Assembly: GCA_002373695.1 (NCBI GenBank)
Contig: DFLH01000001.1
Span: 114 to 64,113, forward strand
DNA length: 64,000 nucleotides
Source: Verrucomicrobia bacterium UBA3624
GTDB taxonomy: Bacteria; Verrucomicrobiota; Kiritimatiellia; RFP12; UBA1067
Reading direction: 5' to 3'
Shown: in pieces, positions 1 to 64,000 of the stretch
Layout of the letters: each line of letters begins with the position of its first letter
Position numbering within the stretch: position 1 is the first letter of the stretch
Made by a program: the position numbers and the translations under genes
The notes under the pieces: generated by a model
The model's input: the letters and a program-made list of their open reading frames with translations, nothing else
What the model was told of the DNA's origin: nothing
The model's database searches: none

Positions 1-76
1 TGGCCTTGCCATGTTTCTTGTCCTTCCTGCCGACTTTGCGCCGGCGGGAAAGAGGATATCAGTTCCGCAAAACCGA

Positions 77-118
77 ATTGTCTCAAAATTGTCTCAAATT
101 TGTCTCAAAAATATCTCA
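77..118 (+). repeat. Four 11-bp-phased copies of GTCTCA(AA), starting at 80, 91 and 102, with a degenerate ATCTCA at 113
   Basis: Read directly: attGTCTCAAAattGTCTCAAAtttGTCTCAAAaatATCTCAtg. The period equals one helical turn. The array lies about 210 bp upstream of ATG 329. Confidence 0.85.
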
Positions 119-186
119 TGCGATTTGGGTTCTCCGAAGGGTCTGTCCCCACACGTTCCAATGTAGCAGATTATCATCTCCCGGTT

Positions 187-196
187 GGGGGGGGGG
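187..196 (+). repeat. Homopolymeric G10 tract in the upstream region of the first gene
   Basis: Read directly: ccggttGGGGGGGGGGaagaaaag. It lies 11 nt upstream of a TTGACG hexamer (208-213). Confidence 0.9.
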
Positions 197-328
197 AAGA
201 AAAGAGCTTGACGCTCATTCCAAAAAAAGATAGTGCCATTCTGATTTAGGATAGTGCATCTTCGGCAGGAATGCGGTATAATCCCAGTTGTTTTGCTGGG
301 GAAGTTTTACCGAAGAAAGGATGTCGGC

Positions 329-1519
329 ATGAAAAAGAACGTGATGCGGAAGTGTGGATGGGTGGCGGCCGTTGCGGCGGTGTGCTCGTCGTCGTGCGTT
401 GCCGTGGCGGCGGAGGCGACGCCGCTGGGCGTGCTTGACCCGGAGGACGCGACGGCGTATCTCACAGCTGGCGCGCAGATATTCAAGGGCGATCTCGTGA
501 AGCAGGGAAATGGCACGACCACGCTTTCGCTGGCGGACGTCCATACGGCCGGGGGACGGATCGTAGTGGCGGACGGTACGCTTGCCGTTTCTGGAGCTAC
601 GGCGGCGAACGATCCGGGGAAGCCATGGGGCGTCCTGTCGAACGCCGTCGTCTGGCTCGATGCATCTATGCCGGAAACGATCGGTTTCGTCGAAGGCTCG
701 TCCGTGAACGTGAGCGAGTGGCGCGACGTGCGCGAGACGGGTACCGGTTCCGCTTCCAGCCCGTACCTCTACCGCCGTGCCGTGGCATACACCAATATCG
801 GGCACTCTGCCACCTACGCGCCCGATCCGGCAGGCTGGTTCCCGGAATACGTTCCGGCGAACGGCGGCGAGAACGCGTACGTGGACTTCGGCCAGTATTC
901 GAGCGGCCGAATGGTACGGTTCCTTGACATATCCGGCAATGTGAGCGCGATATCAAACATGCGCCATGCGTTCGTGGTCTTAGGCACGCATGACGGCCAC
1001 TACGGTTTTCTGTTCAATCCAGGTTCCGGGAACGCCATATTCGTGCCGCAGTCGTATGGCAATCTCGTCAACTGCACCCCTGGCAAGTTCATCCAGCAGG
1101 CAGGAGGCTGGAGCGTGCTGTTGACGGGCGTGTTTCGCGTGGACGGAAAGGCCGTGGATCCGGTGAACGAGGCGGGACCTAATGGCGGATACCAGCTGCT
1201 GGACATTGCAGCCGGAAAGGACGGCTGGAATCCTGTCGGCTTGTTTTCCCACGACACCATCGCCAGCCAGGCGAACGGATATCGACAAGGTGGCGGACGA
1301 CTCTGCGAGGCGATTCTTTTCGACAAGCCGCTCGAGGAGAGGGACAGGCTGAAAATCGAAGCGTATCTCCGGTGGAAGTGGTTTGGGGCTGAAGTGGCCG
1401 CGCCGACATGCTTCGTGAACAAGGATGCAACGCTTGTAATCGACAATTCAAGGGGGGGGGTACAAAGATCTGACGGTTATCGGCAACGGTCCGGTAACGC
1501 TCGAAGCCGGAACGCTTGA
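329..1519 (+). CDS. Secreted LamG-like domain protein; N-terminal fragment of a gene interrupted at a G9 tract
   Basis: ATG 329 is preceded by AAAGGA. Signal peptide: MKKNVMRKCGWVAAVAAVCSSSCVAVAAEA. LamG-type domain ending: LCEAILFDKPLEERDRLKIEAYLRWKWFG. The frame terminates at 1519, shortly after the G9 tract. Confidence 0.75.
   Translation: MKKNVMRKCGWVAAVAAVCSSSCVAVAAEATPLGVLDPEDATAYLTAGAQIFKGDLVKQGNGTTTLSLADVHTAGGRIVVADGTLAVSGATAANDPGKPWGVLSNAVVWLDASMPETIGFVEGSSVNVSEWRDVRETGTGSASSPYLYRRAVAYTNIGHSATYAPDPAGWFPEYVPANGGENAYVDFGQYSSGRMVRFLDISGNVSAISNMRHAFVVLGTHDGHYGFLFNPGSGNAIFVPQSYGNLVNCTPGKFIQQAGGWSVLLTGVFRVDGKAVDPVNEAGPNGGYQLLDIAAGKDGWNPVGLFSHDTIASQANGYRQGGGRLCEAILFDKPLEERDRLKIEAYLRWKWFGAEVAAPTCFVNKDATLVIDNSRGGVQRSDGYRQRSGNARSRNA
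1452..1460 (+). repeat. Intragenic homopolymeric G9 tract at a frameshift point
   Basis: Read directly: aattcaaGGGGGGGGGtacaaag. The reading frame of ORF 254-1519 and that of ORF 1533-3575 meet here. Confidence 0.9.
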
Positions 1520-1532
1520 CACTGCCGATCCG

Positions 1533-3575
1533 GTGGCGCTGACGGTGGCGGAGGGTACGACATACAACGCCATGACAGGCGGGGTGGAACGCGTGTCCGG
1601 CGGCGGTTCTTCGTTTGTAAAGACAGGTGATGGCGAGATGGTGGTGCAGAAGGTTTCTGACGGCCTCGTCAAGATCGATGTGCGGGACGGCGTCTTGCGT
1701 CTGCGGCAGGACATGATTTCTCCGTTCTCCGTTCCCGCCAATCTGTGCGGTTACATCGAGGATCCGTCGTTCGAGGCGTTTTCGGACACGACTGTCCCGA
1801 GTCCCGGTCTTTATCTGGATTCTACAGGCAAGCACGGATGGAAGACGTACGGGAGCCATGAGAAGGGAAACGTCGCGAAATGGCAGACAGGCGGCGGTTA
1901 CTTCAACATGGCGGGAATACCGTATCCCGACGGGATCTATGTGGGCGTGTTGCATATCCGCGGTGGCTTGCAGACGACGGTGACGCTTCCGGCGGATGGC
2001 GTCTACAGGCTGTCCTACTGGGTGGCACAACGTCCAAACTATAAAGGGCACGAGCATCGCGTCCTGATCGACGGCATGCCCGTTGCGGAGGTCAAGGCGT
2101 GGGATTCGTCGTGCAACTGGCATCTCGTGTCGTTTCGCCTGCCTCGACTTGCCGCCGGCGAACATACGCTGGTCTTGGCAAGCGACGACAACAACAGCAC
2201 GGCGACGCGCACGGTCGATTTCTCCGTCACGGACAATATAATGTCCACTGGCAATCTCGTAGCACTTGTCGACGACTTCCACGTGGACTGGATAGAGCCG
2301 GGGGATGGGCAGGTGGCAATCAGCAACGCGAGTTTCGAGGTGACTTCGTTCAGTGCGCGTGGCTACGAAAAGAACCCGGAAGACCTGGGCGGATGGGTGC
2401 TGGGGCCTGTGGACGAGACTAACTATGTCGTCCTTGAGCAGACATGGAACGGGCGGCCTACATTGCATCCGGCATCGGACGGATGCCGTATCCTGAATCT
2501 TGTCAACCAGGTGCATGTCGGGCAGGACGTGACATTCCCTAAGGCCGGGACTTATACCTTGACGCTGGTGGCGGGTTCCGCCGCAGGGAACGATATCGCA
2601 AGCTATCCAGGCAAACTCCGGTTCATGCTGGGCGAGACGGAGATCGGCGCGCTTGAACTCCAGACGAACGGCAAAGCATCGATCATGAAGACGTTCAACC
2701 TCCAGTTTGCCGTGCCGGAGGCCAACTACACTGCCAGGCTTTACATTGCGAACATCAGAGGCGGATCCATCGTTTCCGTAGACGACATCAGGATATCTGC
2801 ATTCGAACCGGGAGTGAATGTGGTTGCCGAAAACTCGTTTGCCTCTACGGGATGGAGCGTGTACGAACCGGAATCGGACATTCATGACGGATCGGGGAAA
2901 GTAGAATGGTTGCCACAGGCGCTTTCCGATGTCGCCTGGGGTCCTGTGACATATGGAGAAGACGGCAACCGTGCCGGAATCCGCAACAACGCCTCGATCT
3001 GGCGCACGGTGGCGTTTCCTGCCGCCGGGACGTACCGGCTGTCCGTCGCGTCCATCGGGCGCTTCTACCGCTACAACGACTCGCATCTGACCGATCCCGG
3101 CATTCTGACGCGTTACAGCGGCAACGCGTTCAACGCCTGGGTGGCGAAGGGCGGCGTTACGAACGTGGTCGGCACGTTCGGCGTGGACGACCGCGAAAGG
3201 TTCGTGACGCACCGGTTCCTGTTCGAGCTGCCGGAGGGCGGCAACTGGGAGGTGGGCTTCAGCGGGCTGAAGGAGTCGGAGCACAAGGTTGCCGGGAGCA
3301 ATACCTGGTACAGCAACGGCGGCGTGCTGGACGGCCTGGTGATCGAAAAGGTGACGGCGGCGGCGAAACCGGGCGTTCCGGAGACGGTGGAGATCGACGT
3401 GGCCGAGAGGGCCGTGCTGGCGCTTGACTATCTGGGGACGAACAAGGTTGCCGCCGTGCGCTATGCGGGGCGGAACTATTCCGGGGAAATCAATGCGGTC
3501 ACATGCCCGGCGTTTATCACCGGCGCGGGGGTGTTGTACGTGCAGCCGAAGGGCACGGTGCTAATGTTCCGCTAA
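1533..3575 (+). CDS. C-terminal fragment of the same surface-protein gene: beta-strand repeat region plus three CBM/jelly-roll-like modules
   Basis: This frame is open upstream back to the G9 tract (YKDLTVIGNGPVTLEAGTLDTADPVALTVAEG...). Three modules each start with a P-A-(D/G)-G-x-Y-x-L motif (LPADGVYRLSYW, FPKAGTYTLTLV, FPAAGTYRLSVA). The first two end with VDDF/VDDI. The coordinates follow the GTG start in the ORF track. Confidence 0.75.
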   Translation: MALTVAEGTTYNAMTGGVERVSGGGSSFVKTGDGEMVVQKVSDGLVKIDVRDGVLRLRQDMISPFSVPANLCGYIEDPSFEAFSDTTVPSPGLYLDSTGKHGWKTYGSHEKGNVAKWQTGGGYFNMAGIPYPDGIYVGVLHIRGGLQTTVTLPADGVYRLSYWVAQRPNYKGHEHRVLIDGMPVAEVKAWDSSCNWHLVSFRLPRLAAGEHTLVLASDDNNSTATRTVDFSVTDNIMSTGNLVALVDDFHVDWIEPGDGQVAISNASFEVTSFSARGYEKNPEDLGGWVLGPVDETNYVVLEQTWNGRPTLHPASDGCRILNLVNQVHVGQDVTFPKAGTYTLTLVAGSAAGNDIASYPGKLRFMLGETEIGALELQTNGKASIMKTFNLQFAVPEANYTARLYIANIRGGSIVSVDDIRISAFEPGVNVVAENSFASTGWSVYEPESDIHDGSGKVEWLPQALSDVAWGPVTYGEDGNRAGIRNNASIWRTVAFPAAGTYRLSVASIGRFYRYNDSHLTDPGILTRYSGNAFNAWVAKGGVTNVVGTFGVDDRERFVTHRFLFELPEGGNWEVGFSGLKESEHKVAGSNTWYSNGGVLDGLVIEKVTAAAKPGVPETVEIDVAERAVLALDYLGTNKVAAVRYAGRNYSGEINAVTCPAFITGAGVLYVQPKGTVLMFR

Positions 3576-3585
3576 GGAGTGGCTT

Positions 3586-6468
3586 ATGTTGTTGCGAACC
3601 ATGGTGCCGGTTGTCGCATATGCGATGGCCGCAGGGAAATTGTCGGCCGCGGAACTTCTCTTCCATGCGCCTTTTGACGGGTCGTCTGTGGCGGCCTCGG
3701 CAAGGGGCGAGGCGCGTCCGCAGATCGCGCGAGGGCTGGAATACGCGCCGGGCGTGGATGGGCAGGCCGTGCGCCTGACGGCGAAGGCGAAGAGCGTGCT
3801 GCAGTACGCCCTTGCCGGCAACGTGCTGCCGGAAAAGGGGGCAGTGTCTTTGTGGGTGAAGCGCGAATGGCCGGATGAAGGAAACAGTCCGGAAGGGAAG
3901 GAGATATGGCGGACTATGTTTTCGTTTCCCGAGCCGTGCAAGAGGTTTGGATCCGGCTCTCTTTCCCTGTGGTGGTGGGGATCGAAATTGCGTTGCGACA
4001 TCACGGACCGTGGCCACACGCATATCAGCAGGAACGGCGTTCCTCCGCCTGACGGGAAATGGGAACATGTCGTCTTTACCTGGGATGAAGATGCGAAGGA
4101 GGCGCATCTATACCGGAACGGACGAAATATGCATTATCATTCCGACGATACCGGACCGATGGCAAGGGTTGTAAGAAAGAAGACTGGGCTGCCGTTCACA
4201 TTCGACAGGCCGGGGTTCGACAGATTTTTCGTCGGATGTCTGGGCGACGGGCAACGAGTGGAGGGGCTTGTGGACGATTTCCGCATCTACGCCGAGGCGC
4301 TTTCGGATGCGGAGGTCATGGCGCTCTTCAGCGAGCATTCCCAACTTGCGGAACCGCCGCAGGAGAAGCCCGACTATGCCGCGTTGTTCGCCAACGACGG
4401 ACCGAATCCGCACGAGGGCGGGGAGCGTCTGGACCTTGAGTTCGTGGCGGAGTACCGCTTCGACGCGGAGTCGATGGCGCGCTACCGCCGGGAGAAGCGG
4501 TTCCGGTCCGTCGGCGACGTGTCGGAGAAGTCGCTGTGCGGCGTTCCGTATCTGGAGGCGGGGACGAACCTCAACGACCGGTTCGCGTTCATGTTCGACA
4601 TCGATCCGTCCGTGCCGCTCTACTGCTTCGACTTCGTCTATCCCGACGACGCAAAGCGCACGTGCGACCTGCTCGTGCAGTTCAAGGAGGCGCATGGCGA
4701 CGACTATGCCCTCCAGGTGGGCTATTTCACGGGCGATGAATATCCGAACACGGGGAAGATGCTCACGCACCGGTGCCTGTACTGGACGACGCCGGGGCAG
4801 GGCGAGCTGGCGATGATCGCGATGACGGCGCGCGCAGGCGTCCCCGCCGCGCTCGCGGCGTTGCGCGTCCACAAGGTGAAGGACGCGAAGCTACCGCCGC
4901 TCGCCGTGCGCGAGCCCAAGCCGGCGGGAGACTGGAACCGGATGTTCGGGATGTGCTGGGAGGATCCCGCCATCGGCTACGACTTCGGCACCGGCGGGCA
5001 CGGCGCGAAGGAGATTTCCGCGCTCGTCGACCGCACCGCCGCCTACATGAAGTACTGCGGGCAGAACGTGTTCTGCTATCCGGGCGTCTGGTACCAGGGG
5101 CTGATCGGGGAGAACTACAATCCGCGCAGCCACGCGCCCGACTTCCTCTCGGCGTGGTATGAGAAGTTCGACAAGGAGGGGTTGTTCTTCGTTCCGAACG
5201 TCAACGCGAACAACATGGAAATCCCTGCGGGCCTGGTGACGATGGACACGATGACGAACGGCGCGCTGCACGCCACGCCCATCGCGATCCACGACACGGG
5301 CAGGCCCAACTGGGGCGGCTGGCACAACTCGCCGCCAAACTTCAACTTCATCCACCCGGACGTGCAGGCGCAGATCGGGCGGCACATCGACGCGCTCCTC
5401 GACCAGGGGGCGACGCATCCGAGTTTCAAGGGCGTGTGCATATACCTCACCATGCACAGCATGAACTGGTTCGGCGACATCCGCAGCGGATACAACGACT
5501 ACGCCGTGCGGGCTTTCGCAAAAGACAAGGGTCTGGACATTCCGATCGATGCGACCGATCCGATGCGTGGCCGCGCCAGCGCGAAATGGATTCGTGAACA
5601 TGCGCTTGACGCGTGGGTGCAGTGGCGGTGCGACCAGGTGACGCGCTTCTATGCGCGGATAGCCGAGAAGCTGCGCGCGCGACGTCCCGACTTGAAGCTG
5701 TGGCTGAACAGCTTCGTGCAGCCGGACTGGAACTGGCCGGACTTCATGGAGGACGGTTTCATGGAACGCCAGGCAAGGGAAGGCGGGCTGGACCGCGCGG
5801 CGCTCGCCGCCATCCCCAACCTCATCCTCTGCCAGACGCAGCTTCCCGCGTTCTGCCGCAAGCGCGACCGCAGGCTGTTCCCGAACGACGAGACGTATGC
5901 GTTCAACCGCGTGCTGCAGACGAAGCCCGGCTTCTTCGCGCTTTTGAAGGACGCGCGCTTCCCGTGGATCAACCAGCACGACCTCTACTGGGAGAACCCC
6001 GTTGGACGCGAGAAGGGTGAGTTGAACGGCGATGGGTTCGTCGAGACCAAATGGCGCGTCACGACGATCAACCCGTCCGGCTACCACGCCCTGCGGGATT
6101 TCGTCCTGCCGCTCCGTTTCGGCGACGTGCTGGGCATGTCGAAGGGCGGATATCTCGTGGGCACCTACGGCATGGAGGAGCATCTGCGCGCGTTCGCCGC
6201 CGCGTACCGGGCGCTGCCGGCCGTGGTGATGAAGGAGATTGGACGGAAGGGAAATGTGGTGTTGCGCCATGCGGACTACGACGGAGAGTCGTACTTCTAC
6301 GTGGTGAACACGGGTCTTGCGCCGATGATGGTAAAGCTCGCCGTTCCTCCCGGGACCAGAAATCTCGTGACCGGGGAATGTGCGAGCGGTGACGTCTTGG
6401 AAATGGAACTGGGGACGTATCAGCTGGTCGGCTTTGCAGCTGGAGCAGGGAGGCCCGCAATCAGGTGA
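3586..6468 (+). CDS. LamG-domain protein fused to a putative glycoside-hydrolase-like TIM-barrel region
   Basis: TAAGGAG lies 6 nt upstream of the ATG. N-terminal signal-like segment: MLLRTMVPVVAYAMAAG. LamG signature: LVDDFRIYAEALSDAEVMALF. The C-terminal 650 aa resemble GHL10/GH42-like hydrolases (GVCIYLTMHSMNWFGD..., WVQWRCDQVTRFYARIAEKLR). The family was not verified. Confidence 0.55.
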   Translation: MLLRTMVPVVAYAMAAGKLSAAELLFHAPFDGSSVAASARGEARPQIARGLEYAPGVDGQAVRLTAKAKSVLQYALAGNVLPEKGAVSLWVKREWPDEGNSPEGKEIWRTMFSFPEPCKRFGSGSLSLWWWGSKLRCDITDRGHTHISRNGVPPPDGKWEHVVFTWDEDAKEAHLYRNGRNMHYHSDDTGPMARVVRKKTGLPFTFDRPGFDRFFVGCLGDGQRVEGLVDDFRIYAEALSDAEVMALFSEHSQLAEPPQEKPDYAALFANDGPNPHEGGERLDLEFVAEYRFDAESMARYRREKRFRSVGDVSEKSLCGVPYLEAGTNLNDRFAFMFDIDPSVPLYCFDFVYPDDAKRTCDLLVQFKEAHGDDYALQVGYFTGDEYPNTGKMLTHRCLYWTTPGQGELAMIAMTARAGVPAALAALRVHKVKDAKLPPLAVREPKPAGDWNRMFGMCWEDPAIGYDFGTGGHGAKEISALVDRTAAYMKYCGQNVFCYPGVWYQGLIGENYNPRSHAPDFLSAWYEKFDKEGLFFVPNVNANNMEIPAGLVTMDTMTNGALHATPIAIHDTGRPNWGGWHNSPPNFNFIHPDVQAQIGRHIDALLDQGATHPSFKGVCIYLTMHSMNWFGDIRSGYNDYAVRAFAKDKGLDIPIDATDPMRGRASAKWIREHALDAWVQWRCDQVTRFYARIAEKLRARRPDLKLWLNSFVQPDWNWPDFMEDGFMERQAREGGLDRAALAAIPNLILCQTQLPAFCRKRDRRLFPNDETYAFNRVLQTKPGFFALLKDARFPWINQHDLYWENPVGREKGELNGDGFVETKWRVTTINPSGYHALRDFVLPLRFGDVLGMSKGGYLVGTYGMEEHLRAFAAAYRALPAVVMKEIGRKGNVVLRHADYDGESYFYVVNTGLAPMMVKLAVPPGTRNLVTGECASGDVLEMELGTYQLVGFAAGAGRPAIR

Positions 6469-6478
6469 AGCCAGGCAG

Positions 6479-7183
6479 ATGAGGCGTTGTGTTCTTAACG
6501 TTCGCGGATGTCTTGCGGTCCTGTGCCTGTCGATGGCGGCGGCGAAAGCATGTGCGCGAAGCACGACAGGTTCGCAGTTCGGCGTATACGGCAACACGCC
6601 TGTCGGCACGAACGGACTGTTTTCGGCGACGATATACGGAGAGACGCATCTCGTCTCCAAGCAGCCGGATTCCGTCTATTCGCATTTCAGCCTGGACTGG
6701 CATTTGTCGCCATGCTGCGCTCTTGCGCTGTGCGACCGGCTGGTGTTCGTGCGGCGCGCGCAGACGGCGCGTCATCACGGGCATACATGGATACGCGACA
6801 ACCGTACAGGATTCGATGTCACGCTTACGGCCCGTCGGTACGGGTGGACATTCGTCACAAGGCCGCGCGTGTTCTACCGGCAAATAGAGGATTCGGACGA
6901 TTTCATGCGCTACGGCAGCAGGAACATAGTCTTTGCTCCGTGGCACTGGACTTCGCTGGGAATCACCCCGTATGGTTTCTTCGAATGGTTTCTCGACGAC
7001 AATCCTGCGGCGCGAAAGAACGACAAGTTCGACCTCTACATCTTCCATCACGGTCTTTCTTTCAAGGTGAACGAAAATGCCCGGCTTCTCGTCTATTACG
7101 AACTGCAGATGGGAAAGAGCATCGTGACACACGACTGGGCGCCCGGGCATACGTTCGGCGTGTTCTACATCTGGAGGTTCTGA
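6479..7183 (+). CDS. Putative outer-membrane beta-barrel protein (possibly DUF2490-like)
   Basis: The internal ATG at 6479 gives a signal peptide MRRCVLNVRGCLAVLCLSMAAAKA. The sequence has an alternating aromatic/hydrophilic pattern. The C-terminus FGVFYIWRF ends in Phe, as is typical of OMPs. Confidence 0.5.
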   Translation: MRRCVLNVRGCLAVLCLSMAAAKACARSTTGSQFGVYGNTPVGTNGLFSATIYGETHLVSKQPDSVYSHFSLDWHLSPCCALALCDRLVFVRRAQTARHHGHTWIRDNRTGFDVTLTARRYGWTFVTRPRVFYRQIEDSDDFMRYGSRNIVFAPWHWTSLGITPYGFFEWFLDDNPAARKNDKFDLYIFHHGLSFKVNENARLLVYYELQMGKSIVTHDWAPGHTFGVFYIWRF

Positions 7184-7253
7184 AGCGACCGTCTTGCCGC
7201 ACCGCGTGAATCCTGGTAGGATCGAAAACTTAAGCAATGTAGCGAGGAGTACA

Positions 7254-9404
7254 ATGAAAAAAGAGACAATGTCCTTCAAGGCGGGCCGCCTTTTTCCCGT
7301 CTGCCTTTTGATGGCGGCGAGCGCTTCGGCCGCGATGATGGCGTCAAACTCCTACTACCGGGTGGAATGCGAGACTGTCGACGGCGTCACGCGGCTGGCG
7401 CATCTCGTGAAGGTGCAGAAGGTCGGCGACGTATCAGTGCCGGGCACGTGGACCGTGGATGGCGGCTCCGGCGCCGTCGCATTCGAGAACGGGCGCATCG
7501 TCGTGAAGGGGAAGATCGCGTTCGACGCGGGCGGCGCGGCGTTTGAGCTGACGGGACGCGGCGTGACGTTTGGCGACGGGGCAGGCCGCTGGCAGATCGG
7601 GCTCGACGGCAAGCGGACGAACGTGACGAAGAACGGTTTCACGCTGGAGCCGCACCCGAACACGCCCGGCGGCGTGACGTGGCTCGACTTCACGTGGCAG
7701 AGCGTGCCGCCCGCGCTCGATCCCGCGCAGCTCGCGATCAACCGGGGGCGCCGGCTCAAGTTCATGCATCCTCTCCCGCGCCTGCGGAACGGCCCCGTGC
7801 AGTGCAGCGTGAACAACAATCCCGAACTCGCCGTGCCGGGCGTGCTGACGGCGCAGGGAAAGGACATCGGCTTCTTCATGAAGACGCTGCGCGACGTGGT
7901 GGCGGCGAACCGGCGGCTCGTCTTCCTGGACGGCAAGGCGATCGTCTGCAACCACAACTGGATCCGCGACCACGCGCACCAGATGAAGGGCTGGTGCCAC
8001 TGGGAGCGCGACTGCCTTTCATTCCTCCAGCTGATCATCGACACGCAGCGGGCGGACGGCATGTTCTACGAGCTCGTCAAGCAGCTGGACGACGGACACT
8101 GGACGATGGTGGACGACACGAGCCGCATGCTGTTCCCCGAGGACAACCTGGCGCTCGCACGTCTCGACCTGGAGGCGGACGTGGAGTACGTGACGGTCGA
8201 GGCCGCGCACCTCTACTGGCGGATGACGGGCGACGACCGGTGGATGGCATCCGTGCTGCCCAAGCTTGAGAAGGCCATCGACTGGCAGACGAGCGATCCG
8301 CGGCACTGGAACGCGGAATACGGCCTCTGCATACGTCCGTTCACGATCGACACGTGGGACTTCGTGCCTATGGCCTCCACGGGGCCGGACCGCCGCATCC
8401 ACCCGTGGGAGCCGATGCCCGCCTTCCACGGCGACAACACGGGCGTGTGGCAGGCGATGCACCAGCTCGCCGCGATGAACGAACGCCTGGGGATCGCCGA
8501 CCGGGCGGCGTCCTGGCGTCGGCGCGCGAACACTCTCAAGGCGAACATCTTCAAGCACCTCTGGAACGGCAGGTTCTTCATCCACCAGAAGTTCCTCGGT
8601 ACGGACAAGGGCATCGACGACAAGGAGGGCGAACGACTGTCGCTTTCGGACGCCTACGCGCTCAACCGGGGCATCCTCACGCTCGGGCAGAAGCGGTCGG
8701 TTGTAGAGGAATACCTGCGGCGGCGCACGACCACGGGCGCGTTCGCCGAATGGTTTACGGTCGATCCGCCGTACGAGCCGACGTTCGGTTCGCACAAGGC
8801 CGGCACCTACGTGAACGGGGCGATCTCGCCGTTCACGGCGGGCGAGCTCGCGAAGGGCGCGTTCGGGTGCGGCTACGAGGCGTACGGCTGGGACATCCTC
8901 CAGCGGTTCATGAAGATGGTGGAGAAGGACGGCGCCGTCTACTTCCTCTACAATCCCAAGGGGGGCAATTCCACTACGGCGTATCTTGGGCCGAGCGCCT
9001 GGGGTGCTGCCGCGCTCCTGAGCGCTGTGGACGAGGGACTCGCCGGCATCGTCAACGCTGGCTTCGGCTACGACGAGATCGCATTCTCCCCGCGCTGGCC
9101 CGTGACGCCGTACCGCGAGCTGCGCTACATGACGGGCTACGAGAGCGTCGGGCGCTACGTGGGTTGCCGGTACGTCCAGACGGACGAAGGGTTCCGCTAC
9201 CATCTGCGCAGTCCGGCGAAGAAGATCAAGGCGCATCTGCTCGTGCCCATCGGCAAGACGCCGAAAGTCCTGCTTGTAAACGGCACAGAGACACCCTTCG
9301 CGCTTTCAACAGTCGGCGAATCTCGGTACGTGGACGTTTTCGTGTACGTTGACGCTGTCGTTGCACGACGGGACGGACCGGTCGATTTTGAGGTGTTGTA
9401 CTGA
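7254..9404 (+). CDS. Secreted glycoside-hydrolase-like protein (probable (alpha/alpha)6 fold); paralog of 12001-13776 with an extra N-terminal domain
   Basis: The ATG at 7254 gives MKKETMSFKAGRLFPVCLLMAASASAAMMA. The protein shares long blocks with the paralog: NWIRDHAHQMKGWCHWERD, TQRADGMFYELVKQLDD, YVNGAISPFTAGELAKGAF and PSAWGAAALLSAVDEGLAG. Confidence 0.6.
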   Translation: MKKETMSFKAGRLFPVCLLMAASASAAMMASNSYYRVECETVDGVTRLAHLVKVQKVGDVSVPGTWTVDGGSGAVAFENGRIVVKGKIAFDAGGAAFELTGRGVTFGDGAGRWQIGLDGKRTNVTKNGFTLEPHPNTPGGVTWLDFTWQSVPPALDPAQLAINRGRRLKFMHPLPRLRNGPVQCSVNNNPELAVPGVLTAQGKDIGFFMKTLRDVVAANRRLVFLDGKAIVCNHNWIRDHAHQMKGWCHWERDCLSFLQLIIDTQRADGMFYELVKQLDDGHWTMVDDTSRMLFPEDNLALARLDLEADVEYVTVEAAHLYWRMTGDDRWMASVLPKLEKAIDWQTSDPRHWNAEYGLCIRPFTIDTWDFVPMASTGPDRRIHPWEPMPAFHGDNTGVWQAMHQLAAMNERLGIADRAASWRRRANTLKANIFKHLWNGRFFIHQKFLGTDKGIDDKEGERLSLSDAYALNRGILTLGQKRSVVEEYLRRRTTTGAFAEWFTVDPPYEPTFGSHKAGTYVNGAISPFTAGELAKGAFGCGYEAYGWDILQRFMKMVEKDGAVYFLYNPKGGNSTTAYLGPSAWGAAALLSAVDEGLAGIVNAGFGYDEIAFSPRWPVTPYRELRYMTGYESVGRYVGCRYVQTDEGFRYHLRSPAKKIKAHLLVPIGKTPKVLLVNGTETPFALSTVGESRYVDVFVYVDAVVARRDGPVDFEVLY

Positions 9405-9443
9405 ACCTAAATTCCTCATTTCGATTTACCACTCCATGTTATA

Positions 9444-9623
9444 TCTCACGCAGAGGCGCGGAGAGGCAGAGTTCGCAGAGTTTATCCCCATTGCTTGAGA
9501 ATGTATTTGTTTTCACCAATTGGGTGAAAGAACTTTCCGAGATTCTTCTTGTCATGGTTTTCTTTTCCATCGGATATCTGAACTTTCTCTGCGCTCTCCG
9601 CCTCTCTGCACCTCTGCGTGAGA
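9444..9623. repeat. MITE-like element: roughly 30-bp imperfect terminal inverted repeats flanking a central hairpin
   Basis: TCTCACGCAGAGG (9444-9456) is the exact reverse complement of CCTCTGCGTGAGA (9611-9623). The arms extend imperfectly inward (GCGGAGAGGCAGAG vs GCGGAGAGCGCAGAG). A central palindrome TTCACC-aattg-GGTGAA is present. The surrounding intergenic region is AT-rich. Confidence 0.6.
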
Positions 9624-9683
9624 CATTCAACCGAGGATTTTAGGCTGAAAGCATCCCCCGCAGTTTAAGCGAAGGAGACAAAC

Positions 9684-9791
9684 CATGAAGGCGATGTACA
9701 TTGACGAGAACAAGAACTTCGTGTGGCAGGACGTGCCCGATCCGGTCTGCCATGGCGAATTCGACGTGAAGCTGAAGATCAAAGTGTATTG
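9684..9791 (+). pseudogene. 35-codon remnant resembling the N-terminus of a Zn-dependent (MDR) alcohol/polyol dehydrogenase
   Basis: A strong SD (AAGGAG) precedes MKAMYIDENKNFVWQDVPDPVCHGEFDVKLKIKVY-stop. This resembles the MKAxVxxxxxxxxxxDVPxPxxxxGEVLVKVKA starts of the MDR family. It is truncated before the catalytic region. Confidence 0.35.
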
Positions 9792-9907
9792 AGATGCATG
9801 ACATTCGCTCATGAAAGTGTGGATGTACGGAATGTATTCCCTCATGAAAGTGTAAGTTGCTGCTTGTGTCCAGTACGATAATTGAGTACACTGAACGGAA
9901 GCCCACG

Positions 9908-12004
9908 ATGAAAGCGAAGAAAAGATGCCTTGGAAAACTTGCCGTCCTGGCGGTTGCTGCCTTGTGCTGCGTGGCGGTGGTGGCTGAATCGCGCATCCTC
10001 CACCTGCCGGGGGGATTCGTTCAACCTTACGGCTCCTATACGACCGGCGGCGAGTTCCCGGGGGCGAAGGCCAAGCTGGGATTCGAGCAGGAGGGCGATC
10101 GGCGTTTCGCACGTCTGTCGTTTGACCTGACAAAAGGCGCATACGTGGGCTACAGGGTCACCGAGCGGATTCCCGCCGGCACGTCGCGCGTTGCGTTCAC
10201 CTTGCGCCTGCCCAAGGGGCTGGAGCGCACGCGGGTGTTCTTCCGCGTCCATGATTCGGAGGGCCAGGCGCACATGCAGTCCGTGCCGTTCAAGGCGACG
10301 GGCGAATGGTCGGTGCTGGAATTCGACCCGTGCACGAGCGGCAGACACTGGGGCGGGGCGAATGACGGCGTGGTGCGGCTGCCGGCCGAGGAATGCGTCC
10401 TCGGCGTCGAAACCCGTGGTGCCAACCGCACGGGATGCCTGGACGTCGCGGACGTGGTGATTGAGACGACGGCCGGCATTTCGGAAATCCCCTCCACGAC
10501 GATCACGTGCGTTCCCATTCGAACCACCGCTCTGTTCTATCCCGGCGAGAATCCGTCGTTCAAACTTTCCGTGACGCGGCGGGCCGAAGCCGTTCAGGCG
10601 GGACGTGGCTCGGCTGACTGCCGGATCACCGATTGCGACGGCAAAGAGTTGTGCCGACGGCAGACGGACGAAGGAACATTTGAGGTCCGCCCCGAGGACG
10701 TGGGCGGACGCTTCGGCGCGTTTGCACTCGACCTGACGGCGGCGGACGGCGCGTCAAACAGGACCTGGTTCGCGCGTCTCACGTCAAAGGACGTGAAGCC
10801 GTGCCCCTGGGTGGGCACGCAGTGTCATGTCTATAGCTGGCGGAACGTTTCGCAGCTCGTGGACCTGCTGGCGGCGGCGGGTATCGGAATCGTCCGCGAC
10901 GAGCCGGGCTGGGCCGCCTGCGAGCAGAGGAAGGGCGTATACGCGGTTCCCGAAACATACGAGGGGTTCGTGGACGCGTTGCTTGCGCGTGGCATTCGGA
11001 TGAACCTGCTGCTCAGCTATGGAAACAAGCTGTACGACAATCCCGTCGATAAAGACGCATTCGCGCGTTTCGCCGCTTGGTCGGCCGAACACTTCAAGGG
11101 CCGGATCGACCGTTACGAGATATGGAACGAACCGCAGAACTTCACGTTCAAGAAGGCGTACTGGAAGAAAGGCGAAAGCGACGAGAGGTGGATCGGGAAG
11201 TTCGTCGAGTTCACGCACGCCGCAGACGATGCCATCCGGCGGGTTGATCCCGACGCCATCGTGGGCGTAACGGGCGAGGATGTCCCCTATCTCCTTCAGG
11301 CGATGCTCGCGGGAGGCATCGCGCGTGCGCACAACGCGGTGGCGTTTCACCCTTACTGCCATCGCCAGCATCGTCCGGAGCGCGAGTACTTCCTGCGCGA
11401 CTTCGGTTCGGAGTATCGCGCATTGGCCAAGAAGCACGGCGGCGCGAACCGCTGGTGCGTGACCGAGGCCGGCTGGACGACCTACGCGGGCAAGGGGGAA
11501 TACTGGGAGGTGGCGGGCGGCTATCCTCGGTCAAGCTATCTGGGGCAGGCCGCCTGCATCGTGCGGATGTACCTTGCCGCGCTGGAGGCCGGATGCGACT
11601 ACGCCTGCCAGTACGACTTCCGAAACGACGGGCTGAGGGCGTCCTACACCGAGCACAACTTCGGGCTAGTCCATCACGACTGGACGCCGAAGCCGTCGTA
11701 TGCCGCCGTTGCGTTCCTGACGCGGCACGTGGGGCAGAGAAGGTTCGTGTGCGACCTTTCGTCCGACAAGCATGCGTTCCGCGTGGCGGAGTTCGCGCCG
11801 GAGGCGGGGAAGAAGGACGGCGCCGTCCTCGTTCTCTGGAGCGTCGAAGGCGAATGCGAATGGGAGGTGCCGGCATCGCGCGGCCCATGGATCGAATGCC
11901 GCGATCTCTTCGGCAACGTCATCGAGCCTCCGGTCGTCTCCGAACGCAAGTTGCGCCTCGCCGAACGCCCGATCTACCTGCAATTCAAAGGACCATGCCC
12001 ATGA
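9908..12004 (+). CDS. Secreted clan GH-A glycoside hydrolase (GH5/GH39-like) with an N-terminal CBM-like domain
   Basis: The ATG at 9908 gives the signal peptide MKAKKRCLGKLAVLAVAALCCVAVVAES. The acid/base motif is RYEIWNEPQNF and the nucleophile-type motif is WCVTEAGWT. Confidence 0.7.
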   Translation: MKAKKRCLGKLAVLAVAALCCVAVVAESRILHLPGGFVQPYGSYTTGGEFPGAKAKLGFEQEGDRRFARLSFDLTKGAYVGYRVTERIPAGTSRVAFTLRLPKGLERTRVFFRVHDSEGQAHMQSVPFKATGEWSVLEFDPCTSGRHWGGANDGVVRLPAEECVLGVETRGANRTGCLDVADVVIETTAGISEIPSTTITCVPIRTTALFYPGENPSFKLSVTRRAEAVQAGRGSADCRITDCDGKELCRRQTDEGTFEVRPEDVGGRFGAFALDLTAADGASNRTWFARLTSKDVKPCPWVGTQCHVYSWRNVSQLVDLLAAAGIGIVRDEPGWAACEQRKGVYAVPETYEGFVDALLARGIRMNLLLSYGNKLYDNPVDKDAFARFAAWSAEHFKGRIDRYEIWNEPQNFTFKKAYWKKGESDERWIGKFVEFTHAADDAIRRVDPDAIVGVTGEDVPYLLQAMLAGGIARAHNAVAFHPYCHRQHRPEREYFLRDFGSEYRALAKKHGGANRWCVTEAGWTTYAGKGEYWEVAGGYPRSSYLGQAACIVRMYLAALEAGCDYACQYDFRNDGLRASYTEHNFGLVHHDWTPKPSYAAVAFLTRHVGQRRFVCDLSSDKHAFRVAEFAPEAGKKDGAVLVLWSVEGECEWEVPASRGPWIECRDLFGNVIEPPVVSERKLRLAERPIYLQFKGPCP

Positions 12005-13776
12005 AAAAGAAAAAGACAATGTTTGTGATGGTTGCCGCGTTGGCGGCGGGATGTGCGGTGGCGGCATTGCAGCCGATGCCGAAGGGCGAACTGCCAGATC
12101 CGGCGGGGCTCGCAATCAACGCGGGGCGCGTAATCAAGTTCGCGCATCCGCTCCCGCGCATGCGGTGCGGCAAGGTCCAATGCGGCACGTACAACAACTG
12201 GGAGCTCGCGTTCCCCGGCGTGCTCACCACGGCGGGCGCGGACTTCGGCAACGCGCTGTGGAACCTGCGCAAGGTGGTGTGGGCCGACCGGCGGCTCGTG
12301 TTTGTGGACGGGCGTACGCTGATGTGCCAACTCAACTGGATCCGCGACCACGTCCACCAGATGAAGGGCTACCGCCACTGGGAGCACGACCTCACGAGCT
12401 TCCTCGACTTCATCCTCGACACGCAGCGCGCCGACGGGCAGTTCTACGAGCTAATCAAGCAGCTTGACGACTTCCACTGGACGTTCGTGCCGCCCGACTG
12501 CCGCATCCTCTACCCGGAGGACAACCAGGCGCTCGTGCGCCTCGAGCTGGAGGCGGACATCGAGTACCTGATGGTCGAGGGGTGCCTGCAGGCGTGGCGC
12601 GTGACGGGCGACGACGATTGGCTCCGCCGCGCCCTGCCACGCCTCGAAAAAGGCATCGACTACATGACGAGCGACCCCAAGCGTTGGGACAAGGCACACG
12701 GACTCTGCATGCGCCCCTACACGATCGACACCTGGGATTTCACGAACGACCCGCGTTCGGGCGGCAACCGTTCGGTCATCCTCACTGAACCGATGGCGAT
12801 CATGCACGGCGACAACTCGGGCGTCTACCAGGCGATGAACCAGCTCGCGTGGATCAACGAACGCTTCGGCAACACCGCGAAGGCGGCGTCATGGCGCACG
12901 CGTGCCGAGACGCTGAAGGCGAACATGTTCAAGCACCTGTGGAACGGCACGTTCTTCTGCCACCAGCTGCCGCTCAACTGCGAACCCCTCGACGCGCACG
13001 AGAAGGAGCGCCTGTCGCTCTCCATGGCCTACGCGCTCAACCGCGGCATCCTCACGACGGAGCAGAAGCGCGGCGTGGTGGCGGAGTACAAGACGCGCCG
13101 GAAGACGACGAAGGGTTTCTCCGAATGGTTCACGATCGATCCGGCGTACAGTCCGTCGTTCAAGGGCAATCCGCCCGGCCGATACGTGAACGGGGCGATC
13201 TCCCCGTTCACGGCGGGCGAGCTCGCGAAGGGCGCGTTCGAGTGCGGCGAGGAGGCGTACGGCTGGGACATCCTCGACCGCGTCGCGAAGATGGTGAAGC
13301 GCGACGACGGCAAGCTCTACTTCCTCTACGACCCGGTCACGGGCCAGCCGCAGGGCGGCGGACCGAGCGCGTGGGGCGCGGCGGCGATCCTCTCGGCCGT
13401 GGACGAAGGCCTCGCCGGAGTGCAGGATCTCGATACGCAGTACCGCACGATGCGCTTCGCGCCGCGTTGGGCCGTGACGCCGTTCGCCGAAGGCCGCTAC
13501 CTCACGGGCTACGAGGCGTCGCACAGGACGGTGGACGTGCGCTGGATCTTCACCGAGAAAGGATTTCGCTACCACCTGCGCAGCCCGGCGAAGAACGTGC
13601 AGGCGCACCTGCTCGTGCCGACGGGATATATGCCGCAATTGCTCCGCGTAAACGGCAAAAACGTGAATTTCACATGTTCGACTATTGGCGAATCGCGGTA
13701 TGTGGATGCTGCAGTGTCGCCGCAGGATGGGGTTGCGGACTTCGAGGTGCTGTACAGCACTTGCATGCAGCGGTGA
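12001..13776 (+). CDS. Secreted glycoside-hydrolase-like protein; paralog of 7254-9404
   Basis: The ATG at 12001 overlaps the upstream stop (ATGA). Signal peptide: MKKKKTMFVMVAALAAGCAVAAL. Blocks shared with the paralog: NWIRDHVHQMKGYRHWEHD, TQRADGQFYELIKQLDD and YVNGAISPFTAGELAKGAF. The longer 11455 start in the ORF track overlaps the upstream gene and is rejected. Confidence 0.6.
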   Translation: MKKKKTMFVMVAALAAGCAVAALQPMPKGELPDPAGLAINAGRVIKFAHPLPRMRCGKVQCGTYNNWELAFPGVLTTAGADFGNALWNLRKVVWADRRLVFVDGRTLMCQLNWIRDHVHQMKGYRHWEHDLTSFLDFILDTQRADGQFYELIKQLDDFHWTFVPPDCRILYPEDNQALVRLELEADIEYLMVEGCLQAWRVTGDDDWLRRALPRLEKGIDYMTSDPKRWDKAHGLCMRPYTIDTWDFTNDPRSGGNRSVILTEPMAIMHGDNSGVYQAMNQLAWINERFGNTAKAASWRTRAETLKANMFKHLWNGTFFCHQLPLNCEPLDAHEKERLSLSMAYALNRGILTTEQKRGVVAEYKTRRKTTKGFSEWFTIDPAYSPSFKGNPPGRYVNGAISPFTAGELAKGAFECGEEAYGWDILDRVAKMVKRDDGKLYFLYDPVTGQPQGGGPSAWGAAAILSAVDEGLAGVQDLDTQYRTMRFAPRWAVTPFAEGRYLTGYEASHRTVDVRWIFTEKGFRYHLRSPAKNVQAHLLVPTGYMPQLLRVNGKNVNFTCSTIGESRYVDAAVSPQDGVADFEVLYSTCMQR

Positions 13777-13789
13777 TATTTGGTATAAT
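13761..13789 (+). promoter_or_regulatory. Sigma70-type promoter for prs (TTGCAT-17 bp-TATAAT with an extended -10 TG)
   Basis: TTGCAT at 13761-13766 and TGGTATAAT at 13781-13789. Hexamer spacing is 17 bp. It lies 60 nt upstream of the prs ATG. Confidence 0.5.
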
Positions 13790-13849
13790 TTCAACTTTCA
13801 CGTCCCCATAGGATTTTGGGGCGCATGATGGCTTTGTGTATGGAGCGAG

Positions 13850-14824
13850 TTGGACATGTCTGAAACAACGAACGATTTCATGGTGTTTTCGGGAACGGCA
13901 AATCTGCCGCTAGCCGAGAAGGTTGTTGCATATCTTGGGCGTTCCCTGAACAAGATCGACATAAAGCATTTTCCTGATGGCGAGACGTTCTGCCAGGTGC
14001 TTGAGGGTGTGCGCGGCCAGGACGTGTTTGTGATACAGAGCGGCAGTCCGCGGCCGAACGACGCGTACATGGAGCTGTTCGTGATGATGGACGCGCTGAA
14101 GCGCGGGAGCGCGGCGAGGATCACCGCCGTGCTGCCGTACTACGGCTATGCGCGCCAGGACCGCAAGGACCAGCCGCGCGTGCCGATAACGGCGAAGCTG
14201 ATCGCGAACCTGCTGACGAAAGCCGGGGCCGACAGGGTGCTGACGATGGACCTGCACGCGAACCAGATACAGGGATTCTTCGACATCCCGCTCGACCATC
14301 TGCACGCCGAGCCGGTGATCCTGAAGTACATCAGGGACATGCACTTCGCCAAGCCGATCGTGGTCAGCCCCGATACGGGCGGCGCGAAGACGGCGTACAG
14401 CTACAGCCGCAAGCTCGGGACGGGGCTTGCAATCGTGGCGAAGCAGCGGACGGGGGATTCCACGGTGGATGCGTTCAGCGTGGTTGGCGACGTCAAGGAC
14501 TGCGACGTGATAATGATCGACGACATGACGGCGACAGGCGGAACCCTCAGCGCGGCGGCGAAGCTTCTGCGCGAGCACGGAGCGCGCAGCGTGCACGCGT
14601 TCGTGAGCCATTTCCCGCTCACGGCGAAGGGCATGGAGCGCCTGATGGAGGAGAGCCAGCTGGACGAGCTGGTGGTGACGGACTCGATTCCGCTGCGCGA
14701 GGGGTTCGATCCGGCGAAGCTGCCGTTCAAGCTGACGGTGCTCAGCGTGGCGCCGCTGATCGGCGAGGCCATCAAGCGCATCCACAGCAACAACAGCGTG
14801 AACGACCTGTTCAACCACGAGTGA
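13850..14824 (+). CDS. prs: Ribose-phosphate pyrophosphokinase
   Basis: Full-length match by eye to the Prs family: FSGTANLPLAEKV, YYGYARQDRK, DLHANQIQGFF and the PRPP loop VIMIDDMTATGGT. The start could instead be the ATG at 13856. Confidence 0.93.
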   Translation: MDMSETTNDFMVFSGTANLPLAEKVVAYLGRSLNKIDIKHFPDGETFCQVLEGVRGQDVFVIQSGSPRPNDAYMELFVMMDALKRGSAARITAVLPYYGYARQDRKDQPRVPITAKLIANLLTKAGADRVLTMDLHANQIQGFFDIPLDHLHAEPVILKYIRDMHFAKPIVVSPDTGGAKTAYSYSRKLGTGLAIVAKQRTGDSTVDAFSVVGDVKDCDVIMIDDMTATGGTLSAAAKLLREHGARSVHAFVSHFPLTAKGMERLMEESQLDELVVTDSIPLREGFDPAKLPFKLTVLSVAPLIGEAIKRIHSNNSVNDLFNHE

Positions 14825-14892
14825 ACCGCAATTTGCCGCCGAGGGTAGCGCGCGTGCGCGAGAGCAGGTGGCGTGAAGAAAAGAGAAGACAA

Positions 14893-15555
14893 ATGGAAAA
14901 GATAATGATCAAGGCGGAGGAGCGCGCGGAGCATGGCACCGCGGCGGTCCGCCGGCTTCGCCGGACGGGGAAGATCCCCGCGTCGGTGATGAAGATGAAC
15001 AAGGGCGGCACCCAGCTGATCGCGCTGGACGCCCACGAGTTCATGATGGCGATGCGCGGAAGGAGTGGCAAGCAGCTTCTCGTCGCGCTGGACATGAACG
15101 GGTCCACCATGCACGCCCTTCTGCGTGAGATGCAGAACGACGTGCTGGCCGGGACTCCCATACACGTGGATTTCAGCGAGGTGTCGCTCACGCAGAAGGT
15201 GCGCGTCACGGTTCCGCTGTACCTCACGGGCGAGGCGACGGGCGTGAAGCTCGGCGGCGGCGTGCTGGAGCAGGTGCTCCGCACGGTCGACGTGGAGTGC
15301 CTCCCCGACGACATCGAGGAGAAGTTCGACGTCGACGTCACGGCGCTCGGCCTGGACCAGACGCTCTTCGTGAAGGACCTGCAGCTGGGCGACAAGTTCA
15401 CGCTCGTGACCCGCGGCGAGTACGCGGTGGCGACGGTCAAGGCGCCCGATGGCGCGGACGCGCCGGCTGCGGCCGCGGCGGCGGAGAAGTCGCCCGAAGT
15501 CATCAAGAAGGGCAAGGAGGACGCCGACGCCAAGAAGGCGGAGGCGAAGAAGTAG
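14893..15555 (+). CDS. rplY: 50S ribosomal protein L25 / general stress protein Ctc
   Basis: AEERAEHGTAAVRRLRRTGKIPASV matches the L25 N-terminus. The tail is long, acidic and Ala/Lys-rich. The conserved prs-ctc-pth gene order supports the call. Confidence 0.85.
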   Translation: MEKIMIKAEERAEHGTAAVRRLRRTGKIPASVMKMNKGGTQLIALDAHEFMMAMRGRSGKQLLVALDMNGSTMHALLREMQNDVLAGTPIHVDFSEVSLTQKVRVTVPLYLTGEATGVKLGGGVLEQVLRTVDVECLPDDIEEKFDVDVTALGLDQTLFVKDLQLGDKFTLVTRGEYAVATVKAPDGADAPAAAAAAEKSPEVIKKGKEDADAKKAEAKK

Positions 15556-15576
15556 TTCGTTCGACCGGGTGTCTCG

Positions 15577-16188
15577 ATGAAGGTGATCGCAGGACTGGGC
15601 AATCCGGGCGCGGAATACGCGAACACGCCGCATTCGATCGGCTTCGAGGTCGTCGATGCGCTGGCGCGCTCGCTTGGCGCCGTCTGGAAACGTTCGTCCT
15701 CGTTCGACGGCGATCTGGCGCAGGGGATGCTGGGTGGAGTGAAGGTGCTGCTGGTGAAGCCGCAGACGTTCATGAACCTGAGCGGAAACTGCATCGGGCC
15801 CGTCGTAAAGTACCACAACGCCAATGCGGCGGACGATCTGCTAGTGGTGTCGGACGACATCGATCTCCCAACGGGGAAGATGCGCATCCGCAAGGGCGGC
15901 TCCGCAGGCGGGCACAACGGCCTCAAGAGCGTGATCGAGCGTACGGGCACGGCGGACTTCGTCCGTCTGCGCCTGGGCGTCGGCCGCGATGCGCGGAACC
16001 GCGCGAACGTGATCGGGCACGTGCTCGGCAAGTTCGCGGCTGAGGATCGCGCGACGATGGACGAAGTGGTGGCGAAGGCCGTCGAGGCGATCGGAACGAT
16101 CGAACACGAAAATCTCGAAACCGCGATGAACCGGTACAACGGCTGGACGGCGACGTCCGCCGCGACCGGGAAGGAAAACGACAAATGA
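15577..16188 (+). CDS. pth: Peptidyl-tRNA hydrolase
   Basis: MKVIAGLGNPGAEYANTPHSIGF and GGHNGLKS motifs. Confidence 0.93.
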   Translation: MKVIAGLGNPGAEYANTPHSIGFEVVDALARSLGAVWKRSSSFDGDLAQGMLGGVKVLLVKPQTFMNLSGNCIGPVVKYHNANAADDLLVVSDDIDLPTGKMRIRKGGSAGGHNGLKSVIERTGTADFVRLRLGVGRDARNRANVIGHVLGKFAAEDRATMDEVVAKAVEAIGTIEHENLETAMNRYNGWTATSAATGKENDK

Positions 16189-16568
16189 AGAAATACGATG
16201 GTCTCTACATCTTCGCCGGACAGGCGAAGGACGACGTCCTCGACGGGCAGATCACCAAGGCCGTTGCCGAGGTGACGCGTCTCGGGGGCAACATCCTCGC
16301 GCAGGAAGTGCTGGGCAAGCGCACGTTCGCCCGCCCTATGCACAAGCGCGAGAACGGCGTGTACGTGCAGGTGCGTTTCGAGCTCGACCCCTCCAAGGTG
16401 CGCGAGCTTGTGAACAGGTACCGGCTCGTCGAAGAGGTGTTCCGCGTGCAGATTCTTGCGGTGGACGACCGCCGCGAAGCTGTTCTGGCCGCGCAGGCCG
16501 AAGCTGCGGCCAAGCGAGCGGCGGAGAAGGCCCAGGCCGAAGCTGAAGAGGCTCCAGCCGCCGAATAA
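16185..16568 (+). CDS. rpsF: 30S ribosomal protein S6
   Basis: MKKYDGLYIF... matches the S6 N-terminus. There is an ATGA overlap with pth. It heads the rpsF-ssb-rpsR-rplI operon order. Confidence 0.9.
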   Translation: MKKYDGLYIFAGQAKDDVLDGQITKAVAEVTRLGGNILAQEVLGKRTFARPMHKRENGVYVQVRFELDPSKVRELVNRYRLVEEVFRVQILAVDDRREAVLAAQAEAAAKRAAEKAQAEAEEAPAAE

Positions 16569-16583
16569 CCACGAGGTGTAGCG

Positions 16584-17039
16584 ATGCCCTCTTTCAACAA
16601 AGTGATCGTGATGGGGAACCTGACGCGCGACCCCGAGGTTCGCCAGGTGGGCGTGAACGCCGTAAAGGTGTGCCGTTTCGCCCTGGCTCTCAACGAGCGT
16701 CGGCGCGACCGCAACGGCAACATGGTGGACATTCCCACGTTCGTCGAGGTGGACGCGTGGGAAAAGCTCGCCGAGCTGTGCGGCCAGTATCTCCGCAAGG
16801 GCCGGTCGGTCCTGGTGGAAGGTCGTCTCCAGATGGATTCCTGGGAGAAGGACGGGCAGAAGCACCAGAAGCTGAAGATCCGTGCCATGACCGTCAAGTT
16901 CATGCCTCTGCCGGCGCCCAACCAGAGCCGGCTTACGGGCGAACCGGTCGTGCCCGGCGGCGCGTCGGCGGCAGGCTTGCCGCCTGGGATGCCGTCGCCT
17001 GCCGACCTGGACGTGTATGACGAGGAGCAGCCGTTCTAA
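16584..17039 (+). CDS. ssb: Single-stranded DNA-binding protein
   Basis: OB-fold start: NKVIVMGNLTRDPEVR. A Gly/Pro-rich linker is followed by the acidic tip DVYDEEQPF. Confidence 0.92.
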   Translation: MPSFNKVIVMGNLTRDPEVRQVGVNAVKVCRFALALNERRRDRNGNMVDIPTFVEVDAWEKLAELCGQYLRKGRSVLVEGRLQMDSWEKDGQKHQKLKIRAMTVKFMPLPAPNQSRLTGEPVVPGGASAAGLPPGMPSPADLDVYDEEQPF

Positions 17040-17069
17040 CGACAAGAAAAACAACAAGAGAGAACTAAA

Positions 17070-17309
17070 ATGGCTTACCAGAAAAAAGAGCGTGCCGTGC
17101 GCGACGACCGCGGGGAGTTCACAGTCCATCGCCGTCCGGAGCTGCCGGCCAACGACAAGATCGACTTCAACGACATCGAGTTGCTGAAGCATTATGTCAC
17201 CGAGTACGGAAAGATCATTCCGGCGCGCGTGACGGGCGTGACCGCGATGCAGCAGCGCCAGATCAAGAAGGGCGTGCGCCGTGCGCGCAACATGGGCCTG
17301 ATGGCCTGA
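17070..17309 (+). CDS. rpsR: 30S ribosomal protein S18
   Basis: IDFNDIELLKHYVTEYGKIIPARVTGVTAMQQRQIKKGVRRARNMGLM. Confidence 0.93.
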   Translation: MAYQKKERAVRDDRGEFTVHRRPELPANDKIDFNDIELLKHYVTEYGKIIPARVTGVTAMQQRQIKKGVRRARNMGLMA

Positions 17310-17325
17310 GAAAGGAGCGTCCGAA

Positions 17326-17790
17326 ATGGTTGAAGTCATGCTGATGGCCGATGTCAAGAAGCTCGGCAAGGCCGGCGCGATCGTCCACGTCGCTCCGGGA
17401 TACGCGCGCAACTACCTCTTCACGCAGGGCCTTGCGGCCCCGGTGACGGAGGCGGCGAAGCGCAAGCTCGCAAAGCTCGAGGCGGAGCGTGCCAAGGCCC
17501 GTGCCGAGCGCAAGGCCGCCGCGGAGGAGCTCGCCAAGAAGCTGGCGGGTCTCAACGTCACGGTGTCCGCGCGCACGGTGGACGGCAAGCGTCTCTACGG
17601 CAGCGTGAGCGCCGCCGACATCATCGGAGCGGTGGCCGCAGACCGCGGCGTGGAGCTCGTGCGTTCGCAGCTCGACCTGCCGGATCAGCTCCGCGAGATC
17701 GGCGAGTACAACGCGAAGCTCGATCTCGGCGAGGGCGTTTTCGTGCCCTTCAAGGTCAAGATCAACGACGAAGAAGCCGCGCAGGCGTAA
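17326..17790 (+). CDS. rplI: 50S ribosomal protein L9
   Basis: The N-terminus DVKKLGKAGAIVHVAPGYARNYL and the operon position support the call. Confidence 0.9.
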   Translation: MVEVMLMADVKKLGKAGAIVHVAPGYARNYLFTQGLAAPVTEAAKRKLAKLEAERAKARAERKAAAEELAKKLAGLNVTVSARTVDGKRLYGSVSAADIIGAVAADRGVELVRSQLDLPDQLREIGEYNAKLDLGEGVFVPFKVKINDEEAAQA

Positions 17791-17845
17791 GCCGGTGCGG
17801 TCGCGCGCGGTGGCGGCGTCTGGCTAGGACGCGTCCCCGCGCGCC
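17791..17845. repeat. GC-rich palindromic intergenic element (REP-like family member)
   Basis: GCGGTCGCGCGCGGTGGCGGCG...GGCTAGGACGCGTCCCCGCGCGCC contains the palindrome GGACGCGTCC and a GCGCGCGG/CCGCGCGC stem. It shares words with the elements at 39611, 47603 and 57846. Confidence 0.6.
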
Positions 17846-17946
17846 AAAAAACTTTCCTTGCCCCCTTGCCTTACAGAGAAAAAAAGTGTATTCTTTACGG
17901 CGCCTTTCGGAGTGCCTTATCCTTTGGCTCCGTTTTGGTGGATTAA

Positions 17947-18618
17947 ATGAGCAGAATTGTCTATAGATTGGCCCTGTTGGCCATGTGCGTGTGCATCTTT
18001 GGCTGCGAGACGGTGAAAGATGTCTTGGGTGTGCGCGACGAAGTGGCGGACAGTGTGGATGCCGACGCCTTGGCCACCTATTTCGACGGCCCCAAGGTGC
18101 GCCCCGGCGTGGCGCTTGCCATCTCCGTGACTGCGACGGGTACGCAGGGGACGGCGGCCAAGCAGTATTTCGTCGATGCGGAGGGTTGCATCACGATGGA
18201 TCTCGTCGGGCGGATCAAGTGCGACGGCCTGACGCTTGTCGGCCTGCAGGAGAAGATCGCTGCGGCCTACAAGGAGTATCTGCTGGAGCCGCATGTCACG
18301 GCGACGTTCATCTACCAGCCGGGGCAGAACATGGTGTCGCCGTGGGGGACGGTGACCGTGTTGGGCGAAGTCGGCCGTCCGGGACCGGTGGACGTGCCGT
18401 CCACGCTCGACCTGAGGGTGACGCGCGCTCTCCAGCTGGCTGGCGGAGCCAATCCGATCGCCGACAAGCGGCGTGTGCAGGTGACGCGCTGCGACAAGGA
18501 CGGCAAGCTGACGAAGACGCGAATCGATTTGATCGAAATAGGCGAACAGGGGCGGCCTGACAAGGACATGCTCCTGAAAGCCGGCGATGTCGTGTGGGTG
18601 CCGATGTCGTGGTATTGA
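17947..18618 (+). CDS. Polysaccharide export outer-membrane lipoprotein (Wza/PES family)
   Basis: Lipobox: LLAMCVCIFGC. Family-typical blocks: VRPGVALAISV, LTLVGLQEKIAAAYKEY, VTVLGEVGRPGPV, RVTRALQLAGGA and LLKAGDVVWVP. Confidence 0.8.
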   Translation: MSRIVYRLALLAMCVCIFGCETVKDVLGVRDEVADSVDADALATYFDGPKVRPGVALAISVTATGTQGTAAKQYFVDAEGCITMDLVGRIKCDGLTLVGLQEKIAAAYKEYLLEPHVTATFIYQPGQNMVSPWGTVTVLGEVGRPGPVDVPSTLDLRVTRALQLAGGANPIADKRRVQVTRCDKDGKLTKTRIDLIEIGEQGRPDKDMLLKAGDVVWVPMSWY

Positions 18619-18659
18619 TTGTCAAGTAGTTCCAGTCAAGCGAAGGAAGAGGTACGGTT

Positions 18660-19694
18660 ATGAAATGCAACATTATGAAAGTTCTGGCGGCGTGTGCTCT
18701 GTCATTGGCGGCGTTGCCGGTTGCCGCCGAGATGCCAAGATCCGAATGGCATGCGCTGGTCGGAGATTGCGCACAGAATCCGCAGACGCTGAAGCAGACG
18801 ATTGCCCAGCTGTCGGCTGAAGACCAGGTTGCGTTCGTCAACGAAGTCAACGAGGCGATTTCGAAGATGCCCGGATCCGACGAATCCAAGGCGGCCGCTT
18901 TCTACGCGGCGAACCGCGCTGCGGTCTCCGGTGCTTCCAAGAACAATCTTGCGAACGTGTTGGCGGAGGTGTTCGCGACGGTACCTCCCGAATATCTGAC
19001 CGAGATCAACGAGCGCTTTGCGACCGATCTGTTCAGCCGTAACGCCAATCCGTCTCGCGTGTTCACAGATCAGGAGTTCACGAAGCTGGCCACGAGCACG
19101 ATGGCGGTGATCAACGAGCGTTGCCAGAAGGCCGAGAATTCCAGCGTGCGCGAGACGTTCGCGGCGTTGATGTTCATCAGGGCTTCCGGCGGAACGCCTG
19201 CAGATCTCGCCCAGACGCTTGTTTCCCAGTTCCCCGAGGCGCAGGTCCGCGAGACCGCCTTGAACGAGTGGATCAAGCCGGCGCTTGGCGATGGCCAGGA
19301 GCAGACCTACGATCCTCTTCTCGGCGCCGCCCAGGCCGGGGAGGAGCCTGACCATGCGGTCGTGACACAGATCGCCGGCGGTGTGCAGGTCGCCGATGCG
19401 CTGCTGGCCGATCTTGCGGCATCCACCGATTCTCCGTCTTCGGCGCTGTCGCTGGCGGCCGGTGCGTTCCAGGCGCCCGGCGGCGTGGCCGGAGCCGCTT
19501 CGACGTACTCGCCGGGCATCGGACTTGATCGCGTTCCCCGCGCATACGTGCAGAGCAAGACCGCCATTGGCGGAACGGCCGACGGTCCCAACTCCGACGG
19601 TGACGGCGGCGATGAGAACCCGTACTATACGCGCAAGCGTGGCGGCGACCGGACGCCCGGAAGCGAAGAGGGCCGTACTTACAGCAACCAATAG
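18660..19694 (+). CDS. Secreted alpha-helical protein of unknown function within the export cluster
   Basis: Signal peptide: MKCNIMKVLAACALSLAALPVAAE. I recognise no family. Codon usage is consistent with neighbouring genes. Confidence 0.55.
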   Translation: MKCNIMKVLAACALSLAALPVAAEMPRSEWHALVGDCAQNPQTLKQTIAQLSAEDQVAFVNEVNEAISKMPGSDESKAAAFYAANRAAVSGASKNNLANVLAEVFATVPPEYLTEINERFATDLFSRNANPSRVFTDQEFTKLATSTMAVINERCQKAENSSVRETFAALMFIRASGGTPADLAQTLVSQFPEAQVRETALNEWIKPALGDGQEQTYDPLLGAAQAGEEPDHAVVTQIAGGVQVADALLADLAASTDSPSSALSLAAGAFQAPGGVAGAASTYSPGIGLDRVPRAYVQSKTAIGGTADGPNSDGDGGDENPYYTRKRGGDRTPGSEEGRTYSNQ

Positions 19695-19740
19695 CGTATA
19701 GAGGGTGTTGGCGATTTTACGTAGAAAGGAACGGTTGGCT

Positions 19741-20988
19741 ATGAATTCCATGAAAACACGCATCTTGTTCACGTCGGCGTTCGCGAGTTTTTCGGCGGCG
19801 GTTCTTGCCGCAGGTGGAAGCATCGCGGACAAGCCGCAGGGGTTCCGCTTTTTCAACCAGCATCTGACGGTGAAGCCGTACGTGTCGGTCTCGTACACGT
19901 ACGATTCGAACATCGATACGACCCACAAGGCCGGCGCCGACAGCATTTTCTGCGTGAATCCCGGCGCGGATTTCGAGTGGCGCGGCGATCGCTGGTCTTT
20001 GGGCGGGACGCTGTGGTATCGCTGGAACTCCTACGCCAAGAACAACGGCAACATGGGTGAAAGCAGCTATGGCGAATCGCTGGCGTACAAGTGGACCACT
20101 TCCCGTCCCGACGAAAAGGGCTGGTCGTTGATGATTGGCGAGCGTTACGCTTTCATCAACCAGTCGGACGGTCTTGATACGCGGTCGGGGCGCGGCATCT
20201 GGCGCGACCGCCAGAGTTTTGACATCAACGGCGTGCTTGAGCGCCGTTTCACCGAGCGCTGGCATGCCGATCTGATGGGCCAGTACAACTGGCTTGACTA
20301 CAAGAACGACACGGGCAAGTACGCGCCGCTCTACGGGTGGTCGGAGTGGGCGATCGGCGCCGAGGCCGGGTATGCCGCTTCCGTGTGGACCGACATTCTC
20401 ATTGCGGGCGGATATTCGGATTACACGCAGCATGGCGGCCACGGATACCGCAACTACAGCAACGACAGCCATGTCTGGACCGTTCAGGGCGGTCTTGCGA
20501 CGCGCGCCACGGAGAAGATTTCCTACCGTGTGCTTATGGGCGCGTCGTGGCTCGACTATGGCGGGCGTTCCAACGCGGATGTGGGCTGGACGTATTCGCT
20601 GTCCGGCAACTGGCGCATCACGCGGCAGTTGCAGTGGTCTGCGCTCGGTTCGAGCTACTATCAGCCTTCGGAGCGTACGCGCGGGCAGGCCGTCAAGGTG
20701 TACTCTCTGTCCACGGGCGTCTCCTATCTGACGTTGGGCGACAAGATGACGCTGTCCGGCAACATCGCGCTTCGCCACGAGGAAGTGGTTTACAGCGACC
20801 GTTATCTCGGTTCCGGCAACAACTACGACGAAGACTTCCTCTCCGCTCGCATCGGTGCGAACTACACGCTCAATCGCTGGATGTCGATCTTTGCGAACCT
20901 GATGTGGGAAGAGGAATGGTGTGAGAAGCACGACAACTACGACTACCACCGCTTCCGCGGCACGGTCGGTGTCCGTTTCCACTACTGA
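19741..20988 (+). CDS. Outer-membrane beta-barrel protein (BBP2/EpsL-like, polysaccharide-locus associated)
   Basis: The ATG at 19741 gives the signal peptide MNSMKTRILFTSAFASFSAAVLAAG. Tyr/Trp/Gly-rich alternating strands are present. The C-terminus is FRGTVGVRFHY. Confidence 0.65.
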   Translation: MNSMKTRILFTSAFASFSAAVLAAGGSIADKPQGFRFFNQHLTVKPYVSVSYTYDSNIDTTHKAGADSIFCVNPGADFEWRGDRWSLGGTLWYRWNSYAKNNGNMGESSYGESLAYKWTTSRPDEKGWSLMIGERYAFINQSDGLDTRSGRGIWRDRQSFDINGVLERRFTERWHADLMGQYNWLDYKNDTGKYAPLYGWSEWAIGAEAGYAASVWTDILIAGGYSDYTQHGGHGYRNYSNDSHVWTVQGGLATRATEKISYRVLMGASWLDYGGRSNADVGWTYSLSGNWRITRQLQWSALGSSYYQPSERTRGQAVKVYSLSTGVSYLTLGDKMTLSGNIALRHEEVVYSDRYLGSGNNYDEDFLSARIGANYTLNRWMSIFANLMWEEEWCEKHDNYDYHRFRGTVGVRFHY

Positions 20989-21005
20989 CGAGGTGGTGGG
21001 AACGG

Positions 21006-22448
21006 ATGTTCCATAAGCTGATCACGAAATACGGGCTGGCGACGCATCTTGCGTTGCTGGCTTCTTTGCCAGTTGTGTTGCAGCCGTTCGTCTCGGATCG
21101 CATTCTGGGCGTGACAATCCTGTGGCTGTCGCTTTTTGCCTTGCTCTGGCTGCTTGTGGAGCCGTCCATACTTTCGGGCGAGCATCTTTCGACCGCGCGC
21201 CGGCGCGTCAGGCGCGAGATAGCGAGAAGTCCGTTTTTATGGTTTGCGGTGGCGGCCGTCGTTTTCGCGGCGATTCGCTGCTGGAACGACAGCATCGTGC
21301 TTTGCTTCAATCCGGAAGAGTCCGCATGGCAGATATCCCAGCCGGTTTTGGCGTTTTGTCCGGCCTCCGTGCCGGGTGCGGCGTTTCTTCCCCTTGCTCT
21401 TTCGATTGGCGTGGGCGTTCTTCTGGTTGGCGTGCTGTACGGGCTTGGTGCGGCGGCGCGCACGTCGTTCGGGATTACTTTTGCGCTTGTTCTCGGCGTG
21501 GGAGGGCTGGCTTCGTCGATCTGCGCATGCATGGGGGTGGAGTCTTTGCTGTCTTCCGCATTGACGGCTTTTTCGGTAAAGCCTTATCTGGGGACCGTGC
21601 ATGGCATCGGGTGCCTTGTCGCGGTGACGTGCGGAGTGCATGCCGAATCGCGCAAATGGGCTGCCGCGCGGCTTCCGTTCTGCCTGGGCGTGGCGGGCAA
21701 CGTGGCCGGCGTGATTTTCTTCGCGCCGCCTCTCGTGAGCGGCGTGTATCTTCTGCTGACGGCGTTTCTCGCGCTTTTTGGCATCACCTTCGTCTCTCGC
21801 ACGTCATCGCTTGGCGGCATGGCTCGCAGCGCGATCATGTTCCTGTTCGGCGTGGCGCTGGCTCTCAGTCTTCTGCTGGCGTTTGCGCCTCAGGCGGTCA
21901 GCGAGGCGAAGTCCAATGGGTTTGACATGGCGCAGGCCTTTCCCGAGGTGTACAAGCAGACCGTGGCTGTCCTGAAGCGCATTGGCGGCATAGTCTGGAA
22001 GGAGTCTCCGTGGTGTGGCGCCGGCATCGGCGCGTTCCCCCTTCAGGTCCAGTTCCTTGCGGACAAGGCCGACTGGTCCATTCTGCCGCCGCAAGTGGTT
22101 ACGGCGGTAAGCGGATACTGGACGGTGCTTGCGGAACGCGGCATTCTCGGCTGCATGCTGCTTGGAGGATTGGGGCTTATTCTCGTCTTTGTCTGGATTC
22201 GGCATCTTATTGGAGCGATTGTACATCTCCGCACCAAGGACGATGCGTACGTGTTTCCGTTCGCATGCCCTCCGGTCGTATGGATTTCGCCGCTGGTGCT
22301 GGCGGTGGTCTGCCTCGAAGCCGTCGTGGCCCCTGTTTTTTCAGGAAAAACGGTGTTGCTGGCGATCGTGGCGGGCATGACTCTCTCTGCGGCCTCCTTC
22401 CCGCGCAAACCGCGGAGGGAGTCGTCTGCGACCGATCAGGAAAAGTGA
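21006..22448 (+). CDS. O-antigen ligase / Wzy-like polytopic membrane protein
   Basis: There are at least 10 hydrophobic segments. The WCGAGIGAFPLQ motif resembles the GxGxGxF motif of the Wzy_C family. Confidence 0.6.
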   Translation: MFHKLITKYGLATHLALLASLPVVLQPFVSDRILGVTILWLSLFALLWLLVEPSILSGEHLSTARRRVRREIARSPFLWFAVAAVVFAAIRCWNDSIVLCFNPEESAWQISQPVLAFCPASVPGAAFLPLALSIGVGVLLVGVLYGLGAAARTSFGITFALVLGVGGLASSICACMGVESLLSSALTAFSVKPYLGTVHGIGCLVAVTCGVHAESRKWAAARLPFCLGVAGNVAGVIFFAPPLVSGVYLLLTAFLALFGITFVSRTSSLGGMARSAIMFLFGVALALSLLLAFAPQAVSEAKSNGFDMAQAFPEVYKQTVAVLKRIGGIVWKESPWCGAGIGAFPLQVQFLADKADWSILPPQVVTAVSGYWTVLAERGILGCMLLGGLGLILVFVWIRHLIGAIVHLRTKDDAYVFPFACPPVVWISPLVLAVVCLEAVVAPVFSGKTVLLAIVAGMTLSAASFPRKPRRESSATDQEK

Positions 22449-22452
22449 AACC

Positions 22453-24909
22453 ATGGCAAGTACACCATCTTCATCGACATATGGTCAGAAACCTCTGTAC
22501 TACGGCTCGTCACAGAAGCCGTTGTACTATGGCACGGCAAACAAGTCGCCATTGTATTACGGGACGGCCCAGCCTGCCTACTACGGCGGCAGTCCGTACT
22601 ACTACGGCGGTGGCGCCTATGGCGGGAACGCTCCGGGGCAGGATTCCGATTCGCTGGTTGGCACGATCACGCTTGGGCGCGTGCTGCGCGTCATCGCTCA
22701 GCGTTGGATATCCGTTCTCGTGTTTCTCCTGATCGGCCTTGTGGCGGCGTTTGCGGTCTACCGCATCTCGCCGACGATCTATGAGGCGAAGAGCGAGTTC
22801 ACCATGGACATGCGCAGGCCGCAGGCGTCCGGCAGCGCCATAGGGCAGGTCGTCGAACCCGACTACGGCTCCACCTACGAGGAAGTGTTCAACACGCGTC
22901 TTTCGGATTGGCGTTCCGATAAGATCGTGACGAAGATAGTCCAGCAGTACCGTGCGAACTATCCTGCGTCCACGATCACGGACAAGGAGCTCATCGAGAC
23001 GCTCGGCGGTTCCGAGCTTGAACTTGTCCGCCATTCGCGCCTCATCACGATTGCCGTTCGTTCCACTTCGGCCCAGCTTGCGGCTTCGCTGGCGAACTCG
23101 TACGCCGAGGCGATCGAATCGTTCACGGACGAGGAGAACAAGCTGCGTTGCGACAAGGCGGTAGCCCAGATCCACGACCAGGTGGAGAAGCAGCGTCGCG
23201 CCGACGAGAAGATAGCCAAGGCGCTTCTGGAATTCCGTACCGTCAACAAGATCGACAACATGATGTCGGAGCGCGAGATACTGCAGCAGTCTATCCAGAA
23301 GACGACGGCCGACGTGCTTGACCTCCGGTCCAAGGTGACGGCCGCGGCGGAATGGGAGAAGGTTCTGCAGGCCGCGCAGGAGACGCCCGAGGACTTTGGC
23401 GCCCTGCCTACGGACGTTCCGCGCTCGTCGGAGATCGGGCAGGCATACACGAAGCTCCAGGCGACGAAGATGGAGATGACGTCCCTGCTGGCGAAATTCA
23501 CGAAGAACCACCCCGAGGTTCGCGCGAAGGAGAAAGAGCTCGAAACGGTCAAGCAGCAGTTCGTCGATGCCGTCAGCCGCGCTCTCGCGACTGCGCACGG
23601 CAACCTTGCCGCCTACCGCAACCAGCTGGCGGTCTTCGAGAAGAACAGCGAGCGATTGCGCGCCGAGTCGGCGGCGATCGAGCAGAAGATCGTGGCGGCG
23701 GATGCCGGCTTGAAACAGCTGGAGCAGGAGAAGAAGGTGTCCAGCGAGCTCTATCTGGGCCTGCTGACAAAGGAGAACGAGGCTCGCATCGCCGCCGAGC
23801 AGAACAACGAGATCGTGCGTGTAGGCCGTCCTGCATTCGTCCCCAAGACGCCTGTGCTTCCGAACCCGATCGTCATTTTCGCGGCGGGCACGGTGCTCTC
23901 GCTGGCTCTTGGATTGCTGTTCGTGCTGGTTCTGGACCATCTTGAAGACACGATCGTTTCGCTTTCGGACATCGAGATGCGCCTTTCGCTGAAGGTGCTG
24001 GCCGTTCTTCCGCACGTGCGCCGGAAGAAGCGCGAACAGGTGGCCAAGTTCATCTCCGAGAACAAGTATTCGCAGTTTGCAGAAGCCGTCGCAGGGCTTC
24101 GAAACCTGCTCGATTCGCCGCGATACCAGCCGATTTCGCAGGTGCTTCTCATCATGTCCACGCAGCCTGGAGAAGGCAAGACGATCACTTCCTGTTCGCT
24201 GGCGATCTCAAGCGCACAGGCTGGCAAGAGGACTCTGCTGGTCGACTTCGACCTGCGCCGTCCGCGCCTTGCGCGCGTCTGGGGCCTTGATGTGGACAAG
24301 GACCATTCGTTTTCGCACTATCTTTCCCAGCGCGGAGACAGGAATTTCGAGCGGCTGGTGCTGCCGAGCGGCGTAGACCACCTGGACGTGGTCGCTTCCT
24401 TGCCGCCGGACAACGTCAACCCCGCCTCGATCATGGGTTCGCAGATCGTGCCGGATTTCTTCCAGTGGGCACGCGAGCACTACGACCGAATCGTCATCGA
24501 TTCGCCGCCTTTCGGCATCGTGGGCGATGTAATGACGTTGGCCTCGCATGTGGACTCTGTCATGATCATGTGCTGCCCCGACCGCACGCACTTCAAGCCC
24601 ATCCAGCACGCCTCCCGTTCCCTCAGCGAGTCTGGCGCGACGGTGATTGGCATCGTCGTGAACGACGTGGAACTGGGCGCGTCCGGCGGCGCGTTCGCGC
24701 CGTCCGGGCATCATGGCTACGGTTACGGATACAGCAGGTATGGCGGATATCGCTCGTACGGCGGGTATAGCCCGTATGCTCCCCGCAAATCGGCCAAATC
24801 CGATTCTGCAAAGCAAGAAGACGAGGCTTCGGCAGATGCCGCTTCCGGCGAGCCCAAGACGGAAGACGCGGCGATCGCGGCCAGTTCCGAATTGACGGAC
24901 GAGGATTGA
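22453..24909 (+). CDS. Polysaccharide co-polymerase / bacterial tyrosine autokinase (Wzc/GumC-like)
   Basis: The protein has a Wzz-like region and a coiled coil. Motifs: Walker A STQPGEGKTITS, A' LLVDFDLRRP and B IVIDSPPFG. The C-terminal Tyr cluster is GYGYGYSRYGGYRSYGGYSPY. An unusual Tyr-rich N-terminus is also present. Confidence 0.85.
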   Translation: MASTPSSSTYGQKPLYYGSSQKPLYYGTANKSPLYYGTAQPAYYGGSPYYYGGGAYGGNAPGQDSDSLVGTITLGRVLRVIAQRWISVLVFLLIGLVAAFAVYRISPTIYEAKSEFTMDMRRPQASGSAIGQVVEPDYGSTYEEVFNTRLSDWRSDKIVTKIVQQYRANYPASTITDKELIETLGGSELELVRHSRLITIAVRSTSAQLAASLANSYAEAIESFTDEENKLRCDKAVAQIHDQVEKQRRADEKIAKALLEFRTVNKIDNMMSEREILQQSIQKTTADVLDLRSKVTAAAEWEKVLQAAQETPEDFGALPTDVPRSSEIGQAYTKLQATKMEMTSLLAKFTKNHPEVRAKEKELETVKQQFVDAVSRALATAHGNLAAYRNQLAVFEKNSERLRAESAAIEQKIVAADAGLKQLEQEKKVSSELYLGLLTKENEARIAAEQNNEIVRVGRPAFVPKTPVLPNPIVIFAAGTVLSLALGLLFVLVLDHLEDTIVSLSDIEMRLSLKVLAVLPHVRRKKREQVAKFISENKYSQFAEAVAGLRNLLDSPRYQPISQVLLIMSTQPGEGKTITSCSLAISSAQAGKRTLLVDFDLRRPRLARVWGLDVDKDHSFSHYLSQRGDRNFERLVLPSGVDHLDVVASLPPDNVNPASIMGSQIVPDFFQWAREHYDRIVIDSPPFGIVGDVMTLASHVDSVMIMCCPDRTHFKPIQHASRSLSESGATVIGIVVNDVELGASGGAFAPSGHHGYGYGYSRYGGYRSYGGYSPYAPRKSAKSDSAKQEDEASADAASGEPKTEDAAIAASSELTDED

Positions 24910-26210
24910 TGGATCTGAGCCTCCCATCGGCTGCCAGCCCTTTGGCAGGTCGCGTGGCCGTTCCGGGCGACAAGTCGCTTGCGCATCGCGCGGCGTTGTT
25001 CGCGGCGCTGTCGCCAGGAGAATCGGAGGTTGCTAATTTTCCAGACAGCGGCGTCACCCGTGCGATGCGCGGGGCTCTTGATGCTCTCGGCGTCCATTCT
25101 GCGCTGGAAGATGGCGTCTTGCGCGTTTCCAATAAGGCGGCCGGCCTGCCGTTTCGATCTGGCGCTGTTGTCAATTGCTGCAATTCCGGCACTACGTTCC
25201 GTCTTTTGGCTGGAGCTGTCGCCGCCGCGGGAATAGAGGCGACTCTTGACGGAAGCGACGGTTTGAGGAAGCGTCCGATGGACAGGATCGCCGAACCGCT
25301 CCGGCGCATGGGGGCCGACGTGTCTACTACGGGCGGCCATGCGCCGCTCGCGTTCCGCCCGTCCCGCCTGCACGGCATTGAATACGTGTTGCCAGTCGCT
25401 TCCGCGCAGGTCCTGAGCTGCCTCCAGCTCGCAGCGCTCGGGGCGGATGGCGCCAGCACGTTCCACGTTCCGGGGCCGGTGCGCGACCATACCACGCGAA
25501 TGCTTCGCGCAATGGGTGCGCGGATAGAAGAGGACGGCTGCACGACACGCGTCCATCCCTTGCCGTCTGCGGCGTTGCGGCCACTTCGCGGGACGCTCCC
25601 TGGCGACATGTCGTCGGCGGCATTTCTGTTCGTGGCGGCGGCGATCGTTCCCGGATCGCAGGTGACGGTCGCCAACGTCGGTATCAATTCCACGCGCACG
25701 GGCATGCTCGACGTCCTTTCGCGAATGGGCGCCGATGTCGCGATAGAGCGCGAGCGCGAGGAGTTTGGCGAACCGGTCGGGGATGTAACCGTCAAGGCGG
25801 CGCCGCTTCATGGCGTGGAGATATGCGGAGATCTTGTCGTGCGCAGCATCGACGAGTTTCCTGCCATCGCCGTGGCGGCCGCCTTCGCGGACGGCGTCAC
25901 AACGGTTCGCGATGCGAAGGAGCTGAGATACAAGGAGACCGACCGCATCTCCGTTCTCGTTGCGCAGCTCAAGGCGCTTGGAGCCGACGTCGGCGAGCAT
26001 GACGACGGATTCTCCATTCGTGGCGGCACTCTGTCCGGCGGCGCGGCCAATGCGAACGGCGATCACCGCCTGGCGATGTCTCTGGCCCTTTGCGGCCTGC
26101 GTTCTGCACGGCCAGTCGTGGTGGAGGGCGCGGAGATACTGACGGAGTCCTTTCCTGAATTCGTTTCAAGACTAGATGCCCTGCGTACCGATGGACTTGT
26201 ACTATCTTAG
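24909..26210 (+). CDS. aroA: 3-phosphoshikimate 1-carboxyvinyltransferase (EPSP synthase)
   Basis: Motifs: VPGDKSLAHRAALFAAL, NSGTTFRLL, LRKRPM, KETDRI and DHRLAMS. The ATG at 24909 overlaps the upstream TGA by 1 nt. Confidence 0.92.
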   Translation: MDLSLPSAASPLAGRVAVPGDKSLAHRAALFAALSPGESEVANFPDSGVTRAMRGALDALGVHSALEDGVLRVSNKAAGLPFRSGAVVNCCNSGTTFRLLAGAVAAAGIEATLDGSDGLRKRPMDRIAEPLRRMGADVSTTGGHAPLAFRPSRLHGIEYVLPVASAQVLSCLQLAALGADGASTFHVPGPVRDHTTRMLRAMGARIEEDGCTTRVHPLPSAALRPLRGTLPGDMSSAAFLFVAAAIVPGSQVTVANVGINSTRTGMLDVLSRMGADVAIEREREEFGEPVGDVTVKAAPLHGVEICGDLVVRSIDEFPAIAVAAAFADGVTTVRDAKELRYKETDRISVLVAQLKALGADVGEHDDGFSIRGGTLSGGAANANGDHRLAMSLALCGLRSARPVVVEGAEILTESFPEFVSRLDALRTDGLVLS

Positions 26211-27072
26211 CGTATTCGCCATGTTTTCGTTCGCGCTCGGATGTTGCGTGGCGAGTTTCCTGAACGTCTGCATATGGCGGATCCCGCGAGAAGAGTCCGT
26301 AGTGCGGCCCGGGTCGCACTGTCCCAAGTGCAACGCGCCGATCCGCTGGTACCAGAACATCCCCATCCTGAGCTGGCTTGTCTTGCGCGGCAGGTGCGCC
26401 AGTTGCCGCGAACCGATTTCGGCGCGTTACGTGGTGGTGGAGCTGATGGGCGGCGTTCTGTTCCTCATGGTCTACGCCCAATGGGCCATGCCGTTCTTCC
26501 TTTGCGCGCCGCCGCCGCTGGCGCTGACGCCGGCTGCCGATTTCTGGCAGGTGCCGGTCGGTTGGCTCGTTGTCGCAGGACTGATGCTCGGATCGTTCAT
26601 AGACATCGATCACTACTACCTGCCGGATCGCGTGACGATCGGCGGCATGGCGCTCGGGGTTCCGATCAGTTTCCTTGTCCCTGCCATGCATGGCATTCAT
26701 GGCGGGAGCGCAGGCGTCGCGGCGCTCTGCCGGTCGATCGGCGGAATGGCGTTTGGATTCGTTTTCCTGTGGGCCATCGGGTGGATATTCTCGAAAGCGA
26801 TGAAGCGCGATGCCATGGGGTTCGGCGATGTGAAGCTGCTGGGGGCCATAGGGGCGTTCTTCGGTCCGCTGGCCGTTCTTTTCACGCTTGTGGCGTCATC
26901 GCTGGCCGGTTCGCTGGCGGGCGGGATCATGATCTTGCGCGGCAAGGCGCGTCTTGGAAGCTACACGGCCGTCCCGTACGGACCGTTTCTTGCGATAGGA
27001 GCGCTAGTCTGGATGTTCTGGGGGCCGGCGATCATCGCATGGTATATGAAGCTCAATGCCTTCGGCAGCTGA
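26191..27072 (+). CDS. Prepilin peptidase (A24 family, PilD/GspO-like)
   Basis: Zn-finger-like segment: CPKCNAPIRWYQNIPILSWLVLRGRCASCREPIS. Catalytic Asp motifs: FIDIDHYYLPD and GFGDVKLLGAIGAFFG. Confidence 0.9.
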   Translation: MDLYYLSVFAMFSFALGCCVASFLNVCIWRIPREESVVRPGSHCPKCNAPIRWYQNIPILSWLVLRGRCASCREPISARYVVVELMGGVLFLMVYAQWAMPFFLCAPPPLALTPAADFWQVPVGWLVVAGLMLGSFIDIDHYYLPDRVTIGGMALGVPISFLVPAMHGIHGGSAGVAALCRSIGGMAFGFVFLWAIGWIFSKAMKRDAMGFGDVKLLGAIGAFFGPLAVLFTLVASSLAGSLAGGIMILRGKARLGSYTAVPYGPFLAIGALVWMFWGPAIIAWYMKLNAFGS

Positions 27073-27073
27073 C

Positions 27074-27778
27074 ATGTTCGCACGCGTGGCTTCGGGCTAC
27101 GACAGGCTCAACCGGATACTTTCGCTGGGGCTGGATGTCGCCTGGCGTCGCCGTGCGCTGCGCGAACTGGGGCGGTGCGTGCCGGAAAATCCAACGCATC
27201 TTGACGTTCTGGATCTGGCCACCGGAACGGCCGATTTCGCGATAGCTGCCGTACGCTATTTCCCCCGTGCGCGTGCAACCGGCGTGGACCTGACGCCTGA
27301 AATGCTTGAGATTGCGGACCGGAAGGTGAAGGCGGCGGGACTTTCAGGCATGATAGAACTGCACCAGGGCGATGCCGCGAAGCTTGCCTTCCCGGACGGT
27401 ACGTTCGATGTGGCGCTGTGCGCATTCGGTTTCCGGAACTTTCCCGACCGTGCCATGTCACTGTCTGAGCTGGCGCGCATATTGAAATATGGCGGGCGGC
27501 TCGTGGTGCTGGAATTTTTCCGGCCGCGATCCGTCCTGATGGGCGGCCTGACGGCGTGCTGGCTGAAAGCAGCCACCGCGTTCTTTGCACGTGCCAATGC
27601 CGACGACTACGCCTATTTGCGTCGTTCGATCGAGAAGACCTGTTCGGCGGAGACGTTCAAGGCGGAGGCGGAGATGGCGGGGTTCGAGACGGAGCGGTGT
27701 CGTTTTTTTATTCCGGCCTGCACCTGTCTGGTCCTGAGAAAATATGGTAAAATGCAGACGTGTTCGAACAACAGATGA
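27074..27778 (+). CDS. ubiE: Demethylmenaquinone/ubiquinone C-methyltransferase
   Basis: Motifs: YDRLNRILSLGLDVAWRR, VLDLATGTADFA, FGFRNFPD and LKYGGRLVVLEFFRP. Confidence 0.88.
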   Translation: MFARVASGYDRLNRILSLGLDVAWRRRALRELGRCVPENPTHLDVLDLATGTADFAIAAVRYFPRARATGVDLTPEMLEIADRKVKAAGLSGMIELHQGDAAKLAFPDGTFDVALCAFGFRNFPDRAMSLSELARILKYGGRLVVLEFFRPRSVLMGGLTACWLKAATAFFARANADDYAYLRRSIEKTCSAETFKAEAEMAGFETERCRFFIPACTCLVLRKYGKMQTCSNNR

Positions 27779-28644
27779 AAATTTCCGCGAGACTGGCTGC
27801 GTTGGCGTTCCTGGCGCTGGCGTTTGCGTCGTTGCGTGCTGCGGATGAGACGGCGGCGGCCGGTTCGTCCGGTGCCGGGTTCGAGGCGTACCAGACGATC
27901 CTTGACAGGATGCCGTTCGGACCCGAACCGCCGAATTTCGATCCTGACTCGCCGCCGGGCAGCGCGTCGGCGGCTGCTGCAGCGGCCGGTGCGGACGAAG
28001 TCGCCCGCTCCGAGGAGGAACAGCAGATCGTATCGTCCGTTCGCGTGTCGGTATTGAATGTCACGCCGTCAGGGCAGGTGGCGGTTGGTTTCACCGATTC
28101 CTCCGTGCAGCCGCCTGCGAACTACTACATGAAGGTTGGCGAGGCTCGCGATTCATGGGAGGTCAGGGAGGCGAATCCGTCCGAGCAGACGGTAGTGCTT
28201 GCAAAGAACGGCATTGAAGCGGCATTGAAGGTTGGTGAGGCGGCGGACGGCAAGGGGAAGGGCCTGAAGAAGAACGGCATGGTTCGTCCTGTCGGCTCCC
28301 ACCTGATGCGGTCCGGCGGGGCCATCCGTCCAAGTGCCGGGGCGGCGATGTCTCCAGAAGCGGGCGCGATGACGCTCCGCGAGAGATTGAGGGCAAGGCG
28401 GAAGCATTCGGCGGAAGAGTTGAAGGCCGAAGATGCCAGGCGTGCAGCGGCGGCGGCAGAGGCTCGTAAGGATGCGGAACGGGCGGCGGCGGAACGCGAA
28501 CAAGCTGCGGCGGAACGCCAGCAGCAGCGGGAGGCCCTTCTGCAGATACAGGAGGAATTGCGTCGCCAGCGCGAAGAGCGCGAGGCGCGCGAGGCGGAAA
28601 GCAAGCAGCAGGGGAACGAGGAACAGGGCGGGGTTCAGGAGTAG
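27775..28644 (+). CDS. Secreted protein of unknown function with a highly charged coiled-coil C-terminus
   Basis: The ATG at 27775 forms an ATGA overlap with the ubiE stop. Signal peptide: MKISARLAALAFLALAFASLRA. The C-terminus is AERAAAEREQAAAERQQQREALLQIQEELRRQREEREAREAE. A GTG at 27760 is an alternative start. Confidence 0.55.
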   Translation: MKISARLAALAFLALAFASLRAADETAAAGSSGAGFEAYQTILDRMPFGPEPPNFDPDSPPGSASAAAAAAGADEVARSEEEQQIVSSVRVSVLNVTPSGQVAVGFTDSSVQPPANYYMKVGEARDSWEVREANPSEQTVVLAKNGIEAALKVGEAADGKGKGLKKNGMVRPVGSHLMRSGGAIRPSAGAAMSPEAGAMTLRERLRARRKHSAEELKAEDARRAAAAAEARKDAERAAAEREQAAAERQQQREALLQIQEELRRQREEREAREAESKQQGNEEQGGVQE

Positions 28645-28649
28645 AAGCC

Positions 28650-29480
28650 ATGGAACGGACGACGCTGGAAATGTTCAGGGAGGAACTGCTTCGCACGGGA
28701 TCGTATGCTACTCCGCCGGCACGCATGGTGCCCAGTCCGCGCAAGCCTGGACGATGGACGACAATCAGTTTCACGTGGAGCGTGTTCAGCGTGTTCCCCC
28801 GGTGTGCCGTCAGCGAGAACTTGCGGTGCTTGACCACGGACAAATGGGCGCACTACTGCTTCGCGGCGCACCGGAAGGCGGAGGCGTTCGGAACGCAGGT
28901 GATCGCGGACGGATGGGCGAACAGGCGCGGCTACGATGGGCCGGTCGTCTATCTTTGCAATCACATGTCTACATTGGAGACGATACTTCTCCCATACGTG
29001 CTGCTCACGTTCGGGCCGTTCAACGTAGTCGTCAAGGCGTCGCTTTCCCATCTGCCGGGATTGACGCGCGCGGCCCGGCACATGGGGCTGATACCGATCG
29101 GACGCCAGTCGCCGCGTGAAGATCTGATGACGATATTCAAGACGGGTGGAGACCGGATATCCAAAGGCGTGTCGGTCCTTATTTTCGCCCAAGGCACGCG
29201 CCAGCCCGTTTTCGCCCGCAAAGGATGGAGTTCGATCGGTGCAAAGCTTGCGGAAAAGGCTGGCGTGCCGGTGATGCCGATCGCGGTCAAGACGGACATC
29301 CAGCCCACGCGCCCGGACGGCAAGGGCTGGCTGAAGGATTTCGGGACTGTCGACCCTTCAAAGACGATCCGCCTGCGCTGCGGCCCGGCCCTGAACGGAA
29401 CGTCGAAGGAAATGCACGGTGCTTCCTTCGACTGGATCAAGGCCCAGCTGGACGAATGGGGCCTGCCGACGGACGGCTAG
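28650..29480 (+). CDS. Lysophospholipid (1-acyl-sn-glycerol-3-phosphate) acyltransferase family protein
   Basis: Motif I reads NHMSTLE (HX4E rather than HX4D). The motif III-like segment is FAQGTR. Confidence 0.7.
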   Translation: MERTTLEMFREELLRTGSYATPPARMVPSPRKPGRWTTISFTWSVFSVFPRCAVSENLRCLTTDKWAHYCFAAHRKAEAFGTQVIADGWANRRGYDGPVVYLCNHMSTLETILLPYVLLTFGPFNVVVKASLSHLPGLTRAARHMGLIPIGRQSPREDLMTIFKTGGDRISKGVSVLIFAQGTRQPVFARKGWSSIGAKLAEKAGVPVMPIAVKTDIQPTRPDGKGWLKDFGTVDPSKTIRLRCGPALNGTSKEMHGASFDWIKAQLDEWGLPTDG

Positions 29481-30349
29481 CGCGCCTTGTTGACGGCTTC
29501 CATAGCGCACTTGCGCATCATGACGGCACGTTCCTCGGAGAGGAATTCCGGGCGGTACGGGAGTTTTGTGGCATCGTAACCGAAGAGAGCCGCCAGCCAC
29601 GTGCACGCCTGAAGGTATTCGCCCTCGCGGTTCAGGTGGAACTTGTCCTTGCCAGCGGGTACGCCACACGGGTCGCCCGTTATGCCGTCTGCTGAAGGCA
29701 TGGCCTTGCGGAATCCCTGCACCGCGTCGCCGGTAGGGATGATCTTGAATCCGTACGGCTTGGCGAACCTTGCATAGGCGTCCACGATTTTCTCGTACAT
29801 AGTCTGCTGGTCGATGCCCCACTTGGCGAGGCGCTTGTCGTATGGCGTATAGGCCCACGTCTGCTGGATCATGATTTCCGCCTGCGGGGCGAGCTCCCTG
29901 ATCGTCTTGACGAGGTTGTCGCCGAACGGATGGTAGGTGTCCGGCTGCCAGCTGAAGCTGCTGGCCTGCTGCAGGGTGATAACGTCCCATTTGTCTGCGG
30001 CGAGCACCTCCGGGATGTTGGCCCTGCCGTCCACCGCCACTTTCGCCACGGGCGCATCTTTCTTATTGGCGGCGGTTGCATACGACCATTTGATCGCGTA
30101 GGGACGGAAATCCTTGTTGGTGGCCGCGACCACGTTGTTCCAGTGCCGTTCGAGGGAACAGCCGCCGATGTAGAGCGAACACAGGTCCAAAGTGCAGTCT
30201 GGCGCGGCGGCGGCGCACTGCGGCAATTGCTTCAGCAGGCATATGGAGAAGCTGTTGCCGATCGTCAGGACCTTGAGCGTCTTGGCCTGCGCGCCACACG
30301 CGGTTACGGCGATGAGAACCGCCACGACGGGTTTGATGACGTTTTTCAT
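29477..30349 (-). CDS. SGNH/DUF4886-like hydrolase lipoprotein
   Basis: The internal ATG (complement of 30347-30349) gives MKNVIKPVVAVLIAVTACG (lipobox) followed by LKVLTIGNSFS. This is the only minus-strand gene I call. The longer 399-aa ORF-track start is Arg-rich and implausible. Confidence 0.65.
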   Translation of the reverse strand: MKNVIKPVVAVLIAVTACGAQAKTLKVLTIGNSFSICLLKQLPQCAAAAPDCTLDLCSLYIGGCSLERHWNNVVAATNKDFRPYAIKWSYATAANKKDAPVAKVAVDGRANIPEVLAADKWDVITLQQASSFSWQPDTYHPFGDNLVKTIRELAPQAEIMIQQTWAYTPYDKRLAKWGIDQQTMYEKIVDAYARFAKPYGFKIIPTGDAVQGFRKAMPSADGITGDPCGVPAGKDKFHLNREGEYLQACTWLAALFGYDATKLPYRPEFLSEERAVMMRKCAMEAVNKAR

Positions 30350-30393
30350 GCGGACGATTATAGCACATGCGGACGCGCGTTGGCAACCAAATG

Positions 30394-30402
30394 TGGTATA
30401 AT
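30394..30402 (+). promoter_or_regulatory. Extended -10 element TGGTATAAT located 7 nt upstream of ATG 30410 (predicted leaderless transcript)
   Basis: Read directly: atgTGGTATAATgtcgcgcATG. There is no Shine-Dalgarno sequence. Confidence 0.45.
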
Positions 30403-30409
30403 GTCGCGC

Positions 30410-30952
30410 ATGTCTCAAGAATGGAACATCAAATCTCGCGGGCACGTCTGCTCGATCTGCGGCAAGCCGCTCGTCGACAAGGCGCCGGTGGTTTCCGTGC
30501 TGAAGGAACTGCCAGACGGCTACGAGCGCAAGGATTGCCATCCCGAGTGCTGGAAGACCGACCAGCGCGATTGGGAGCCGTTCAGCCAGTGGGAAGGCGT
30601 ATACGCCGCGCCGCCGCCGCCGGACGCGAAGAAGGAGCCTCTGAAGAAGGAGACTGCCGACGGGCTGCTGCGCCATCTGATCGCGCTTGAAGATCCAGCC
30701 ATGAAGAACGTGGTCTACGTGCTGGCCGTAATGCTTGAACGGTCAAAGATCCTGGTCGAGCGCGACGCCCACGAACAGCCCGACCACACTATAATCCGCG
30801 TCTACGAGCACCGCAAGACGGGCGAATCGTTTGTCGTGCTCGATCCGCGAATCCGTCTGGAAAACCTTTCGGAGGTGCAGCAGCAAGTCGTCGCGCTGCT
30901 CTCCGGCACGAAGACGCTGGGAGAGGTGTCGGCAGAGGAGAAAGAGTCATGA
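30410..30952 (+). CDS. Conserved-looking hypothetical protein with an N-terminal Cys4 zinc-ribbon-like motif
   Basis: MSQEWNIKSRGHVCSICGKP...CHPECW. There is an ATGA overlap with hisD downstream. Confidence 0.55.
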   Translation: MSQEWNIKSRGHVCSICGKPLVDKAPVVSVLKELPDGYERKDCHPECWKTDQRDWEPFSQWEGVYAAPPPPDAKKEPLKKETADGLLRHLIALEDPAMKNVVYVLAVMLERSKILVERDAHEQPDHTIIRVYEHRKTGESFVVLDPRIRLENLSEVQQQVVALLSGTKTLGEVSAEEKES

Positions 30953-32250
30953 TCCGAATTATCGACTGGTCTGCGGCAAAGCCGCAAAACAAGATTGTCA
31001 CGCGTTTCCTGCAGAGGAGCGCGTTCCCTGAAGAGGCCGAGAAGGCGGCGTCCGAGGTGCTGTCCGCCATTCGCGCGGAAGGCGATGCCGCCGTGGCGAG
31101 ATTCGTGGCAAGGTTTGAAGGCGCGAAATTGTCGCCAAAGCGGTTTCGCGTGACTGACGCGGAGCTTGCCGCCGCCGAGGCGAAGGTTCCGCCTGCGCTG
31201 AAAAGGGCTGTGAAGGACGCCCATGCGCGGGTGATGAGGTTCTCAAAGGCGTCGTTGCGCGATCCATGGTCGATGAAGACGCCACGCGGCGGCACGGCGG
31301 GCGAGTTCTATTCGCCGATGGACCGAGTTGGCGTGTACGTGCCGGGCGGAACGGCGCCTCTTGCCTCCACGAGCGTGATGACGGTGACGCTTGCCAAGGC
31401 CGCCGGCGTCAAGGAGATCGTGGCGTGCACGCCAGCCGGTCCTGCGGGAACTCCCAATCCGGTGCTTCTCTACGCTCTCAAGCTCGCCGGCGCCACGGAA
31501 GTCTACCGCATAGGCGGTATCCAGGCCATAGGCCTCATGGCATTCGGCACCAAGACCGTGCGCAAGGTGCAGAAGATAGTCGGCCCCGGCAACGCCTACG
31601 TTACGGCGGCTAAACGTCAGGTGTATGGCTATGTGGGCATCGACCAGGTGGCTGGGCCTAGCGAGATCGCCGTTCTGGCGGACGGCACTGTGCCGGCGGC
31701 ATGGGTGGCGGCCGATCTCCTCTCGCAGGCCGAACACGGCAGCGGCTGGGAGAAGTCTCTGCTCGCCACGCCATCGCATGTGTTTGCGGAAGAGGTCAGG
31801 CGGGAAATGCTGGAGCAGACGAAGACCCTCTCGCGCAAGGAGCTGGTCAAGCGAGTCTTCGACCGCGATGGAGTGCTGATTGCCGTCACGCCTACGCTGG
31901 CGGAGGGCCTTGAGCTTGTAAACCGCTTCGCGCCCGAGCATTTCGAAATCATGTGCAAGGATGCGATGAAGCTGATGAAGGGCGTGCGCAGCGCCGGCGC
32001 GGTGTTTGCCGGCGCATGGACGCCTGAGTCCGCCGGCGACTTCGTGGCCGGCCCTTCGCACGTGCTGCCCACCGGCGGCGCAGCGAACATGTTCAACGGA
32101 CTCACCCCCGACGACTTCCGCCGCCGCCACAGTTTCGTGGCGTTTACGCAGGCGGATCTTGCCGAGACGGCGCCTACAATCGCCGCATTCGCGCAGGTGG
32201 AGGGACTCGACGGCCACGGCCGCGCGGCGGCGATAAGGTTCGAGCGTTGA
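30949..32250 (+). CDS. hisD: Histidinol dehydrogenase
   Basis: Motifs: GVYVPGGTAPLASTSVM, GPGNAYVTAAKR, AGPSEI, SQAEHG, APEHFEI and GDFVAGPSHVLPTGGAA. Confidence 0.93.
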   Translation: MIRIIDWSAAKPQNKIVTRFLQRSAFPEEAEKAASEVLSAIRAEGDAAVARFVARFEGAKLSPKRFRVTDAELAAAEAKVPPALKRAVKDAHARVMRFSKASLRDPWSMKTPRGGTAGEFYSPMDRVGVYVPGGTAPLASTSVMTVTLAKAAGVKEIVACTPAGPAGTPNPVLLYALKLAGATEVYRIGGIQAIGLMAFGTKTVRKVQKIVGPGNAYVTAAKRQVYGYVGIDQVAGPSEIAVLADGTVPAAWVAADLLSQAEHGSGWEKSLLATPSHVFAEEVRREMLEQTKTLSRKELVKRVFDRDGVLIAVTPTLAEGLELVNRFAPEHFEIMCKDAMKLMKGVRSAGAVFAGAWTPESAGDFVAGPSHVLPTGGAANMFNGLTPDDFRRRHSFVAFTQADLAETAPTIAAFAQVEGLDGHGRAAAIRFER

Positions 32251-35200
32251 GGCTGTCTGTGATACAGGCATGCCATCATGTCGTCTTGTTTCTTTGCTGT
32301 GCGCTATTGGCTGCTCTTGCGGTCGCGTGCGTCCTGGTTTGGCTGAAGAGGACGGGGCATTGGTTATGTGGAGCATTGCGCCCGACATCGTTGGGCGCAT
32401 TCCTTGTTTTGGCGGTAATAGCCGCCGCCGAGGCGCAGAAGCGCGGTGCGCCGCCGGCAGTCGCGAAGTGTGGATCGCTGGCAGGGGCGGGCGTCCCGCC
32501 CACCTGCGGACGCGCGGGACGCGCGTCTCTGCCATCGCCCTTCCCTCGTGGAAGCAGCGCTCCCTCCGCTTCGGCCCCATGGTTTGCCGGCATCTTGCCC
32601 ACGCCCACGTCCGTGTGGCTCTCCGTCGCGTGGCCGCCGTCCCTGTTCCCGGCCGGCGGATGGCTTGATGTCAAGGCATCGCATGAACTGGCGGCGGACA
32701 CGTGGGAGAACGTTGGTTCCGTAGCCGTCGGGCCATGGGAGACGAATGTCGAGATGGAGGTGATGCACACCAATCTGCCCGAAGGCGCTAACAGCCGGGC
32801 GTTCTTTCAGCTTGAGGCCAGACCTGCCAGTTCCCACGCCGTCAGCGACACGGACGGCGACGGCCTTGCGGACGAGGATGAGACCGGGACAATCGCCATC
32901 CTGCCGTCATTCGAGTGGCATGACACGTCAGGGTTCGCGGTGGCATATGGCCTTCCTCCGTCCACGGGCCTTGAGCCGTACTTCGGGGCGAGCCTGGTAT
33001 CGTGTCTTCCGGAAAGTCCTGTCGTCTTGAACGTCCCATTGACTGGCATGGTCTCTTTCGAGAACGGCTTCGTGTCGCTGACCGGCCCCGGCGACTTCAC
33101 GGGATGGGCATTCCCAGTCATGCCTGCGCCGCTATGTTTCCGCAGCTACAACTCCGGCAGCTTCCTCGTGGCACCGTATTGGGGGTTTGGATGCGTCCAG
33201 TACGGTAACACGAACTCGTATATGCGGGCTGGCAGACTGGAGGATGGCACGGCGGTGGTGGAGTTCCACGACATCAAGTACAGCCGGTCGTCAGGCGACG
33301 GGATGACGTACCAGGTCATAGTGCCTGGCGGTACGGGCGACGTGGTGCGGGTAAGCTATATGTCGTCCGACATTTGGATGGACGGGTCGAATGTGGTCGT
33401 CGGCGTGCAAAACGCCCGCAGGGTGTTGCCGGACGGCAGTCTTTACAATCTGACGTGGGATTTTGCCGTTCGCGGGCCGATTCTGCCCGGAACGACGGTC
33501 GAGTACCGTTTCGGCACGGGGACAGACCCCGGTTCGTCAGATTCCGACAACGACGGGCTTGACGATGCGGCGGAAGATGGTTTGGGGACAGACCCCTGGA
33601 AGCCGGACACGGACGGGGATGAATTGTCCGATAGGGAAGAGGTCGCCCTGGGGTCAGACCCTTTGAGCAGCGACACGGACGGCGACGGGCTGGCGGACGC
33701 ATGGGAGGTGGCGAACGGGCTGGATCCGGCTTCAAGCATGGGCGGCGACGGCGCGTCCGGAGACCCCGACAGCGATGGCCTGGCTAATGCGCAGGAGCAT
33801 CAGCATGGGACAGACCCCATGCAGGCCGACACGGACGGGGATGGATTGCCCGACGGGGAAGAGGTCGCCCTGGGGACAGACCCTTTGAACGGCGACACGG
33901 ACGGCGACGGGCTGAATGACGGATACGAGGTCGATCTGCTGCAAAGCGACCCGTTGTCGCGTGACACTGACGGTGACAGACTTGACGATGCGGCGGAAGA
34001 TGGTTTGGGGACAGACCCTTTGAACGGCGACACGGACGGCGACGGGCTGAATGACGGATGGGAACATGCGTACGGTTTAGATCCTCTGTCCGACAACTCC
34101 GCGACAGAACGGGTTGACGATGACGCGACGGCGGATTTCGACAACGACGGAATGGCCAATCTGCAGGAATCGGGTTCCTGGACCAGTCCTTTCGCTTCCG
34201 ACACGGACGGCGACGGACTGGAGGACCCTGCCGAGATAGCGGCGGGGACGGATCCGTTGTCGGCGGATACGGATTGCGACGGGCTGCCCGATGGAGATGA
34301 AATGACGTCAGGCACGAATCCCTTGCAGCCGGATACGGATGGGGACGGCATGGACGATGGGTGGGAGCATCGACACGGTTTTGATCCCACGACACGCAAT
34401 GACGATACTGCGAGGCCAGATGATGACGCCGGGGCGGATCCCGACGACGATGGATTGACAAACGCCGAGGAGTGCGAATGGCGAACAGATCCGGGTTCGG
34501 CGGACACGGATGGAGATGGAGTTTGCGACGGCGACGAAGCCGCTCGGGCCAGCGATCCGTCGGATGCGGCAGATGGCGGCGTGTCCGGTAGCAGGATCCC
34601 GGTACGGTTCTATTTCGGCGATGACAGCGGCAGCCATTCGGAGAAGTACCGGTTGACGGTCGAGCCTGTGTTGGGGCCGCCCGGCGAACCTCGTCCGCGT
34701 GCCATTTCGTGGATCAATGCCCGTTACGGCGTAGGAGAATGGAAGACGGCCATGCTCAAGCCGGGATGGAGATACGAGGTCAGGATGAGATGGGTGTCGT
34801 GCAGCCAGGTTCTCGATGGCGTTTACTACCCGAACTACGACTACTCGCTGATGCCGGAGACGAATGCCCTGCCGGCAAATGTCGTGGTACGTGACAAGGA
34901 GGGCCTCTTCAAGATGTGCTACTACGGGATTGACCGTTACGGACAGCCGGATTTTCCGGAATTGGACAAGACGGCGACCATCGACGTGTACAGGTTCGAT
35001 ATCGAGGAGATAAGGTTCAACCACGATCCCGATTCATGTTCGGCCGATGCGGTGAGCATCAGGCGGAACGCCCGCCAGCCGTTCGACCCGTCGCGCGGCG
35101 AATGGTGGCTTGGCGGCGGTGAGCCGAAGAACGACCCGGTGTGCTATGCGGGCGGTTCCCTGCCAACCGTCAAAGCCAGGTTGCGGGTGTCGCCGCCGCT

Positions 35201-36107
35201 TGATTCGGCGAGATTGTCCGCCAGGGCTGTCGATCCGGGTTCGCCGCTTGGCGGCTTGGGCCGTCAGACGGTTGCATTTGCAAACGGCGAATCGGGATTT
35301 ACGGATTTCCCGATGGATGCGGCAATTCCTCGCGCGGTGCGCAAGACAGATCACCGTTGGGAGTGGCAGGTGTCGCGGATGGACGGCGCGGCCGTTGCGG
35401 ATTTCGTATGCGCCACTACGGGACCGCATCGCGTGTATACGGTCATCGGCGAACCTGTCGAACCATGGGTGGCGAATGGCGCGGACGTGCAGAACCCGTG
35501 GGTAGACGCTCTTGAACTCGCCTGCGCGGTCGCCGACGGCAAGAGCGACAAGGTGCAGGCGCTTGCCGCCATCACGACTCACCTTTTCTACAACATGGGG
35601 TTTCAGTATGAGTCTAGAATGGGCGTGGCCAGCTATTATTCGTATGAACTTAACCGTTTTACATTGTCGAAGTACCTTGTTTCCGCCAAATCGTCTGTAA
35701 ACTGCTATGACCAGGCTTTTGGCGTTGCGACGCTTGGCAATTTACTGGGGATACATTCCACCCCGATGTTTACGCATCCGTTTGGCTTCATCAATACGGT
35801 TGCTCTAGTTGGAATCGGTCCTTGCAACAATCCATTTTATGCGGGACCTTATACGACTGTACATAGCATGTTAACCGGGGACGATGATGTACTCCGATCG
35901 GCCTTTGGCAATCATATGTACGTGTTTGCCGAAGGCGTGGTTTTTGATGCCTGTGCAGGGCCTGCGCTGGGCACGCAAACTCATGTGCAATTTTTGCGAA
36001 GTATGATTGACACTTCTACATGGGACGAACTGGTAATGAGTTTCTTCACACCGGTTGTTGGAGTATCTGAGACACATCCTTTAGAACGCAAGTATGTTAT
36101 TGACTAG
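32247..36107 (+). CDS. Membrane-anchored or secreted giant protein: 15 thrombospondin-type-3 Ca-binding repeats plus a C-terminal papain-like (transglutaminase/NlpC-P60 superfamily) module
   Basis: Two N-terminal hydrophobic segments are present. DxDxDGxxDxxE repeats occur from about 32850 and densely across 33540-34560. The candidate triad is C1153 (VNCYDQAF, codon 35703), H1223 (GNHMYVF, 35913) and D1234 (VVFDAC, 35946). The start is ambiguous: TTG 32247 overlaps the hisD stop, and GTG 32259 is the alternative. Confidence 0.7.
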   Translation: MRLSVIQACHHVVLFLCCALLAALAVACVLVWLKRTGHWLCGALRPTSLGAFLVLAVIAAAEAQKRGAPPAVAKCGSLAGAGVPPTCGRAGRASLPSPFPRGSSAPSASAPWFAGILPTPTSVWLSVAWPPSLFPAGGWLDVKASHELAADTWENVGSVAVGPWETNVEMEVMHTNLPEGANSRAFFQLEARPASSHAVSDTDGDGLADEDETGTIAILPSFEWHDTSGFAVAYGLPPSTGLEPYFGASLVSCLPESPVVLNVPLTGMVSFENGFVSLTGPGDFTGWAFPVMPAPLCFRSYNSGSFLVAPYWGFGCVQYGNTNSYMRAGRLEDGTAVVEFHDIKYSRSSGDGMTYQVIVPGGTGDVVRVSYMSSDIWMDGSNVVVGVQNARRVLPDGSLYNLTWDFAVRGPILPGTTVEYRFGTGTDPGSSDSDNDGLDDAAEDGLGTDPWKPDTDGDELSDREEVALGSDPLSSDTDGDGLADAWEVANGLDPASSMGGDGASGDPDSDGLANAQEHQHGTDPMQADTDGDGLPDGEEVALGTDPLNGDTDGDGLNDGYEVDLLQSDPLSRDTDGDRLDDAAEDGLGTDPLNGDTDGDGLNDGWEHAYGLDPLSDNSATERVDDDATADFDNDGMANLQESGSWTSPFASDTDGDGLEDPAEIAAGTDPLSADTDCDGLPDGDEMTSGTNPLQPDTDGDGMDDGWEHRHGFDPTTRNDDTARPDDDAGADPDDDGLTNAEECEWRTDPGSADTDGDGVCDGDEAARASDPSDAADGGVSGSRIPVRFYFGDDSGSHSEKYRLTVEPVLGPPGEPRPRAISWINARYGVGEWKTAMLKPGWRYEVRMRWVSCSQVLDGVYYPNYDYSLMPETNALPANVVVRDKEGLFKMCYYGIDRYGQPDFPELDKTATIDVYRFDIEEIRFNHDPDSCSADAVSIRRNARQPFDPSRGEWWLGGGEPKNDPVCYAGGSLPTVKARLRVSPPLDSARLSARAVDPGSPLGGLGRQTVAFANGESGFTDFPMDAAIPRAVRKTDHRWEWQVSRMDGAAVADFVCATTGPHRVYTVIGEPVEPWVANGADVQNPWVDALELACAVADGKSDKVQALAAITTHLFYNMGFQYESRMGVASYYSYELNRFTLSKYLVSAKSSVNCYDQAFGVATLGNLLGIHSTPMFTHPFGFINTVALVGIGPCNNPFYAGPYTTVHSMLTGDDDVLRSAFGNHMYVFAEGVVFDACAGPALGTQTHVQFLRSMIDTSTWDELVMSFFTPVVGVSETHPLERKYVID

Positions 36108-36120
36108 ACAAGGAGAAGCA

Positions 36121-36789
36121 ATGAAACGTGTAAATCTAATCGTGGTTGCCTCATCGTTCTTGATCTCATTTTATGCCCCATACACGGTTGCGACAGCTTC
36201 CTGGCATGACGGTTTGCCATCTGGAACATTCATAGACGGAACAACATCTCAACAGATGCAATGGAGACGGAATCGGGGACTGCAACTTATGCAGTATGCG
36301 GGTGTTGCAAGTGGCAATGAAACCATTATCTGCACGAACTGGACATGCCCGACGTCGATAATCGTAAATTTGGAGTGTTACAATGTCGTGACAAATTGGT
36401 GGCGAGGTTTGATTGAATATGACATTCTCACTACGAATCAGCCGCAGTTGAAGGTTGCATGTGGGAAAATCGTCTTATCCAATAACGAGCAAGAAGCGCG
36501 CCTGGATGCGTTCACAAGTGAAGCCGCGACGAGCATGGACTTGAGCATATATGCACATGGTCTTGTGGTTCAATCTGTAGATTCAAACACCAATATGATG
36601 TTCTTGACCAACGCACATTACAAACCGACTGACATTCGGCAACTTCTATACAAGAACATCCGCATAAAGTACGAAGTTGCAAATACTGCCACAAATACCG
36701 TGGCAACCAACGCGCTTGCTTTCACATCTGAACTCATCAATGCGGGTTTGCCGGAGGAAGATCGCATCCCGTTGCCGCCTACGCCTTGA
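36121..36789 (+). CDS. Low-GC orphan protein with a signal peptide or N-terminal anchor (candidate partner/immunity protein)
   Basis: AAGGAG lies 6 nt upstream of the ATG. N-terminus: MKRVNLIVVASSFLISFYAPYTVATA. Composition is AT-rich and continuous with the 3' end of the upstream gene. I recognise no family. Confidence 0.6.
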   Translation: MKRVNLIVVASSFLISFYAPYTVATASWHDGLPSGTFIDGTTSQQMQWRRNRGLQLMQYAGVASGNETIICTNWTCPTSIIVNLECYNVVTNWWRGLIEYDILTTNQPQLKVACGKIVLSNNEQEARLDAFTSEAATSMDLSIYAHGLVVQSVDSNTNMMFLTNAHYKPTDIRQLLYKNIRIKYEVANTATNTVATNALAFTSELINAGLPEEDRIPLPPTP

Positions 36790-36918
36790 ACATGCTACAA
36801 CAATCGCCCCATGAAACATCTGTACGACAGCTTGCGCGGATACATGAAGCAAGAAGAGGCCAAGCCCATGTCAAAGAACAAAAACATTGTCCGTCGCAAA
36901 AAAACTGGCGAATCGCCA

Positions 36919-36948
36919 TTGACATAATGCGCAGGGGGGGGGTATAAT
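36919..36948 (+). promoter_or_regulatory. Consensus sigma70 promoter TTGACA-18 bp-TATAAT whose spacer contains a G9 tract (36934-36942)
   Basis: Read directly: TTGACAtaatgcgcaGGGGGGGGGTATAAT. It lies 36 nt upstream of ATG 36985. Confidence 0.7.
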
Positions 36949-36984
36949 CGTGTAAACTTTAACTTACACGAAGGACTCCATACC

Positions 36985-39615
36985 ATGCGCCTTGTATTTG
37001 CTGTTGCGGTTTCCGCCGCCATGCTTGCGACGACCGGTCATGCCGCAGGCCTCTCTGCCAGCCACTACGTCCAGGACGGGCTGGTCGCGCTCTTCGATGC
37101 CGAAGACAACGAAGGGACGGGAACGCACAATTCCTCCGCCTCTCAATGGAAGGATCTGAAGGGATCGGCGTATGTAAATTGTGTCGCCGACAGCATCTGG
37201 TCGTCGCGCTACTTCTGCAGTCCCACCAACCAGAACTACATAAAGGATATGCCGACGTTAGATCGCAACTCGATTACGGTCGAGGCTGCGTTCGACATGA
37301 TTTCCCACGCCACTAAAAATTACGCTTGTATCGTCCACGGCGGCGAATATTTCAAGTTTTTCTATAACGACCCTGATGCCACCGGTGTCGTCGGATACAT
37401 GTGCCCCGTCGGCGGTATATCCAATGTCGATGGTTCCGGCTACAAATGGGTCAAGACGGCAAGCGGTTTCAGTTCTGGCACGGTGTCCTTCTTTTCCGGC
37501 AGCGATGGTTATGGCGTGCGCGCCGACGGCATGGCAACGGGAAGCCCGTCGGATTACCATGTGGCCATCGCCAACTATACGCTCTCCGCCAACGCCTGGT
37601 CGCTCAACCAGAACGAGTTCGCGGGGAACTACTATTGCGTACGCTGGTACGACCGGGCCTTGAGCGACGACGAGATGCTGGCGAACGCGTTTATCGACAA
37701 ATTGCGTTTCAGGTCGTACATGCTTGCAGGGGACGGTAGCGAAGCCGACTGGAGCGCTGTCGCGTGGGAGGCGCCGTATGATGCGACGGCGTCCGCGCCG
37801 TCGACGGACACCAACGAGTTCGTGCGGATTGCAAATGCGGAGGTGAACGTGGCCGCTTCCGACAACGTGGGGCTGGCGGGGCTCTCCCTCGAAGACGGAG
37901 CCGTGCTGGACATCGCCGATGGAGCGGTTGTTTCCGTTAAGGTGCTTTATGTCGAAGGCGTCGAGATCGAAAGGGGCATCTACTCCGGCGACGAGACGAA
38001 GGGCAGGAAGGTTTCGTGGCTTAACGGTTCCGGCGTACTGAAGGTGGCAGGAGGAAAGGACGTCGACGATTTCCCGGAGACGTATCTCCTTCCCGGCGAG
38101 GACGGATGGTTTCAGTTCGGTACGCAAAGCGGCAGTTACGGGAGCGTAGACACCTACGCCGGCGCGAAGAGGGAATATTTCATAGGCGAACATGTCGATT
38201 GGAGGAAATGCAGTTTCCCCGCAGGAGGAAACAACAAACTTCGCCTTGCAGGCTATTCGCTGATTGGTGCAATTCCGTCCGGCACCTTTTCGGTGGTGGA
38301 TCTGTCTAAGGCCACGATAGTCCAGCTCTATGAACCGCAAATGTTCGAGGATGGAACGCAGGCGACCGTTCCTTACGGCGTCATTCTGCGGTATCATCCT
38401 GGAACCTGGGAGAAGGACGAATCGACTGGACGATACTACCGCATGGGCTCTTCGAGCGATCCATATGCGGGCGACATCTATCTGAACGGGGCCGCCGCAG
38501 TGCTTCGCGTTTCGGTGGACAACGGACTCAAGGAAGTACAGTTCTCCGGGCTGTTCAGCGGTACCGGCAAACTGCAGTTCAGCGCATGGGGGAACCGGGC
38601 GAGGTTCTCCGGCGGATTCGCGCTGAACAACTACATCGGGTCGTTTCAGCACGGATCGCTGGTCTGGCTGGATACGACGATGGTCACAAGCCGGCTGGAA
38701 GGTGTCACGTTCGCCGGGTGCAACGATTCCTATGTCAACGACCAGGCGTCCGGCTATCGCGTGAACGGGCTGTATTTCGGCAAGAACGGCAGTGAAGAGA
38801 CGGCTGACCACGAACTGTACTTGAAATATGTCAACGGCACGGCAAAGGTCGGAATCAGCACCACTACCGGCATACGGCTCCGTTCTGGCGCGGTGCTTGG
38901 CATCTGGGGCGGAAATACCGTACATGCAGGATATATGACGGCAAACGGTTCAGTCCATGTCATTGCGCGTCCGCAGGAATTGAAGTCCACATTCAATGGC
39001 TGGCATTTCAAGGCCGTCGGCGCCGGAGATGGCAACTTCGTGGTGGACGAGGTTCGTGTTTCCAGCAAGCTTTACATGTCAGAACACGTAAACATGACGG
39101 CAGGAAATGTGCTGGCTAATGCGTGCTTCGATTATACGTTTGCTACAAACGAGACGACCGTATCGTTCTTGGATATCACCAACGCATGCGATTCGACCGC
39201 GACGGTGGTCGCTAACGACATTGCATCTCTGCCGGCGCGGCTTTCGGGATTCACGGGAACGGTCAGCCTTTCAAGTGCGGCCACGAAGTCCTACACGATG
39301 CCGGTCGACATGACGCAGGGGACGGACATCCTGTACAACACGGTAGGGTGCATTGGTTCCGGTGCGCTTGCCGGAGCGCCTGCGGCGGGTGCGATAGATG
39401 CGACGTTCCCGACGGACTCCGAGCCGGTCAAGGGCGACTATTCGCTTGCGCGTTTCACCTCCGGCGGCGAAGCCTTGGCCGGTTGGACGGTGACGTTGAA
39501 CGGTCAGGCGTTGACGGATGTCCAGGTGGGTGGCATGATGGTGTCCGTGGTGAAGGATTCCACGGGAATTTGGCTGAAGGTGCGGGAAACGGGAATGACG
39601 TTCCTGTTGAGGTAG
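36985..39615 (+). CDS. Secreted LamG-domain protein with a long beta-rich C-terminal region
   Basis: Signal peptide: MRLVFAVAVSAAMLATTGHAAG. LamG-type ending: YYCVRWYDRALSDDEMLANAFIDKL. The C-terminal tail is ETGMTFLLR. Confidence 0.75.
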   Translation: MRLVFAVAVSAAMLATTGHAAGLSASHYVQDGLVALFDAEDNEGTGTHNSSASQWKDLKGSAYVNCVADSIWSSRYFCSPTNQNYIKDMPTLDRNSITVEAAFDMISHATKNYACIVHGGEYFKFFYNDPDATGVVGYMCPVGGISNVDGSGYKWVKTASGFSSGTVSFFSGSDGYGVRADGMATGSPSDYHVAIANYTLSANAWSLNQNEFAGNYYCVRWYDRALSDDEMLANAFIDKLRFRSYMLAGDGSEADWSAVAWEAPYDATASAPSTDTNEFVRIANAEVNVAASDNVGLAGLSLEDGAVLDIADGAVVSVKVLYVEGVEIERGIYSGDETKGRKVSWLNGSGVLKVAGGKDVDDFPETYLLPGEDGWFQFGTQSGSYGSVDTYAGAKREYFIGEHVDWRKCSFPAGGNNKLRLAGYSLIGAIPSGTFSVVDLSKATIVQLYEPQMFEDGTQATVPYGVILRYHPGTWEKDESTGRYYRMGSSSDPYAGDIYLNGAAAVLRVSVDNGLKEVQFSGLFSGTGKLQFSAWGNRARFSGGFALNNYIGSFQHGSLVWLDTTMVTSRLEGVTFAGCNDSYVNDQASGYRVNGLYFGKNGSEETADHELYLKYVNGTAKVGISTTTGIRLRSGAVLGIWGGNTVHAGYMTANGSVHVIARPQELKSTFNGWHFKAVGAGDGNFVVDEVRVSSKLYMSEHVNMTAGNVLANACFDYTFATNETTVSFLDITNACDSTATVVANDIASLPARLSGFTGTVSLSSAATKSYTMPVDMTQGTDILYNTVGCIGSGALAGAPAAGAIDATFPTDSEPVKGDYSLARFTSGGEALAGWTVTLNGQALTDVQVGGMMVSVVKDSTGIWLKVRETGMTFLLR

Positions 39616-39809
39616 GTTGCGGCGGTCGCGGGGCGACCGCCCTACCGGGACGCGGCGGCGGTCGCGGGACGGCAAGTTTGCGGCGGCGGTCGCGCGGGGA
39701 GGCAAGTTTGCGGCGACGGTCGCGCGGGGCGGCAAGTTTGCGGCGGCGGTCGCGCGGGACGCGCGACCCTACCGTGGGCGATTTGGTAGGGGCACGCGTC
39801 CCGCGTGCC
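39611..39809. repeat. Composite GC-rich palindromic/REP-like intergenic region
   Basis: GGTAGG overlaps the TAG stop (39613-39615). It contains the hairpin GCGGTCGC-ggg-GCGACCGC, the word CCCTACC, three 30-bp tandem units, and GGTAGGGGCACGCGTCCCGCGTGCC at 39785-39809. Confidence 0.75.
39671..39760 (+). repeat. Three tandem 30-bp units, GGCAAGTTTGCGGCG(G/A)CGGTCGCGCGGG(GA/GC/AC)
   Basis: The units start at 39671, 39701 and 39731. A partial related unit precedes them at about 39651-39670. Confidence 0.9.
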
Positions 39810-39890
39810 TGCCGTTGTTTTGATATACTACGCGGCGTGCAGACGCGCGTTGCTTGACAGAGCATGGAAAATTAGGCAAGGAGCATTACT

Positions 39891-42131
39891 ATGATATCAT
39901 CATCGAACGGACTGGTTGCGGCGGTGTGCGCGGCTGCGGTTCTTGGGGTGGCGGCGGACGTGCTGCCGTCGTGGAACGGCGGCAGGCTGTCGGAATGGCA
40001 GAAGAACGCGGATGTCGGCGAAATGTGCGTCAAGGACGGTATCTTGAGCGGCGTGGTGACAGGGCGCGACGGACAGCTTTATGCCCGGATGAAAAACATG
40101 TTCGACGCCAGGAGCAACCGGTTCTTCACCTTCCGCATGAAAGCGGCGCGTGGCGGGACGGGGCAGCTGTTCTGGATCCATCGCGGCGCCAAGGGGCCAT
40201 CCGAAGTGTTCCAGCACCGGTTCAAGGTCCGGGGCGACGGGAACTGGCACGACTACAAGGTGCGTCCGGGCTGGTACGGGCCGGAGAAGATAGCGGCGCT
40301 CAGGTTCGACTTTCCATGCAGTTTCGAGGGGGGGACGAAGTTCGAGCTTTCGGACATTTCCGTGATCGAAGACGGCGAAGCGGTGGATTTTCCGGCGAGC
40401 GACGCGAACGGCGTCGCCTTTTCCCTGGCGGCGCCGACCGGGATCCACTACTACGCGCTGACATGGTCTGGCAGCGAAACGTCCGACGGTTCTCTCCATT
40501 TCTCCACTCCGCCCGACGGAAAGAGGCACGCCTATTGGCTTGACCTGCGGAAGGCCCACAACCGCGGCGTGAAGACGTGGAAAGGCAGGATCATCGACTT
40601 TACGGTGATGCAGCCGTTTGCCGAGCGCGAAATGCCGGTGGAGGACCTGCGGTTTCTGAAGGAGAAGCCGGATCTGCCGCCGGATCCAGTGATCACCAGC
40701 GCGATTCCGTCGGAGGCGATTCCGCGCGCGGGGCGGCCTTTTACCGTGGAGGCGGTCGTCCGCAACTTCGGCACGCGGCCTGCGGAGCATCTTCGTTTTT
40801 CGTTCGACGGGCTGCCCGACGGGGTACGCCTGCTCGACCCGGCAGAACTTTCGCCGGAAGAACCTCTGCCGGGGTCGGACGGCGCGGAGTCCATCGGCAA
40901 CGACTGCGGCCCGCAGCTGCCGCAGGAGCGCGTGTTCAGGTTCCACATGGGCGATCTCGGCGCGGGGCGGCACGTGTTCGGGCTCTCTCTTTCGGCGGAT
41001 GGAACGCAGCCGGGGCGCATCGAGATCGTTGCCGACGTGAAGCCGTCGCTGGGGCTGGCGCGGCAGGACTATCCCGCGGAACCGAAGCCCGTAGACACGG
41101 CGCCCTACAAGATAGGCGCGTTGATGTTCCCCGGCTGGGTCAGCCACAAGTGGCACGCGGTATGGAGCCACGACCATGCCCGCAAGCCGGTGCTGGGCTG
41201 GTACGACGAGCAGGACCCTGAAACGGTCGACTGGCAGATCAAGTATCTGGCGGAAAACGGAATCTCGTTCGTGTCGGTGTGCTGGTACTGGCGCAACGGC
41301 GTTCCCGCCAGAAACCACTGGATGCGTTCGTTCCGCAAGGCGCGCTACCGCAAGTACCTGAACTGGCATGTGATGTGGGACAACAGCTACAATTCGCTGG
41401 CCGACCAGGAAAAGCTGGCGCACTACTGGTGCACCAATTGCTTCGACGACGTCCAGTACCACAGGATCGACGGAAAGCCCGTGGTGGCGATCTGCAACCC
41501 GGTGGGCATGGAAAACCGCACGAAAGGCGATGGCGGCGCGAAACGGCTTCTCGACATGACGCGGGAGATCGCGCGATCCTACGGATTCCCCGGAGTGTAT
41601 TTCGTCGCCATGCGGGGGATGGGGCAGGATTCCGAGGATCCCGCTTTCCTCCGGAAATTCGCGGACTTCGGCTTTGACGTCACAACCGTGTACGGTTTTC
41701 GCGGGGGCATTCCCGGGAGCGCTGAGTTCGAACGCCGCCAGCGCACGTACAAGGCGCTGGCCGGCCTGTCGCTGCCGCATTGGCGGCAGCTCCGCAGGAA
41801 CGGGACGCTTCCGTTCTGGCCGTCCATCACCACGGGCTACGACGACAGGCCGTGGCGAGGAGAGAAGGTCCTGGAGATACGCGGGTACAACGTGGCAGAT
41901 TTCGCGGCCATCTGCCGCGATGCGAAAACCTTCTCCGACGAGTCAGGGATCAGGACGTTCCTGCTGGGGCCGCTGGACGAATGGGGCGAAGGTTCGATAG
42001 GATATCCCAACCATGAGCATGGATTCGGCATCTTCGAGGCCGTGCGGGACACGTTCGGGCGCAAGCCCGCCGGCGGATGGCCGGTCAACCATGCGCCTGA
42101 AGATGTGGGGCTGACGTGTCCGCATTTATGA
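39891..42131 (+). CDS. Secreted protein with an N-terminal CBM-like domain and a C-terminal GH99/WbsX-like TIM-barrel domain
   Basis: AAGGAG is the RBS. Signal segment: MISSSNGLVAAVCAAAVLGVAADV. Family-like blocks: GWYDEQDPETVDWQIKYLAENGISFVSVCWYW and GPLDEWGEGS. The family was not verified. Confidence 0.55.
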   Translation: MISSSNGLVAAVCAAAVLGVAADVLPSWNGGRLSEWQKNADVGEMCVKDGILSGVVTGRDGQLYARMKNMFDARSNRFFTFRMKAARGGTGQLFWIHRGAKGPSEVFQHRFKVRGDGNWHDYKVRPGWYGPEKIAALRFDFPCSFEGGTKFELSDISVIEDGEAVDFPASDANGVAFSLAAPTGIHYYALTWSGSETSDGSLHFSTPPDGKRHAYWLDLRKAHNRGVKTWKGRIIDFTVMQPFAEREMPVEDLRFLKEKPDLPPDPVITSAIPSEAIPRAGRPFTVEAVVRNFGTRPAEHLRFSFDGLPDGVRLLDPAELSPEEPLPGSDGAESIGNDCGPQLPQERVFRFHMGDLGAGRHVFGLSLSADGTQPGRIEIVADVKPSLGLARQDYPAEPKPVDTAPYKIGALMFPGWVSHKWHAVWSHDHARKPVLGWYDEQDPETVDWQIKYLAENGISFVSVCWYWRNGVPARNHWMRSFRKARYRKYLNWHVMWDNSYNSLADQEKLAHYWCTNCFDDVQYHRIDGKPVVAICNPVGMENRTKGDGGAKRLLDMTREIARSYGFPGVYFVAMRGMGQDSEDPAFLRKFADFGFDVTTVYGFRGGIPGSAEFERRQRTYKALAGLSLPHWRQLRRNGTLPFWPSITTGYDDRPWRGEKVLEIRGYNVADFAAICRDAKTFSDESGIRTFLLGPLDEWGEGSIGYPNHEHGFGIFEAVRDTFGRKPAGGWPVNHAPEDVGLTCPHL

Positions 42132-42175
42132 TATAATGGTTTTTCGCATCTTCAGGAAAGCAGGAGACGGAAACT

Positions 42176-44173
42176 ATGAAATTGACGAATGAACAGTTGA
42201 AGCTGGCGGCGGACACGATCCGGTGCCTGGCGGCAGACACGGTTGAGAAGGCAAAAAGCGGGCATCCCGGTGCGCCGCTTGGACTGGCGGATCTGGCCGC
42301 CTCGCTGTGGTTGAAATACCTGAACGTGGATCCGAAAGACGCGGCGTGGCCGAATCGGGACAGGATCGTCTTTTCCGGCGGGCACGGCTCCGCGCTCGTC
42401 TATTCGCTCTTCCATCTCGCAGGGGTGGGCGGCCTGAAGCTCGACGAGCTGAAGACGTTCCGCCAGACAGGTTCGCGCTGCGCCGGCCATCCGGAACGCA
42501 ACGTCCTTCCAGGCGTGGAAGTCACCACGGGGCCGCTCGGGCAGGGGCTTGCGATGGCCGTCGGCATGGCGATCGCCGAACGCATGGAGGCGGCTCGCGA
42601 CAACGTGGAAGGTTTTGCGGTGGCCGACCATCGCACGTGGTGCTTCTGCGGCGACGGCGACCTGGAGGAGGGGATTTCGCACGAGGCGTGCTCGCTTGCG
42701 GGCTGCCTGAAGCTGGACAAGCTGGTCGTCGTATACGACAACAACGGCATAACGATCGAAGGCAGCACGAAGATCGCGCTCGCGGACGACGTCAAGCTGC
42801 GCTTCGAGGGCTACGGCTGGAAGGTGCTCGCCTGCGACGGACACGACTTCGACTCCATCGACAAGGCGTACCGCAAGGCGATGAAGGTCGCGGGCCAGCC
42901 TGTGATAATCGTCGCCACGACGCACATCGGCCAGGGCGCGCCCACGAAGCACGACACGGCCGACATCCATGGCGCGCCGCTCGGGCAGGAGGAGCTGATC
43001 GGCCTCAAGCGGGCCCTGGGCTTCGACCCGGTGAAGACGTTCGCCGTCCCCGGCGACGTGTACGCCTGGTTCGAGGACAGGGGCGCGGCCTGCCATCGCA
43101 TGAACCTGCGCTGGAAGAAGCTTGTCAAGGATTGGGCCGCTGCGAATCCCGAGAAGGCGGCGGCCCGCGATGCCGCCATGCGCAACGTGCTTCCGGCAGA
43201 TCTCGCCGCCAGGCTGCCGGCGTTCGATCCCGCCAAGCCGGTTGCCACGCGCGCGGCCTGCGGCACGGTGATGAACGCCCTTGCGGCCGCCGTGCCGAAC
43301 CTGGTTGGCGGAAGCGCCGACCTCGCCCCGTCCAACAAGACGTATCTCAAGGGCTTGGGCGATGTGTCCGCCGGCTCCTTCGCGGGCCGCAACTTCCACT
43401 TCGGGATACGCGAGCTCGCCATGACGTCCATTGTGAACGGCATCGTGGCCCACGGAGGATTCCGCGCGTTCGGCGCCACGTTCTTCGTGTTCAGCGACTA
43501 TTGCCGTCCGGCGATCCGTCTTGCCGCCCTGATGGAGATTCCGTCGCTTTTCGTGTTCTCGCACGATTCGTTCTACGTAGGCGAGGACGGCCCCACCCAC
43601 GAACCGGTGGAGCAGCTGGCCGCGATGCGCGCCATGCCGAACGTCGCCGTGTTCCGCCCGGCGGACGCGAACGAGACCGGCGCCGCATGGCTTGCCATGC
43701 TCAAGCGCGCAGACGGCCCTTCGTGCATCCTCACTACGCGCCAGAATCTTCCGATACTCGATGGCGTCACGCCCGAGAAGGTGGCCAAGGGCGCGTACGT
43801 GATATGGGAGAACGGGCCGATGCCGGAAGTGATGTTCATCGCTTCCGGCTCGGAGGTGCCGCTTTGCATCGAAGCCGCCAGGAAGCTGTCGGATCTCGGG
43901 CGCACGGCGCGTGTCGTCTCCATGCCTTGCCGCGAGCTCTTCGAGGCGCAGCCGCTCGCCTACCGCGAAAGCGTCATCCCCGGCACGTGCGGAAAGCGCG
44001 TGATCGTCGAGGCGGGCGTGAAGTTCGGCTGGGAGCGCTACCAGATCAATTCTGCCACCACGCGCTACGTCACGCTGGAGACCTTCGGCGCGTCCGGCCC
44101 CTACAAGGAGCTGGCGGCCGAGTTCGGCTTCACGGTGGAGAACGTGCTGGCGAACGCGCGTGAGCTGCTTTGA
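42176..44173 (+). CDS. tkt: Transketolase
   Basis: Motifs: SGHPGAPLG, GHGSALVYSL, GPLGQGLAMAVGMA, GDGDLEEGISHEA and EDGPTHEPVEQL. Confidence 0.95.
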   Translation: MKLTNEQLKLAADTIRCLAADTVEKAKSGHPGAPLGLADLAASLWLKYLNVDPKDAAWPNRDRIVFSGGHGSALVYSLFHLAGVGGLKLDELKTFRQTGSRCAGHPERNVLPGVEVTTGPLGQGLAMAVGMAIAERMEAARDNVEGFAVADHRTWCFCGDGDLEEGISHEACSLAGCLKLDKLVVVYDNNGITIEGSTKIALADDVKLRFEGYGWKVLACDGHDFDSIDKAYRKAMKVAGQPVIIVATTHIGQGAPTKHDTADIHGAPLGQEELIGLKRALGFDPVKTFAVPGDVYAWFEDRGAACHRMNLRWKKLVKDWAAANPEKAAARDAAMRNVLPADLAARLPAFDPAKPVATRAACGTVMNALAAAVPNLVGGSADLAPSNKTYLKGLGDVSAGSFAGRNFHFGIRELAMTSIVNGIVAHGGFRAFGATFFVFSDYCRPAIRLAALMEIPSLFVFSHDSFYVGEDGPTHEPVEQLAAMRAMPNVAVFRPADANETGAAWLAMLKRADGPSCILTTRQNLPILDGVTPEKVAKGAYVIWENGPMPEVMFIASGSEVPLCIEAARKLSDLGRTARVVSMPCRELFEAQPLAYRESVIPGTCGKRVIVEAGVKFGWERYQINSATTRYVTLETFGASGPYKELAAEFGFTVENVLANARELL

Positions 44174-44820
44174 AGTTCGTGGTGACAGCAGGGCCGACGC
44201 GCGAACATCTGGATCCCGTCCGGTTTCTCTCCAATCCATCCACGGGCAGGATGGGATTCGCCGTGGCGCGCGCCGCGCGTGCGGCGGGCCATGACGTGAC
44301 GCTGGTCGCCGGCCCCGTCTCGCTCAAGACGCCGCAGGGCGTCGAACGCGTGGATGTGGTGTCCGCCCGCGACATGCTTGCCGCAGTCCGGGCCGGGCTG
44401 GCGGCCCGGCCGTCCGGACAGACGGCCGTTCTGGTGATGACTGCCGCCGTCGCGGACTGGCGCCCGGCGACATGCGCATCGCTGAAGCTGAAGAAGCGGG
44501 AGATGTCTGGCGCGCTCATGCTGGTGCGCAATCCGGACATCCTGAAAACGCTGAAAAACGCCAAGGGGGTCGTCCGTATCGGCTTCGCCGCCGAGACCGG
44601 CACGCCTGACGCGGAGGCGGTGCGCAAGTGCCGGGAAAAAGGGCTGGACATGGTGGTGGGCAACGACGTGACGGGCGCCGGCAGCGGGTTCGGGACGACG
44701 ACCAACCGCGTCGTGTTCGTCACGCCTGACGGCGCCGTGCGGCATCTGCCGCTGATGAGCAAGCTCGCCGTAGCGCGCCGCATCGTCGCGTTCGCCGAAA
44801 GGACCGCATCGCATGGCTGA
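44170..44820 (+). CDS. coaB: Phosphopantothenate-cysteine ligase domain protein (stand-alone CoaB)
   Basis: VVTAGPTREHLDPVRFLSNPSTGRMGFAVARAA matches the start of the CoaB half of CoaBC. No flavoprotein (CoaC) half is present. The TTG start overlaps the tkt stop. Confidence 0.8.
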   Translation: MKFVVTAGPTREHLDPVRFLSNPSTGRMGFAVARAARAAGHDVTLVAGPVSLKTPQGVERVDVVSARDMLAAVRAGLAARPSGQTAVLVMTAAVADWRPATCASLKLKKREMSGALMLVRNPDILKTLKNAKGVVRIGFAAETGTPDAEAVRKCREKGLDMVVGNDVTGAGSGFGTTTNRVVFVTPDGAVRHLPLMSKLAVARRIVAFAERTASHG

Positions 44821-45604
44821 CGGCGACTACGAACGAGGGCGCGGCCGTGAAATAGGCGAGATAGCCGCCAAGTTGAAACGGCTCGCCGAGGCGAGGAGGA
44901 CGGCGGCTTGCGCGGCCTCGCCGCAGGTTTTCGTGCTCAACGGCTGGGCGGCGAGTCCGCACGCGTGGGATCTCTGCCGTTTCGCGAGGACGCGTCTCTT
45001 CAGCTACGTGGACCAGCTGGACGGCCTGCCGGAGGAGGCGATGGCCGCCGCCGGGAGGGTGGTTCTGGCGGGATGGTCCATGGGAGGCAGTTCGGCGTTG
45101 CGGCTTGCCGCGCGCTGGCCCGAGAAGATCGCCGGCCTTGTGCTGATTGCGGCAACGCCGCGCATGATGGAGGAGAAGGGGACAGGGTGGCGCGGCATGT
45201 CGCCAAGGCGTCTGGAGGCGTTGAGGTACGGCCTTGCGATAACGCGCGGAGAGGGGTTCTTCGGAGTCCCGGACGGCAAGCCGAATCCATATCTCGCAGA
45301 CGATCCAGGCAATCTGGAGCGTGGGCTGAAGTATCTGCTTGAAACCGACGTCCGGCAGTCGTTGGAACAGGCTTACGGCCATGCGGCGGCAGGGCGTGTT
45401 GCCGCTTGGTCGCCGCCGGTCCACATTTTCCAGAGCGAACGCGATGGCATCGTGCGGCCTGAGAACGCGGCATGGCTCAAGAAGGTTTTCCCGCAGGCGG
45501 CCGTGACGATGGTTCCAGGTGCGGAGCACGCGTTGCCGATTTTCATACCGGAGGAAATAGATGAAGCGGTTGACGCTTGCCTCGCAGTCGCCAAGAAGGG
45601 CTAG
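44813..45604 (+). CDS. Alpha/beta-fold hydrolase (BioH-like carboxylesterase)
   Basis: VFVLNGWAASPHAWD is followed by the nucleophile elbow GWSMGG. A C-terminal His lies in the GAEHALP context. Confidence 0.65.
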   Translation: MADGDYERGRGREIGEIAAKLKRLAEARRTAACAASPQVFVLNGWAASPHAWDLCRFARTRLFSYVDQLDGLPEEAMAAAGRVVLAGWSMGGSSALRLAARWPEKIAGLVLIAATPRMMEEKGTGWRGMSPRRLEALRYGLAITRGEGFFGVPDGKPNPYLADDPGNLERGLKYLLETDVRQSLEQAYGHAAAGRVAAWSPPVHIFQSERDGIVRPENAAWLKKVFPQAAVTMVPGAEHALPIFIPEEIDEAVDACLAVAKKG

Positions 45605-46106
45605 GATACTCGCCGGCCTCGGAGTGGCGTTCGATGTCGTAAAGACGGACGCGCCGGAAGTTTCGTTCCCGCACGACCCGGAAAGGACCGTGACGGTCAA
45701 CGCGTGCTCCAAGCTGAGGGCTTGCGGCAGGTTCCCAGCGCTCGCGGCGGACACGATCGTCTGGTTCGGCGGGAAGATATACGGGAAGCCGCGCGACCTT
45801 GACGAGGCGAAGCGGTTCCTCTGCGAACTTTCCGGCAGGACGCACGTCGTCTTCACCGGGGTGGCGTATGCGGCGGATGGAGGGACCGACGGCGTGAGGA
45901 CGGCTTGCGTACGGTCGGAAGTGACATTTCACGCGCTTTCGGCGGCGACGATCGACGAGTATGTGGCGCGCGTCAGACCCACGGACCGCGCCGGCGCGTA
46001 CGACATCGACGAGAACGGCGGCCTTCTGGTGGCCTCGTATTCCGGCTCGTACGAGAATATCATGGGATTGCCTGTTGAACCGCTCCGTCTTTTTGGTATC
46101 ATTTAG
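45561..46106 (+). CDS. maf: Maf-like nucleoside triphosphate pyrophosphatase
   Basis: MKRLTLASQSPRRARIL, RAGAYDIDENGGLL and GLPVEP. It overlaps the upstream gene by 44 nt. Confidence 0.88.
   Translation: MKRLTLASQSPRRARILAGLGVAFDVVKTDAPEVSFPHDPERTVTVNACSKLRACGRFPALAADTIVWFGGKIYGKPRDLDEAKRFLCELSGRTHVVFTGVAYAADGGTDGVRTACVRSEVTFHALSAATIDEYVARVRPTDRAGAYDIDENGGLLVASYSGSYENIMGLPVEPLRLFGII
46094..46102 (+). promoter_or_regulatory. Extended -10-like element TGGTATCAT located 11 nt upstream of the rpoN ATG
   Basis: Read directly: tttTGGTATCATttagacgaccgATG. No SD is present, implying a very short or absent leader. Confidence 0.35.
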
Positions 46107-46113
46107 ACGACCG

Positions 46114-47607
46114 ATGGCAGGACAGGGCTACAATCTATCGCAATCCATGCGGCTGGCGCAGACGCTGGCTCCGCAAATGCGCCAGTCGCTGAAAATGCTC
46201 CAGATGACTTCCATGGAGCTGCGGGCCGAACTTCAGCGCCAGATGGAGCTGAATCCCGTCATAGAAGACGTGCGGAGCTCCGTTGAACGGACGATGTCCG
46301 ACGCGCTGCCCGACGAGCATGCCGGCGGTGCCGTCACGGAACGGGAGCTGGACTTCACGCCAGACGGTTCGGCCGCCGAGGCGACGCTTGGCGCCGACGA
46401 CGGCTACCGCGACTATTTTCTGGGAAACCTCCAGAGTTCGTCCGGAGACGAGGAGGCGAGGTCGCGCAGGCAGCATCTCTTCGACTCCATGGTTCGTACC
46501 GAATCCCTCCAGGAGCATCTGAAGGCGCAGATTCCGCTTTCCGGGATAGCGCCCGCGGACGGCGCCATAGCGGAAACGCTGATAGGCGGCATCGACGACG
46601 ACGGGTATTTTCGCGGCTCCATCCCGGACATAATGATGGTGACCGGCCGGAGCGAGCAGGAGATACTTGGCGTGCTGGCCGAGATACGGCGCTTCGATCC
46701 GCCTGGATGCGGCGCCCGCGACCTGCGCGAATGCCTGCTCGCCCAGATGGAGAAGCTCGAAGATTCGCCTTGGGAGGACGAGGTGCGCGAGCTGATCGCC
46801 AGCCATCTCCCGGATATCGCCGCGCACCGGGAAGGCGCGATATGCCAGGCGCTGAATATTTCCCCGGACGATCTGCAGAAGGCGCTTGCAGAGCTGCGCA
46901 CGCTCGATCCAAGGCCCGGCAGGGCGCTGCGCCCCGCGAACGTGGCCAAGGCCGTGGATGTGGACGGCATGCGCGACTACGTGCGCCCGGAGGTGTTCGT
47001 GACGCCGCAGGGACGGAACGGATGGCGGGCCATGGTGCCGGAGCGGGACCTGCCGGACATCCATATCTCGAAGCGATACCTTGACATGCTGGCAGATCCC
47101 GCGTGCGACGCCGAGACGAAATCGTACATCCGCGAGCGAATCCGCGCGGCCGATGCGCTGCGCATGGCCGTAGCCAACCGGCAGAACACCATCCGCGACA
47201 TAGCGCAGGCTATAATCGAGGCGCAGCCGGACGTGTTCGAGAAGCGGACGATGGATGCGCTGAGGCCGCTGACGATGCAACAGGTGGCCGATGCCGTGGG
47301 AGTGCACGGGACGACAGTGTCGCGCACGGTCCGCAACAAGTACATGGCAACGCCGTTTGGCGTAGTGGAGATGCGGCGGTTTTTCACGTCGGGCATTGCA
47401 ACCGAATCTGGCGAAGCGGTATCGAACACGTCTGTCCAGCATGCGATCCGCGACATGATCGCGCAGGAAGACGCTGCCAGTCCGCTTTCCGACGACCGGA
47501 TCGCCGCGATGCTCAAAGCCAGGGGAATATCCATCGCCCGCCGCACGGTGGCGAAGTACCGCGCCGCCATCGGCATCCCTGGCGCGACAGACCGCCGGAT
47601 CCGGTAG
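46114..47607 (+). CDS. rpoN: RNA polymerase sigma-54 factor
   Basis: Region I: LSQSMRLAQTLAPQMRQSLKMLQMTSMELRAELQRQMELNPVIE. An HTH is present, and the RpoN box is ARRTVAKYR. Confidence 0.93.
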   Translation: MAGQGYNLSQSMRLAQTLAPQMRQSLKMLQMTSMELRAELQRQMELNPVIEDVRSSVERTMSDALPDEHAGGAVTERELDFTPDGSAAEATLGADDGYRDYFLGNLQSSSGDEEARSRRQHLFDSMVRTESLQEHLKAQIPLSGIAPADGAIAETLIGGIDDDGYFRGSIPDIMMVTGRSEQEILGVLAEIRRFDPPGCGARDLRECLLAQMEKLEDSPWEDEVRELIASHLPDIAAHREGAICQALNISPDDLQKALAELRTLDPRPGRALRPANVAKAVDVDGMRDYVRPEVFVTPQGRNGWRAMVPERDLPDIHISKRYLDMLADPACDAETKSYIRERIRAADALRMAVANRQNTIRDIAQAIIEAQPDVFEKRTMDALRPLTMQQVADAVGVHGTTVSRTVRNKYMATPFGVVEMRRFFTSGIATESGEAVSNTSVQHAIRDMIAQEDAASPLSDDRIAAMLKARGISIARRTVAKYRAAIGIPGATDRRIR

Positions 47608-47669
47608 GGGCGCGCGTCCCGCGCGCCCGCTGCGCGGTCGCGACCGCCGCGAGATTAGGCTTGCAAGCC
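47603..47669. repeat. GC-rich palindromic intergenic element (REP-like family member)
   Basis: GGTAGGGGCGCGCGTCCCGCGCGCCC contains the rpoN TAG stop (47605-47607). It is followed by GCGCGGTCGCGACCGCCGCG and the palindrome GGCTTGCAAGCC. Confidence 0.7.
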
Positions 47670-47795
47670 ACGGCGGAGGTTTGATAAACTTGCGCCAAAC
47701 GCAGGGTGGATTGTGCCCTGGAAGGACTGGCATGGACCGGCAGACGGACGATTTTAGAGTGCTCCGCAAGGGGCGGAAACTTTGAGGAGAGCGTG

Positions 47796-50700
47796 ATGAG
47801 GAGAGACGAAACAGAGCCGAGGAAAGGGGTAGGCAACGGCTGGCGCGTCGTGCGCCGGCTTCCTGTCGCTTGCTGTCTCCTGCTTGCGGCTCTCGCGTGT
47901 ACGCGCACGTACGCGTACACGAGGCTCGGAAACGACCGCGTACTTTTGATGAACAACGATACGAACATCTACAACTCCGTATCGTGCCAGGGATACAACG
48001 ACACAGACCAGACCAAGGAGACGTACTGGGTGCATAGCACGGAAAGCCCCGGTTTTAGTTTTAACCTCGGGGTTGGCATGTTTCATACGTTGTTTTCTAG
48101 CGATGGGACGGCACTTTGGCAACTCGACTACTGTCGAGCGCGAAGTAGCATCGCAACTGCTTCTGCGACGAGAAATTATCTACCTTGGGCCGCTTCTTCG
48201 GAATCGGTAACAACGAAGGGATCTTATGCCTTTACCTCCGTAAGCGAGGTTGGAAATATCGTTTTTTGCAACACAACGAATGCCGTAGCATATTCGCCGT
48301 GCATAACGGGGGTGGGTACGGTTTATTTCGATGCCGTCAATAGTTACGTTAATGTTCCGGTTTCGTTTGGTATAGATATTGCGACAAACGTTTTGTCTGA
48401 AGCCGATGAGGATGTGAATTTATGGTCTACCAACTATAATCAATTTGCATGGTTTGCCTGCCCATTTGATGTTCTTACTAAGACAGATAATGGAGTGTGG
48501 GGTGTTATAACCGATTTGGCGGCAACTGGCGTTACGGATTTTTCGCTTGCGTGTACCAAGGGCAACAGTAAGATGTTTTATAGAATCCGCGCTAACGTGT
48601 ATTCCTTTCTGAACGGGTATCGGGGAAATGTTAGGTTTCGGATTGTTCGCAAGAGTTCAAATGGCACGACGTTAGACGCAAACTTCTTGCTCGTTGACAA
48701 CATTGTCGCCTCCTATCCGCCTATGACGACGGAGATTGCGCCGGCGGGCACGTACGATACTTCCGCAGAGGGTGCCAACGTCACCGGCTACGAAGGTGCC
48801 TTCAATCCGCCTTTCCTTTCCGCCGGGGCGACGAACGTCCATACTCTGGCGTACTGCTCCTATGTCACGAACGGATGCGAGACGATAGAAGACCTGGAGT
48901 CAGCCTTCACCGTTTCCAACGTGCATGTCGTCGGAAGGTGGCGTTACCTGAACCAGGCCGCCGGCGACTGGCAGACCAACGCGCTTGCCGTCTCCGGCAG
49001 GCAGATATATTCTACAGCCGGCTTCAATCTGCCTGACAAGGTTGGAGATTGGGAGTTCTATTTTACGGCAGACCAGTCTGCGCCGCACTACGTGCCGGTG
49101 GACTATACGGATGGGACCGCAACGGGAACCGCCTATGGCAACGGATGGACCGAAGAGCTGACAAATATCGTCTGCCGGGCCAACTTCGCCAGATCCCAGC
49201 CCTCCGGCGGCACGGACTGGTTTGCCAGAATCCGCGAAGGCGCCAGCGATTACGAGTACGTTTCCCTCGTCGGGCAGATAACGACCAACAACGTCTGGGG
49301 CGTGGACATGCATACCGTCGAGAACAACGACGGCGATCGCATGGAGCTGACTGGCGACCATACGTGGCGGTATCATTTCTACGTTCCGACCAATGCGGTG
49401 GGCGAGCGCGTGCGCTTCCACTTCGAGGGCCGCCGCCTCTACACGAACGATACGCCATTCGTCTACCACTCGGAAACGAACGTCTGGTATGCCAACAGCA
49501 CCAACGTGCCGTATCTCCCGTACACCGTGGCGGCCACGGGAAATACCGACATAGAGCTGACGCTTGACGACGCCAGCACGCATCTGCTGTTCGAATTCAA
49601 CGACGATCTAGGCTCATTCTCCATCTCGCACGCCACATACCAGAATTTCAACCTGTGGTCCGACGCCGTGGACGACTACCGCGGCGACTACACGTCCACC
49701 ACCGGCGTTTCCGACGTCAAGCGCAGATTCGACGCCGCCATCCAGGATTGGGATCCCACATCGTTCGCGCGGCCCGCCCTCTGGCGCGAAGCCTTCGACG
49801 CGGAAGCCGGCGATTCCAGGTATCCGCTCGGCGTGTTCAGATCGTCCTGGCAGACTCCGAACGGATGGAGCGCGGAGAACGGCATGTTCACCCTCCGGCG
49901 CCGCGGCGAAACTGGCATTGCGTTCCAGATGCAGGGGCAGGGGCTCGGCACTCTTTCGCTGGACAAGCTTTCGTCGTCGGCCATTCCACGCGGCATCGGC
50001 GAAGTCCGTTTCACCGCTCGCGTCGCGCAGAACCCCGATTTCAACGATTTCGACTACTACTTCCTGGGCGGAAGCGAGAAGAACTACGCCATCAGCGCGA
50101 AGACGACGATGAGCCGGCTGTACGTCGACAACACGTACAGCCCGTCCGACATTTCGCCTACGACGCCGTCCGTTTCTCTCGTCGGCTACCTGCGCGGCCA
50201 GCGCGACGGCTGCTACGAGTTCCGGGTTTCGCGGACTGGCGAGCGCGAACTGACCGCCGCGATCTACCGCTGGAAGAACCTTGCGGCCACGTGTCTGGCC
50301 TCGAACATCATCTACACCGGATCGGCCGGCGTCAGCACCGAACAGAAGAACACGTACGGGGTCGGGCGCACCATCAACACGGACAGCTCCAGCAGCGCGA
50401 CGCCCAATCTCAACCCCGCGTTCTACAATGCCGACAACAACCTGCTCGTCCCCAAGAACGCATCCGGCATCAACAACTGGACTGTCATGTGCTTCTCGCT
50501 GTACACGTCGGAAAATGGCGTACGGCTCGACGGATACCTCTCCAACACGCGCAACACGTACGATCTGAAAGACGACGTCTCCCGCGTGAGACGCGTGGTG
50601 GCGTACGAGGATACGAGTGCCGGCCGCATCAAGGCAGGCACCTTTGGCGTCGGATCCGTGGGGTGCCAGGCGGCATTCGCTCGCATGTACCAGCATGCGT

Positions 50701-53700
50701 TCAACGACGAGTCCGACTGGACGATGGGCATCAACACTACGGGAACGGCGCTCAGCAGCGCCACCAGATCCCTGGACGAATGGGACTATCTCGAAGACCG
50801 CTGGCGGCAGCTCGCCGCAGGCGAGACTGCAAGTTATGGCGCGTCGGGATTCATCGCGCAGATTCCCACGAACCAGACGGTAAAACTGCTGTTCGCGAAG
50901 CAAGACGGCGGATGGTTCGACAGCGGCTACGAGCAGATAGTGGACTCTTTCGCTACGAACACGTTCTCGTTCGCGCCGTGCGTGTCGCCCAGCTACATGG
51001 TGCGTCTGCAGGCCGGCGGCACCACTGAAGACGTGCGGACCGACATAGTGGTGGACGACGTGGAGGTGCTGGCGTGGCGCGGCGTGGACATGGACGACCT
51101 CTCGTCCAAGGACGGCCGTCCTGAAGAATGGGTCTATACGATGGGATCGGTGGAATCGACCGTGGATATCGAAGGCAGCCCGTATCTGCTGAATCCGGCC
51201 GGCACCAACGGCTACGTCTACGTGTTCACGAACGCCGGAAGCACGGTCACGTTCAAGCCGACGATGGATACGATCATCGACCGTGTGCTGCTGGTGAGCG
51301 GCAGCGGCGTGGTGAACGAGCAGAACTGGTCGGCTTCGCCTGTGACGCAGAAGACGAACACGACGGTCAGAATCGTGGTAGGCAGCTCGAACAAGGTGTC
51401 CACGGTGACCGGAATCACGGGGAAGGGGACGATCACGGCGTCCGCCGGCAACCCCGCGTCGCGTACGAGCGACATAACGGGGGAGACCGCCACATATGGC
51501 GGCGTTCGCGGCCAGGCGCGTGTGATTCTGCGCGTGCGCAACGCCAGCAAGGTGTGCGTGCTCCAACCCGCCAGGAACTATCCGCTCGACGATTCGTCGC
51601 ACCCCGGAATGGACTATCCGATGAGCCTGCGTTCCCCCTACATGGGCAACGGCCTTTCGGTGTTCAGCTTCTCGTATCTCAATGCGCACACGAACGCGAA
51701 CCTGCTGCTGCAGATATGCACCAACATGACCGAGGCCGGCGAATCCTACACGCCTACGATGCGTTCGGCGAGCGACACCACGTATTGGACGACGGTGACG
51801 AACTGGTCGTTCGCGAACATGGACGACGACAAGAGGGCAAGCGGCACGCTGGCGTACTTCATGAGCCTTCGCGCGCCGTGTTCCGGCCTGATGCGCCTTG
51901 TCGTCGATCCGGCCGTAGTGTCCAACGCCCTGTCGCAGGCGGAGGACGGGCGCGATCTGGACTATGGCAAGGTAATGGTCACGAAGGTGTTCTGCTACGA
52001 CGAACCGGCGCTGGACATGCGCTCCTGGTGGGGATGGAACCTGTACACGGCAGGCTGGGACGCCACCTCGTCGCAGCCAGGGCCGTGGGCCTACCTTACG
52101 GATTCGCCAAGCGGCCTCTCCTGCTCCCTGAACTTCTCGGCCCTGGTCAGCGACAACAGCAAGACCGATCTCGCGAATACGTATGGCGTGGGGCTGGCGA
52201 ATCCAGACCGTGAAGAGGACTACAAGAAGAACAATCCGTTCGTGCAGTGCCCTGCCATGACGAACGGCATCGGAAGCATCAGCTTCCGGGCAAGGACTTT
52301 CGAGACGAACGCGACGGCCCGTCCGTCTGTGGTCGTCCTCTACGGCACGAGCGAGCCGGATGCGTACCAGGCGGACGACTACGGATGGCAGAGCTGGACG
52401 CGCCTGGCCGAATTCATCGTATCCAACAACACGTACCAGACGTACTCGTGGAAGACGAACCTCCTGAACAGCCCGTATCAGGCCATGCGTCTCGAAGTGG
52501 GCGCCGCCCGCCACGGGCGCAGCAAGCCTGCGGCGTCCGGCACGGTGAAGGGCTGGGAAACGCCCGTTTCCACGAACAGCGTGGATTACTGGCCGATCCA
52601 GCGCGTGTTCCTGGACGAGGTGTCCGCGTCCGAGCCTGTCGCGCCGAGGTTGAAGTTCTTCGACGTGCGGCCGTTCCGTTCGAATCTCGCCGGCGGCGCT
52701 TCGGTGGCCATCACGAACATCAACGACAAGGACGAGCAGCCTCTCCTTGGCGAGTCGTGGGGGATACAGGCGCGGATCGAGCCGCAGCAGATGTCCGACG
52801 AGCTCGATCTCGACAGCCTGCGCGTGTTCATGGCCGCGTACAAGGGCAGGAGCCCGTGGGGCTATGCCAAGTGGATGAACGAGGCGTCGTGCGTCCAGGC
52901 CGAGCTGCAGTGCGTGGATGCCACAAACCACATCTTCCGCAGCACGTACGACAATCCCGCCAGCGTGATGGCGCCTTTGGAGGCGATGAGCGCCGCCGAT
53001 CCGTATGCCGTCGTGCAGTACCACGTGTGGGCGACGTACACAAGCAAGGATTCGCCGGTGACGAACCGCTACGATCTCGAATCCGCCGACTGGGTCCAGC
53101 CGTCCTGGTACTGGCCTGTCGACTACAACGAGACGTACGGCCTGGGATTGAAGGCCAACTTCAGCGCCTATGCGATCTTCGACACCATCTCGCCGGGACG
53201 CGCCTGGTTCAACGAGATGAACTTCAATGACGAATACAGCAAGAACCGCCAGTTCATCGAGGCCGTCGTGCCGGAGAACGTCAATCTCGCCAGGTGGAAG
53301 GTGCGCCTTACGGAAAAGTCCCTTTCGCAGCGCGTGATCGTTTCCTTGGGCGTTTCCAGCGATGCCACGTTCACGTCCAAGACGGGCAGGAAGCCGAACA
53401 TCGACTCCACGAACCATTTCACGGTCGTGGCGCTGGGCACCCCGGCCGGCAAGAGCGACGGGTCGTTCGCCAGCGGGGAGCTGGACGGCTACTGGGAAAA
53501 CATCACGGACTCGTCGATGGCGATTACGCAGGGCAAGCTTGACCGCTGGAACACGTACGGCCTGGAGCTTATAAGGCCGAGCGGCGTGGTGGAGCACCAG
53601 GTGGTGATCCAGGGCACGAACGGCCTTGCAGGTACGATCTTCGAGGCGGGTGGTTCCGGAACGAACGTTCTGGCCAAGATACTGGAAAAGGACGGTGCGG

Positions 53701-54917
53701 CGTCCAACTGGTTCTATGCCGGCGAGGAGCTCGGCGACAAGGAGCGCACGATCGGAGTGTGGCGCGGCCATGGCGAGAAATCGTGGCAGGGCGGCGCCAC
53801 ATGGACGAACGACCTTACGGCCACGCCTGGCGAGCTCAACCTGCGCAACGGCGCGCGCCAGACGATAGACAAGTGGCTGCTGGACCCGAACGGCACGAAC
53901 GTGTGGATCTACGCCAAGGTGCTGGGGCAGCACGTGTGGCAGTATGTGGACGGCAACCTCGCCAGTTCCAACCGCAATGCGGTGATGGTGGTGCCGATCA
54001 ACAGCTCCACCAACATCCGTTATATCGTAGATGCGTGGTACGAACTGGCCAACTGCACCGTGAACGAAACCAACAAGGTGACTCCTTCCGCCGTGGCCGG
54101 TGCCAAGCGCACTTTCGAGATCAAGCTGAACGATATCAAGGAGACGCAGAACGTGAGCGTGGGAGAAGCCGCCGACAGCAGGCTTCTTTCCAGGTGGAAC
54201 CTGGCGGCGGACGATCCGTACAGCCCTGCGATCCTGCACTGGCTGCTCGAAAAATGGCCAGACAACGATCCTGACGACATAAGCCTGGCGGAGTTCTGGC
54301 CGCTTTCGGCGCAGGGGCGTCCGCCGGAGAGCAAGCTGGAGCATCTGAGCCTGAGGGACATGTACTGGCTTGACATTTCCCCGGTGCAGAGCAACTGGGT
54401 GCTCATAGCAGGCATGGGCGGCTGGGGGCAGGGGCCTGGCGGAAGCCCCGCCGTGGAGCCGGTCGTCATATCCAAGGACGGCGAGGAGTACACGAACGTG
54501 ATAGTGACGGTGTCGATGATGATCACCAACACGCTCTCCGGCGACCATCATCCGCCGTACACGATCCAGGGTCTGCGCCCAGGATCGTCGAGCGCGGACG
54601 AGTTCGCGGGAATGAGCGGCAACTGGACGAGTGCCACGTTCAAGGTGACTGGCGCCCTGCAGATTCCAGGCGAGAGCGACAGGTTCAGGCCGCTGCAGTG
54701 GTTCGTGTTCGACGAGAATTCGTTCGACGACAACGGAATGGCCCGCATAGAGATTCCCGACCAGACGAAGGTCGGCACGGCAGGCTACAACTACCGCTGG
54801 TACAATTTCTTCGGCACGCCCGTCTTCTACAGGTGGTCGCTCGATGAGAATCCGTCCGACCTGCTTTCCACCAAGCTGCTGAATTCCAATTCCGTACATA
54901 CCGTCATCTCACCCTGA
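47796..54917 (+). CDS. Giant (2,373-aa) secreted protein of unknown function with several MAM/CBM-like beta-sandwich modules
   Basis: GAGGAG is the RBS. Signal peptide: [21 protein letters not shown]. The frame is uninterrupted for 7.1 kb. The protein is rich in Trp, Tyr, Asn and Thr. Recurrent module starts match G-x-G-x-(V/I)-x-F, and module ends match (V/L)D(D/N/E)(V/I). Confidence 0.8.
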
Positions 54918-54928
54918 GCAGGCAAATC

Positions 54929-57529
54929 ATGTCCGAATACAACTACGCGGTCATAGAGAAGAAGTGGCAGAAGTATTGGCTCGACCACAAGACGTTCAAG
55001 ACACCAGACCATGTTGAAGGCAAGAAGAAATTCTACTGCCTGGACATGTTTCCCTATCCGAGCGGGGCGGGGCTCCACGTGGGACATCCCGAGGGATATA
55101 CCGCCACCGATATCCTTTGCCGCTACAAGCGGATGAAGGGCTTCAACGTCCTGCATCCGATGGGTTGGGACGCATTCGGCCTGCCTGCGGAGCAGTACGC
55201 CGTGGAAACCGGCACCCACCCTGCGGTAACCACGAAGAAGAACGTCGACCGTTTCCGCGAGCAGATACGGGCGCTTGGCTTCAGCTACGACTGGGACCGC
55301 GAGGTGAACACCACAGATCCTGGGTACTACAAGTGGACGCAGTGGATATTCGAGAAGCTCTACGAGAAGGGGCTTGCGTACGTGGCCGAGGTGCCTGTCA
55401 ACTGGTGCCCCGCCCTGGGGACGGTGCTCGCAAACGAGGAAGTGATAGACGGCCGCTCCGAACGCGGCAACCATCCTGTGATCCGCCGGCCGATGCGCCA
55501 GTGGATGCTGAAGATCACCGCCTACGCCGAACGTCTGCTGGAAGGGCTTGAGCATCTCGACTGGCCGGAGGGCATCAAGGAGATGCAGCGCAACTGGATC
55601 GGCAAGTCCACCGGCGCGGAGGTGGATTTCAAAATGAAATTTACCATGGGCGGGGGTGCTGGGGCGCCAGAGCTCCCGTCCGTTGTCACCGTCTACACCA
55701 CCCGTTGCGACACGCTATTCGGGGCCACGTACATGGTGATGAGTCCCGAACACCCGTTCATAGCCAGATGGCTGGAGGAGGGGCTGCTCGCGAACGCCGA
55801 AGAGGTGAAGGAATACAGGCGGAAGGCGGCGTCGAAAAGCGATCTGGAACGTACGGAGCTGAACAAGGACAAGACGGGCGTGAAGCTGGAAGGCGTGACG
55901 GGCGTCAACCCGGTGAACGGCGTAGAGCTGCCTATCTTCATCTCCGACTACGTGCTTGCGAGCTATGGCACGGGGGCGATCATGGCAGTGCCCGCCCATG
56001 ACGATCGCGACTGGGCCTTCGCAAAGAAATTCGGCCTGCCTATCATCGAGGTGGTGCGTCGTGCCGGAGACGTGGAATCTTTGCCGCTTCAAGCCGCTTT
56101 TACGGACTGCGCCACGGGAACGATGGTGAACAGCGGCTTCATCACCGGACTTTCCGTCGAAGATGCCAAGGCGAAGATGATCGCCTGGCTGGAAGAAAAA
56201 GGCGTCGGCCACGCCAAGACGCAGTACAAGCTGCGCGATTGGCTTTTCAGCCGCCAGCGCTACTGGGGCGAGCCGTTCCCGGTCATCCACATGGCCGATG
56301 GCAGCACGAAGCTCGTGCCTGCGGAGGATCTGCCGCTTACGCTTCCCGAGCTTGCCGACTACAAGCCTACGGGTACGGGCGAGCCGCCGCTCGCAAAGGC
56401 GGCGGAATGGGTCAACTACACCGATCCCAAGACTGGCGAGAAGGGCGTGCGCGAGACGAACACCATGCCTCAATGGGCCGGCAGCTGCTGGTACTACCTG
56501 CGCTATATCGACCCGCACAACGATGCCGCTTTCGCGGATCCCGCCAAGCTGAAGGAATGGCTGCCGGTCGATCTCTATGTCGGAGGCGCGGAACATGCGG
56601 TACTGCATCTGCTCTATTCCCGCTTCTGGCACAAGGTGCTGTTCGATCTCGGCCTGGTGCCGACGGACGAACCGTTCCAGCGGCTGGTCAACCAAGGCAT
56701 GATCCTCGGCATGGCGTACAAGACGTCGCGTGGCGTCCTTGTGCCGATGGACAAGATCACATGGCGCGAGGGCAAGCCATACGGCGCGGAAGACGGCGGC
56801 GAGGAGGAGCTGCTGACGGAATTTCCGGCGAAGATGTCGAAATCCCTGAAGAACGTCATCAACCCGGACGACGTGATACGCGATTACGGAGCGGATTCGC
56901 TGCGCCTCTACGAGATGTTCATGGGGCCGCTGCAGGCTGTGAAGCCGTGGTCCACGAAAGGTGTCGAGGGCGTGTTCCGTTTCCTGAAGCGCGTCAACAA
57001 GCTCGTGACGGAAACGCCGATCGCGGACCGTCCGCTCACCAAGGCGGAGGCGAAGGTGCTGAATGCGACCGTGAAGAAGGTTGGAGAGGATCTGGAGTCG
57101 CTCAACTTCAACACGGCCATATCTGCGATGATGGTGTTTCTCAACGAGTTTCCGGCAACGACCGGGGGTTCTGGCGCCCCCGAACCCCTGCCAAGGGAAG
57201 CTGTTGAAAAGTTCGTGCTCTGCCTGGCGCCGTTCGCGCCGCATCTGGGGGAGGAGCTGTGGCAGTTCCTTGGCCATGCCGGCACGCTTGCCTACGAACC
57301 TTTCCCCGCATACGATCCGGCGGCACTCGTCGAGGACGAAGTGGAAATCCCCGTGCAGGTGCTAGGCAAGTTGCGCGGGCGCGTCACCGTCCCGGCCACG
57401 GCGGACGCGGCGGCAATGCGCGCCGCAGCCGAGGCGAACCCGGACGTCGCCAGGTTCCTTGCTGGCAAAACGATAGTCAAGGTTGTCTGCGTTCCGAAGA
57501 AGATGGTCAACTTCGTCGTTAGACCCTAA
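54929..57529 (+). CDS. leuS: Leucyl-tRNA synthetase
   Basis: The HIGH motif is in [16 protein letters not shown] and the KMSKS motif reads KMSKS. The architecture is full-length. Confidence 0.96.
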
Positions 57530-57589
57530 GACCCAAGGGGCGCATCCGCGAATCGTGCAGGTTGGCATGATTGTGTGCAAAAAAGGCCA

Positions 57590-57618
57590 TTGACCGGTAC
57601 GGCCGGATGTGCTAAACT
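57590..57618 (+). promoter_or_regulatory. Sigma70-type promoter for the tRNA pair (TTGACC-17 bp-TAAACT)
   Basis: TTGACC at 57590-57595 and TAAACT at 57613-57618. The tRNA-Ser 5' end is 16 nt downstream of the -10. Confidence 0.5.
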
Positions 57619-57633
57619 ACGCCCTGCTTTCGA

Positions 57634-57723
57634 CGGAGAGGTGGCAGAGCCCGGTTGAATGCACATGACTCGAAATCATGCATACCGCAAGGTATCGGGG
57701 GTTCGAATCCCTCCCTCTCCGCC
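57634..57723 (+). tRNA. tRNA-Ser (anticodon CGA), CCA encoded
   Basis: Acceptor GGAGAGG/CCTCTCC. Anticodon stem CATGA/TCATG with loop CTCGAAA. Long variable arm ATACC-gcaa-GGTAT. T-loop TTCGAAT. Confidence 0.9.
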
Positions 57724-57726
57724 AAC

Positions 57727-57800
57727 AGCGGGCGTAATTCAATGGCAGAATAGGAGCTTCCCATGCTTCTTACGAGGGTTCGATTCCCTTCGCCCGCTCC
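57727..57800 (+). tRNA. tRNA-Gly (anticodon CCC), CCA encoded
   Basis: Acceptor GCGGGCG/CGCCCGC. D-stem ATTC/GAAT. Anticodon loop TTCCCAT. T-loop TTCGATT. Confidence 0.9.
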
Positions 57801-57820
57801 ATTTTTTTGGGGGGGGGGGG
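57801..57820 (+). repeat. T7 run directly followed by a G12 homopolymer
   Basis: Read directly after the tRNA-Gly CCA: TTTTTTTGGGGGGGGGGGGcaggtg. Confidence 0.9.
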
Positions 57821-57845
57821 CAGGTGTAAAACCTGTCATGTTTTC

Positions 57846-57885
57846 GGTAGGGACGGCACCCTGTGCCGTCCGCGGCGGTCGTGGG
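57846..57885. repeat. GC-rich palindromic intergenic element (REP-like family member)
   Basis: GGTAGGGACGGCACcctGTGCCGTCCGCGGCGGTCGTGGGCC contains a 9-bp stem GGACGGCAC/GTGCCGTCC plus the shared words GGTAGGG and GCGGCGGTCG. Confidence 0.65.
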
Positions 57886-57947
57886 CCGGGTTTTACAATG
57901 AACCAGATGTTTTTTTCTGGCGTTTAACGGTAAAAGGACAACACGCG

Positions 57948-58673
57948 ATGGTAGCATTGAAAGCGACAGATCTGGCGCATGCATATGGAAAAGGAGCGAT
58001 GCGTCAGAAGGTTCTTGAGAATTTCAACCTGACGGTCGAATCTGGTTCGTTCGAAGCCCTCATGGGACCGAGCGGCAGCGGAAAATCCACGTTCCTGCAT
58101 CTCGCGGCCGGTCTTGCCGTGCCAAGCTCCGGCAGGATTGAAATAGGCGGCCATGTGGTGACGGACATGTCCGACGCCGCCGCGGCGAAATTCCGCCGTC
58201 GTCATGTCGGCGTGGTGTTCCAGGATTTCAACCTGGTCGATTCTCTCACGGTCGCCGAGAACGTCATGCTCCCTGTAAGGCTGGATCATGGCCGGCCTGA
58301 CCGAAACCGTTTGCGGGAACTTCTTTCAAGGCTCGGTCTCGAAGGGAAGGATACCCGGCGCCCTGCGGAGCTTTCCGGCGGCGAACGCCAGCGCGTTGCC
58401 GTGGCGCGCGCGTTGTTTGCCGGGCCGGATGTCATTCTGGCCGACGAGCCTACCGGCAATCTCGATGTTGCCGCATCGCGCGATCTGTGTTCGCTTTTGA
58501 AGAGTCTCAATGGCGTGGAGAAGACGGCAGTTCTTCTTGTGACGCACGATCCGGTGGTCGCCGCATCGGCATCGAAGGTCCATTTTCTCAAGGATGGCCA
58601 TATCGTCGCCGCATGCGAAACGGAAGGCGACGCCGGGAAGGTTTCAAGAACGTACCTGGATGTGGTGCGGTAG
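57948..58673 (+). CDS. ABC transporter ATP-binding protein (MacB/LolD-type)
   Basis: Walker A GPSGSGKST, Q-loop, signature LSGGERQRVAVARAL and Walker B VILADEPTGNLD. The 57807 start in the ORF track runs through the G12 tract and is rejected. Confidence 0.9.
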   Translation: MVALKATDLAHAYGKGAMRQKVLENFNLTVESGSFEALMGPSGSGKSTFLHLAAGLAVPSSGRIEIGGHVVTDMSDAAAAKFRRRHVGVVFQDFNLVDSLTVAENVMLPVRLDHGRPDRNRLRELLSRLGLEGKDTRRPAELSGGERQRVAVARALFAGPDVILADEPTGNLDVAASRDLCSLLKSLNGVEKTAVLLVTHDPVVAASASKVHFLKDGHIVAACETEGDAGKVSRTYLDVVR

Positions 58674-58686
58674 CGGGGGTGAGGCC

Positions 58687-60966
58687 ATGCTTCTTGGAGA
58701 TTTGATCTTGCGCGGCGGCAAGACCCGCTTCACATGCGCGGCGGCGGGAGTGGCGATCGCCGCAGGCGCGGTGGTATTCATGTTCTCCCTGGCTGCGACG
58801 AACCGCGCGCAGGCGCCATCATTGGCGGCGCGTGCCGCAGCGCCTTGGGCCGCATGGGAATTCGACTCTGACGGGGAGGGGCGGGCCGGCCTCGTCTTGA
58901 AGCTCGTCGGGATGACCGTGGATTTACGGCCTGGCGGGCATGTAATGCAGGGGCCGCCATTGCGCGCGGTCCTGGCCAAGGCGCCGGCGGCGAATCCCTA
59001 CGGGTGCACTAAACTTGCGGAAGGCAGGTGGGTCGACCAGGCATGTCCAGGCTTTGAAATCGTCTGTACCCGCAATTCGCTCGTCCGCTTTGGACATGGC
59101 GATCCGCCGCCGCTGGGGAGCCGCGTCAAGTTCGTAGGACAGCACGGGACGATGACGGGAACCGTCGTGGGTTATCTCGACGATGCGAAGCTGCCACCCG
59201 GCTGGCCTGGTTTTTTTGTCAACGATGCGGCTTTTGCGGCCGTCGCCGGCGAACCGCACGGCACTCTCGCCCTCTATCGCGACGCGACTGCTTCGGGACT
59301 GCTGACCCCCGCAGCACCCTCCGTGGTTCGCGGCTTCCAGAACGACGAACAGCGCCGCATGGACTACGCCCGGCCGCTTCTGCTTGCCGGCGCCGTGCTC
59401 CTGGCGCTGTGCCTTCTGGTCAATTCGCTTTTACTCTCCATCGAGGCCAACAGGCGGACTCTTGCGATTCTGCGTACCGTGGGGCTTACGCGTCTTGGCG
59501 TGGTTCGCATTGTGGCGACGGAATCGCTGGCGGCGACGCTTGCCGGCCTGGCGGTCGGTTGCGGCGCAGGAATCGCCACGCTGGTCGTCTACGTGGCGGC
59601 CGATCCGGTGGCATTCCCCGCAGGGCCTTCCATTTCGGCAGGCATCGTGCCGGCCGTGGCGGCATTGGCGCTTCTCGTGGCCGGCGTCGCCGTTCTGTTC
59701 GCGCTTTGGCCGGCGCTGTCGGTGCGTCCGCTGGAAGAGGTGGAGGCGCGTCCTCGCCGCCGCAGGCGAGGCATGGCGGTCGCGTTCGCTTGCGGCTATG
59801 CCGCATTCGTGGCGGTGGAGGTATGGGGTGCGTCGCTCATGCGCGCGTTCATGCCCTCGCCAGAGTGGCCGGATGCCATAGTGTCGATCCTGCCTGGCGG
59901 CGTCAGTTCGTTCGATGTGGACAAGCTTCGTTCCCTGCCTGGCGTGAAACGCATCTCGGAACTCTATCCGCTTCAATTGAATTTCGAGCCGGAAGAGCCG
60001 ATGGAGATGCCGCAGGGACGCGGCGGCCGCGGAAACCCGCGTCCCTGCCGCAACGCGTTGTTCCTGGCGGCGGAATGGCTGCCGGAGTTCCGCTTCGTCG
60101 AGGGAACCCGCGCCAAATGCGAAGAGGCGCTTCGCACTACGGATGCGTGCGTGATCACCGAAATGATGTCACGCGCAAGAAACCTGCATGTCGGCGACGT
60201 TCTGCGGGTGGCGATGGGCGGTCGCGGGGAGAAGACGGTTGTCGAACTGCCTGTGGCCGGCGTGGTCGATCTCAACTGGCACATGGTGACGAGCCGCGGT
60301 CTTGTCCGGGGCCTGAACAGGATGCCGGTGATGACGGACGGCCCCGTATTCGTTTCGCTGGACACCATCGAGTCGCTGGACGTCCGTCCTTCGGCGATGG
60401 TGCGCATGACGCATCTGTGGGTGGAATACGAACCTGGTTTCCTTGCGGAGAAAGGCGTGTTCCCCGCGGGACGGGCGGTGGAGGAGGCGATCGTCGCGGC
60501 GCTTGGCAATCCGGCGGGCTCTACGGTGCGTCTGCATGCGCGTGACGAGATCGCCGACGGGACGCTTGCGCACGGATCCGACGTCATCGGCCAGGCGGCT
60601 CGCGTTCCGTTCGTTTTCCTGCTCGTGCTGTCGTTCGGTTTCATAGCCATGCTGGTGGCCGATGCGGAGGCGTCCCGCAGGATGTTCGCCATGCTTCGGG
60701 CGGTGGGCGCCACACGTGCGCAGCTGGCGGCGCGTCTTGCGGCCGCGGCGCTGCGCACTGCCGCATGGGGCGTGGCGTTTGGATTGCCTGCCGGCGCGCT
60801 TGCCGGCTGGCTCTTTTCGGTTAAGACGGGTTCCGCGTGGCCGGGCCTGCCGCATTATTTTGTGGTGCCTGCGAGGATACTGGCGGAAGGAACGGCCGGT
60901 GCGCTTGTCTTCGTGCTGCTGGTGGCCGTCCCCACGGCGCTTTCGCTCCTGCCCCGCCGGCACTAG
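58687..60966 (+). CDS. ABC transporter permease with two FtsX-type domains
   Basis: The architecture is duplicated: TM segment, large extracytoplasmic domain, then a 3-TM FtsX cluster. The first cluster includes RRTLAILRTVGLTRLGVVRIV and the second includes RRMFAMLRAVGATRAQLAARL. Confidence 0.8.
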   Translation: MLLGDLILRGGKTRFTCAAAGVAIAAGAVVFMFSLAATNRAQAPSLAARAAAPWAAWEFDSDGEGRAGLVLKLVGMTVDLRPGGHVMQGPPLRAVLAKAPAANPYGCTKLAEGRWVDQACPGFEIVCTRNSLVRFGHGDPPPLGSRVKFVGQHGTMTGTVVGYLDDAKLPPGWPGFFVNDAAFAAVAGEPHGTLALYRDATASGLLTPAAPSVVRGFQNDEQRRMDYARPLLLAGAVLLALCLLVNSLLLSIEANRRTLAILRTVGLTRLGVVRIVATESLAATLAGLAVGCGAGIATLVVYVAADPVAFPAGPSISAGIVPAVAALALLVAGVAVLFALWPALSVRPLEEVEARPRRRRRGMAVAFACGYAAFVAVEVWGASLMRAFMPSPEWPDAIVSILPGGVSSFDVDKLRSLPGVKRISELYPLQLNFEPEEPMEMPQGRGGRGNPRPCRNALFLAAEWLPEFRFVEGTRAKCEEALRTTDACVITEMMSRARNLHVGDVLRVAMGGRGEKTVVELPVAGVVDLNWHMVTSRGLVRGLNRMPVMTDGPVFVSLDTIESLDVRPSAMVRMTHLWVEYEPGFLAEKGVFPAGRAVEEAIVAALGNPAGSTVRLHARDEIADGTLAHGSDVIGQAARVPFVFLLVLSFGFIAMLVADAEASRRMFAMLRAVGATRAQLAARLAAAALRTAAWGVAFGLPAGALAGWLFSVKTGSAWPGLPHYFVVPARILAEGTAGALVFVLLVAVPTALSLLPRRH

Positions 60967-61021
60967 CCACCACCTGCCGATTTTGCTAGAATACCGGCCT
61001 GTCAAGCGGAGAACCGATGAA

Positions 61022-62989
61022 ATGAATCCAGATTTCGACAGGACGCCTGCGTATGCGAACGATGGTCGTGTGGCATTGATCGTCGTTGCCGTTCTAATGT
61101 CCGCCGCCCTTCACATATGGATGATGGTAGGGCTTTCCGATTGCGCCTTTGCGCCGTTGCCCGGCCAGGTGAAGAGCGATCGCCGCTGGACAAGAGACCT
61201 GCCGGTGATGCAGATGCAGAAGATGGCCGGCGATCCGCTCGCGAACGACCTTGCCGCCGAAGGCCGTCCGGCGCCGCCGCCAGATGCTGAAAGGCCCGAA
61301 GAACGCGTGGACCGCCTTTCCGATTCCACGGTGCAGACGGTAATGCCGGACATGCCTGTTCCCGTGGCAGATGCCGCGCCGAAGACGGAACCTGCGCCGG
61401 AACCTGCGGCGGTTGCGGCAGCCGACTGGCAGCCTCGGCAGGAGATCGTCGCCATTGAACCGCCGGCCGTCCCGGAGGCCGAAGAAACCGCCCTGCCCCG
61501 GCTGGTGATCCCCAAGGTGCCGCGGGTGGCGCATGCGGCGGACGTCACGCCGCCTGTCGAGCTGCTGGAATCCGTCGCCGGCGGGAATGGAATAGCCGAT
61601 GCCGTCGCCGCGAAACCGCTCGTGTCCGGTGAAAGCGGCGGAACTGCCGCCATCGCCCGTCTTGCGCCAATGCCGCCTTCCGTGGATTTCGCGGCAGGCG
61701 GAACGGGAGGAACGGGCACGGAGGATCCGTTCGGGTTCGGAGTTTCTTCTCCTGCGCTGGCCGCTCTCGCCGCGATCGAGGCGAAGGCAGATGCGGAAGA
61801 GAAGGATGGCAGAAAAGATTCGCAGGTGAAGAAACACGTGGCGGAGCCTTCGCCGCCAGCTCCGCCGCCAAACGCTCGCGTGGACGAGAAGAAGGTGGCG
61901 AGCGAAAGGGAGGCGGTGCGTACGCTGCGCGACGAACAGACGCCGGCGGGCGAACCCTTCCAGGAGAACGTGCGCGTGGGGCTCGGCGCCTGGATCGATC
62001 CGGAGCGTCCGCAGTTCAAGTACTTCCGCATCAGGATGTCGTCTCGCGCCGAGAAGCCGTTGCCGGTGGTGTCCAAGGACATGGTGTTCCTTTTGGACGC
62101 TTCAGGTTCTATCGCGAACGACCGTCTGAAAGCGTGCCGCAAGGCGGTGTCGGCCGCTCTCAGGGGGCTTAACACCGGCGACAGGTTCAACGTGGTGGCG
62201 TTCCGCGACAAGTTCACCTACGCGTTCCCCGATGCGGCCTGGAAAGAGGTGACTGCGGAGACGCTGGAGAAAGCCGACAAGTGGCTGGGCCGGCTTACCG
62301 CCCATGGCCAGACGGACGTCTTCCGCACCTTGCGCAGCGTGCTGACGCTGCCACGCGATCCGGCGCGCCCGGTAGTGGCTCTTGTGGTGACCGACGGCGA
62401 GGCCACGAGCGGCCTGACGCGCAACGCCGAGATCATCTCGAGGTTTTCATCGCTGAACGACGGCTTGATATCCGTGTTCATGTACGGCGTGAAGCCGACT
62501 GCCAACGCCTACCTCATGGACATGCTTACGCGCTGCAACCGCGGCGGATGGGCGAGGCACGAGGGATTCCGCTGGGCCGCCGCCGAGGGCGTGCCGGCGC
62601 TGGCGAAGAAGTTCGCCAGGCCTGTCCTGGCCGACGTGTCGGTGATCTTCACGGCGTCGTCGCGAGCCGAGACGTATCCGAAGCTTGTGGCAAACCTGTG
62701 CGAAGACGAGCCGATAGAGATATACGGCATATGCCCCGCCGACCAGAAGGAGGTAGTGTTCCAGATGCGCGGGCTGAACGGCGCCAGCGTGTTCGAGAAC
62801 CTTTTCCGCCTTCCATTCGCCTCTGCCGAAAAGCTGGATGAAGGCGTGCGGCGCGAATGGGCCACGCGGCGCCTCTACGCTCTCATCGCCGCATACACCG
62901 CGGAGCCGAAGGAGGAGACATTGCGTGACATGCGGATATTCGCCAAGCACTATCAGATTCAGATTCCGTACGAGAAGGAGATAAAATGA
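61022..62989 (+). CDS. Membrane-anchored, proline-rich (TonB-like linker) von Willebrand factor A domain protein
   Basis: N-terminal TM segment: VALIVVAVLMSAALHIWMMVGL. A Pro/Ala-rich segment follows. The vWA domain has the MIDAS motif VFLLDASGSI and VVTDGEATSG. Confidence 0.75.
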   Translation: MNPDFDRTPAYANDGRVALIVVAVLMSAALHIWMMVGLSDCAFAPLPGQVKSDRRWTRDLPVMQMQKMAGDPLANDLAAEGRPAPPPDAERPEERVDRLSDSTVQTVMPDMPVPVADAAPKTEPAPEPAAVAAADWQPRQEIVAIEPPAVPEAEETALPRLVIPKVPRVAHAADVTPPVELLESVAGGNGIADAVAAKPLVSGESGGTAAIARLAPMPPSVDFAAGGTGGTGTEDPFGFGVSSPALAALAAIEAKADAEEKDGRKDSQVKKHVAEPSPPAPPPNARVDEKKVASEREAVRTLRDEQTPAGEPFQENVRVGLGAWIDPERPQFKYFRIRMSSRAEKPLPVVSKDMVFLLDASGSIANDRLKACRKAVSAALRGLNTGDRFNVVAFRDKFTYAFPDAAWKEVTAETLEKADKWLGRLTAHGQTDVFRTLRSVLTLPRDPARPVVALVVTDGEATSGLTRNAEIISRFSSLNDGLISVFMYGVKPTANAYLMDMLTRCNRGGWARHEGFRWAAAEGVPALAKKFARPVLADVSVIFTASSRAETYPKLVANLCEDEPIEIYGICPADQKEVVFQMRGLNGASVFENLFRLPFASAEKLDEGVRREWATRRLYALIAAYTAEPKEETLRDMRIFAKHYQIQIPYEKEIK

Positions 62990-63690
62990 AGGCGGAAATG
63001 GCGGTGGTTCGCGGCCGGCGGCTGGCGGCATTCGCGTTCGCGGCGCTCTGCGCGTCGGGGCTGCTTGCGCGCGAGCGCAAGGTGGTGATGACGGTGGAAG
63101 GCGGGGATTCCGACGCGGAGGCGGTGGCTTTCCTCAAGAAGAACGCGCTTGGCAATGCGGCGAACGGGCATCCGGTGGCGTATGTGGCGAAACCTGGCGC
63201 CGGGCCGTTGCACATCACCGTGGCGGATACGAACGGCGCGACCGTGTATGAAGGCGGCGACAAGAACGAGGCCGTCGTGGCCATGGTCGACACGTTGACC
63301 AACCTGCCGGTGCCGGGCCAGCTGATCGCGGGCGTGCCGCTGAAGAAGTTCCGCCAGTACCGGAAGCGGCTGGTGATGGGCGTCAAGGCCGAGGGGTATG
63401 CGCTCGCACCGTTCAAGAACGCGCTAAAAAGCAGGAAACCCGAAGAAGTGGCCGAAGCGCAGGCGATCCTGGACTCCATCGAAAAGGCAAAGAAGCGCCT
63501 GGCCGAGGACATCAAGGACGATCTGGAGGCAGGCGACAAGGGAATGGCCCTGCGCGACATCAGATGGTACATAACCACATGGCCGTCGGAACGCGCGGCC
63601 TACGAGGCGGATTTCAAGCGGCTTTCCGCCGATCAGGAGGCGGTCAAGGCCGAACGCGCGTGGTTCGCCGCCCGAAAAAACAGGAAATAG
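62986..63690 (+). CDS. Secreted protein of unknown function
   Basis: There is an ATGA overlap with the vWA gene. Signal peptide: RRLAAFAFAALCASGLLA. I recognise no family. Confidence 0.55.
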   Translation: MKAEMAVVRGRRLAAFAFAALCASGLLARERKVVMTVEGGDSDAEAVAFLKKNALGNAANGHPVAYVAKPGAGPLHITVADTNGATVYEGGDKNEAVVAMVDTLTNLPVPGQLIAGVPLKKFRQYRKRLVMGVKAEGYALAPFKNALKSRKPEEVAEAQAILDSIEKAKKRLAEDIKDDLEAGDKGMALRDIRWYITTWPSERAAYEADFKRLSADQEAVKAERAWFAARKNRK

Positions 63691-63701
63691 CGAGATTGCG
63701 C

Positions 63702-63730
63702 TTGCGGTAGACGCGGAAAAAACCTATAAT
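63702..63730 (+). promoter_or_regulatory. Sigma70-type promoter (TTGCGG-17 bp-TATAAT)
   Basis: TTGCGG at 63702-63707 and TATAAT at 63725-63730. It lies 34 nt upstream of ATG 63765. Confidence 0.45.
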
Positions 63731-63764
63731 TCTACCGTCCAACTTCTACAAGAGGATGCTGAAA

Positions 63765-64000
63765 ATGAAAAAAGTTCTGACGGGATTGTTTGCGGTCATG
63801 GCCTGCGCGGCCGTATATGCCCAGGAAGCAGCGCCGGCGTCGGCGCCGGCTGCGTCTGCGGCGCCAACGGAAAAGGCCCCGTGGCCGGTCTGGCTGGCGT
63901 TCAACTCCACCAGAAACATAGACGTGGTCGGCCTGCGGCTCACGCTCCCCTATGGCGAGTGCGAGAGCGTCACCGGTTTCGACATCGGCTTCTACGGGCG
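63765..64000 (+). CDS. Secreted protein, 5' partial at the window edge
   Basis: My own translation: MKKVLTGLFAVMACAAVYAQEAAPASAPAASAAPTEKAPWPVWLAFNSTRNIDVVGLRLTLPYGECESVTGFDIGFYG. It has a signal peptide and stays open to the end of the window. It is absent from the ORF track because it has no stop. Confidence 0.6.
   Translation, partial: MKKVLTGLFAVMACAAVYAQEAAPASAPAASAAPTEKAPWPVWLAFNSTRNIDVVGLRLTLPYGECESVTGFDIGFYG

Follow-up and report, generated by a model that had tools for sequence, protein, structure and literature searches.

Do the long runs of G that lie beside genes for secreted and envelope proteins in a gut Kiritimatiellae bacterium act as contingency loci, as the first-pass annotation of this DNA proposed? 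The question arises from a 64-kb window, i.e. the whole stretch of DNA that was analysed, in an uncultured MAG of 3.53 Mb and 60% GC. Four tracts were read from its sequence, G10 at 187-196, G9 at 1452-1460, G9 at 36934-36942 and G12 at 57809-57820, all on the + strand, and their lengths, positions and strand are exactly as the annotation had given them. The genes that flank them are also on the + strand. The annotation had noticed no comparable poly-C run, and indeed the whole 64-kb window is devoid of C runs of six or more, while its remaining G runs are limited to G6, G6 and G7. The window holds four tracts where the genome average would be 0.94 per 64 kb (Poisson P=0.016), and it samples a set that extends through the whole genome. 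Its four tracts are not equivalent, as they are found upstream of a promoter, at an intragenic frameshift, in a promoter spacer and in a tRNA trailer, respectively.

Genome-wide, we counted 52 G/C runs of at least 9 nt, when only about 0.7-5.3 are expected (2.8-5.3 from Markov models of order 3 to order 5 and about 0.7 from the empirical decay of 0.11-0.15 per added G). In this comparison, which the annotation had proposed with a Markov model, long G runs are more than 10-fold over-represented. The length distribution has a spike at 9, with 46 runs of 7, 5 of 8 and 42 of 9, followed by 7, 2 and 1 runs of 10, 11 and 12; thus, 42 of the 52 tracts are exactly G9. A census against gene class and strand, also suggested by the annotation, supports its core idea, given the placement of the tracts in signal peptides and promoters and their bias for G on the sense strand. 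Twenty tracts are located within the first ~25 codons, i.e. in the signal peptides, of large secreted proteins, and these represent 20 of the 25 genic tracts (P~1e-21), the other five being deep in ORFs. Twelve more occupy the spacers of sigma70-type promoters, whose total length is 17-19 nt every time, and seven loci form an upstream class. The sense strand carries G in 45 cases and C in at most two (P~1e-11). All target genes code for signal peptides, and at least 25 of the 44 assignable ones have a C-terminal tail of the type G-x-x-h-h-h-[RK], compared with 70 of 2111 genes (3%) overall (Fisher P~1e-27, 59-fold odds).

The feature exists at the DNA level and not at the protein level: the tracts occur in all three reading frames, and GGG represents only 16% of Gly codons. 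In about 10 homologous leaders and promoters the tracts are interrupted (e.g. TTGACGcgacaGGGGTGGGGTATGATAAGAT); promoter or leader function therefore does not need a perfect run, which makes the run itself the special feature. Many of the leaders and promoters that bear tracts are paralogues, so that the 'non-random placement' is in part due to expansion of a family and not to independent origins. The leader tracts are already in frame in 18 of 20 cases. OFF alleles were identified at window position 1452 (G9), C32:6005 (G10), C45:41733 (G9) and C52:70994 (G8), all of which are restorable by one G.

The tract at 1452-1460 is the site of the frame break inside the surface-protein gene 329-3575. 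Codon starts are 2 mod 3 upstream and 0 mod 3 downstream of it. The N-terminal part (329-1519, + strand, 396 aa) starts with the signal peptide MKKNVMRKCGWVAAVAAVCSSSCVAVA, and its frame from ATG 329 continues past the tract as nonsense up to the stop TGA 1517-1519. The C-terminal part (1461-3575, + strand), open over 704 aa from the tract, contains an HpiC1-like beta-sandwich domain, and its last residues, ...KGTVLMFR, are the family tail. Since G8 or G11 gives a single ORF of ~1080 aa, G9 represents the OFF state; when the ORF was simulated with one or two G added or removed at 1452, G8/G11 yielded 819-820 aa versus 134 aa for G9. This tract thus appears to have been caught OFF, and G8 or G11 would turn the gene ON. 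The G10 tract 187-196 lies 132 nt upstream of the same ATG. A TTGACG hexamer (208-213) follows 11 nt after the tract, and 11-bp-phased GTCTCAAA repeats (80-120) precede it by ~70 nt. A consensus scan of 1-400 found no canonical -35/-10 pair, and tract 187-196 was sorted into the upstream class of the census. Located upstream of the -35 region, it may, speculatively, change the spacing between the upstream repeats and the core promoter. The annotation had three of the four tracts touching LamG-type genes, but searches of Pfam and NCBIfam do not bear this out for 329-3575 or 36985-39615. The former matched only the HpiC1-like domain and, in 329-1519, a weak, sub-threshold PATR / autotransporter-repeat, and the latter matched no family. 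Laminin_G_3 is present in gene 3586-6468, the neighbour of 329-3575, and in some genes with tracts at other sites of the genome.

The G9 tract 36934-36942 is part of a sigma70-type promoter (36919-36948, + strand), in which TTGACA (36919-36924) and TATAAT (36943-36948) are separated by an 18-nt spacer made of taatgcgca and then the tract. This promoter is 36 nt upstream of ATG 36985, the start of a gene for an 876-aa secreted protein (36985-39615, + strand) with the signal peptide MRLVFAVAVSAAMLATTGHA and the family tail ...ETGMTFLLR. The same design recurs at 11 other loci of the genome and in the sister species G001 and G015, and the G9 at 36934 is found in five other assemblies. Spacers between TTGACR and TAnnnT in intergenic DNA peak at 17-19 nt genome-wide. 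In G001, the same promoter architecture combines G9, G10 or G11 with 0-9 other spacer bases to a total that is still 17-19 nt, so that the spacing is conserved, not 'G9'. As the tracts make up half of the TTGACA...TAnnnT spacer at the 12 loci, changes in their length would move the -35/-10 spacing within or beyond 17-19 nt and thereby tune or silence transcription, with the present tract now giving 18 nt.

The fourth tract has a different setting. Behind a tRNA promoter (57590-57618) are the genes for tRNA-Ser(CGA) (57635-57724) and, on the + strand, tRNA-Gly with anticodon CCC (57728-57801), and directly past the 3' end of the latter come T7 (57802-57808) and G12 (57809-57820) on the same strand. 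The last two G make the foot of a terminator-like hairpin (57819-57837). Contrary to the statement that no tract is next to a housekeeping gene, G12 thus starts 8 nt past tRNA-Gly(CCC) and 280 nt past leuS. The envelope ABC/vWA operon reported downstream was confirmed: it begins 128 nt after the tract (57948-62989) and codes, on the + strand, for an ABC ATPase (57948-58673), an FtsX-type permease (58687-60966) and a vWA-domain protein (end at 62989). The tract is a tRNA-Gly trailer and no obvious promoter of this operon. It is probably a bystander in the trailer or terminator, hypermutable but not a regulator of the ABC/vWA genes. At 187 as at 57809, the tracts occupy positions where a change in length has no obvious effect on expression.

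Length polymorphism is the defining property of contingency loci. Among the tracts that we compared across assemblies, it was found solely at the G12 locus, with G12 in the MAG, SRR5322873 and SRR873603, G13 in ERZ12302819, which is otherwise identical over 3126 nt, and G6AG6 in two strains that are 99.6% identical. Six G9/G10 tracts (window 187, 1452 and 36934; C42:24535, C32:6005 and C10:50798) have one length in every other assembly found, over at least two or three sample sets; G10 at 187 recurs in two other assemblies, and G9 at 1452 in ERZ12302819 and SRR5322873. Two OFF alleles (1452 and C32:6005) are among the invariant tracts and could therefore be fixed pseudogenes. The six invariant tracts, the presence of MutS and MutL, the paralogy of leaders and promoters and the positions of tracts 187 and 57809 all count against switching. 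The reading of the placement as a hallmark of contingency loci is supported in part: over-representation, sense-strand bias, location and OFF frames favour it, whereas the polymorphism seen at G12 only and the non-equivalence of the four tracts set limits to it. As for the reference to host-adapted pathogens, this bacterium is a Kiritimatiellae MAG of the gut commensal type and not a pathogen.

The annotation had called the tracts unusual for a high-GC genome of this gene content. They are common in the genus, with 48 and 51 of at least 9 nt in the sister species G001 and G008, and they are present in all 30 relatives sampled. The run-length spectra of these relatives are heavy-tailed, with G9/G8 ratios of 0.3-1 versus ~0.13 expected. 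In G026, an AT-rich cassette occurs in nine copies, with G9 in all nine. Very long poly-G is also found at contig ends in some relatives' assemblies, for example a 51-nt run starting G020:C366.

The G9 tracts might instead be fixed cis-elements that were passed on as a gene family expanded, their length effectively stable and no switching taking place at relevant rates; they might act as rigid poly(dG).poly(dC) spacers or protein-binding sites in promoters, or as Gly-Gly-Gly linkers in leader peptides. The dominance of exactly nine G (42/52), the six invariant tracts, mismatch repair and the G026 cassette would all be consistent with this, as would leaders such as MKLQKN..R.GGGRELA and promoters such as caaaatNccaaTTGACAgcataG9tatgGTAAGAT, which are clearly paralogous. 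However, the homopolymer is all that is common to unrelated contexts (three frames, spacers, upstream positions, a hairpin loop and a tRNA trailer), OFF-frame alleles exist, and homologues with interrupted runs show that a promoter or leader can function without an intact one. The compensating bases beside G9-G11 in G001 and the variable G12 also speak against fixed elements. G runs of such length tend to slip in general, including in repair-proficient bacteria. In Campylobacter jejuni, G8-G11 tracts mutate at high rates (PMC3401435). Altogether, we regard fixed elements as unlikely.

Still less probable, in our view, is that a mutational bias of the lineage, such as polymerase slippage that expands G runs towards ~9, produced the tracts as neutral sequence, tolerated only where harmless, in intergenic DNA and signal-peptide n-regions, and devoid of an adaptive role in surface variation. 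The G9 mode does extend to non-regulatory places (the hairpin loop C68:3702, the tRNA trailer and an intergenic T7G9), the relatives' spectra are heavy-tailed, and G6AG6 at the G12 locus suggests weak constraint. Yet the 59-fold odds for one protein family, the precise fit within -35/-10 spacers held at 17-19 nt and the persistence of perfect runs although flanking codons have diverged argue for selection; moreover, 'harmless' sites such as the leaders of other secreted proteins or ordinary intergenic DNA do not carry tracts to a similar extent.

We consider it very improbable that the tracts work at the RNA level, with RNA polymerase slippage on a C9 template or ribosomal frameshifting on GGG-GGG-GGG giving a constant product mix, and equally so that such events rescue the split gene 329-3575 from fixed G9 DNA. 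Homopolymers of at least 9 are known sites of RNA polymerase slippage, tRNA-Gly(CCC) reads GGG codons and its gene adjoins the G12 tract, and a G9 length that does not vary between assemblies would fit a non-genetic mechanism. Productive transcriptional slippage, however, is known for A/T runs, G/C hybrids slipping poorly; the promoter-spacer and upstream tracts (12+7 loci) would be left unexplained, and 18 of the 20 leader tracts are in frame already. Lastly, artefacts of sequencing or assembly (poly-G from two-colour chemistry or homopolymer miscalls), which the relatives' contig-end runs (51 nt, G020:C366) and a possible miscall of G12 versus G13 might suggest, have a negligible probability and are effectively refuted by independent assemblies, as the tracts are internal to contigs and have unique, functional-looking DNA on either side, a G/C run of at least 6 occurs in the terminal 60 nt of only 1 of 81 contigs, and the tracts repeat base for base in ERZ12302819, SRR5322873, SRR873603, JGI 3300002641, AUXO01 and ERZ28612943, from different runs and projects.

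The proposed slipped-strand switching has parallels in other bacteria. C. jejuni, which is AT-rich (~30% GC), and Helicobacter pylori both lack MutS and MutL, and the tracts of the former are mainly in glycosyltransferase, capsule and flagellar-modification genes. Like the genome studied here, C. jejuni has dozens of G tracts (~29 polyG/C loci in NCTC11168). Nine is again the modal length, most tracts lie inside surface-structure genes close to the 5' end, and ON and OFF frames are mixed. The mode of C. jejuni was proposed to originate from G8 gaining and G11 losing a G, in keeping with an insertion bias at G8 and a deletion bias at G11 (PMC3401435). By analogy, the sharp G9 mode reported here is best explained by such a length-dependent slippage bias, short tracts expanding and long ones contracting. 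Our genome differs in its 60% GC, the presence of MutS and MutL, the location of about a quarter of the tracts in promoter spacers and its targets, which are large secreted proteins.

Homopolymers between -35 and -10, or between an activator site and -10, set the spacing and strength of the promoters of Neisseria meningitidis porA (polyG) and opc (polyC), Bordetella pertussis fim2/fim3 (polyC) and Treponema pallidum tpr (polyG). The layout of tract 36934-36942 and the 11 other loci matches theirs, with total spacers of 17-19 nt. Nevertheless, those are single loci or small families of pathogens, with expression data, whereas 12 loci per genome, and more in sister species, are deduced here from DNA sequence. 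Repeats in the signal-peptide region are also known, i.e. polyG in Neisseria pilC, CTCTT in opa and CT in the H. pylori hop genes. As in our leaders, the repeat is in the signal-peptide codons of a surface protein, so that a frameshift aborts translation early and in-frame changes are tolerated. The present cases belong to another phylum and protein family and comprise 20 genes, many of which share the homologous leader M-K-x-x-K...G-G-G-[RK]-x-L.

Within the PVC superphylum, polyG switching was described for Chlamydia pmpG, whose family has polyG/polyC tracts. As in our case, polyG is found inside a paralogous family of large surface proteins; the Chlamydia tracts vary in length, and frameshifts at them have been read as phase variation (PMC6740158). 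Chlamydia PMP repeats (PF02415, 37 bits) are found in the tract-bearing protein G000:C10:65448-67868. Chlamydial Pmps carry the autotransporter domain PF03797 (PMC6740158), which was not detected in the tract-linked proteins here; these end in the 7-residue G-x-x-h-h-h-R/K tail. The tracts of Chlamydia mostly lie far inside the ORF, whereas most of ours are in leaders or promoters. In Akkermansia muciniphila, also a gut commensal of the Verrucomicrobia group with long mononucleotide repeats, 17 genes have homopolymers of more than 8 bp, with an enrichment at gene termini, and phase variation has been suggested for them (PMC3048395). Its tracts are far fewer, of mixed base and without a single target family, and the promoter-spacer class was not described there.

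Taken together, the ~50 poly-G repeats are likely to work, or at least to be in a position to work, as slipped-strand-mispairing switches (contingency loci) of a large family of secreted surface proteins. Runs of at least 9 G would often gain or lose one G during replication, and for the 20 tracts in signal-peptide n-regions and the five deep in ORFs, such a change would shift the frame and thereby turn the protein ON or OFF.

The genome analysed here (3.53 Mb in 81 contigs, 60.5% GC, approximately 91% complete), in which the window is positions 114-64113 of contig C35, encodes a LeuRS whose matches, at 74-81% identity, come from MAGs of gut and rumen under the labels Kiritimatiellae, Lentisphaeraceae or Verrucomicrobia; one of the matching MAGs bears the name 'Azospirillum sp. 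51_20', which is evidently wrong. Given these matches, the host is an uncultured gut member of the PVC superphylum and not a known pathogen. The four poly-G tracts reported in the first-pass annotation are exact, namely G10 at 187-196, G9 at 1452-1460, G9 at 36934-36942 and G12 at 57809-57820. In every case the G are on the + strand, which is the sense strand, as the neighbouring genes are also on +. The absence of comparable poly-C was likewise borne out: the window has no C run of 6 nt or longer, and its next-longest G runs are G7, G6 and G6. All four tracts are in the length range (approximately 7-8 or more) in which G/C simple-sequence repeats are hypermutable.

Long G/C runs are over-represented in the whole genome. 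The homopolymer census proposed along with that annotation yielded 52 G/C runs of at least 9 nt, vs 0.7-5.3 expected, with a non-random placement. Runs of 5, 6, 7 and 8 nt number 2270, 332, 46 and 5, respectively, and those of 9, 10, 11 and 12 nt number 42, 7, 2 and 1, making the spectrum bimodal with a trough at 8. The decay ratio per added G, 0.11-0.15 up to length 8, predicts approximately 0.7 runs of at least 9, and Markov chains of order 3-5 predict 2.8-5.3, values inflated by the tracts themselves because the chains were trained on the same genome. With its four tracts, the window is denser than average, as 64 kb of this genome hold a mean of 0.94 (P=0.016). For A/T homopolymers, the genome-wide excess at 9 nt and above is mild (19 of length 8, 9 of length 9 and 2 of length 10, the ratio climbing from approximately 0.2 to 0.47), and some poly-A/T tracts might also be under selection.

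The 52 tracts were sorted into classes using their flanks, three-frame translations and simulated variants with +/-1 and +/-2 G. Genes were called with a crude home-made codon-usage finder, and the classes, hand-checked against the sequence, are approximate for about eight tracts. Class S comprises 20 tracts within signal-peptide n-regions of 600-1250-residue proteins, 19-47 nt past the start codon, as in ATG AAA CTG CAA AAC AAT GCC CGC GTA G9 CGT GAG TTA, which translates as MKLQNNARVGGGRELAPFVLAAAL. Eighteen of them are in frame and two are out of frame with a natural ATG (G10 at position 6005 of contig 32, C32:6005, and G9 at C45:41733); a G8 tract at C52:70994 is also out of frame, and G9 would restore it. 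The 12 tracts of class P contribute to promoter spacers, with a TTGACR -35 hexamer on one side and a -10 element on the other, in two designs: TTGACA-N8/9-G9-TATAAT, with a spacer of 17-18 nt, and TTGACR-N5-G9-taTGnTAAGAT, with an extended -10 and a spacer of 19 nt. Five tracts (class I) are deep within ORFs, four in frame and one out; seven (class U) are 15-330 nt upstream of a gene, their relation to promoter hexamers not being evident; and the remaining eight (class O) are of other kinds, among them one in a tRNA trailer, one in a hairpin loop that separates convergent genes, the composites T7G9 and T10G9, and one at a contig end. The first 25 codons, which represent 5% of the coding sequence, hold 20 of the 25 genic tracts (P~1e-21). 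A change of one unit is predicted to alter expression, by frame or promoter spacing, at 37 of the 52 tracts, including 1452-1460 and 36934-36942. Inspection of promoters and context revealed no evident expression-altering position for 187-196 or 57809-57820. The contingency loci proposed initially are supported in part: the evidence from census and placement is strong, and a regulatory role is not obvious for two of the four tracts.

Interrupted runs (G4TG4, G6TG3, GGAG6, G5TG5 and others) were found in approximately ten homologous leaders or promoters of the same genome. Those at C40:13305(-), C61:34311(-), C14:7880, C49:626(-), C27:12440, C56:1359 and C31:140929(-) occupy the same spacer or signal-peptide contexts, and such runs may be 'locked' alleles or tracts in decay. 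Composite T(n)G(n) runs occur three times, as T7G12 at 57802-57820, T7G9 at C51:10224-10239 (intergenic) and T10G9 at C38:29956-29974. The last one, which reads C9A10 just upstream of the Shine-Dalgarno sequence of a gene for a protein of approximately 1980 residues, is the one tract with C clearly on the sense strand. The sister species G001 likewise has composites, A8G10 and T8G9. Short tandem repeats are present upstream of or around some tracts: (TAGTGAA)5 precedes the G11 at C1:13414 (C1:13370-13424), and a G6AG6 at C70:516 is embedded among GAGAGTT-type repeats (C70:490-560).

The best predictor of genes with poly-G tracts is a seven-residue C-terminal tail. In the form G-[TMFL]-x-h-h-h-[RK]-stop, it terminates all ten S-class proteins that were extracted first. 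According to the crude gene calls, it is present on at least 25 of 44 assignable targets vs 70 of 2111 genes (odds ratio 59, P~1e-27), and near-variants are found on several more targets. Approximately 70 large secreted proteins (median of about 980 residues) have this tail, usually preceded by a beta-strand and a P/G turn, and it is not covered by any model in Pfam or NCBIfam. It has the look of a C-terminal signal for sorting or anchoring in a putative Kiritimatiellae surface-protein superfamily. Both tract-linked genes of the window encode it, 329-3575 ending in ...KGTVLMFR (tail at 3552-3572) and 36985-39615 in ...ETGMTFLLR (39592-39612); examples elsewhere are C9:112391-115057, C14:40955-43783 and C26:110162-113860. 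The targets have mixed domains, with PATR in one, Laminin_G_3 in two, Chlamydia PMP repeats in one and an HpiC1-like domain in one, and most are without any Pfam or NCBIfam match. Their large size, signal peptides, common tail and PATR, LamG or PMP repeats, or lack of known domains, support the view that they are secreted surface proteins. The label 'LamG-type' given to the two window genes was not upheld by profile searches, which yielded no Laminin_G/ConA-like match for them even at E<=5; Laminin_G is found in the neighbour gene 3586-6468 and in the tract-bearing C26:110162-113860 and C57:365-3511. Four tract-bearing proteins are each singletons at 90% identity in protein clusters, the species being too rare in public data for strain variants.

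We consider it probable, judging from these sequence features, that slipped-strand mispairing at poly-G tracts switches this family of surface proteins. Tracts of the S and I classes would then be translational switches and those of class P transcriptional ones. The sequences themselves show the over-representation, placement and strand of the tracts, their target family, OFF frames, conserved spacing and polymorphism at one tract, and we infer high switching rates, reversibility and an effect of the tracts on expression. Absence of mismatch repair was considered as a cause and ruled out, MutS and MutL being present. The tracts would therefore work in a repair-proficient background, as such tracts do in Neisseria and Haemophilus.

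The tract at 36934-36942 has the layout of a promoter-spacer switch. On the + strand, TTGACA (36919-36924) is followed by taatgcgca and G9, which together form a near-optimal 18-nt spacer, then by TATAAT (36943-36948) and the ATG at 36985, with a GAAGGA Shine-Dalgarno sequence ahead. Among intergenic TTGACR...TAnnnT pairs of this genome, spacers of 17, 18 and 19 nt are in excess, and those of 16 and 20 nt are at background level. G8 to G10 should therefore keep the promoter in its working range, and G7 or G11 should disable it. As for 1452-1460, the frame opened by the ATG at 329 reads ...DNSRGG up to the tract and then nonsense until a TGA at 1517. The frame two bases on reads YKDLTVIGNGPVTLEAGTLD... 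immediately past the tract and is open for 704 codons, with family-typical repeats. In simulations, G8 or G11 joins both parts into one protein of approximately 1080 residues. As coding statistics are good in both halves, the gene is either in an OFF state that is reversible in one step or a very young pseudogene.

The role of the other two tracts is less apparent. The G10 at 187-196 (+ strand) is 132 nt before the ATG at 329 and 11 nt upstream of a TTGACG (208-213), whose candidate -10 partner, TAGTGC, is poor, and a promoter scan of positions 1-400 identified no canonical promoter. Three to four GTCTCAAA repeats phased at 11 bp are found upstream of the tract (80-120). It is possible, if unsupported, that the tract length sets the spacing between an upstream regulator site and the core promoter. 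The G12 at 57809-57820 (+ strand) follows a tRNA-Gly(CCC) gene (57728-57801) and a T7 run, and a terminator-like hairpin (57819-57837) has the last two G of the tract at its foot. The envelope operon that it was said to precede, with genes for an ATPase, an FtsX permease and a vWA protein, is real, the ATPase gene starting 128 nt past the tract, but the tract is outside any recognisable promoter. Nor is it correct that no tract adjoins a housekeeping gene, as G12 is next to tRNA genes and leuS. A tRNA-Gly with anticodon CCC reads GGG codons, as made by in-frame poly-G tracts; their proximity here is probably a coincidence. REP-like GC-rich palindromes (GGGACGGCaCCctGtGCCGTCC and variants) are scattered in intergenic DNA; one follows G12 (57850-57875), and they flank many scaffold N-gaps, e.g. 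C26:71779, C38:63553 and C10:30226.

Among alternatives to slippage, the one that survives best, though unlikely, is that the tracts are fixed cis-elements or were inherited among paralogs. A layout like that of tract 187 is present in G026, a genome of the same order and a different family. Nine copies of an AT-rich cassette of approximately 130 nt (sequences L107-L115) each have exactly G9, approximately 19 nt upstream of TTGACA-N17-TAAATT, which makes the cassette a recurring regulatory module with poly-G ahead of the -35 element. The sister species G001 provides evidence to the contrary. The lengths of 20 sampled tracts in that genome are 9 (five tracts), 10 (eight), 11 (four), 14 (two) and 22 (one). 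Six of the 20 are promoter-spacer tracts of G9-G11, with 0-9 additional spacer bases and totals of 19, 17, 18, 19, 18 and 17 nt. What is conserved is thus the spacing and not 'G9', a result that favours functional promoters around a variable element over a fixed recognition motif of G9.

More generally, all 30 relatives sampled have runs of at least 9, with 48 in G001 and 51 in a second sister species, G008. The G9:G8 ratios of relatives, 0.3-1, are far above the approximately 0.13 expected by simple decay, and G9 is commoner than G8 only in the genome under study and a few others (G004, G007 and G026). A homolog in G015 has TTGACA-N9-G10-TATAAT, and G006 has an S-type leader with G9; strict patterns of the cassette and leader gave few matches in the genus. 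Genus orthologs of a tract-bearing protein share at most 33% identity with it, and tracts are not at orthologous positions in distant homologs. They are thus gained and lost quickly, at evolutionarily labile positions, and ortholog comparison is not possible. A metagenome scan for the promoter cassette returned ten matches, one from this species (G9) and the others from other organisms; a scan with the flanks of tract 1452 and a variable gap returned no match. In other gut-metagenome organisms, the TTGACA-Gn-taTGnTAAGAT design occurs with differing numbers of G at the same locus (sequences L149, L151 and L157; L148, L152 and L156). G8, G9 and G8 alleles are upstream of the gene of a 659-residue secreted protein with the tail GYTVDANGVWVQ, on contigs of 53-55% GC from what looks like a Firmicute, which is a guess, and G10, G11 and G12 alleles are on three contigs of project WBZV01. 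These alleles illustrate the phenomenon and are not evidence on the genome under study.

Of the 52 tracts, 45 have G on the sense strand, at most 2 have C and 5 are ambiguous (binomial P~1e-11); C38:44949, an exception at first sight, proved to be an S-type leader that has decayed, on the G strand. The strand rule holds for 45 of 52 tracts by GC skew vs 45 of 47 by gene sense, and a replication-strand bias is not separable from gene orientation. Tracts occur in all three reading frames, and GGG accounts for just 16% of glycine codons. Selection therefore acts on the DNA homopolymer rather than on a Gly3 peptide. That the tracts are a neutral by-product of mutation we find improbable. Slippage at the level of RNA, with the DNA tract itself unchanged, is more doubtful still. 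Alleles of seven tract loci were read in public assemblies via exact matches of neighbouring proteins. At 57809, the MAG and the Logan assemblies SRR5322873 and SRR873603 have G12, and ERZ12302819 has G13 but otherwise matches exactly over 3126 nt, with 0 mismatches and 1 gap. In two strains of 99.6% identity (ERZ28594113 and ERZ27317941), the tract reads G6AG6. Only this locus varied among the seven, as far as majority alleles are concerned. The MAG length is found in every other assembly for 187 (G10), 1452 (G9) and 36934 (G9, five assemblies including JGI 3300002641 and AUXO01), and also outside the window for C42:24535 (G9), C32:6005 (G10, OFF) and C10:50798 (G9). Such assemblies report the majority allele, some of the data sets probably come from common samples, and minority variants are neither shown nor excluded. 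Several short contigs begin in or beside G12, and 6 of the 52 tracts are within 1 kb of a contig end vs 4.6% expected, which is weak as a sign of heterogeneity. A sequencing or assembly artefact is effectively excluded, since independent assemblies reproduce the tracts base for base and the contexts are internal and unique.

Slippage at poly-G would make these tracts akin to the classical contingency loci of Campylobacter, Neisseria, Haemophilus, Helicobacter, Bordetella and Treponema. The G9 mode has a precedent in the polyG/C tracts of C. jejuni, whose modal length is 9; G8 mutates mainly by insertion and G11 by deletion, patterns to which the authors attributed the mode (PMC3401435). Within the PVC superphylum, likenesses are the polyG tracts of Chlamydia pmpG (PMC6740158) and the long G/C runs of Akkermansia (PMC3048395). 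Chlamydial Pmp proteins, with GGA(I/L/V)/FxxN repeats plus a C-terminal autotransporter beta-barrel, differ from the targets scanned. Among these, Pmp repeats are present in a single tract-bearing protein, encoded outside the window, and scans of 17 target proteins or halves revealed no autotransporter domain; the window genes have neither. A full-text literature search identified no paper joining Kiritimatiellae with phase variation. New here are the lineage, the scale, the two stereotyped designs and the association with a family of proteins whose C-terminal tail is undescribed. Simple-repeat phase variation is textbook biology for a handful of pathogens; for abundant, uncultured commensals of the gut it has, to our knowledge, hardly been described.

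If the tracts switch, they would form one of the largest homopolymer phasomes known, with a density of approximately 1.5 loci per 100 kb and roughly 50 loci for each of the three species checked, aimed at a single uncharacterised surface-protein family. They would provide a handle on the Kiritimatiellae proteins that face host, phage or glycan selection, and some 50 loci per genome for tracking within-host population dynamics by metagenomics. 'Frameshifted pseudogenes' and odd start codons in such MAGs would probably be reversible OFF states, a warning to annotators. A mismatch-repair-proficient genome of 60% GC would also offer an independent test of whether slippage bias sets the modal G9. 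We lean, by a small degree, towards a phasome of gut Kiritimatiellae in which approximately 40-50 independently switching poly-G tracts per genome, of the signal-peptide and promoter-spacer designs, would govern the combinatorial display of approximately 70-90 tail-bearing secreted proteins. Should this hold, the G9 mode would be a conserved slippage equilibrium common to the unrelated Campylobacter, which is AT-rich and repair-deficient, and stochastic surface variation would be a central lifestyle trait of uncultured, mismatch-repair-proficient, high-GC PVC commensals.

Follow-up and report, generated by a model that had tools for sequence, protein, structure and literature searches.

Does the run of nine guanines at positions 1452-1460 of our window (the whole stretch of 64,000 nucleotides that was analysed) lie between two genes, does it mark an error in the assembled sequence, or does it interrupt a single gene in a way that the cell can reverse? 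Gene callers give two products here, of 396 and 680 amino acids. The first-pass annotation had instead read them as the halves of one surface protein gene and had explained the break by either phase variation or a homopolymer sequencing error.

The G9 tract and its reading frames

We re-read the tract and the frames on either side of it, and the earlier coordinates, translations and placement of the G9 all proved right. The local sequence is caattcaa-GGGGGGGGG-tacaaag, with the G9 precisely at 1452-1460 (+), where it occupies codons 375-377 of 1081 and specifies (Arg-)Gly-Gly at a turn within a segment of beta-strand repeats. The 5' part of the gene (329-1519, +) comprises a signal peptide, an N-terminal domain of unknown fold and a 19-residue out-of-frame tail (1460-1516). 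At the junction its frame reads ...LVIDNSRGGVQRSDGYRQRSGNARSRNA and ends at a TGA stop (1517-1519). The 3' part of the same gene lies in the +1 frame (1461-3575, +) and carries beta-strand repeats, three beta-sandwich modules resembling carbohydrate-binding modules (CBM-like) and a conserved C-terminus. This frame reads GGYKDLTVIGNGPVTLEAGTLDTADPVALTVAEG... (or GGYKDLTVIGNGPVTLEAG...) at the junction and is open from a TAA at 1437-1439 to the stop at 3575. The GTG at 1533 is merely the first possible start codon of this second open reading frame (ORF2) and is without a ribosome-binding site, and the peptide DLTVIGNGPVTLEAGTLDTADPVALTVAEGTTYNAMTGGVER arises only if the +1 frame is read through from 5' of that codon.

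Editing the tract length in the sequence bore out the earlier claim that G8 or G11 would restore one reading frame: G8 yields a single ORF of 1081 aa and G11 one of 1082 aa. With G9, as found, the product is truncated at 396 aa, and with G10 translation would stop after ...NSRGGGTKI, leaving a truncated product of ~381 aa. A change of one unit in the G9 tract toggles between full-length and truncated product, as in homopolymer phase-variable genes, and the G9 is an uninterrupted homopolymer within a coding region, of the length (at least ~8 nt) that is looked for in contingency loci.

Translation start, promoter and leader

The first-pass annotation began ORF1 at GTG 254, which was wrong. We place the start at ATG 329, because GTG 254 lies upstream of a conserved -10 box (277-282), every orthologue starts at the ATG, and the ATG is accompanied by an AAGGA ribosome-binding site and a signal peptide (MKKNVMRKCGWVAAVAAVC...). 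The promoter and leader (217-328, +) are conserved and contain a direct repeat of GATAGTGC at 230-237 and 251-258 (21 nt apart), the -10 box TATAAT at 277-282 and the AAGGA site. Approximately 110 nt before the ATG are near-identical at the DNA level in nine orthologous loci, where the proteins are only 60-70% identical. No -35 box was seen in 217-328, and a scan of positions 1-3700 for consensus sigma-70 promoters gave no match. The layout of the leader region suggests an activator-dependent promoter; one relative carries an AraC-type regulator gene upstream. A further tract, G10 at 187-196 (+), precedes the -10 box by ~80-90 nt and is not part of the conserved block. Only this lineage has it (one relative, L022, has TTGAGTG in its place), and it is also G10 in three other assemblies.

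Comparison with orthologues

The first-pass annotation had suggested looking among orthologues for an uninterrupted reading frame. Our search with the fused protein returned at least 22 uninterrupted homologues of 1049-1116 aa (58-70% identity) that cover 98-100% of it, together with ~100 further homologues of roughly 1065 aa at 47% identity. The sole exact match to the fused query was the window's own 680-aa ORF2. The relatives are rumen Kiritimatiellae, with the goat omasum MAG RGIG2765 and 'RUG' rumen genomes as the nearest genome matches, and the G+C content of the window (62%) fits these matches.

The tract lies within a 20-residue beta-strand unit, KDATLVIDNSRGGYKDLTVI, that is absent from many orthologues; those that possess it read ...ATLAIDNSGGGDGIASVA... 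Across the junction, the window aligns gap-free to NSGGGDGI... in three relatives (P0001, P0008 and P0009), and the DNA of orthologues reads TCA GGG GGA GGG GAC or TCA GGA GGA GGG GAC. Measured from this TCA to the next conserved GGTT, the window is exactly one base longer than the orthologues, as is the allele L003 described below. The G8 reading, which has the same length as the orthologues across the junction, therefore brings back the frame as well as the length.

Two separate genes with a genuine stop and start would account for the 396-aa and 680-aa calls, but the orthologue comparison refutes this and we consider it extremely improbable. The orthologues are single ORFs that all read straight through the junction, and homology is continuous across it and through the 24 codons that separate the tract from GTG 1533. 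The tail of ORF1 has no counterpart in any orthologue. Inspection of ORF2 itself revealed neither a ribosome-binding site before GTG 1533 nor a signal peptide. As judged by these sequence comparisons, it is settled that the two calls are one gene with a frameshift, as the first-pass annotation had held, and this is firm enough for annotation.

Predicted protein and gene neighbourhood

The signal peptide and tandem CBM-like beta-sandwich modules make the product a predicted multi-module secreted glycan-binding protein. Two of the features proposed earlier were recovered here. The signal peptide is visible in the sequence, and the CBM-like modules are represented by a Pfam HpiC1-like (CBM-like) domain at residues 661-799 (30.9 bits; cut-off 27), by PF04862 (DUF642) in the relatives at 47% identity, and by Foldseek matches to tandem CBM22, CBM51, HpiC1 and CBM-like domains of large glycosidases and Cry/Vip toxins. 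An AlphaFold model based on an input of 30 sequences had a mean pLDDT of 61, with values of 70-90 in the beta-strand segment and the three C-terminal beta-sandwiches and below 50 for residues 111-327. The LamG-like N-terminal domain of the first-pass annotation did not hold up, as Pfam returned nothing for the N-terminal domain even at E = 10 and the model is of low confidence there. Nor were its beta-strand repeats matched above threshold: a Pfam autotransporter-type beta-strand repeat (residues 56-87) and a similar NCBIfam match were both sub-threshold. A sequence search of the PDB with the protein gave no match.

The next gene (3586-6468, +; LamG plus GHL10-like, Laminin_G_3) begins 10 nt downstream and is the first of a glycoside-hydrolase-like run that continues with a DUF2490-like gene, two MGH1-like hydrolases and a GH5-like protein. 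This run probably shares an operon with the split gene. From the downstream genes and the 10-nt gap, the split gene therefore seems to head a glycan-degradation operon.

The tract in other assemblies and in a second allele

We found the same strain (100% identity over 7.5 kb) in three further assemblies, ERZ12302819, SRR5322873 and SRR873603. The tract is G9 in the metaSPAdes contig NODE_14190 of ERZ12302819 (97x coverage) and in the Logan assemblies of SRR5322873 and SRR873603, and ORF1 is called as a 396-aa product in these assemblies as well. Several dataset names of this strain point to one sheep-rumen study.

A different allele, L003, was present in a MEGAHIT contig from another study (ERZ27257205). 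Its ORF1 is 98% identical to that of the window, and its tract is G10 by way of an A-to-G difference at 1451; total length and frame are the same as in the window, with ORFs of 396 aa and 671 aa. Position 1451 is G in all relatives, so that the A of the window is derived and has shortened a G10 to G9. Relatives still show the interrupted GGGGGAGGGG or GGAGGAGGGG from which the tract was built. No length variation was therefore seen at the in-gene tract, which was G9 in four assemblies of one strain and a same-length G10 in L003; these are consensus sequences with little power to detect such variation. All of the tract-length data are consensus sequences of essentially one strain (identical flanks), possibly in part from one study.

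Our searches for an in-frame allele were negative. Among 5.8 billion protein clusters there was no fused (ON) protein above 77% identity, and the cluster of ORF1 contains only two sequences, both OFF. An exact-pattern scan of JGI metagenome contigs, which allowed a variable tract length at the junction, had no match, and protein-based scans of genome and metagenome contigs retrieved only relatives at 62-81% identity, none with the tract. A homologue search for tract-length variants with ORF1 alone found only the L003 allele and fragments broken elsewhere, and look-ups through neighbouring genes, which sample the tract regardless of its state, gave the same few contigs. Two broken fragments of the family were disrupted by a deletion and by a rearrangement, with no homopolymer at the break, and are uninformative on this tract. 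Family members broken at such non-repeat sites may be assembly chimeras.

Condition of the 3' part

Apart from the frameshift, the gene carries no lesion. Across its 680 codons the 3' frame is free of stops (0, versus 11 and 26 in the other two frames), and the 3' frame of L003 (671 codons) is likewise intact. Between the window and L003, dN/dS of the 3' part was 0.24 overall and 0.18 in the most diverged block. Nucleotide identity between the two was 99.5% at 422-1521, 50-89% at 1522-2821, about 97% at 2822-3321 and about 75% from 3322 onward. Variation of this kind makes the C-terminal half a hypervariable allele mosaic, such as an exposed protein would be expected to show. From this identity mosaic and the dN/dS values, we infer that two old, selected C-terminal alleles lie behind one young, shared, frameshifted N-terminal half. 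The pattern indicates that the 3' part evolved as coding sequence and was exchanged by recombination, although the selection may predate the frameshift. The multiple lesions and relaxed constraint of a decayed pseudogene were not observed, bearing in mind that the divergence may be older than the frameshift. For the same reason, the single lesion and the dN/dS of 0.24 may be compatible with a very young pseudogene.

Long G runs across the window

The numbers of G runs of lengths 1 to 7 in the window were 10349, 3937, 687, 180, 31, 2 and 1, i.e., an approximately 5-fold drop per added G. Four runs of at least 9 G were observed in the 64 kb (G10 at 187, G9 at 1452, G9 at 36934 and G12 at 57809), compared with 0.03-0.1 expected. 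The longest C run in the window does not exceed 5. Runs of at least 7 G or C were absent from ~66 kb of eleven related loci; one further relative carries a G7 and a G8. The excess of long tracts, as is typical of genomes with contingency loci, comprises the tract within the gene, the one that precedes it, a third in the promoter of a different secreted protein gene and a fourth that follows a tRNA pair.

The sister tract in that promoter (G9, 36934-36942, within 36919-36948, +) takes up half of the spacer (18 nt) in a 12/12 TTGACA...TATAAT promoter. The 876-aa protein encoded behind this promoter has a signal peptide and is not matched by Pfam. With G9 the spacer is 18 nt, and with G8 it would be 17 nt. 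Transcriptional homopolymer switches are classically laid out in this way; the tract was G9 in 5/5 other assemblies. The remaining sister tract, T7G12 (57809-57820, +), lies directly after a tRNA-Ser(CGA)/tRNA-Gly(CCC) pair and is the only one with observed polymorphism in length and sequence. It is G12 in the window and in SRR5322873, G13 in ERZ12302819 (the sole difference in 3.7 kb), and G6AG6 in two strains of 99.6% identity. Three contigs start at, in or within ~12 nt past this tract, and the difference between G12 and G13 could be technical in origin. The in-gene G9, the upstream G10 and the promoter G9 were constant in length in every assembly that reached them. A frameshift-suppressor tRNA-Gly beside the G12 tract was also considered and rejected, as the anticodon loop of the tRNA-Gly(CCC) is an ordinary 7 nt.

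What the out-of-frame tract may represent

We give roughly even chances to the possibility that the tract is a slipped-strand poly-G contingency switch captured in its OFF state. Under this reading, a genuine G9 would interrupt one gene that heads the glycoside-hydrolase cluster and encodes a secreted protein of ~1,081 aa. Tracts of G8 or G11 would be ON and give the full-length protein. G9 would be OFF, with a 396-aa product that is devoid of carbohydrate-binding modules (the state in the window and in all other assemblies of the strain), and G10 would also be OFF, with the ~381-aa product. Tract length would have to change reversibly at a useful rate, ON cells would be expected to exist as a minority, and the OFF state may lower expression of the downstream hydrolases by polarity over 2 kb of untranslated RNA. 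The enrichment in long tracts, the tract in a perfect promoter spacer and the variable tract at 57809 favour a switch, as do the sole lesion, the intact 3' frame, the dN/dS of 0.24 and the conserved promoter and leader. In addition, the site probably tolerates changes in length, because the 20-aa segment is absent from many orthologues. On the other side, no ON allele was found in our searches, and both known alleles are OFF with equal total length. The derived A at 1451 shortened the run, contrary to selection for mutability, and other family members are broken at non-repeat sites. Of the two explanations offered by the first-pass annotation, phase variation is plausible from the genomic context and sequencing error is unlikely; the pair was also incomplete, since a fixed frameshift and recoding were missing from it.

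A recent fixed inactivation is possible, if somewhat doubtful in our view: slippage by one G would have knocked out the gene, and the OFF state would have spread or persisted without adaptive switching, leaving a young pseudogene. Plain gene loss does appear to occur in this protein family, in which deletions, rearrangements and frameshifts have hit other members outside repeats. An OFF state at identical total length in every assembly and in both alleles is as expected under such a loss, as is the failure of our searches to find an ON allele. The ORF1 region is 99.5% identical between the alleles, which means that the frameshift may be one recent shared event, and the derived G-to-A change at 1451 erodes the tract. 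However, there is only a single lesion, the promoter is conserved, and the same frameshift is followed by an intact 3' part in both alleles, which have diverged strongly there (dS about 1 in places). Inactivation would leave unexplained why long G tracts, one of them in a promoter spacer, are in excess in this lineage, and a tract of G9-G10 is physically prone to revert. The constant out-of-frame length in all assemblies and two alleles could also be read as the normal genotype of a gene with programmed recoding, in which either tRNA-Gly(CCC) would slip by +1 on GGG-G while the rare GUA occupies the A site, or RNA polymerase would slip on the G run. A +1 shift at GGG-G would yield a protein identical to that from G8, purifying selection has acted on the uninterrupted 3' frame, GTA makes up just 5.6 per 1000 codons (7% of Val), and the G run resembles the Shine-Dalgarno-like stimulator of prfB. 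We nonetheless regard recoding as unlikely. The distant orthologues (58-70% identity) are in frame without the tract (GGG GGA GGG, or the segment is absent), which makes the arrangement young and not conserved, and there is no stop codon at the shift site. RNA structure downstream of the tract was less stable than that of shuffled sequences (z = +1.4), an Rfam search found only two tRNAs and no recoding element, and known bacterial transcriptional slippage uses A or T runs. It is similarly improbable that the out-of-frame genotype is a stable, expressed state in which recoding would set the ratio of truncated N-terminal product to full-length CBM-bearing protein. Less probable still is a sequencing or assembly error that conceals a true G8 and an intact gene. 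Errors are common in homopolymers, assemblies that are identical elsewhere disagree on the tract at 57809 (G12 or G13), contigs end in that tract, and the datasets of the first strain are possibly not independent. But a consensus error at the G9 is very unlikely, because four assemblies from three assemblers (one at 97x) agree on the extra base, which is also present in the separate allele of a different study; nor do the calls of the other two G9/G10 tracts differ anywhere.

Comparison with known systems and implications

Poly-G/C translational phase variation at contingency loci is described for Campylobacter jejuni, Helicobacter and Neisseria, e.g., at gonococcal pgtA and pilC (PMC2193922, PMC5320596, PMC2823697, PMC5084427). 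Such loci share with ours a G tract of 8-13 nt located in the 5' third of the gene, whose product is secreted or at the surface, full-length and truncated products that interchange when one G is gained or lost, several tracts per genome, and a tract that encodes Gly in a loop tolerating changes in length. The host here differs, being an uncultured rumen commensal of the PVC group (Kiritimatiellae), and the gene heads a glycan-degradation cluster, unlike the biosynthesis loci for surface structures in those organisms. A further difference is that no ON/OFF polymorphism was seen here, in consensus sequences of essentially one strain. No report that links Kiritimatiellae with phase variation was found in the literature searched, and a literature search on genomes of rumen Kiritimatiellota was equally unproductive. 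The mechanism itself is already known, and its occurrence in Kiritimatiellae would be new with respect to that literature.

Homopolymer switches in promoter spacers are known from the C tract of Bordetella fim, the poly-G/C tracts of Neisseria opc and porA, and Haemophilus hif. The tract at 36934 is similar in that it lies between a perfect -35 and -10 and its length sets the spacer. It differs in being invariant in length in 5 assemblies, and it belongs to a neighbouring locus, not to the split gene. With regard to recoding, the known comparisons are programmed +1 frameshifting of the prfB type and tRNA-Gly suppression of +1 frameshifts at G runs of the sufD type. Our site resembles these in the +1 shift needed at GGG-G, the G-rich Shine-Dalgarno-like sequence and the rare next codon. 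Unlike them, it is not conserved in orthologues and has no stop at the site, no stimulatory RNA structure and a normal tRNA-Gly(CCC). If recoding did take place, a PVC bacterium would here have a recoding site formed by a G run.

If, on the other hand, the tract switches, an uncultured rumen bacterium of the Kiritimatiellae would use classical poly-G contingency loci, which are known so far mainly from host-adapted pathogens, and a secreted glycan-binding protein, probably with the hydrolase operon behind it, would be toggled on and off. This would extend stochastic switching to a fibre and glycan degrader of the PVC group, and would make strain-level heterogeneity in rumen carbohydrate use, or the avoidance of phage and host, easier to approach.

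Promoter and leader of the split gene

The promoter and leader DNA of the split gene (window 217-328, plus strand) was nearly identical across nine contigs or loci with related genes (L003, L004, L005, L011, L012, L017, L021, L022, and L023), and the proteins encoded behind it shared a mere 60-70% identity between loci. Within this conserved region were a TATAAT box, a pair of small hairpins in the leader, and a direct repeat of GATAGTGC whose copies were spaced 21 nt apart. The signal-peptide start of the split gene (MKKNVMRK) was also shared with other genes, found in L014, in L015, and as second hits in L005 and L011. Similarity to other alleles stopped at a G10 tract (187-196, plus strand), ~80-90 nt upstream of the -10 box of the split gene; L022 carried TTGAGTG at this position. 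Three other assemblies also read G10.

Other G tracts and the left end of the window

The base composition of the whole window was strongly strand-asymmetric (G 33.2% vs. C 28.6%). Almost every long ORF lay on the plus strand, and all long homopolymers were G on that strand, with no C. One such run, a G9 tract at 36934-36942, formed half of the 18-nt spacer of a plus-strand promoter with perfect boxes (TTGACA-N18-TATAAT, 36919-36948), located 37 nt before the ATG of a gene for an 876-aa signal-peptide protein that had no matches in Pfam and NCBIfam searches. At G8 the spacer would be 17 nt, the optimum; the tract was G9 in 5/5 other assemblies. A T7G12 tract (57802-57820, plus strand) lay directly 3' of a tRNA-Ser(CGA) and tRNA-Gly(CCC) pair. 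Its G12 read as G13 in ERZ12302819 (a metaSPAdes assembly of the same strain) and was replaced by G6AG6 in two strains (99.6% identical), and three contigs started at, inside, or just past T7G12. A terminator and an integration site are both possible roles for this tract.

At the left end, three copies of TGTCTCAAA(A/T) occupied window 79-118, and an 84-nt segment (76-159) was present twice in contig L006 (within 1-302), 218 nt apart. Two Logan contigs started at window 130. A minus-strand gene starting at window 12, whose product begins MARPNRVKLTGEGYYHV, is presumably similar to IS200/RAYT-type transposases.

Broken family members and allelic mosaicism

Homologues of the split gene were also broken in public assemblies (P0122-P0127; L022 at 1300-1400; L023 at 1050-1120 and 2290) by deletion, signal-peptide frameshift, or rearrangement, with no homopolymer at any of these break sites. 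These breaks could reflect gene decay or the chimeric assembly of mixed strains. Compared with L003 (MEGAHIT contig of ERZ27257205, carrying a second allele), the N-terminal half of the split gene was 99.5% identical. Across 1522-3575, hypervariable blocks (50-89% identity) alternated with near-identical blocks (97-99%), with a dN/dS of 0.18-0.38. This mosaic points to allelic cassette exchange within the CBM-like modules.

Follow-up and report, generated by a model that had tools for sequence, protein, structure and literature searches.

[quoted passage not shown] The locus lies in a 64,000-nucleotide stretch of Kiritimatiellae DNA, hereafter called the window. Like the Tae/Tai pairs, it combines a papain-like Cys-His site, predicted here, with a signal-peptide protein encoded next to it, and homologues of its C-terminal module follow VgrG or DUF2169/PAAR-like proteins or are fused to a PAAR-like domain, as is the case for T6SS cargo and PAAR-fused effectors. 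Unlike the case of these effectors, no T6SS marker was found near the copy in the window, whose fusion partner is a protein of about 1,080 residues, and no Pfam or NCBIfam model matches the module. With about 370 amino acids in a beta-sandwich and a transglutaminase core, it also differs from amidases of the small NlpC/P60 type, which have about 150 amino acids.

With Rhs and CdiA systems, the locus shares a putative C-terminal toxin, a tightly linked immunity-like gene, and a drop in GC content that lasts through the downstream gene, and the wider family shares with them tandem and orphan cassettes and several N-terminal delivery contexts per toxin domain. In contrast to these systems, RHS/YD or haemagglutinin repeats are absent, the body of the protein consists of thrombospondin type 3 (TSP3) repeats and a NIDO-like domain, and the tips found on TSP3 scaffolds are mostly variants of one fold and not unrelated toxins. 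Reading of the translation and of the alignment around the GC break revealed no PxxxxDPxGL or VENN demarcation motif. Polymorphic toxins are recognized by a C-terminal toxin domain that is combined with differing N-terminal trafficking parts (Zhang et al., PMC3482391), and this is the arrangement that we found for the module. The same 2012 survey does not mention a TSP3/NIDO-like body as a toxin scaffold, in agreement with a preliminary description of the window, which had remarked that TSP3 repeats are not known as a delivery scaffold of described toxin systems.

Tox-TGase (Zhang et al. 2012, PMC3482391) and Pfam Transglut_core have in common with the module a papain-like transglutaminase fold with a Cys-His-Asp triad, found in secreted toxins. 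The module differs from Tox-TGase and Transglut_core (PF01841) in that it has no HMM match at E <= 1, has motifs of its own, and carries a beta-sandwich in front. Animal transglutaminases (TG2, TG3, factor XIII) show the same order of an N-terminal beta-sandwich and a catalytic core, but the module is only 8-13% identical to them, with TM-scores of 0.33-0.40, lacks their C-terminal barrel domains, and has a triad spacing of 70/11; no relation was detected at the sequence level.

A recurrent low-GC tract at the end of the giant gene

A two-change-point likelihood fit placed a low-GC segment at positions 35585-36999, with a GC content of 0.464 inside versus 0.599 outside, which bears out the sharp drop at about position 35575 reported in the preliminary description. 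In 200-nt windows, the GC content is 0.61-0.65 up to about position 35599 and then 0.42-0.52 until about position 36999. The tract, which spans most of the catalytic core, then the small downstream gene, and runs on through the intergenic DNA until the next gene begins, is the lowest-GC 1,415-nt window of the 64 kb (window mean 0.619, sd 0.033; next lowest non-overlapping, 0.522). Earlier hand counts proved exact (0.40 at 35641-35700 and 0.583 at 35401-35460), and the low GC content does extend, as had been proposed, to a promoter with a run of nine G residues: a perfect TTGACA-N18-TATAAT site with the G9 run inside it is located at 36919-36948, at the end of the tract. GC3 falls from 0.72 ahead of the break to 0.47 behind it, the small gene having a value of 0.51, and GC1/GC2 are also lower after the break (0.65/0.51 to 0.50/0.41); the drop is mainly one of codon usage.

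Nearly all of 19 loci of the Kiritimatiellae group show the same break, with little contrast in one of them (L032), and it therefore is not a recent swap private to the window locus. In most of these loci, the break precedes the Cys codon by 100-200 nt, and in five it is located further upstream. Proteobacterial tblastn matches begin at query residue ~205, just some 24 residues ahead of the break, which places it close to the sandwich/core junction; an early reading that had put it in the middle of a domain was dropped for this reason.

A C-terminal module with a predicted transglutaminase fold

The giant protein ends in a beta-sandwich domain (residues 916-1066; 34992-35444, plus strand), which corresponds to strands 36-186 of the 406-residue query and is conserved in the homologues, followed by a transglutaminase-fold catalytic core (residues ~1080-1278; 35484-36080, plus strand). 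The sandwich region has a host-like GC content, with a GC3 of 0.73. The AF2 model of the C-terminal 406-residue query (pLDDT 89.9, pTM 0.87) consists of a beta-sandwich and an alpha/beta core, with a pLDDT above 90 over most of the core. A Foldseek comparison with the PDB gave 59 matches at E <= 1e-3 (best E 5.5e-8, probability 1.0), and the 50 of them that were listed all belong to the animal transglutaminase family (TG2, TG3, factor XIII, fish transglutaminase, protein 4.2), at the modest TM-scores given above.

The putative catalytic Cys1153 (codon TGC, 35703-35705, motif VNCYDQA) and Asp1234 (codon GAT, 35946-35948, motif VVFDACAGP) are invariant in 42 sequences, and His1223 (codon CAT, 35913-35915, motif GNHMYVF) is at least 90% conserved in the same set; all three codons are on the plus strand. 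In the model, Cys273 (Cys1153) is the first residue of helix 273-286, His343 (His1223) starts strand 343-348, and Asp354 (Asp1234) ends strand 351-354, the two strands being adjacent. Variant subfamilies of the catalytic half keep the Cys, His, and Asp residues too. The three codons and the Cys-70-His-11-Asp spacing, read directly from the sequence, are as given in the preliminary description. Its assignment of the tip to the papain-like superfamily gains from the structure prediction that it had suggested as a check, since a papain-like (transglutaminase) fold is predicted, transglutaminases are the top Foldseek matches, and the triad is conserved.

The module has its own motifs, VNCYDQA, CNNPF, and FDACAGPALGT. 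A Pfam search with the C-terminal 235 residues gave no match at E <= 1, neither to a transglutaminase nor to a toxin HMM, and the whole protein matched TSP3_bac only; NCBIfam gave no relevant match for the module, and sequence and profile searches of the PDB gave none. The model and the conserved triad support the prediction of a papain-like, transglutaminase-fold Cys-His-Asp enzyme domain.

The TSP3-repeat scaffold

The gene encoding the giant, presumably exported TSP3-repeat protein is located at 32247-36107 on the plus strand and was recognized as an open reading frame with Pfam TSP3_bac matches; its product has up to 1286 amino acids. Its start is uncertain, the candidates being TTG at 32247, GTG at 32259, or the start chosen by the gene caller at about 32613 (the gene caller gives 1164 amino acids for the giant protein in L065). 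We favour the long start because homologues that start with ATG have the same double hydrophobic leader at the N-terminus. As read from the sequence, this leader (32274-32435, plus strand) is composed of a first hydrophobic segment, a Lys/Arg-rich loop, and a second hydrophobic segment ending in AAAEA/QKRG, and the same layout is present in eight other proteins (P0190, P0191, P0192, P0194, P0204, P0217, P0225, and P0324). According to the positive-inside rule, it would be a membrane hairpin or a signal peptide that places the remaining protein outside the cytoplasm.

A NIDO-like, beta-rich scaffold domain follows (residues ~200-430; 32844-33536, plus strand), which is 48-63% identical in L004, L012, L013, and L015; the paralogous region of P0190 has a weak Pfam NIDO match (E 0.0044) below the cut-off. 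Next comes an array of bacterial TSP3 calcium-binding repeats (33516-34860, limits approximate, plus strand), to which Pfam TSP3_bac (PF18884) matches in 11 stretches with an E-value of 4.5e-55. The NCBIfam models CglD and MtsD matched residues 424-559 and 650-719 in part, and the pilus-like NCBIfam model Amuc_1099 also matches the TSP3 region, all three with scores that fall far short of the respective cut-offs. When the NIDO-like domain was used to search for scaffolds, the TSP3 pattern dominated the result, and only three distant loci were retrieved.

The downstream gene encodes a candidate immunity protein

The small gene (36121-36789, plus strand) encodes an exported protein of 222 amino acids, the candidate cognate immunity protein. 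Its ATG at 36121 is 13 nt past the TAG stop codon of the giant gene (36105-36107), and a Shine-Dalgarno sequence, AAGGAG (36110-36115, plus strand), is located 2 nt after that stop and 5 nt before the ATG. The signal peptide noted in the preliminary description is present, with about 26 residues ending in ATA/SW. The label of orphan does not hold, as 31 homologues were found, and every one that was checked is located 8-17 nt behind a TSP3-repeat gene or a module-bearing open reading frame cut by the contig end. Conservation within the family is unusually high, and the C-terminal tail is almost invariant. Comparison by hhalign with the downstream family of the Proteobacteria gave an E-value of 9e-5 and a probability of 59%, a moderate link that suggests that the small protein probably belongs to a wider immunity superfamily. 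Structure prediction, which had been recommended for this gene as well, produced an AF2 model with a pLDDT of 84 and no fold match, Foldseek finding nothing significant in the PDB (best E 0.036, TM ~0.1-0.2). Pfam, NCBIfam, and PDB sequence and profile searches returned nothing relevant.

Homologues of the module and their genomic settings

A pattern search for homologues was built on 12 closer sequences. The module family comprises 2,398 cluster representatives at E <= 1e-3, nearly all of which carry the name "hypothetical protein" in their sources. Its proteins have 200-1775 amino acids and carry the module at their C-terminal end or close to it, in several N-terminal contexts: fused to a PAAR-like domain, as a stand-alone protein adjacent to VgrG, on a TSP3 scaffold, or fused to OmpA/PG_binding domains. 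VgrG is encoded immediately 5' of the module in L054, L056, L050, and L045, a gp5-like spike protein upstream of it in L053, and DUF2169 plus Tox-PAAR-like proteins upstream in L010 and L011. T6SS markers are present within 6 kb upstream of the module in 13 loci from proteobacterial and myxobacterial homologues, and at least eight proteins have an N-terminal PAAR-like domain (PF13665) fused to it. A homologue from Luteimonas (L055) contains OmpA and PG_binding_1 domains.

A downstream open reading frame of at least 80 amino acids was found in 52 of the 53 genome loci, with a gap of -31 to +31 nt in 46, and an N-terminal hydrophobic signal in 45 of the 58 downstream reading frames. These form several BLAST families with a common C-terminal motif, and hhalign connects the two largest with an E-value of 9e-5. 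One locus (L007) contains five tandem modules, one of them a fragment, and three are directly followed by a signal-peptide reading frame; another (L034) has duplicated putative immunity genes, and fragments of the putative toxin occur in L053, as an orphan, and in L044. A single metagenome-assembled genome harbours four loci (L016, L017, L018, and L044). The effector/immunity reading of the preliminary description is thus strongly backed by the context of homologues elsewhere (VgrG, DUF2169, PAAR-like domains, downstream reading frames, and arrays).

In the Kiritimatiellae, the module is fused to TSP3-repeat proteins, and the flanking genes vary from locus to locus. With tblastn, no T6SS markers (VgrG, PAAR, DUF2169) were detected in the fetched flanks of any Kiritimatiellae locus; in the window, no T6SS genes are annotated at 26-47 kb, ten other large open reading frames contain no T6SS domain, and no stand-alone cassette or, by tblastn, paralog of either gene was found elsewhere. 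A tblastn search of plasmids with the Burkholderia homologue gave no match. Several related records are titled as rumen or omasum samples.

Possible exchange of the tip among relatives

The nearest relatives have the same tip, the same kind of downstream gene, and the same GC break, and the protein is 57-77% identical to that of L004, evenly on both sides of the break. A swap private to the window locus was rejected on these grounds; the module swap that had been proposed for it is not evident there and finds its counterpart only elsewhere, in L014 and in variant catalytic halves. The preliminary description had also suggested aligning related loci to see whether tip and downstream gene are exchanged as a unit; the nearest relatives keep both. 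It had further considered that relatives might carry the tip at native GC with no linked gene, and the nearest ones instead show a low-GC tip with a downstream gene. A search for orthologous loci in JGI metagenomes through the downstream 876-residue neighbour found none.

Similarities on the two sides of the break broadly agree (r = 0.67). L014 is discordant, being 57-71% identical to the clade of the window before the break and 45-49% after it, and variant catalytic halves stand behind a conserved sandwich, including that of P0324 on a TSP3 scaffold. Distant TSP3 bodies with other ends gave only weak hints of other tips (L070 and L071). Low GC3 persists among cassettes that are only 45-66% identical, so that a simple recent import does not explain it.

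Discussion

As a whole, the segment is best explained as the 3' end of a toxin-immunity unit that comprises two genes, a reading that we consider likely, and the two products are a probable periplasm-acting antibacterial toxin-immunity pair. The leader encoded by the first gene would put the remaining giant protein outside the cytoplasm, where the NIDO-like domain, together with some 11 TSP3 repeats that bind calcium, would form an extended stalk that ends in the beta-sandwich and the predicted transglutaminase-fold enzyme domain with Cys1153, His1223, and Asp1234. This domain would most likely attack an amide bond of a target located in the periplasm or cell envelope of competitors, possibly the peptidoglycan stem peptide or an envelope protein, by hydrolysis, deamidation, or cross-linking. 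The second gene appears to be closely coupled to the first in translation (13-nt gap, strong Shine-Dalgarno sequence), and its periplasmic product may inhibit the enzyme domain by binding to it, in the envelope of the producer and of sister cells. Proteobacteria and Myxococcota would deliver the module through type VI secretion; in Kiritimatiellae, it would be carried by the TSP3-repeat scaffold. The signal peptides of the candidate immunity proteins and the OmpA and PG_binding_1 domains of L055 count in favour of an envelope target; the parallel with peptidoglycan amidases is an inference. The low GC content of core and immunity gene, apparently a family-wide trait of the Kiritimatiellae cassettes, would be best explained by repeated lateral replacement of both, as with Rhs and CdiA tips, through recombination near the sandwich/core junction.

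A drop in GC content without evolutionary meaning, caused by an assembly chimera or by the amino-acid composition of the domain, is hardly credible. The concomitant fall in GC1/GC2 does indicate that amino-acid content contributes, but GC3 is down by 0.25, and the catalytic domain is encoded at 0.59-0.72 GC in homologues from Burkholderia, Byssovorax, and Chromatiaceae, so its protein sequence does not force low GC and cannot be the sole cause. A chimera is ruled out by five independent assemblies, that is, five listed contigs from different samples and sources, in which the DNA is 100% identical across the junction, and the break recurs in the loci of different genomes. The enzyme might also be directed against the producer itself, cross-linking or trimming its own surface or matrix, with the small protein as export chaperone or inhibitor and no competitor as target. 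The NCBIfam models that match the TSP3 region far below cut-off are named for surface or motility proteins (CglD, MtsD, Amuc_1099), searches around the Kiritimatiellae loci turned up no gene for T6SS or other contact-dependent delivery, and the small-protein family is unusually conserved up to its tail, whereas classic immunity proteins diverge fast. We nevertheless regard a self-directed enzyme as unlikely, because the same module is adjacent to VgrG or fused to PAAR in at least 13 loci, because tandem arrays, orphan fragments, and four copies in one genome resemble an arsenal and not a housekeeping function, and because varying flanking genes and foreign composition speak against a core function.

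Less probable still is an effector against eukaryotes (rumen protozoa, fungi, host cells) or phages, in which case the downstream protein would assist in secretion as a chaperone or serve as a co-factor. Among pathogens, transglutaminase-fold toxins often hit eukaryotic proteins (Tox-TGase, T3SS/RTX effectors, PMC3482391), animal transglutaminases are the best structural matches, and rumen or omasum appears in the titles of several related records. However, almost every copy is followed by a linked signal-peptide gene, which is a signature of self-protection against an antibacterial, periplasm-acting toxin, eukaryote-directed toxins being typically without linked immunity genes (PMC3482391), and one homologue has OmpA and peptidoglycan-binding domains.

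The toxin-immunity pair can be set in a wider proposal, which we advance tentatively, judging it somewhat more apt to fail than to hold in all its parts: the TSP3 giants with the two-segment leader would be a T6SS-independent polymorphic-toxin scaffold, the module and its partner would be a new effector-immunity superfamily (~2,400 clusters) common to the T6SS and the new pathway, and constant lateral exchange would keep the cassette compositionally distinct. Literature searches brought up no paper that deals with the module family, with toxin scaffolds made of TSP3 repeats, or with a T6SS in Kiritimatiellae, no experiment on the toxicity, immunity, or secretion of any family member, and no description of interbacterial weapons in the gut/rumen phylum of Kiritimatiellae. 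If true, the toxin-immunity reading adds a large antibacterial family without a curated model (no Pfam, NCBIfam, or PDB entry), and provides this family with a catalytic triad that can be tested and with the periplasm as its predicted site of action. The TSP3 repeats and the conserved leader point to a toxin-delivery scaffold in Kiritimatiellae, most likely one that has not been described before. The GC break recurring within one protein module would offer a clean case for the exchange of tip and immunity gene or for resistance to amelioration.

A transglutaminase-fold module at the C-terminus of a TSP3-repeat protein

The gene at 32247-36107 on the forward strand encodes a protein of up to 1286 residues, in which a Pfam search detected 11 bacterial thrombospondin type 3 (TSP3) repeats and, beyond these, no known domain. 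For its last 406 residues, 42 relatives were found, mostly metagenomic, with a best identity of 60% among other proteins; the only informative source name among them is a Kiritimatiellae MAG. In the alignment of 42 sequences, the Cys and Asp residues of the putative triad are invariant and the His residue is at least 90% conserved, and the motifs VNCYDQA, CNNPF, GNHxFV, and FDACAGPALGT stand out. The codons for Cys1153, His1223, and Asp1234 were read from the sequence at 35703, 35913, and 35946, exactly where a preliminary description had placed them.

None of the curated sequence families covered by searches of Pfam, NCBIfam, and the PDB matches the catalytic module. An AlphaFold2 model of the C-terminal part (pLDDT 89.9, pTM 0.87) consists of a beta-sandwich (residues 916-1066) followed by an alpha/beta core (about 1085-1278), in which a helix begins at the Cys residue and the next two strands bear the His and Asp residues. 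A Foldseek search against the PDB returned animal transglutaminases as top matches (E 5.5e-8, probability 1.0, TM 0.33-0.40), and these enzymes have the same order of sandwich and core. The model and the structural matches support, at the level of the fold, a papain-like module of the transglutaminase type, and together with the conserved triad they uphold the superfamily that had been proposed from the sequence alone.

The downstream genes form families of candidate immunity proteins

The small gene (36121-36789, 222 amino acids) starts with an ATG at 36121, 13 nt after the stop codon of the big gene, and is preceded by AAGGAG. It had been regarded as an orphan, a view refuted by the 31 homologs found (identity 36-55%); in all loci checked, such a homolog follows, after 8-17 nt, either a TSP3 gene or a module ORF cut by a contig end. 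Family members have a signal peptide in common, along with a conserved core, LVCTNWxCPTSIVVNA, and a tail, IINAGLPEEERIPLPP, that scarcely varies; this C-terminal tail, IINAGLPEEERIPLPPxP (36715-36786), is near-invariant in the 31 homologs and more conserved than the body of the protein. An AlphaFold2 model of the small protein (pLDDT 84) gave no fold match in the PDB. The genes beyond the pair vary from locus to locus.

A scan over species-representative genomes yielded 53 loci with the module, from Kiritimatiellae/Lentisphaerae, Planctomycetota, Acidobacteriota, Fibrobacterota, Myxococcota, and many Proteobacteria, such as Burkholderia, Variovorax, Polaromonas, Gilliamella, and Cellvibrio. 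In 52 of these loci, the module is followed by an ORF of at least 80 amino acids, with a gap of -31 to +31 nt in 46 of them and frequently with a 4-nt overlap in the Proteobacteria, and 45 of 58 downstream ORFs have an N-terminal hydrophobic signal. BLAST divides the downstream ORFs into families of 18, 13, 4, 4, and 3 members and some smaller ones; a C-terminal element, 'hYKNhxh then helix', is common even to those unrelated by BLAST, and this element or tail may serve for docking or sorting. Because the two largest families match each other in a profile-profile comparison (E 9e-5, probability 59%), the sequences suggest a single, diverged superfamily of candidate immunity proteins.

The low-GC tract and its origin

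At about 35600 of the window, the GC content drops from 0.61-0.65 to 0.42-0.52; near 37000, it rises again. A two-change-point fit delimits a segment at 35585-36999 (GC 0.464 inside versus 0.599 outside), which is the lowest-GC 1.4-kb stretch of the 64-kb window (mean 0.619, sd 0.033). The drop described beforehand is thus real, with its break at about 35585-35600, and two GC values that had been counted by hand proved exact on recount. The shift is chiefly one of codon usage: GC3 drops from 0.72 ahead of the break to 0.47 behind it, the small gene has 0.51, and the neighboring genes have 0.78 and 0.71. An assembly chimera at the break was ruled out, since five contigs among the matches listed, from various samples and sources, carry tract DNA that is 100% identical.

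Elsewhere in the window, the second-lowest stretch (47651-49065, GC 0.52) is overlapped by the 5' part of a 2403-amino-acid ORF (47706-54917) without a match in Pfam; a dip to 0.54 at 9001-10000 surrounds small minus-strand ORFs, and the ORF at 59409-60545, with a GC3 of 0.50, marks a further local dip.

In profiles anchored on the Cys codon, core and downstream gene alike are low in GC in almost every one of 19 loci of the Kiritimatiellae group, so that the break is not private to the window; the contrast is slight in one locus (L032). In most of these loci, 100-200 nt separate the break from the Cys codon downstream of it; in five (L012, L016, L018, L020, and L028), the distance is 300-900 nt. 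The GC content regains the host level past the downstream gene. A module swap had been proposed for the window locus. No recent swap is seen there, the break being common to the relatives and the protein identity to the related locus L004 (57-77%) being even across it. Among loci, the similarity of the parts before the break broadly agrees with that of the parts behind it (r = 0.67), with L014 discordant at 57-71% before and 45-49% after. Variant catalytic halves (VNCxDCA...YHEVxW...YDxC and ANCLDSA...FHCF...YDS) are found behind a conserved sandwich, including on the TSP3 scaffold of the homologous protein P0324.

We favor recurrent lateral replacement of the core together with the immunity gene, with recombination near the junction of sandwich and core. 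The protein sequence does not force a low GC content, because Burkholderia, Byssovorax, and Chromatiaceae encode the domain at a GC of 0.59-0.72. Lateral replacement leaves over the persistence of low GC3 among cassettes that are just 45-66% identical, and selection for AT-richness may keep the cassettes in this state.

Distribution, genomic context, and site of action of the module

At E <= 1e-3, an exhaustive profile search gave 2,398 cluster representatives; proteins of 200-1775 amino acids end with the module or carry it close to the C-terminus. The source names read 'hypothetical protein' save two, 'Transglutaminase-like domain-containing protein' in UniRef and 'DUF4150' in JGI. The functional reading of the module rests on the context of this wider family. 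In most proteobacterial loci, the match is confined to the catalytic part, from about residue 205 of the 406-residue query onward. VgrG (Phage_GPD, T6SS_Vgr, DUF2345) is encoded directly 5' of the module in four loci (L054, from Burkholderia pseudomultivorans LMG 26883; L056, from Variovorax boronicumulans; L050; and L045), a gp5-like spike upstream of it in L053, and DUF2169 with Tox-PAAR-like domains before it in L010 and L011. By tblastn, such T6SS-type markers occur within 6 kb upstream in 13 loci, none of them from Kiritimatiellae. A PAAR-like domain is fused directly to the module in at least eight proteins.

Copies are also found in arrays, as would befit a toxin arsenal. Locus L007 contains five tandem transglutaminase-fold modules (1-9000), one of them a fragment; a signal-peptide ORF stands directly behind three, and an Arg/Pro-rich leader (MNANPP..RRPPPRRATARRGRPGG) opens three of the four full-length modules. 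The flanks in this genome have 70-78% GC, and GC goes up where three of the modules begin and down in the core. The candidate immunity gene is present in two copies in L034, toxin fragments occur in L053 and L044, and four loci belong to one MAG. Together with the exported partners, one homolog that bears OmpA and PG_binding_1 domains makes the cell envelope the probable site of action.

TSP3 repeats as a putative toxin scaffold

Many module-bearing TSP3 proteins open with a leader (32274-32435 in the window) made of a hydrophobic segment, a Lys/Arg-rich loop, a second hydrophobic segment, and G(A/S)TK. With this leader, by the positive-inside rule, the stalk of TSP3 repeats and the toxin would both lie outside the cytoplasm, a topology that would account for the need of a periplasmic protector; the leader may also be the hallmark of a particular export route. 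If the big gene is read at its full length, its TTG start overlaps the stop codon of hisD (TTGA, 32247-32250); as related loci have a different upstream neighbor, any coupling to hisD would concern this genome alone.

A 2012 survey of polymorphic toxins (Zhang et al. 2012, PMC3482391) lists Tox-TGase and never mentions thrombospondin repeats, and in later literature we found no paper that gives TSP3 repeats as a toxin scaffold. Other tips may occur on this scaffold, as hinted at by two distant loci with TSP3 and NIDO-like domains: one protein (L071, 4744-11991) ends with an AHSLGN GxSxG lipase-like motif, a weak DUF900 match, and a low-GC tail, and the other (L070, 2-4660) has a C-terminal domain of unassigned family and is followed by a 411-amino-acid signal-peptide ORF.

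The pair fits best among the polymorphic toxin systems, as a variant with predicted toxicity, target, and delivery and, in its Kiritimatiellae form, with TSP3 repeats as a new putative toxin scaffold. It would combine a transglutaminase-fold effector family without a curated model with a candidate periplasmic immunity superfamily. The effector/immunity reading of the preliminary description was largely right, apart from the orphan status and the recent swap.

The promoter site beyond the pair

A perfect sigma-70 consensus (TTGACA-N18-TATAAT, 36919-36948), a predicted promoter, marks the end of the low-GC tract ahead of the next gene (36985-39615), which encodes an 876-amino-acid protein with a signal peptide; this protein matched no family in Pfam or NCBIfam, and a pattern search of JGI metagenomes returned no relative. 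A G9 run occupies half of the 18-nt spacer and could act as a slipped-strand switch for phase variation; its length is the same, G9, in each of the five other assemblies. The window has other such runs at 187 (G10), at 1452 (G9, followed by TACAAA), and at 57809 (G12).

Follow-up and report, generated by a model that had tools for sequence, protein, structure and literature searches.

A G9 tract within the spacer of a consensus sigma70-type promoter as a candidate slippage-prone modulator of a predicted surface protein in a rumen Kiritimatiellae bacterium

Results

The 876-aa gene and its promoter region

The window (the whole stretch of 64,000 nucleotides of DNA that was analysed) carries on its plus strand a gene, given in the ORF list at 36985-39615, that encodes a protein of 876 amino acids. 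Its ATG lies 36 nt past the -10 hexamer of a promoter-like element on the same strand (36919-36948), which has the structure TTGACA-TAATGCGCA-GGGGGGGGG-TATAAT. The -35 hexamer TTGACA (36919-36924), recognised in the sequence as well as by the promoter scan, and the -10 hexamer TATAAT (36943-36948) match the consensus exactly. The 18-bp spacer between them (36925-36942) consists of TAATGCGCA followed by GGGGGGGGG, the latter being a G9 homopolymer (36934-36942) that makes up the last nine bases of the spacer, is of a length at which a homopolymer can slip (about 8 nt or more), and is the proposed slippage-prone element. The bases that precede the -10 hexamer are GGG rather than TGn, thus there is no TG extended -10; as both hexamers are consensus, the activity of the promoter should depend, according to general knowledge of sigma70 promoters, on the -35 hexamer and on the spacing of the hexamers.

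Transcription is predicted from the sequence to start at A residues 6-8 nt past the -10 hexamer (36954-36956, plus strand). A start at ~36955 (about 7 nt past the -10) would leave a 30-nt leader, in which a Shine-Dalgarno-like GAAGGA (36970-36975, plus strand) is found 9 nt before the ATG. The leader folds no better than its shuffled versions (z 0.54), consistent with an unstructured RNA that has no regulatory hairpin; the upstream intergenic region likewise folds no better than shuffles (z 0.63), with neither a terminator nor a regulatory hairpin. An Rfam search of the whole window returned two tRNAs only, and no known RNA element in the intergenic region. A perfect 8-nt inverted repeat, TCGTGTAA/TTACACGA (36948-36971), spans the predicted start and touches the Shine-Dalgarno-like sequence; it was discarded as a candidate operator, its occurrence being roughly at chance level by a rough estimate. 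Also discarded was a minus-strand 75-aa ORF that runs across the tract and overlaps the start of the gene in antisense, which looks spurious.

Downstream of the stop codon, GC-rich repeats are followed by a terminator-like hairpin with a 9-bp stem and a T-rich tail (39790-39822, plus strand), and the next gene has its own TGaTATACT element; the 876-aa gene therefore looks like a single-gene unit. The segment between stop and hairpin (39616-39790) contains a 30-nt x 3.6 tandem repeat (39652-39758) and GCGGTCGC/GCGACCGC palindromes, which may be REP-like elements. Elements resembling them, rich in GCGACC, are also seen ahead of a homologue in another locus (L003).

The element at 36919-36948 is the sole site in the 30-45 kb region for which the promoter scan gave a 12/12 sigma70 match, and a perfect match is unique to it in the window as a whole. 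Sites with at most one mismatch at 18-bp spacing number two in the window versus 0.04 expected from dinucleotide shuffles, and a perfect TTGACA-N16-18-TATAAT was found in 0/400 first-order Markov simulations of the window; the 12/12 match is thus far beyond chance. Exact TATAAT occurs 12 times in the window, and seven of these 12 immediately precede ORFs, in short gaps. The window has further promoters, namely TTGCAT-17-TATAAT (-10 at 13784), TTGCGG-17-TATAAT (-10 at 63725), TTGCCA-18-TATAAT on the minus strand (30386-30357) and TTGACC-17-TAAACT, which precedes a tRNA-Ser/Gly pair. At 30357-30402 the minus-strand TTGCCA-18-TATAAT and a plus-strand TGgTATAAT stand back to back as divergent promoters that overlap within 45 bp. 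In relatives, homologues of the 876-aa gene are preceded by TTGACG-18-TATACT, TGaTATGAT or TGaTATAAT. Because of these promoters, in the window and in relatives, a canonical sigma70 architecture with a 17-18 bp spacer is taken to be the norm here. Overall, 36919-36948 is probably a real promoter. The hexamers, the 18-bp spacer and the G9 had been described in the same terms in an earlier note on this DNA, and its claim of a promoter is supported by the position, by the accessory Shine-Dalgarno and terminator-like elements, and by the use of the same promoter type elsewhere in the window.

Neither scan nor folding revealed a terminator-like structure between the upstream stop codon (36789) and the promoter, therefore read-through may add to the expression of the 876-aa gene. 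A low-GC island (35.5-37.5 kb; 44-50% versus 62%) extends from the 3' end of the gene with TSP3 repeats, through the 222-aa gene and the promoter, into the 5' part of the 876-aa gene, and may be acquired or fast-evolving DNA.

The gene product and its relatives

The 876-aa protein has a hydrophobic, signal-peptide-like N-terminus, followed in the predicted layout by a ConA/LamG-like lectin domain, a beta-helix and a C-terminal beta domain. Searches of the protein gave 0 Pfam families at E<=0.1 and 0 NCBIfam families at E<=1. There was no match to the PF13385 Laminin_G_3 profile, which gives no support for placing the protein in the Pfam LamG family; the profile was found, however, in two of 21 relatives (best E 2e-4) and in the distant matches P0044-46. 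The AlphaFold2 model, built with 21 homologues, has a pLDDT of 83.7 and includes a ConA-like beta-sandwich fold. Foldseek aligned about 235-270 columns of the model to trans-sialidase chains (E 1.7e-6), to botulinum toxin receptor-binding regions and to the Emp46p lectin domain; these matches are presumably to the lectin-like domains of those proteins, and we infer, the query ranges being unlisted, that they concern the N-terminal domain of the query. The long beta-helix resembles the autotransporter passengers IgA1 protease, Hap and Hbp at a low TM-score (about 0.2). No autotransporter Pfam domain was found in the protein, nor a C-terminal beta-barrel translocator of the kind that defines a classical (type Va) autotransporter. 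A fair description of the 876-aa product is that of a secreted or surface lectin-like protein, by prediction. Of the designation signal-peptide LamG protein given in the earlier note, the signal-peptide-like N-terminus and the ConA/LamG-like predicted fold stand, while a LamG match in Pfam or NCBIfam does not. Surface or secreted proteins, to which the product is predicted to belong, are the usual target class of phase switches. The large secreted proteins of this locus family share a short C-terminal motif, ...[LIM][FI]R* (TFLLR, VLMFR, TILFR), located in the window at 39601-39615 and 3558-3575 and present also in the loci of the closest homologues (L021-L025); it may be a sorting or anchoring tag.

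A single-protein scan of genome contigs recovered no relative of the gene, whereas an alignment-based scan recovered 13 loci, 0/13 of which carry a promoter tract. Each of the closest homologues (L021-L025, 53-59% identity) follows a paralogue at a distance of 16-45 nt, with neither a promoter of its own nor a tract; more distant homologues have ordinary promoters, again without tracts. As the homologues found in relatives (at most 59% identity) are without tract, they provide no comparative evidence for a switch. Homologues of the upstream 222-aa protein revealed a conserved TSP3 + 214-aa gene pair, downstream of which the relatives have differing, unrelated genes and no tracts.

Source organism and invariance of the promoter tract

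Homologues of the downstream (876-aa) protein come from rumen and gut metagenomes, and those that are named belong to Kiritimatiellae MAGs. The source of the window is an uncultured sheep-rumen Kiritimatiellae bacterium; Kiritimatiellae belong to the PVC group, in agreement with the earlier assignment. Contigs 100% identical to the window are extant in several sheep-rumen data sets: the SHIW14 / SAMN02144231 scaffold, GenBank AUXO01, JGI 3300002641, Logan SRR873603, Logan SRR5322873 and ENA ERZ12302819. The promoter tract is G9 in the window, ERZ12302819, Logan SRR5322873, Logan SRR873603, JGI 3300002641 and AUXO01. These six same-strain assemblies represent at least two sequencing runs and different pipelines, with unique flanks on both sides of the tract. 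HiSeq 2000 instruments use four-colour chemistry, consequently the two-colour 'dark G' artefact does not apply to runs made on them. The sheep-rumen runs of Shi et al. 2014 (SRR873603, AUXO01), from which several of the assemblies derive, are PCR-free Illumina HiSeq 2000 libraries with matching metatranscriptomes, and the public data set comprises deep PCR-free metagenomes of several animals and time points (PMC4158751).

The length change proposed in the earlier note was not seen: the promoter tract is G9 in 6/6 same-strain assemblies, which are consensus sequences of one strain, in which minority length variants are hidden. A variable-gap DNA pattern search of metagenome contigs recovered the same strain only, with G9. 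Two further tracts, an intragenic G9 and a G10 (see below), are also invariant among the same-strain assemblies.

Long G tracts in the window

G nonamers occur in the window as eight matches, equal to four tracts, versus 0.86 expected. The length spectrum of G runs is bimodal: 687 G3, 180 G4, 31 G5, 2 G6, 1 G7 and 0 G8 are followed by G9, G9, G10 and G12. The G6-G7 runs are at 8960, 10009 and 40328. C runs longer than 5 are absent from the window. Up to G8, G runs are strongly counter-selected, and yet there are four of length 9-12. Three of these four are intergenic in a gene-dense window, and in all four G is on the coding strand. In the loci of relatives (about 120 kb) runs of 7 or more are almost absent.

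The longest tract, G12 (57809-57820, plus strand), is situated 8 nt past the 3' end of tRNA-Gly, after a T7 run. It is G13 in ERZ12302819 NODE_230, the sole difference across 11 kb of the same strain; either the tract is truly unstable or its length, in so long a homopolymer, was miscalled. The arrangement at 57802-57820, T7 then G12 directly past the CCA end of tRNA-Gly, lies ~130 nt upstream of an ABC-transporter gene.

Two long runs were observed outside the window. In another Kiritimatiellae MAG (L014, 3589-3597) a C9 directly precedes the ATG of an ORF whose translation begins like a signal peptide (MKKILSLALSVLCLCASS...), in the position expected for the Shine-Dalgarno sequence and ~90 nt from the contig end. 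In a related organism an in-frame G8 (8499-8506) is located inside a 2104-aa LamG/GHL10 gene and is identical in four samples (L017-L020).

A second G9 splits a surface-type gene

The second G9 (1452-1460, plus strand) is inside a coding region and splits a 1081-aa surface-type gene of PATR/beta-helix type (329-3575) into ORFs of 396 aa (329-1519) and 680 aa (1533-3575). The frame is restored by G8 or G11, giving 1081 or 1082 aa, hence the loss of one base or the gain of two is enough for a product that matches the homologues; full-length homologues of 1050-1089 aa cover 100% of the fused 1081-aa protein. In a related strain (L016, 87% DNA identity) the split recurs at the same position and in the same frame, the tract being G10 through an A-to-G substitution. 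Comparison of the two strains gives 97.6% identity for the N-terminal half. The halves downstream of the tract are 78% identical, with dS 0.59 and dN/dS 0.24, and are open in both strains; this part, though divergent, is under purifying selection and evolves like a protein, therefore the split gene is not a decayed pseudogene. A 67%-identical orthologue has at the tract site an interrupted GGAGGAGGGGAC, which encodes Gly-Gly-Gly, and in another orthologue a 20-codon segment around the site is absent; since orthologues have either GGAGGAGGGGAC or no segment, the pure G9 tract is derived. An exact look-up in about 15 billion public proteins found none of the products expected from G6, G7, G10 or G12 at 1452-1460; only the G9 (OFF) product is present among public proteins, the ON length not being seen. 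The 1081-aa gene could be phase-variable, or the site of transcriptional or ribosomal slippage. With four G tracts of 9-12 and one frameshifting 1081-aa gene, the same genome thus contains other repeat-based candidate contingency loci.

The G10 tract (187-196, plus strand) precedes the -10 (277-282) of the split gene by ~80 nt and lies exactly where the homology with the upstream regions of relatives begins. It is followed at 228-282 by a conserved promoter, in which TATAAT (277-282) is accompanied by two GATAGTGC direct repeats spaced ~21 nt apart; this looks like an activator-dependent promoter. To the left of the tract, an 85-nt segment (76-160; L037/L038 1-85) opens with an 11-nt x 3.9 tandem repeat (AATTGTCTCAA) and has a second copy ~218 nt further left. 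Assemblies extending this far terminate in the duplicated region or slightly before it, a sign that a larger repeat may lie past the left end of the window.

Discussion

A proposed promoter of adjustable strength

We propose that 36919-36948 is a genuine sigma70-type promoter, the strength of which is made heritably adjustable by slippage in its G9 spacer, an explanation whose chances of being right or wrong we judge to be about equal. Slipped-strand mispairing would alter the G tract one base at a time. G8 would give the 17-bp spacing and the strongest promoter; the G9 state, with 18 bp, would still work at strong to intermediate level; and with G10 or more, or G7 or fewer, the hexamers would be misaligned and the promoter weak. 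Both the change of length at 36934-36942 in vivo and the response of expression to it are inferred from what is known of sigma70 promoters and of phase variation (PMC7864442). The cell would in this way make more or less of one surface lectin/beta-helix protein, in a manner graded, heritable and reversible, with read-through of the upstream operon perhaps maintaining a minimum level; such a device would be a rheostat and not a strict on/off switch. The expression switch envisaged in the earlier note would accordingly be a modulator and not an on/off device, there being no upstream terminator and read-through being possible. On this view the rumen Kiritimatiellae lineage would have several poly-G contingency loci, the promoter tract among them. 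The context, namely the tract census, the split gene and the G12/G13 difference, favours a slippage switch and raises its prior probability.

The strongest alternative, which we regard as a substantial though lesser possibility, is that the promoter is real and fixed: G9 would be stable in practice, owing for example to efficient mismatch repair, there would be no phase variation, and the 18-bp spacing would be the selected state of a constitutive or conventionally regulated promoter. The invariance of the G9 in 6/6 same-strain assemblies from at least two runs agrees with this, as does that of the other two tracts of 9-10 G; moreover, an 18-bp spacer with consensus hexamers is already functional, and TTGCCA-18-TATAAT also occurs in the window. 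A fixed promoter does not, however, account for a G9 that is placed exactly inside the sole perfect promoter of a genome that otherwise purges G6-8, nor for a sister G9 that frameshifts an otherwise selected gene, nor for the G12/G13 variation at the longest tract. In addition, known phase-variable tracts also look invariant in consensus: in T. pallidum tprL about 81% of a near-clonal isolate is G9 (PMC7864442).

That the hexamers are not operative, and that the gene owes its transcripts mainly to another start or to read-through out of the TSP3-repeat/222-aa operon upstream, so that tract length is irrelevant, is unlikely. The stretch from the upstream stop (36789) to the promoter has no terminator-like structure, and the closest homologues, 16-45 nt behind a paralogue, do without a promoter of their own. 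The 195-nt gap ahead of the 876-aa gene is, however, unlike this operonic arrangement; a 12/12 match is far beyond chance, sigma70-like promoters precede the homologues in other relatives, and the same promoter type is found upstream of other genes in the window.

Still less probable, indeed very doubtful, is the notion that the long G tracts are junctions of acquired or rearranged DNA and not selected switches. It would fit the G10 that stands exactly where upstream homology with relatives starts, the G12 that follows a tRNA 3' end, and the position of the promoter G9 in the low-GC island at 35.5-37.5 kb. Within this island, however, the promoter G9 is in the middle, between two hexamers, and not at a composition boundary, while the intragenic G9 developed in situ at a site that codes for Gly-Gly-Gly; nor are we aware of a mechanism by which poly-G would be left behind as a scar in bacteria. 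Finally, a sequencing or assembly artefact is hardly credible, for although long homopolymers are error-prone and one tract differs between assemblies (G12 versus G13), the same G9 with unique flanks on both sides is found in six assemblies made by different pipelines, the libraries of Shi et al. are PCR-free HiSeq 2000 libraries, and one contig has ~89x coverage.

Returning to the adjustable promoter, we tentatively extend the proposal to the lineage: a 'phasome' in which poly-G tracts that arose in place stochastically tune or switch large lectin/beta-helix surface proteins is conceivable, at somewhat less than even likelihood. As part of the same tentative reading, the tracts would have originated in a Gly-Gly-Gly coding site, in a promoter spacer and, for the others, near promoters or tRNA.

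Biological significance

Repeat-based phase variation has so far been documented almost entirely in host-adapted pathogens, and literature searches for phase variation in Kiritimatiellae or Verrucomicrobia found nothing relevant. Should the proposal be true, it would be the first description of repeat-based phase variation in Kiritimatiellota, in a polysaccharide degrader of the PVC group that is abundant in the rumen and uncultured, and a free-living gut fermenter with a high-GC genome would be seen to use the contingency-locus strategy of pathogens. The benefit might perhaps be against phages, protozoan grazing or shifting glycan substrates, and contingency loci would also shape the repertoires of surface lectins and adhesins in commensal gut ecosystems. 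Annotators would then have reason for caution, since what is called 'frameshifted pseudogenes' in MAGs of this kind may be switches. The mechanism being already known, the gain would be taxonomic and ecological, not conceptual.

Comparison with known systems

Repeats control promoter geometry, and thereby surface structures, in H. influenzae hifA/B, where TA repeats occupy the spacer, and in Mycoplasma hyorhinis vlp, where poly-A is in the spacer. In N. meningitidis opc a poly-C that overlaps the -35 exerts the same repeat-length control of promoter geometry over a surface structure (PMC7864442). The repeat unit or its position in opc, hifA/B and vlp differs from that of the window G9, and all three belong to host-associated pathogens in which switching has been shown experimentally.

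The novelty claimed in the earlier note was too strong. The mechanism is established in N. meningitidis porA and T. pallidum tp0126, in both of which the spacer of -35 and -10 contains a poly-G and has its optimum at 17 bp (PMC7864442). As to novelty for PVC or high-GC bacteria, poly-G frameshift tracts have been described in Chlamydia pmp (PMC3323650), and there are papers on phase variation through homopolymers in M. tuberculosis, a high-GC species.

The pmp genes of Chlamydia, a member of the same superphylum, are similar to the window in that long poly-G tracts are found in beta-helical, autotransporter-type surface genes; frameshifts at these tracts between independent sequencings parallel the 1081-aa gene split at 1452-1460 (PMC3323650). 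In contrast to the promoter-spacer G9, the pmp tracts are intragenic and thus translational, and their authors considered either artefact or slippage (PMC3323650).

In T. pallidum, tp0126 has, like the window, a poly-G in the spacer, and its transcription is best at 17 bp; the tracts of tp0126 and of tprE/G/J/L control putative outer-membrane protein genes (PMC7864442). Several of the tpr genes have the tract just upstream of the transcription start and not in a clean consensus spacer (PMC7864442). These tracts are of 7-11 G with a dominant mode, for which reason the consensus looks invariant; their variation was established by fragment-length analysis, and they were tested in GFP reporters (PMC7864442).

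The design also matches that of porA, a surface protein gene whose promoter has a G tract in the spacer, the length of which determines the hexamer spacing and hence the level of transcription (PMC7864442). The length variation of porA and its effect on expression have been shown by experiment, while for the window tract they are predicted from DNA. The window also differs in its perfect consensus hexamers, in its 18-bp state, and in its host, an uncultured rumen commensal of a different phylum. We therefore consider the window locus a candidate addition to the known poly-G promoter-spacer class of the porA/tp0126 design.
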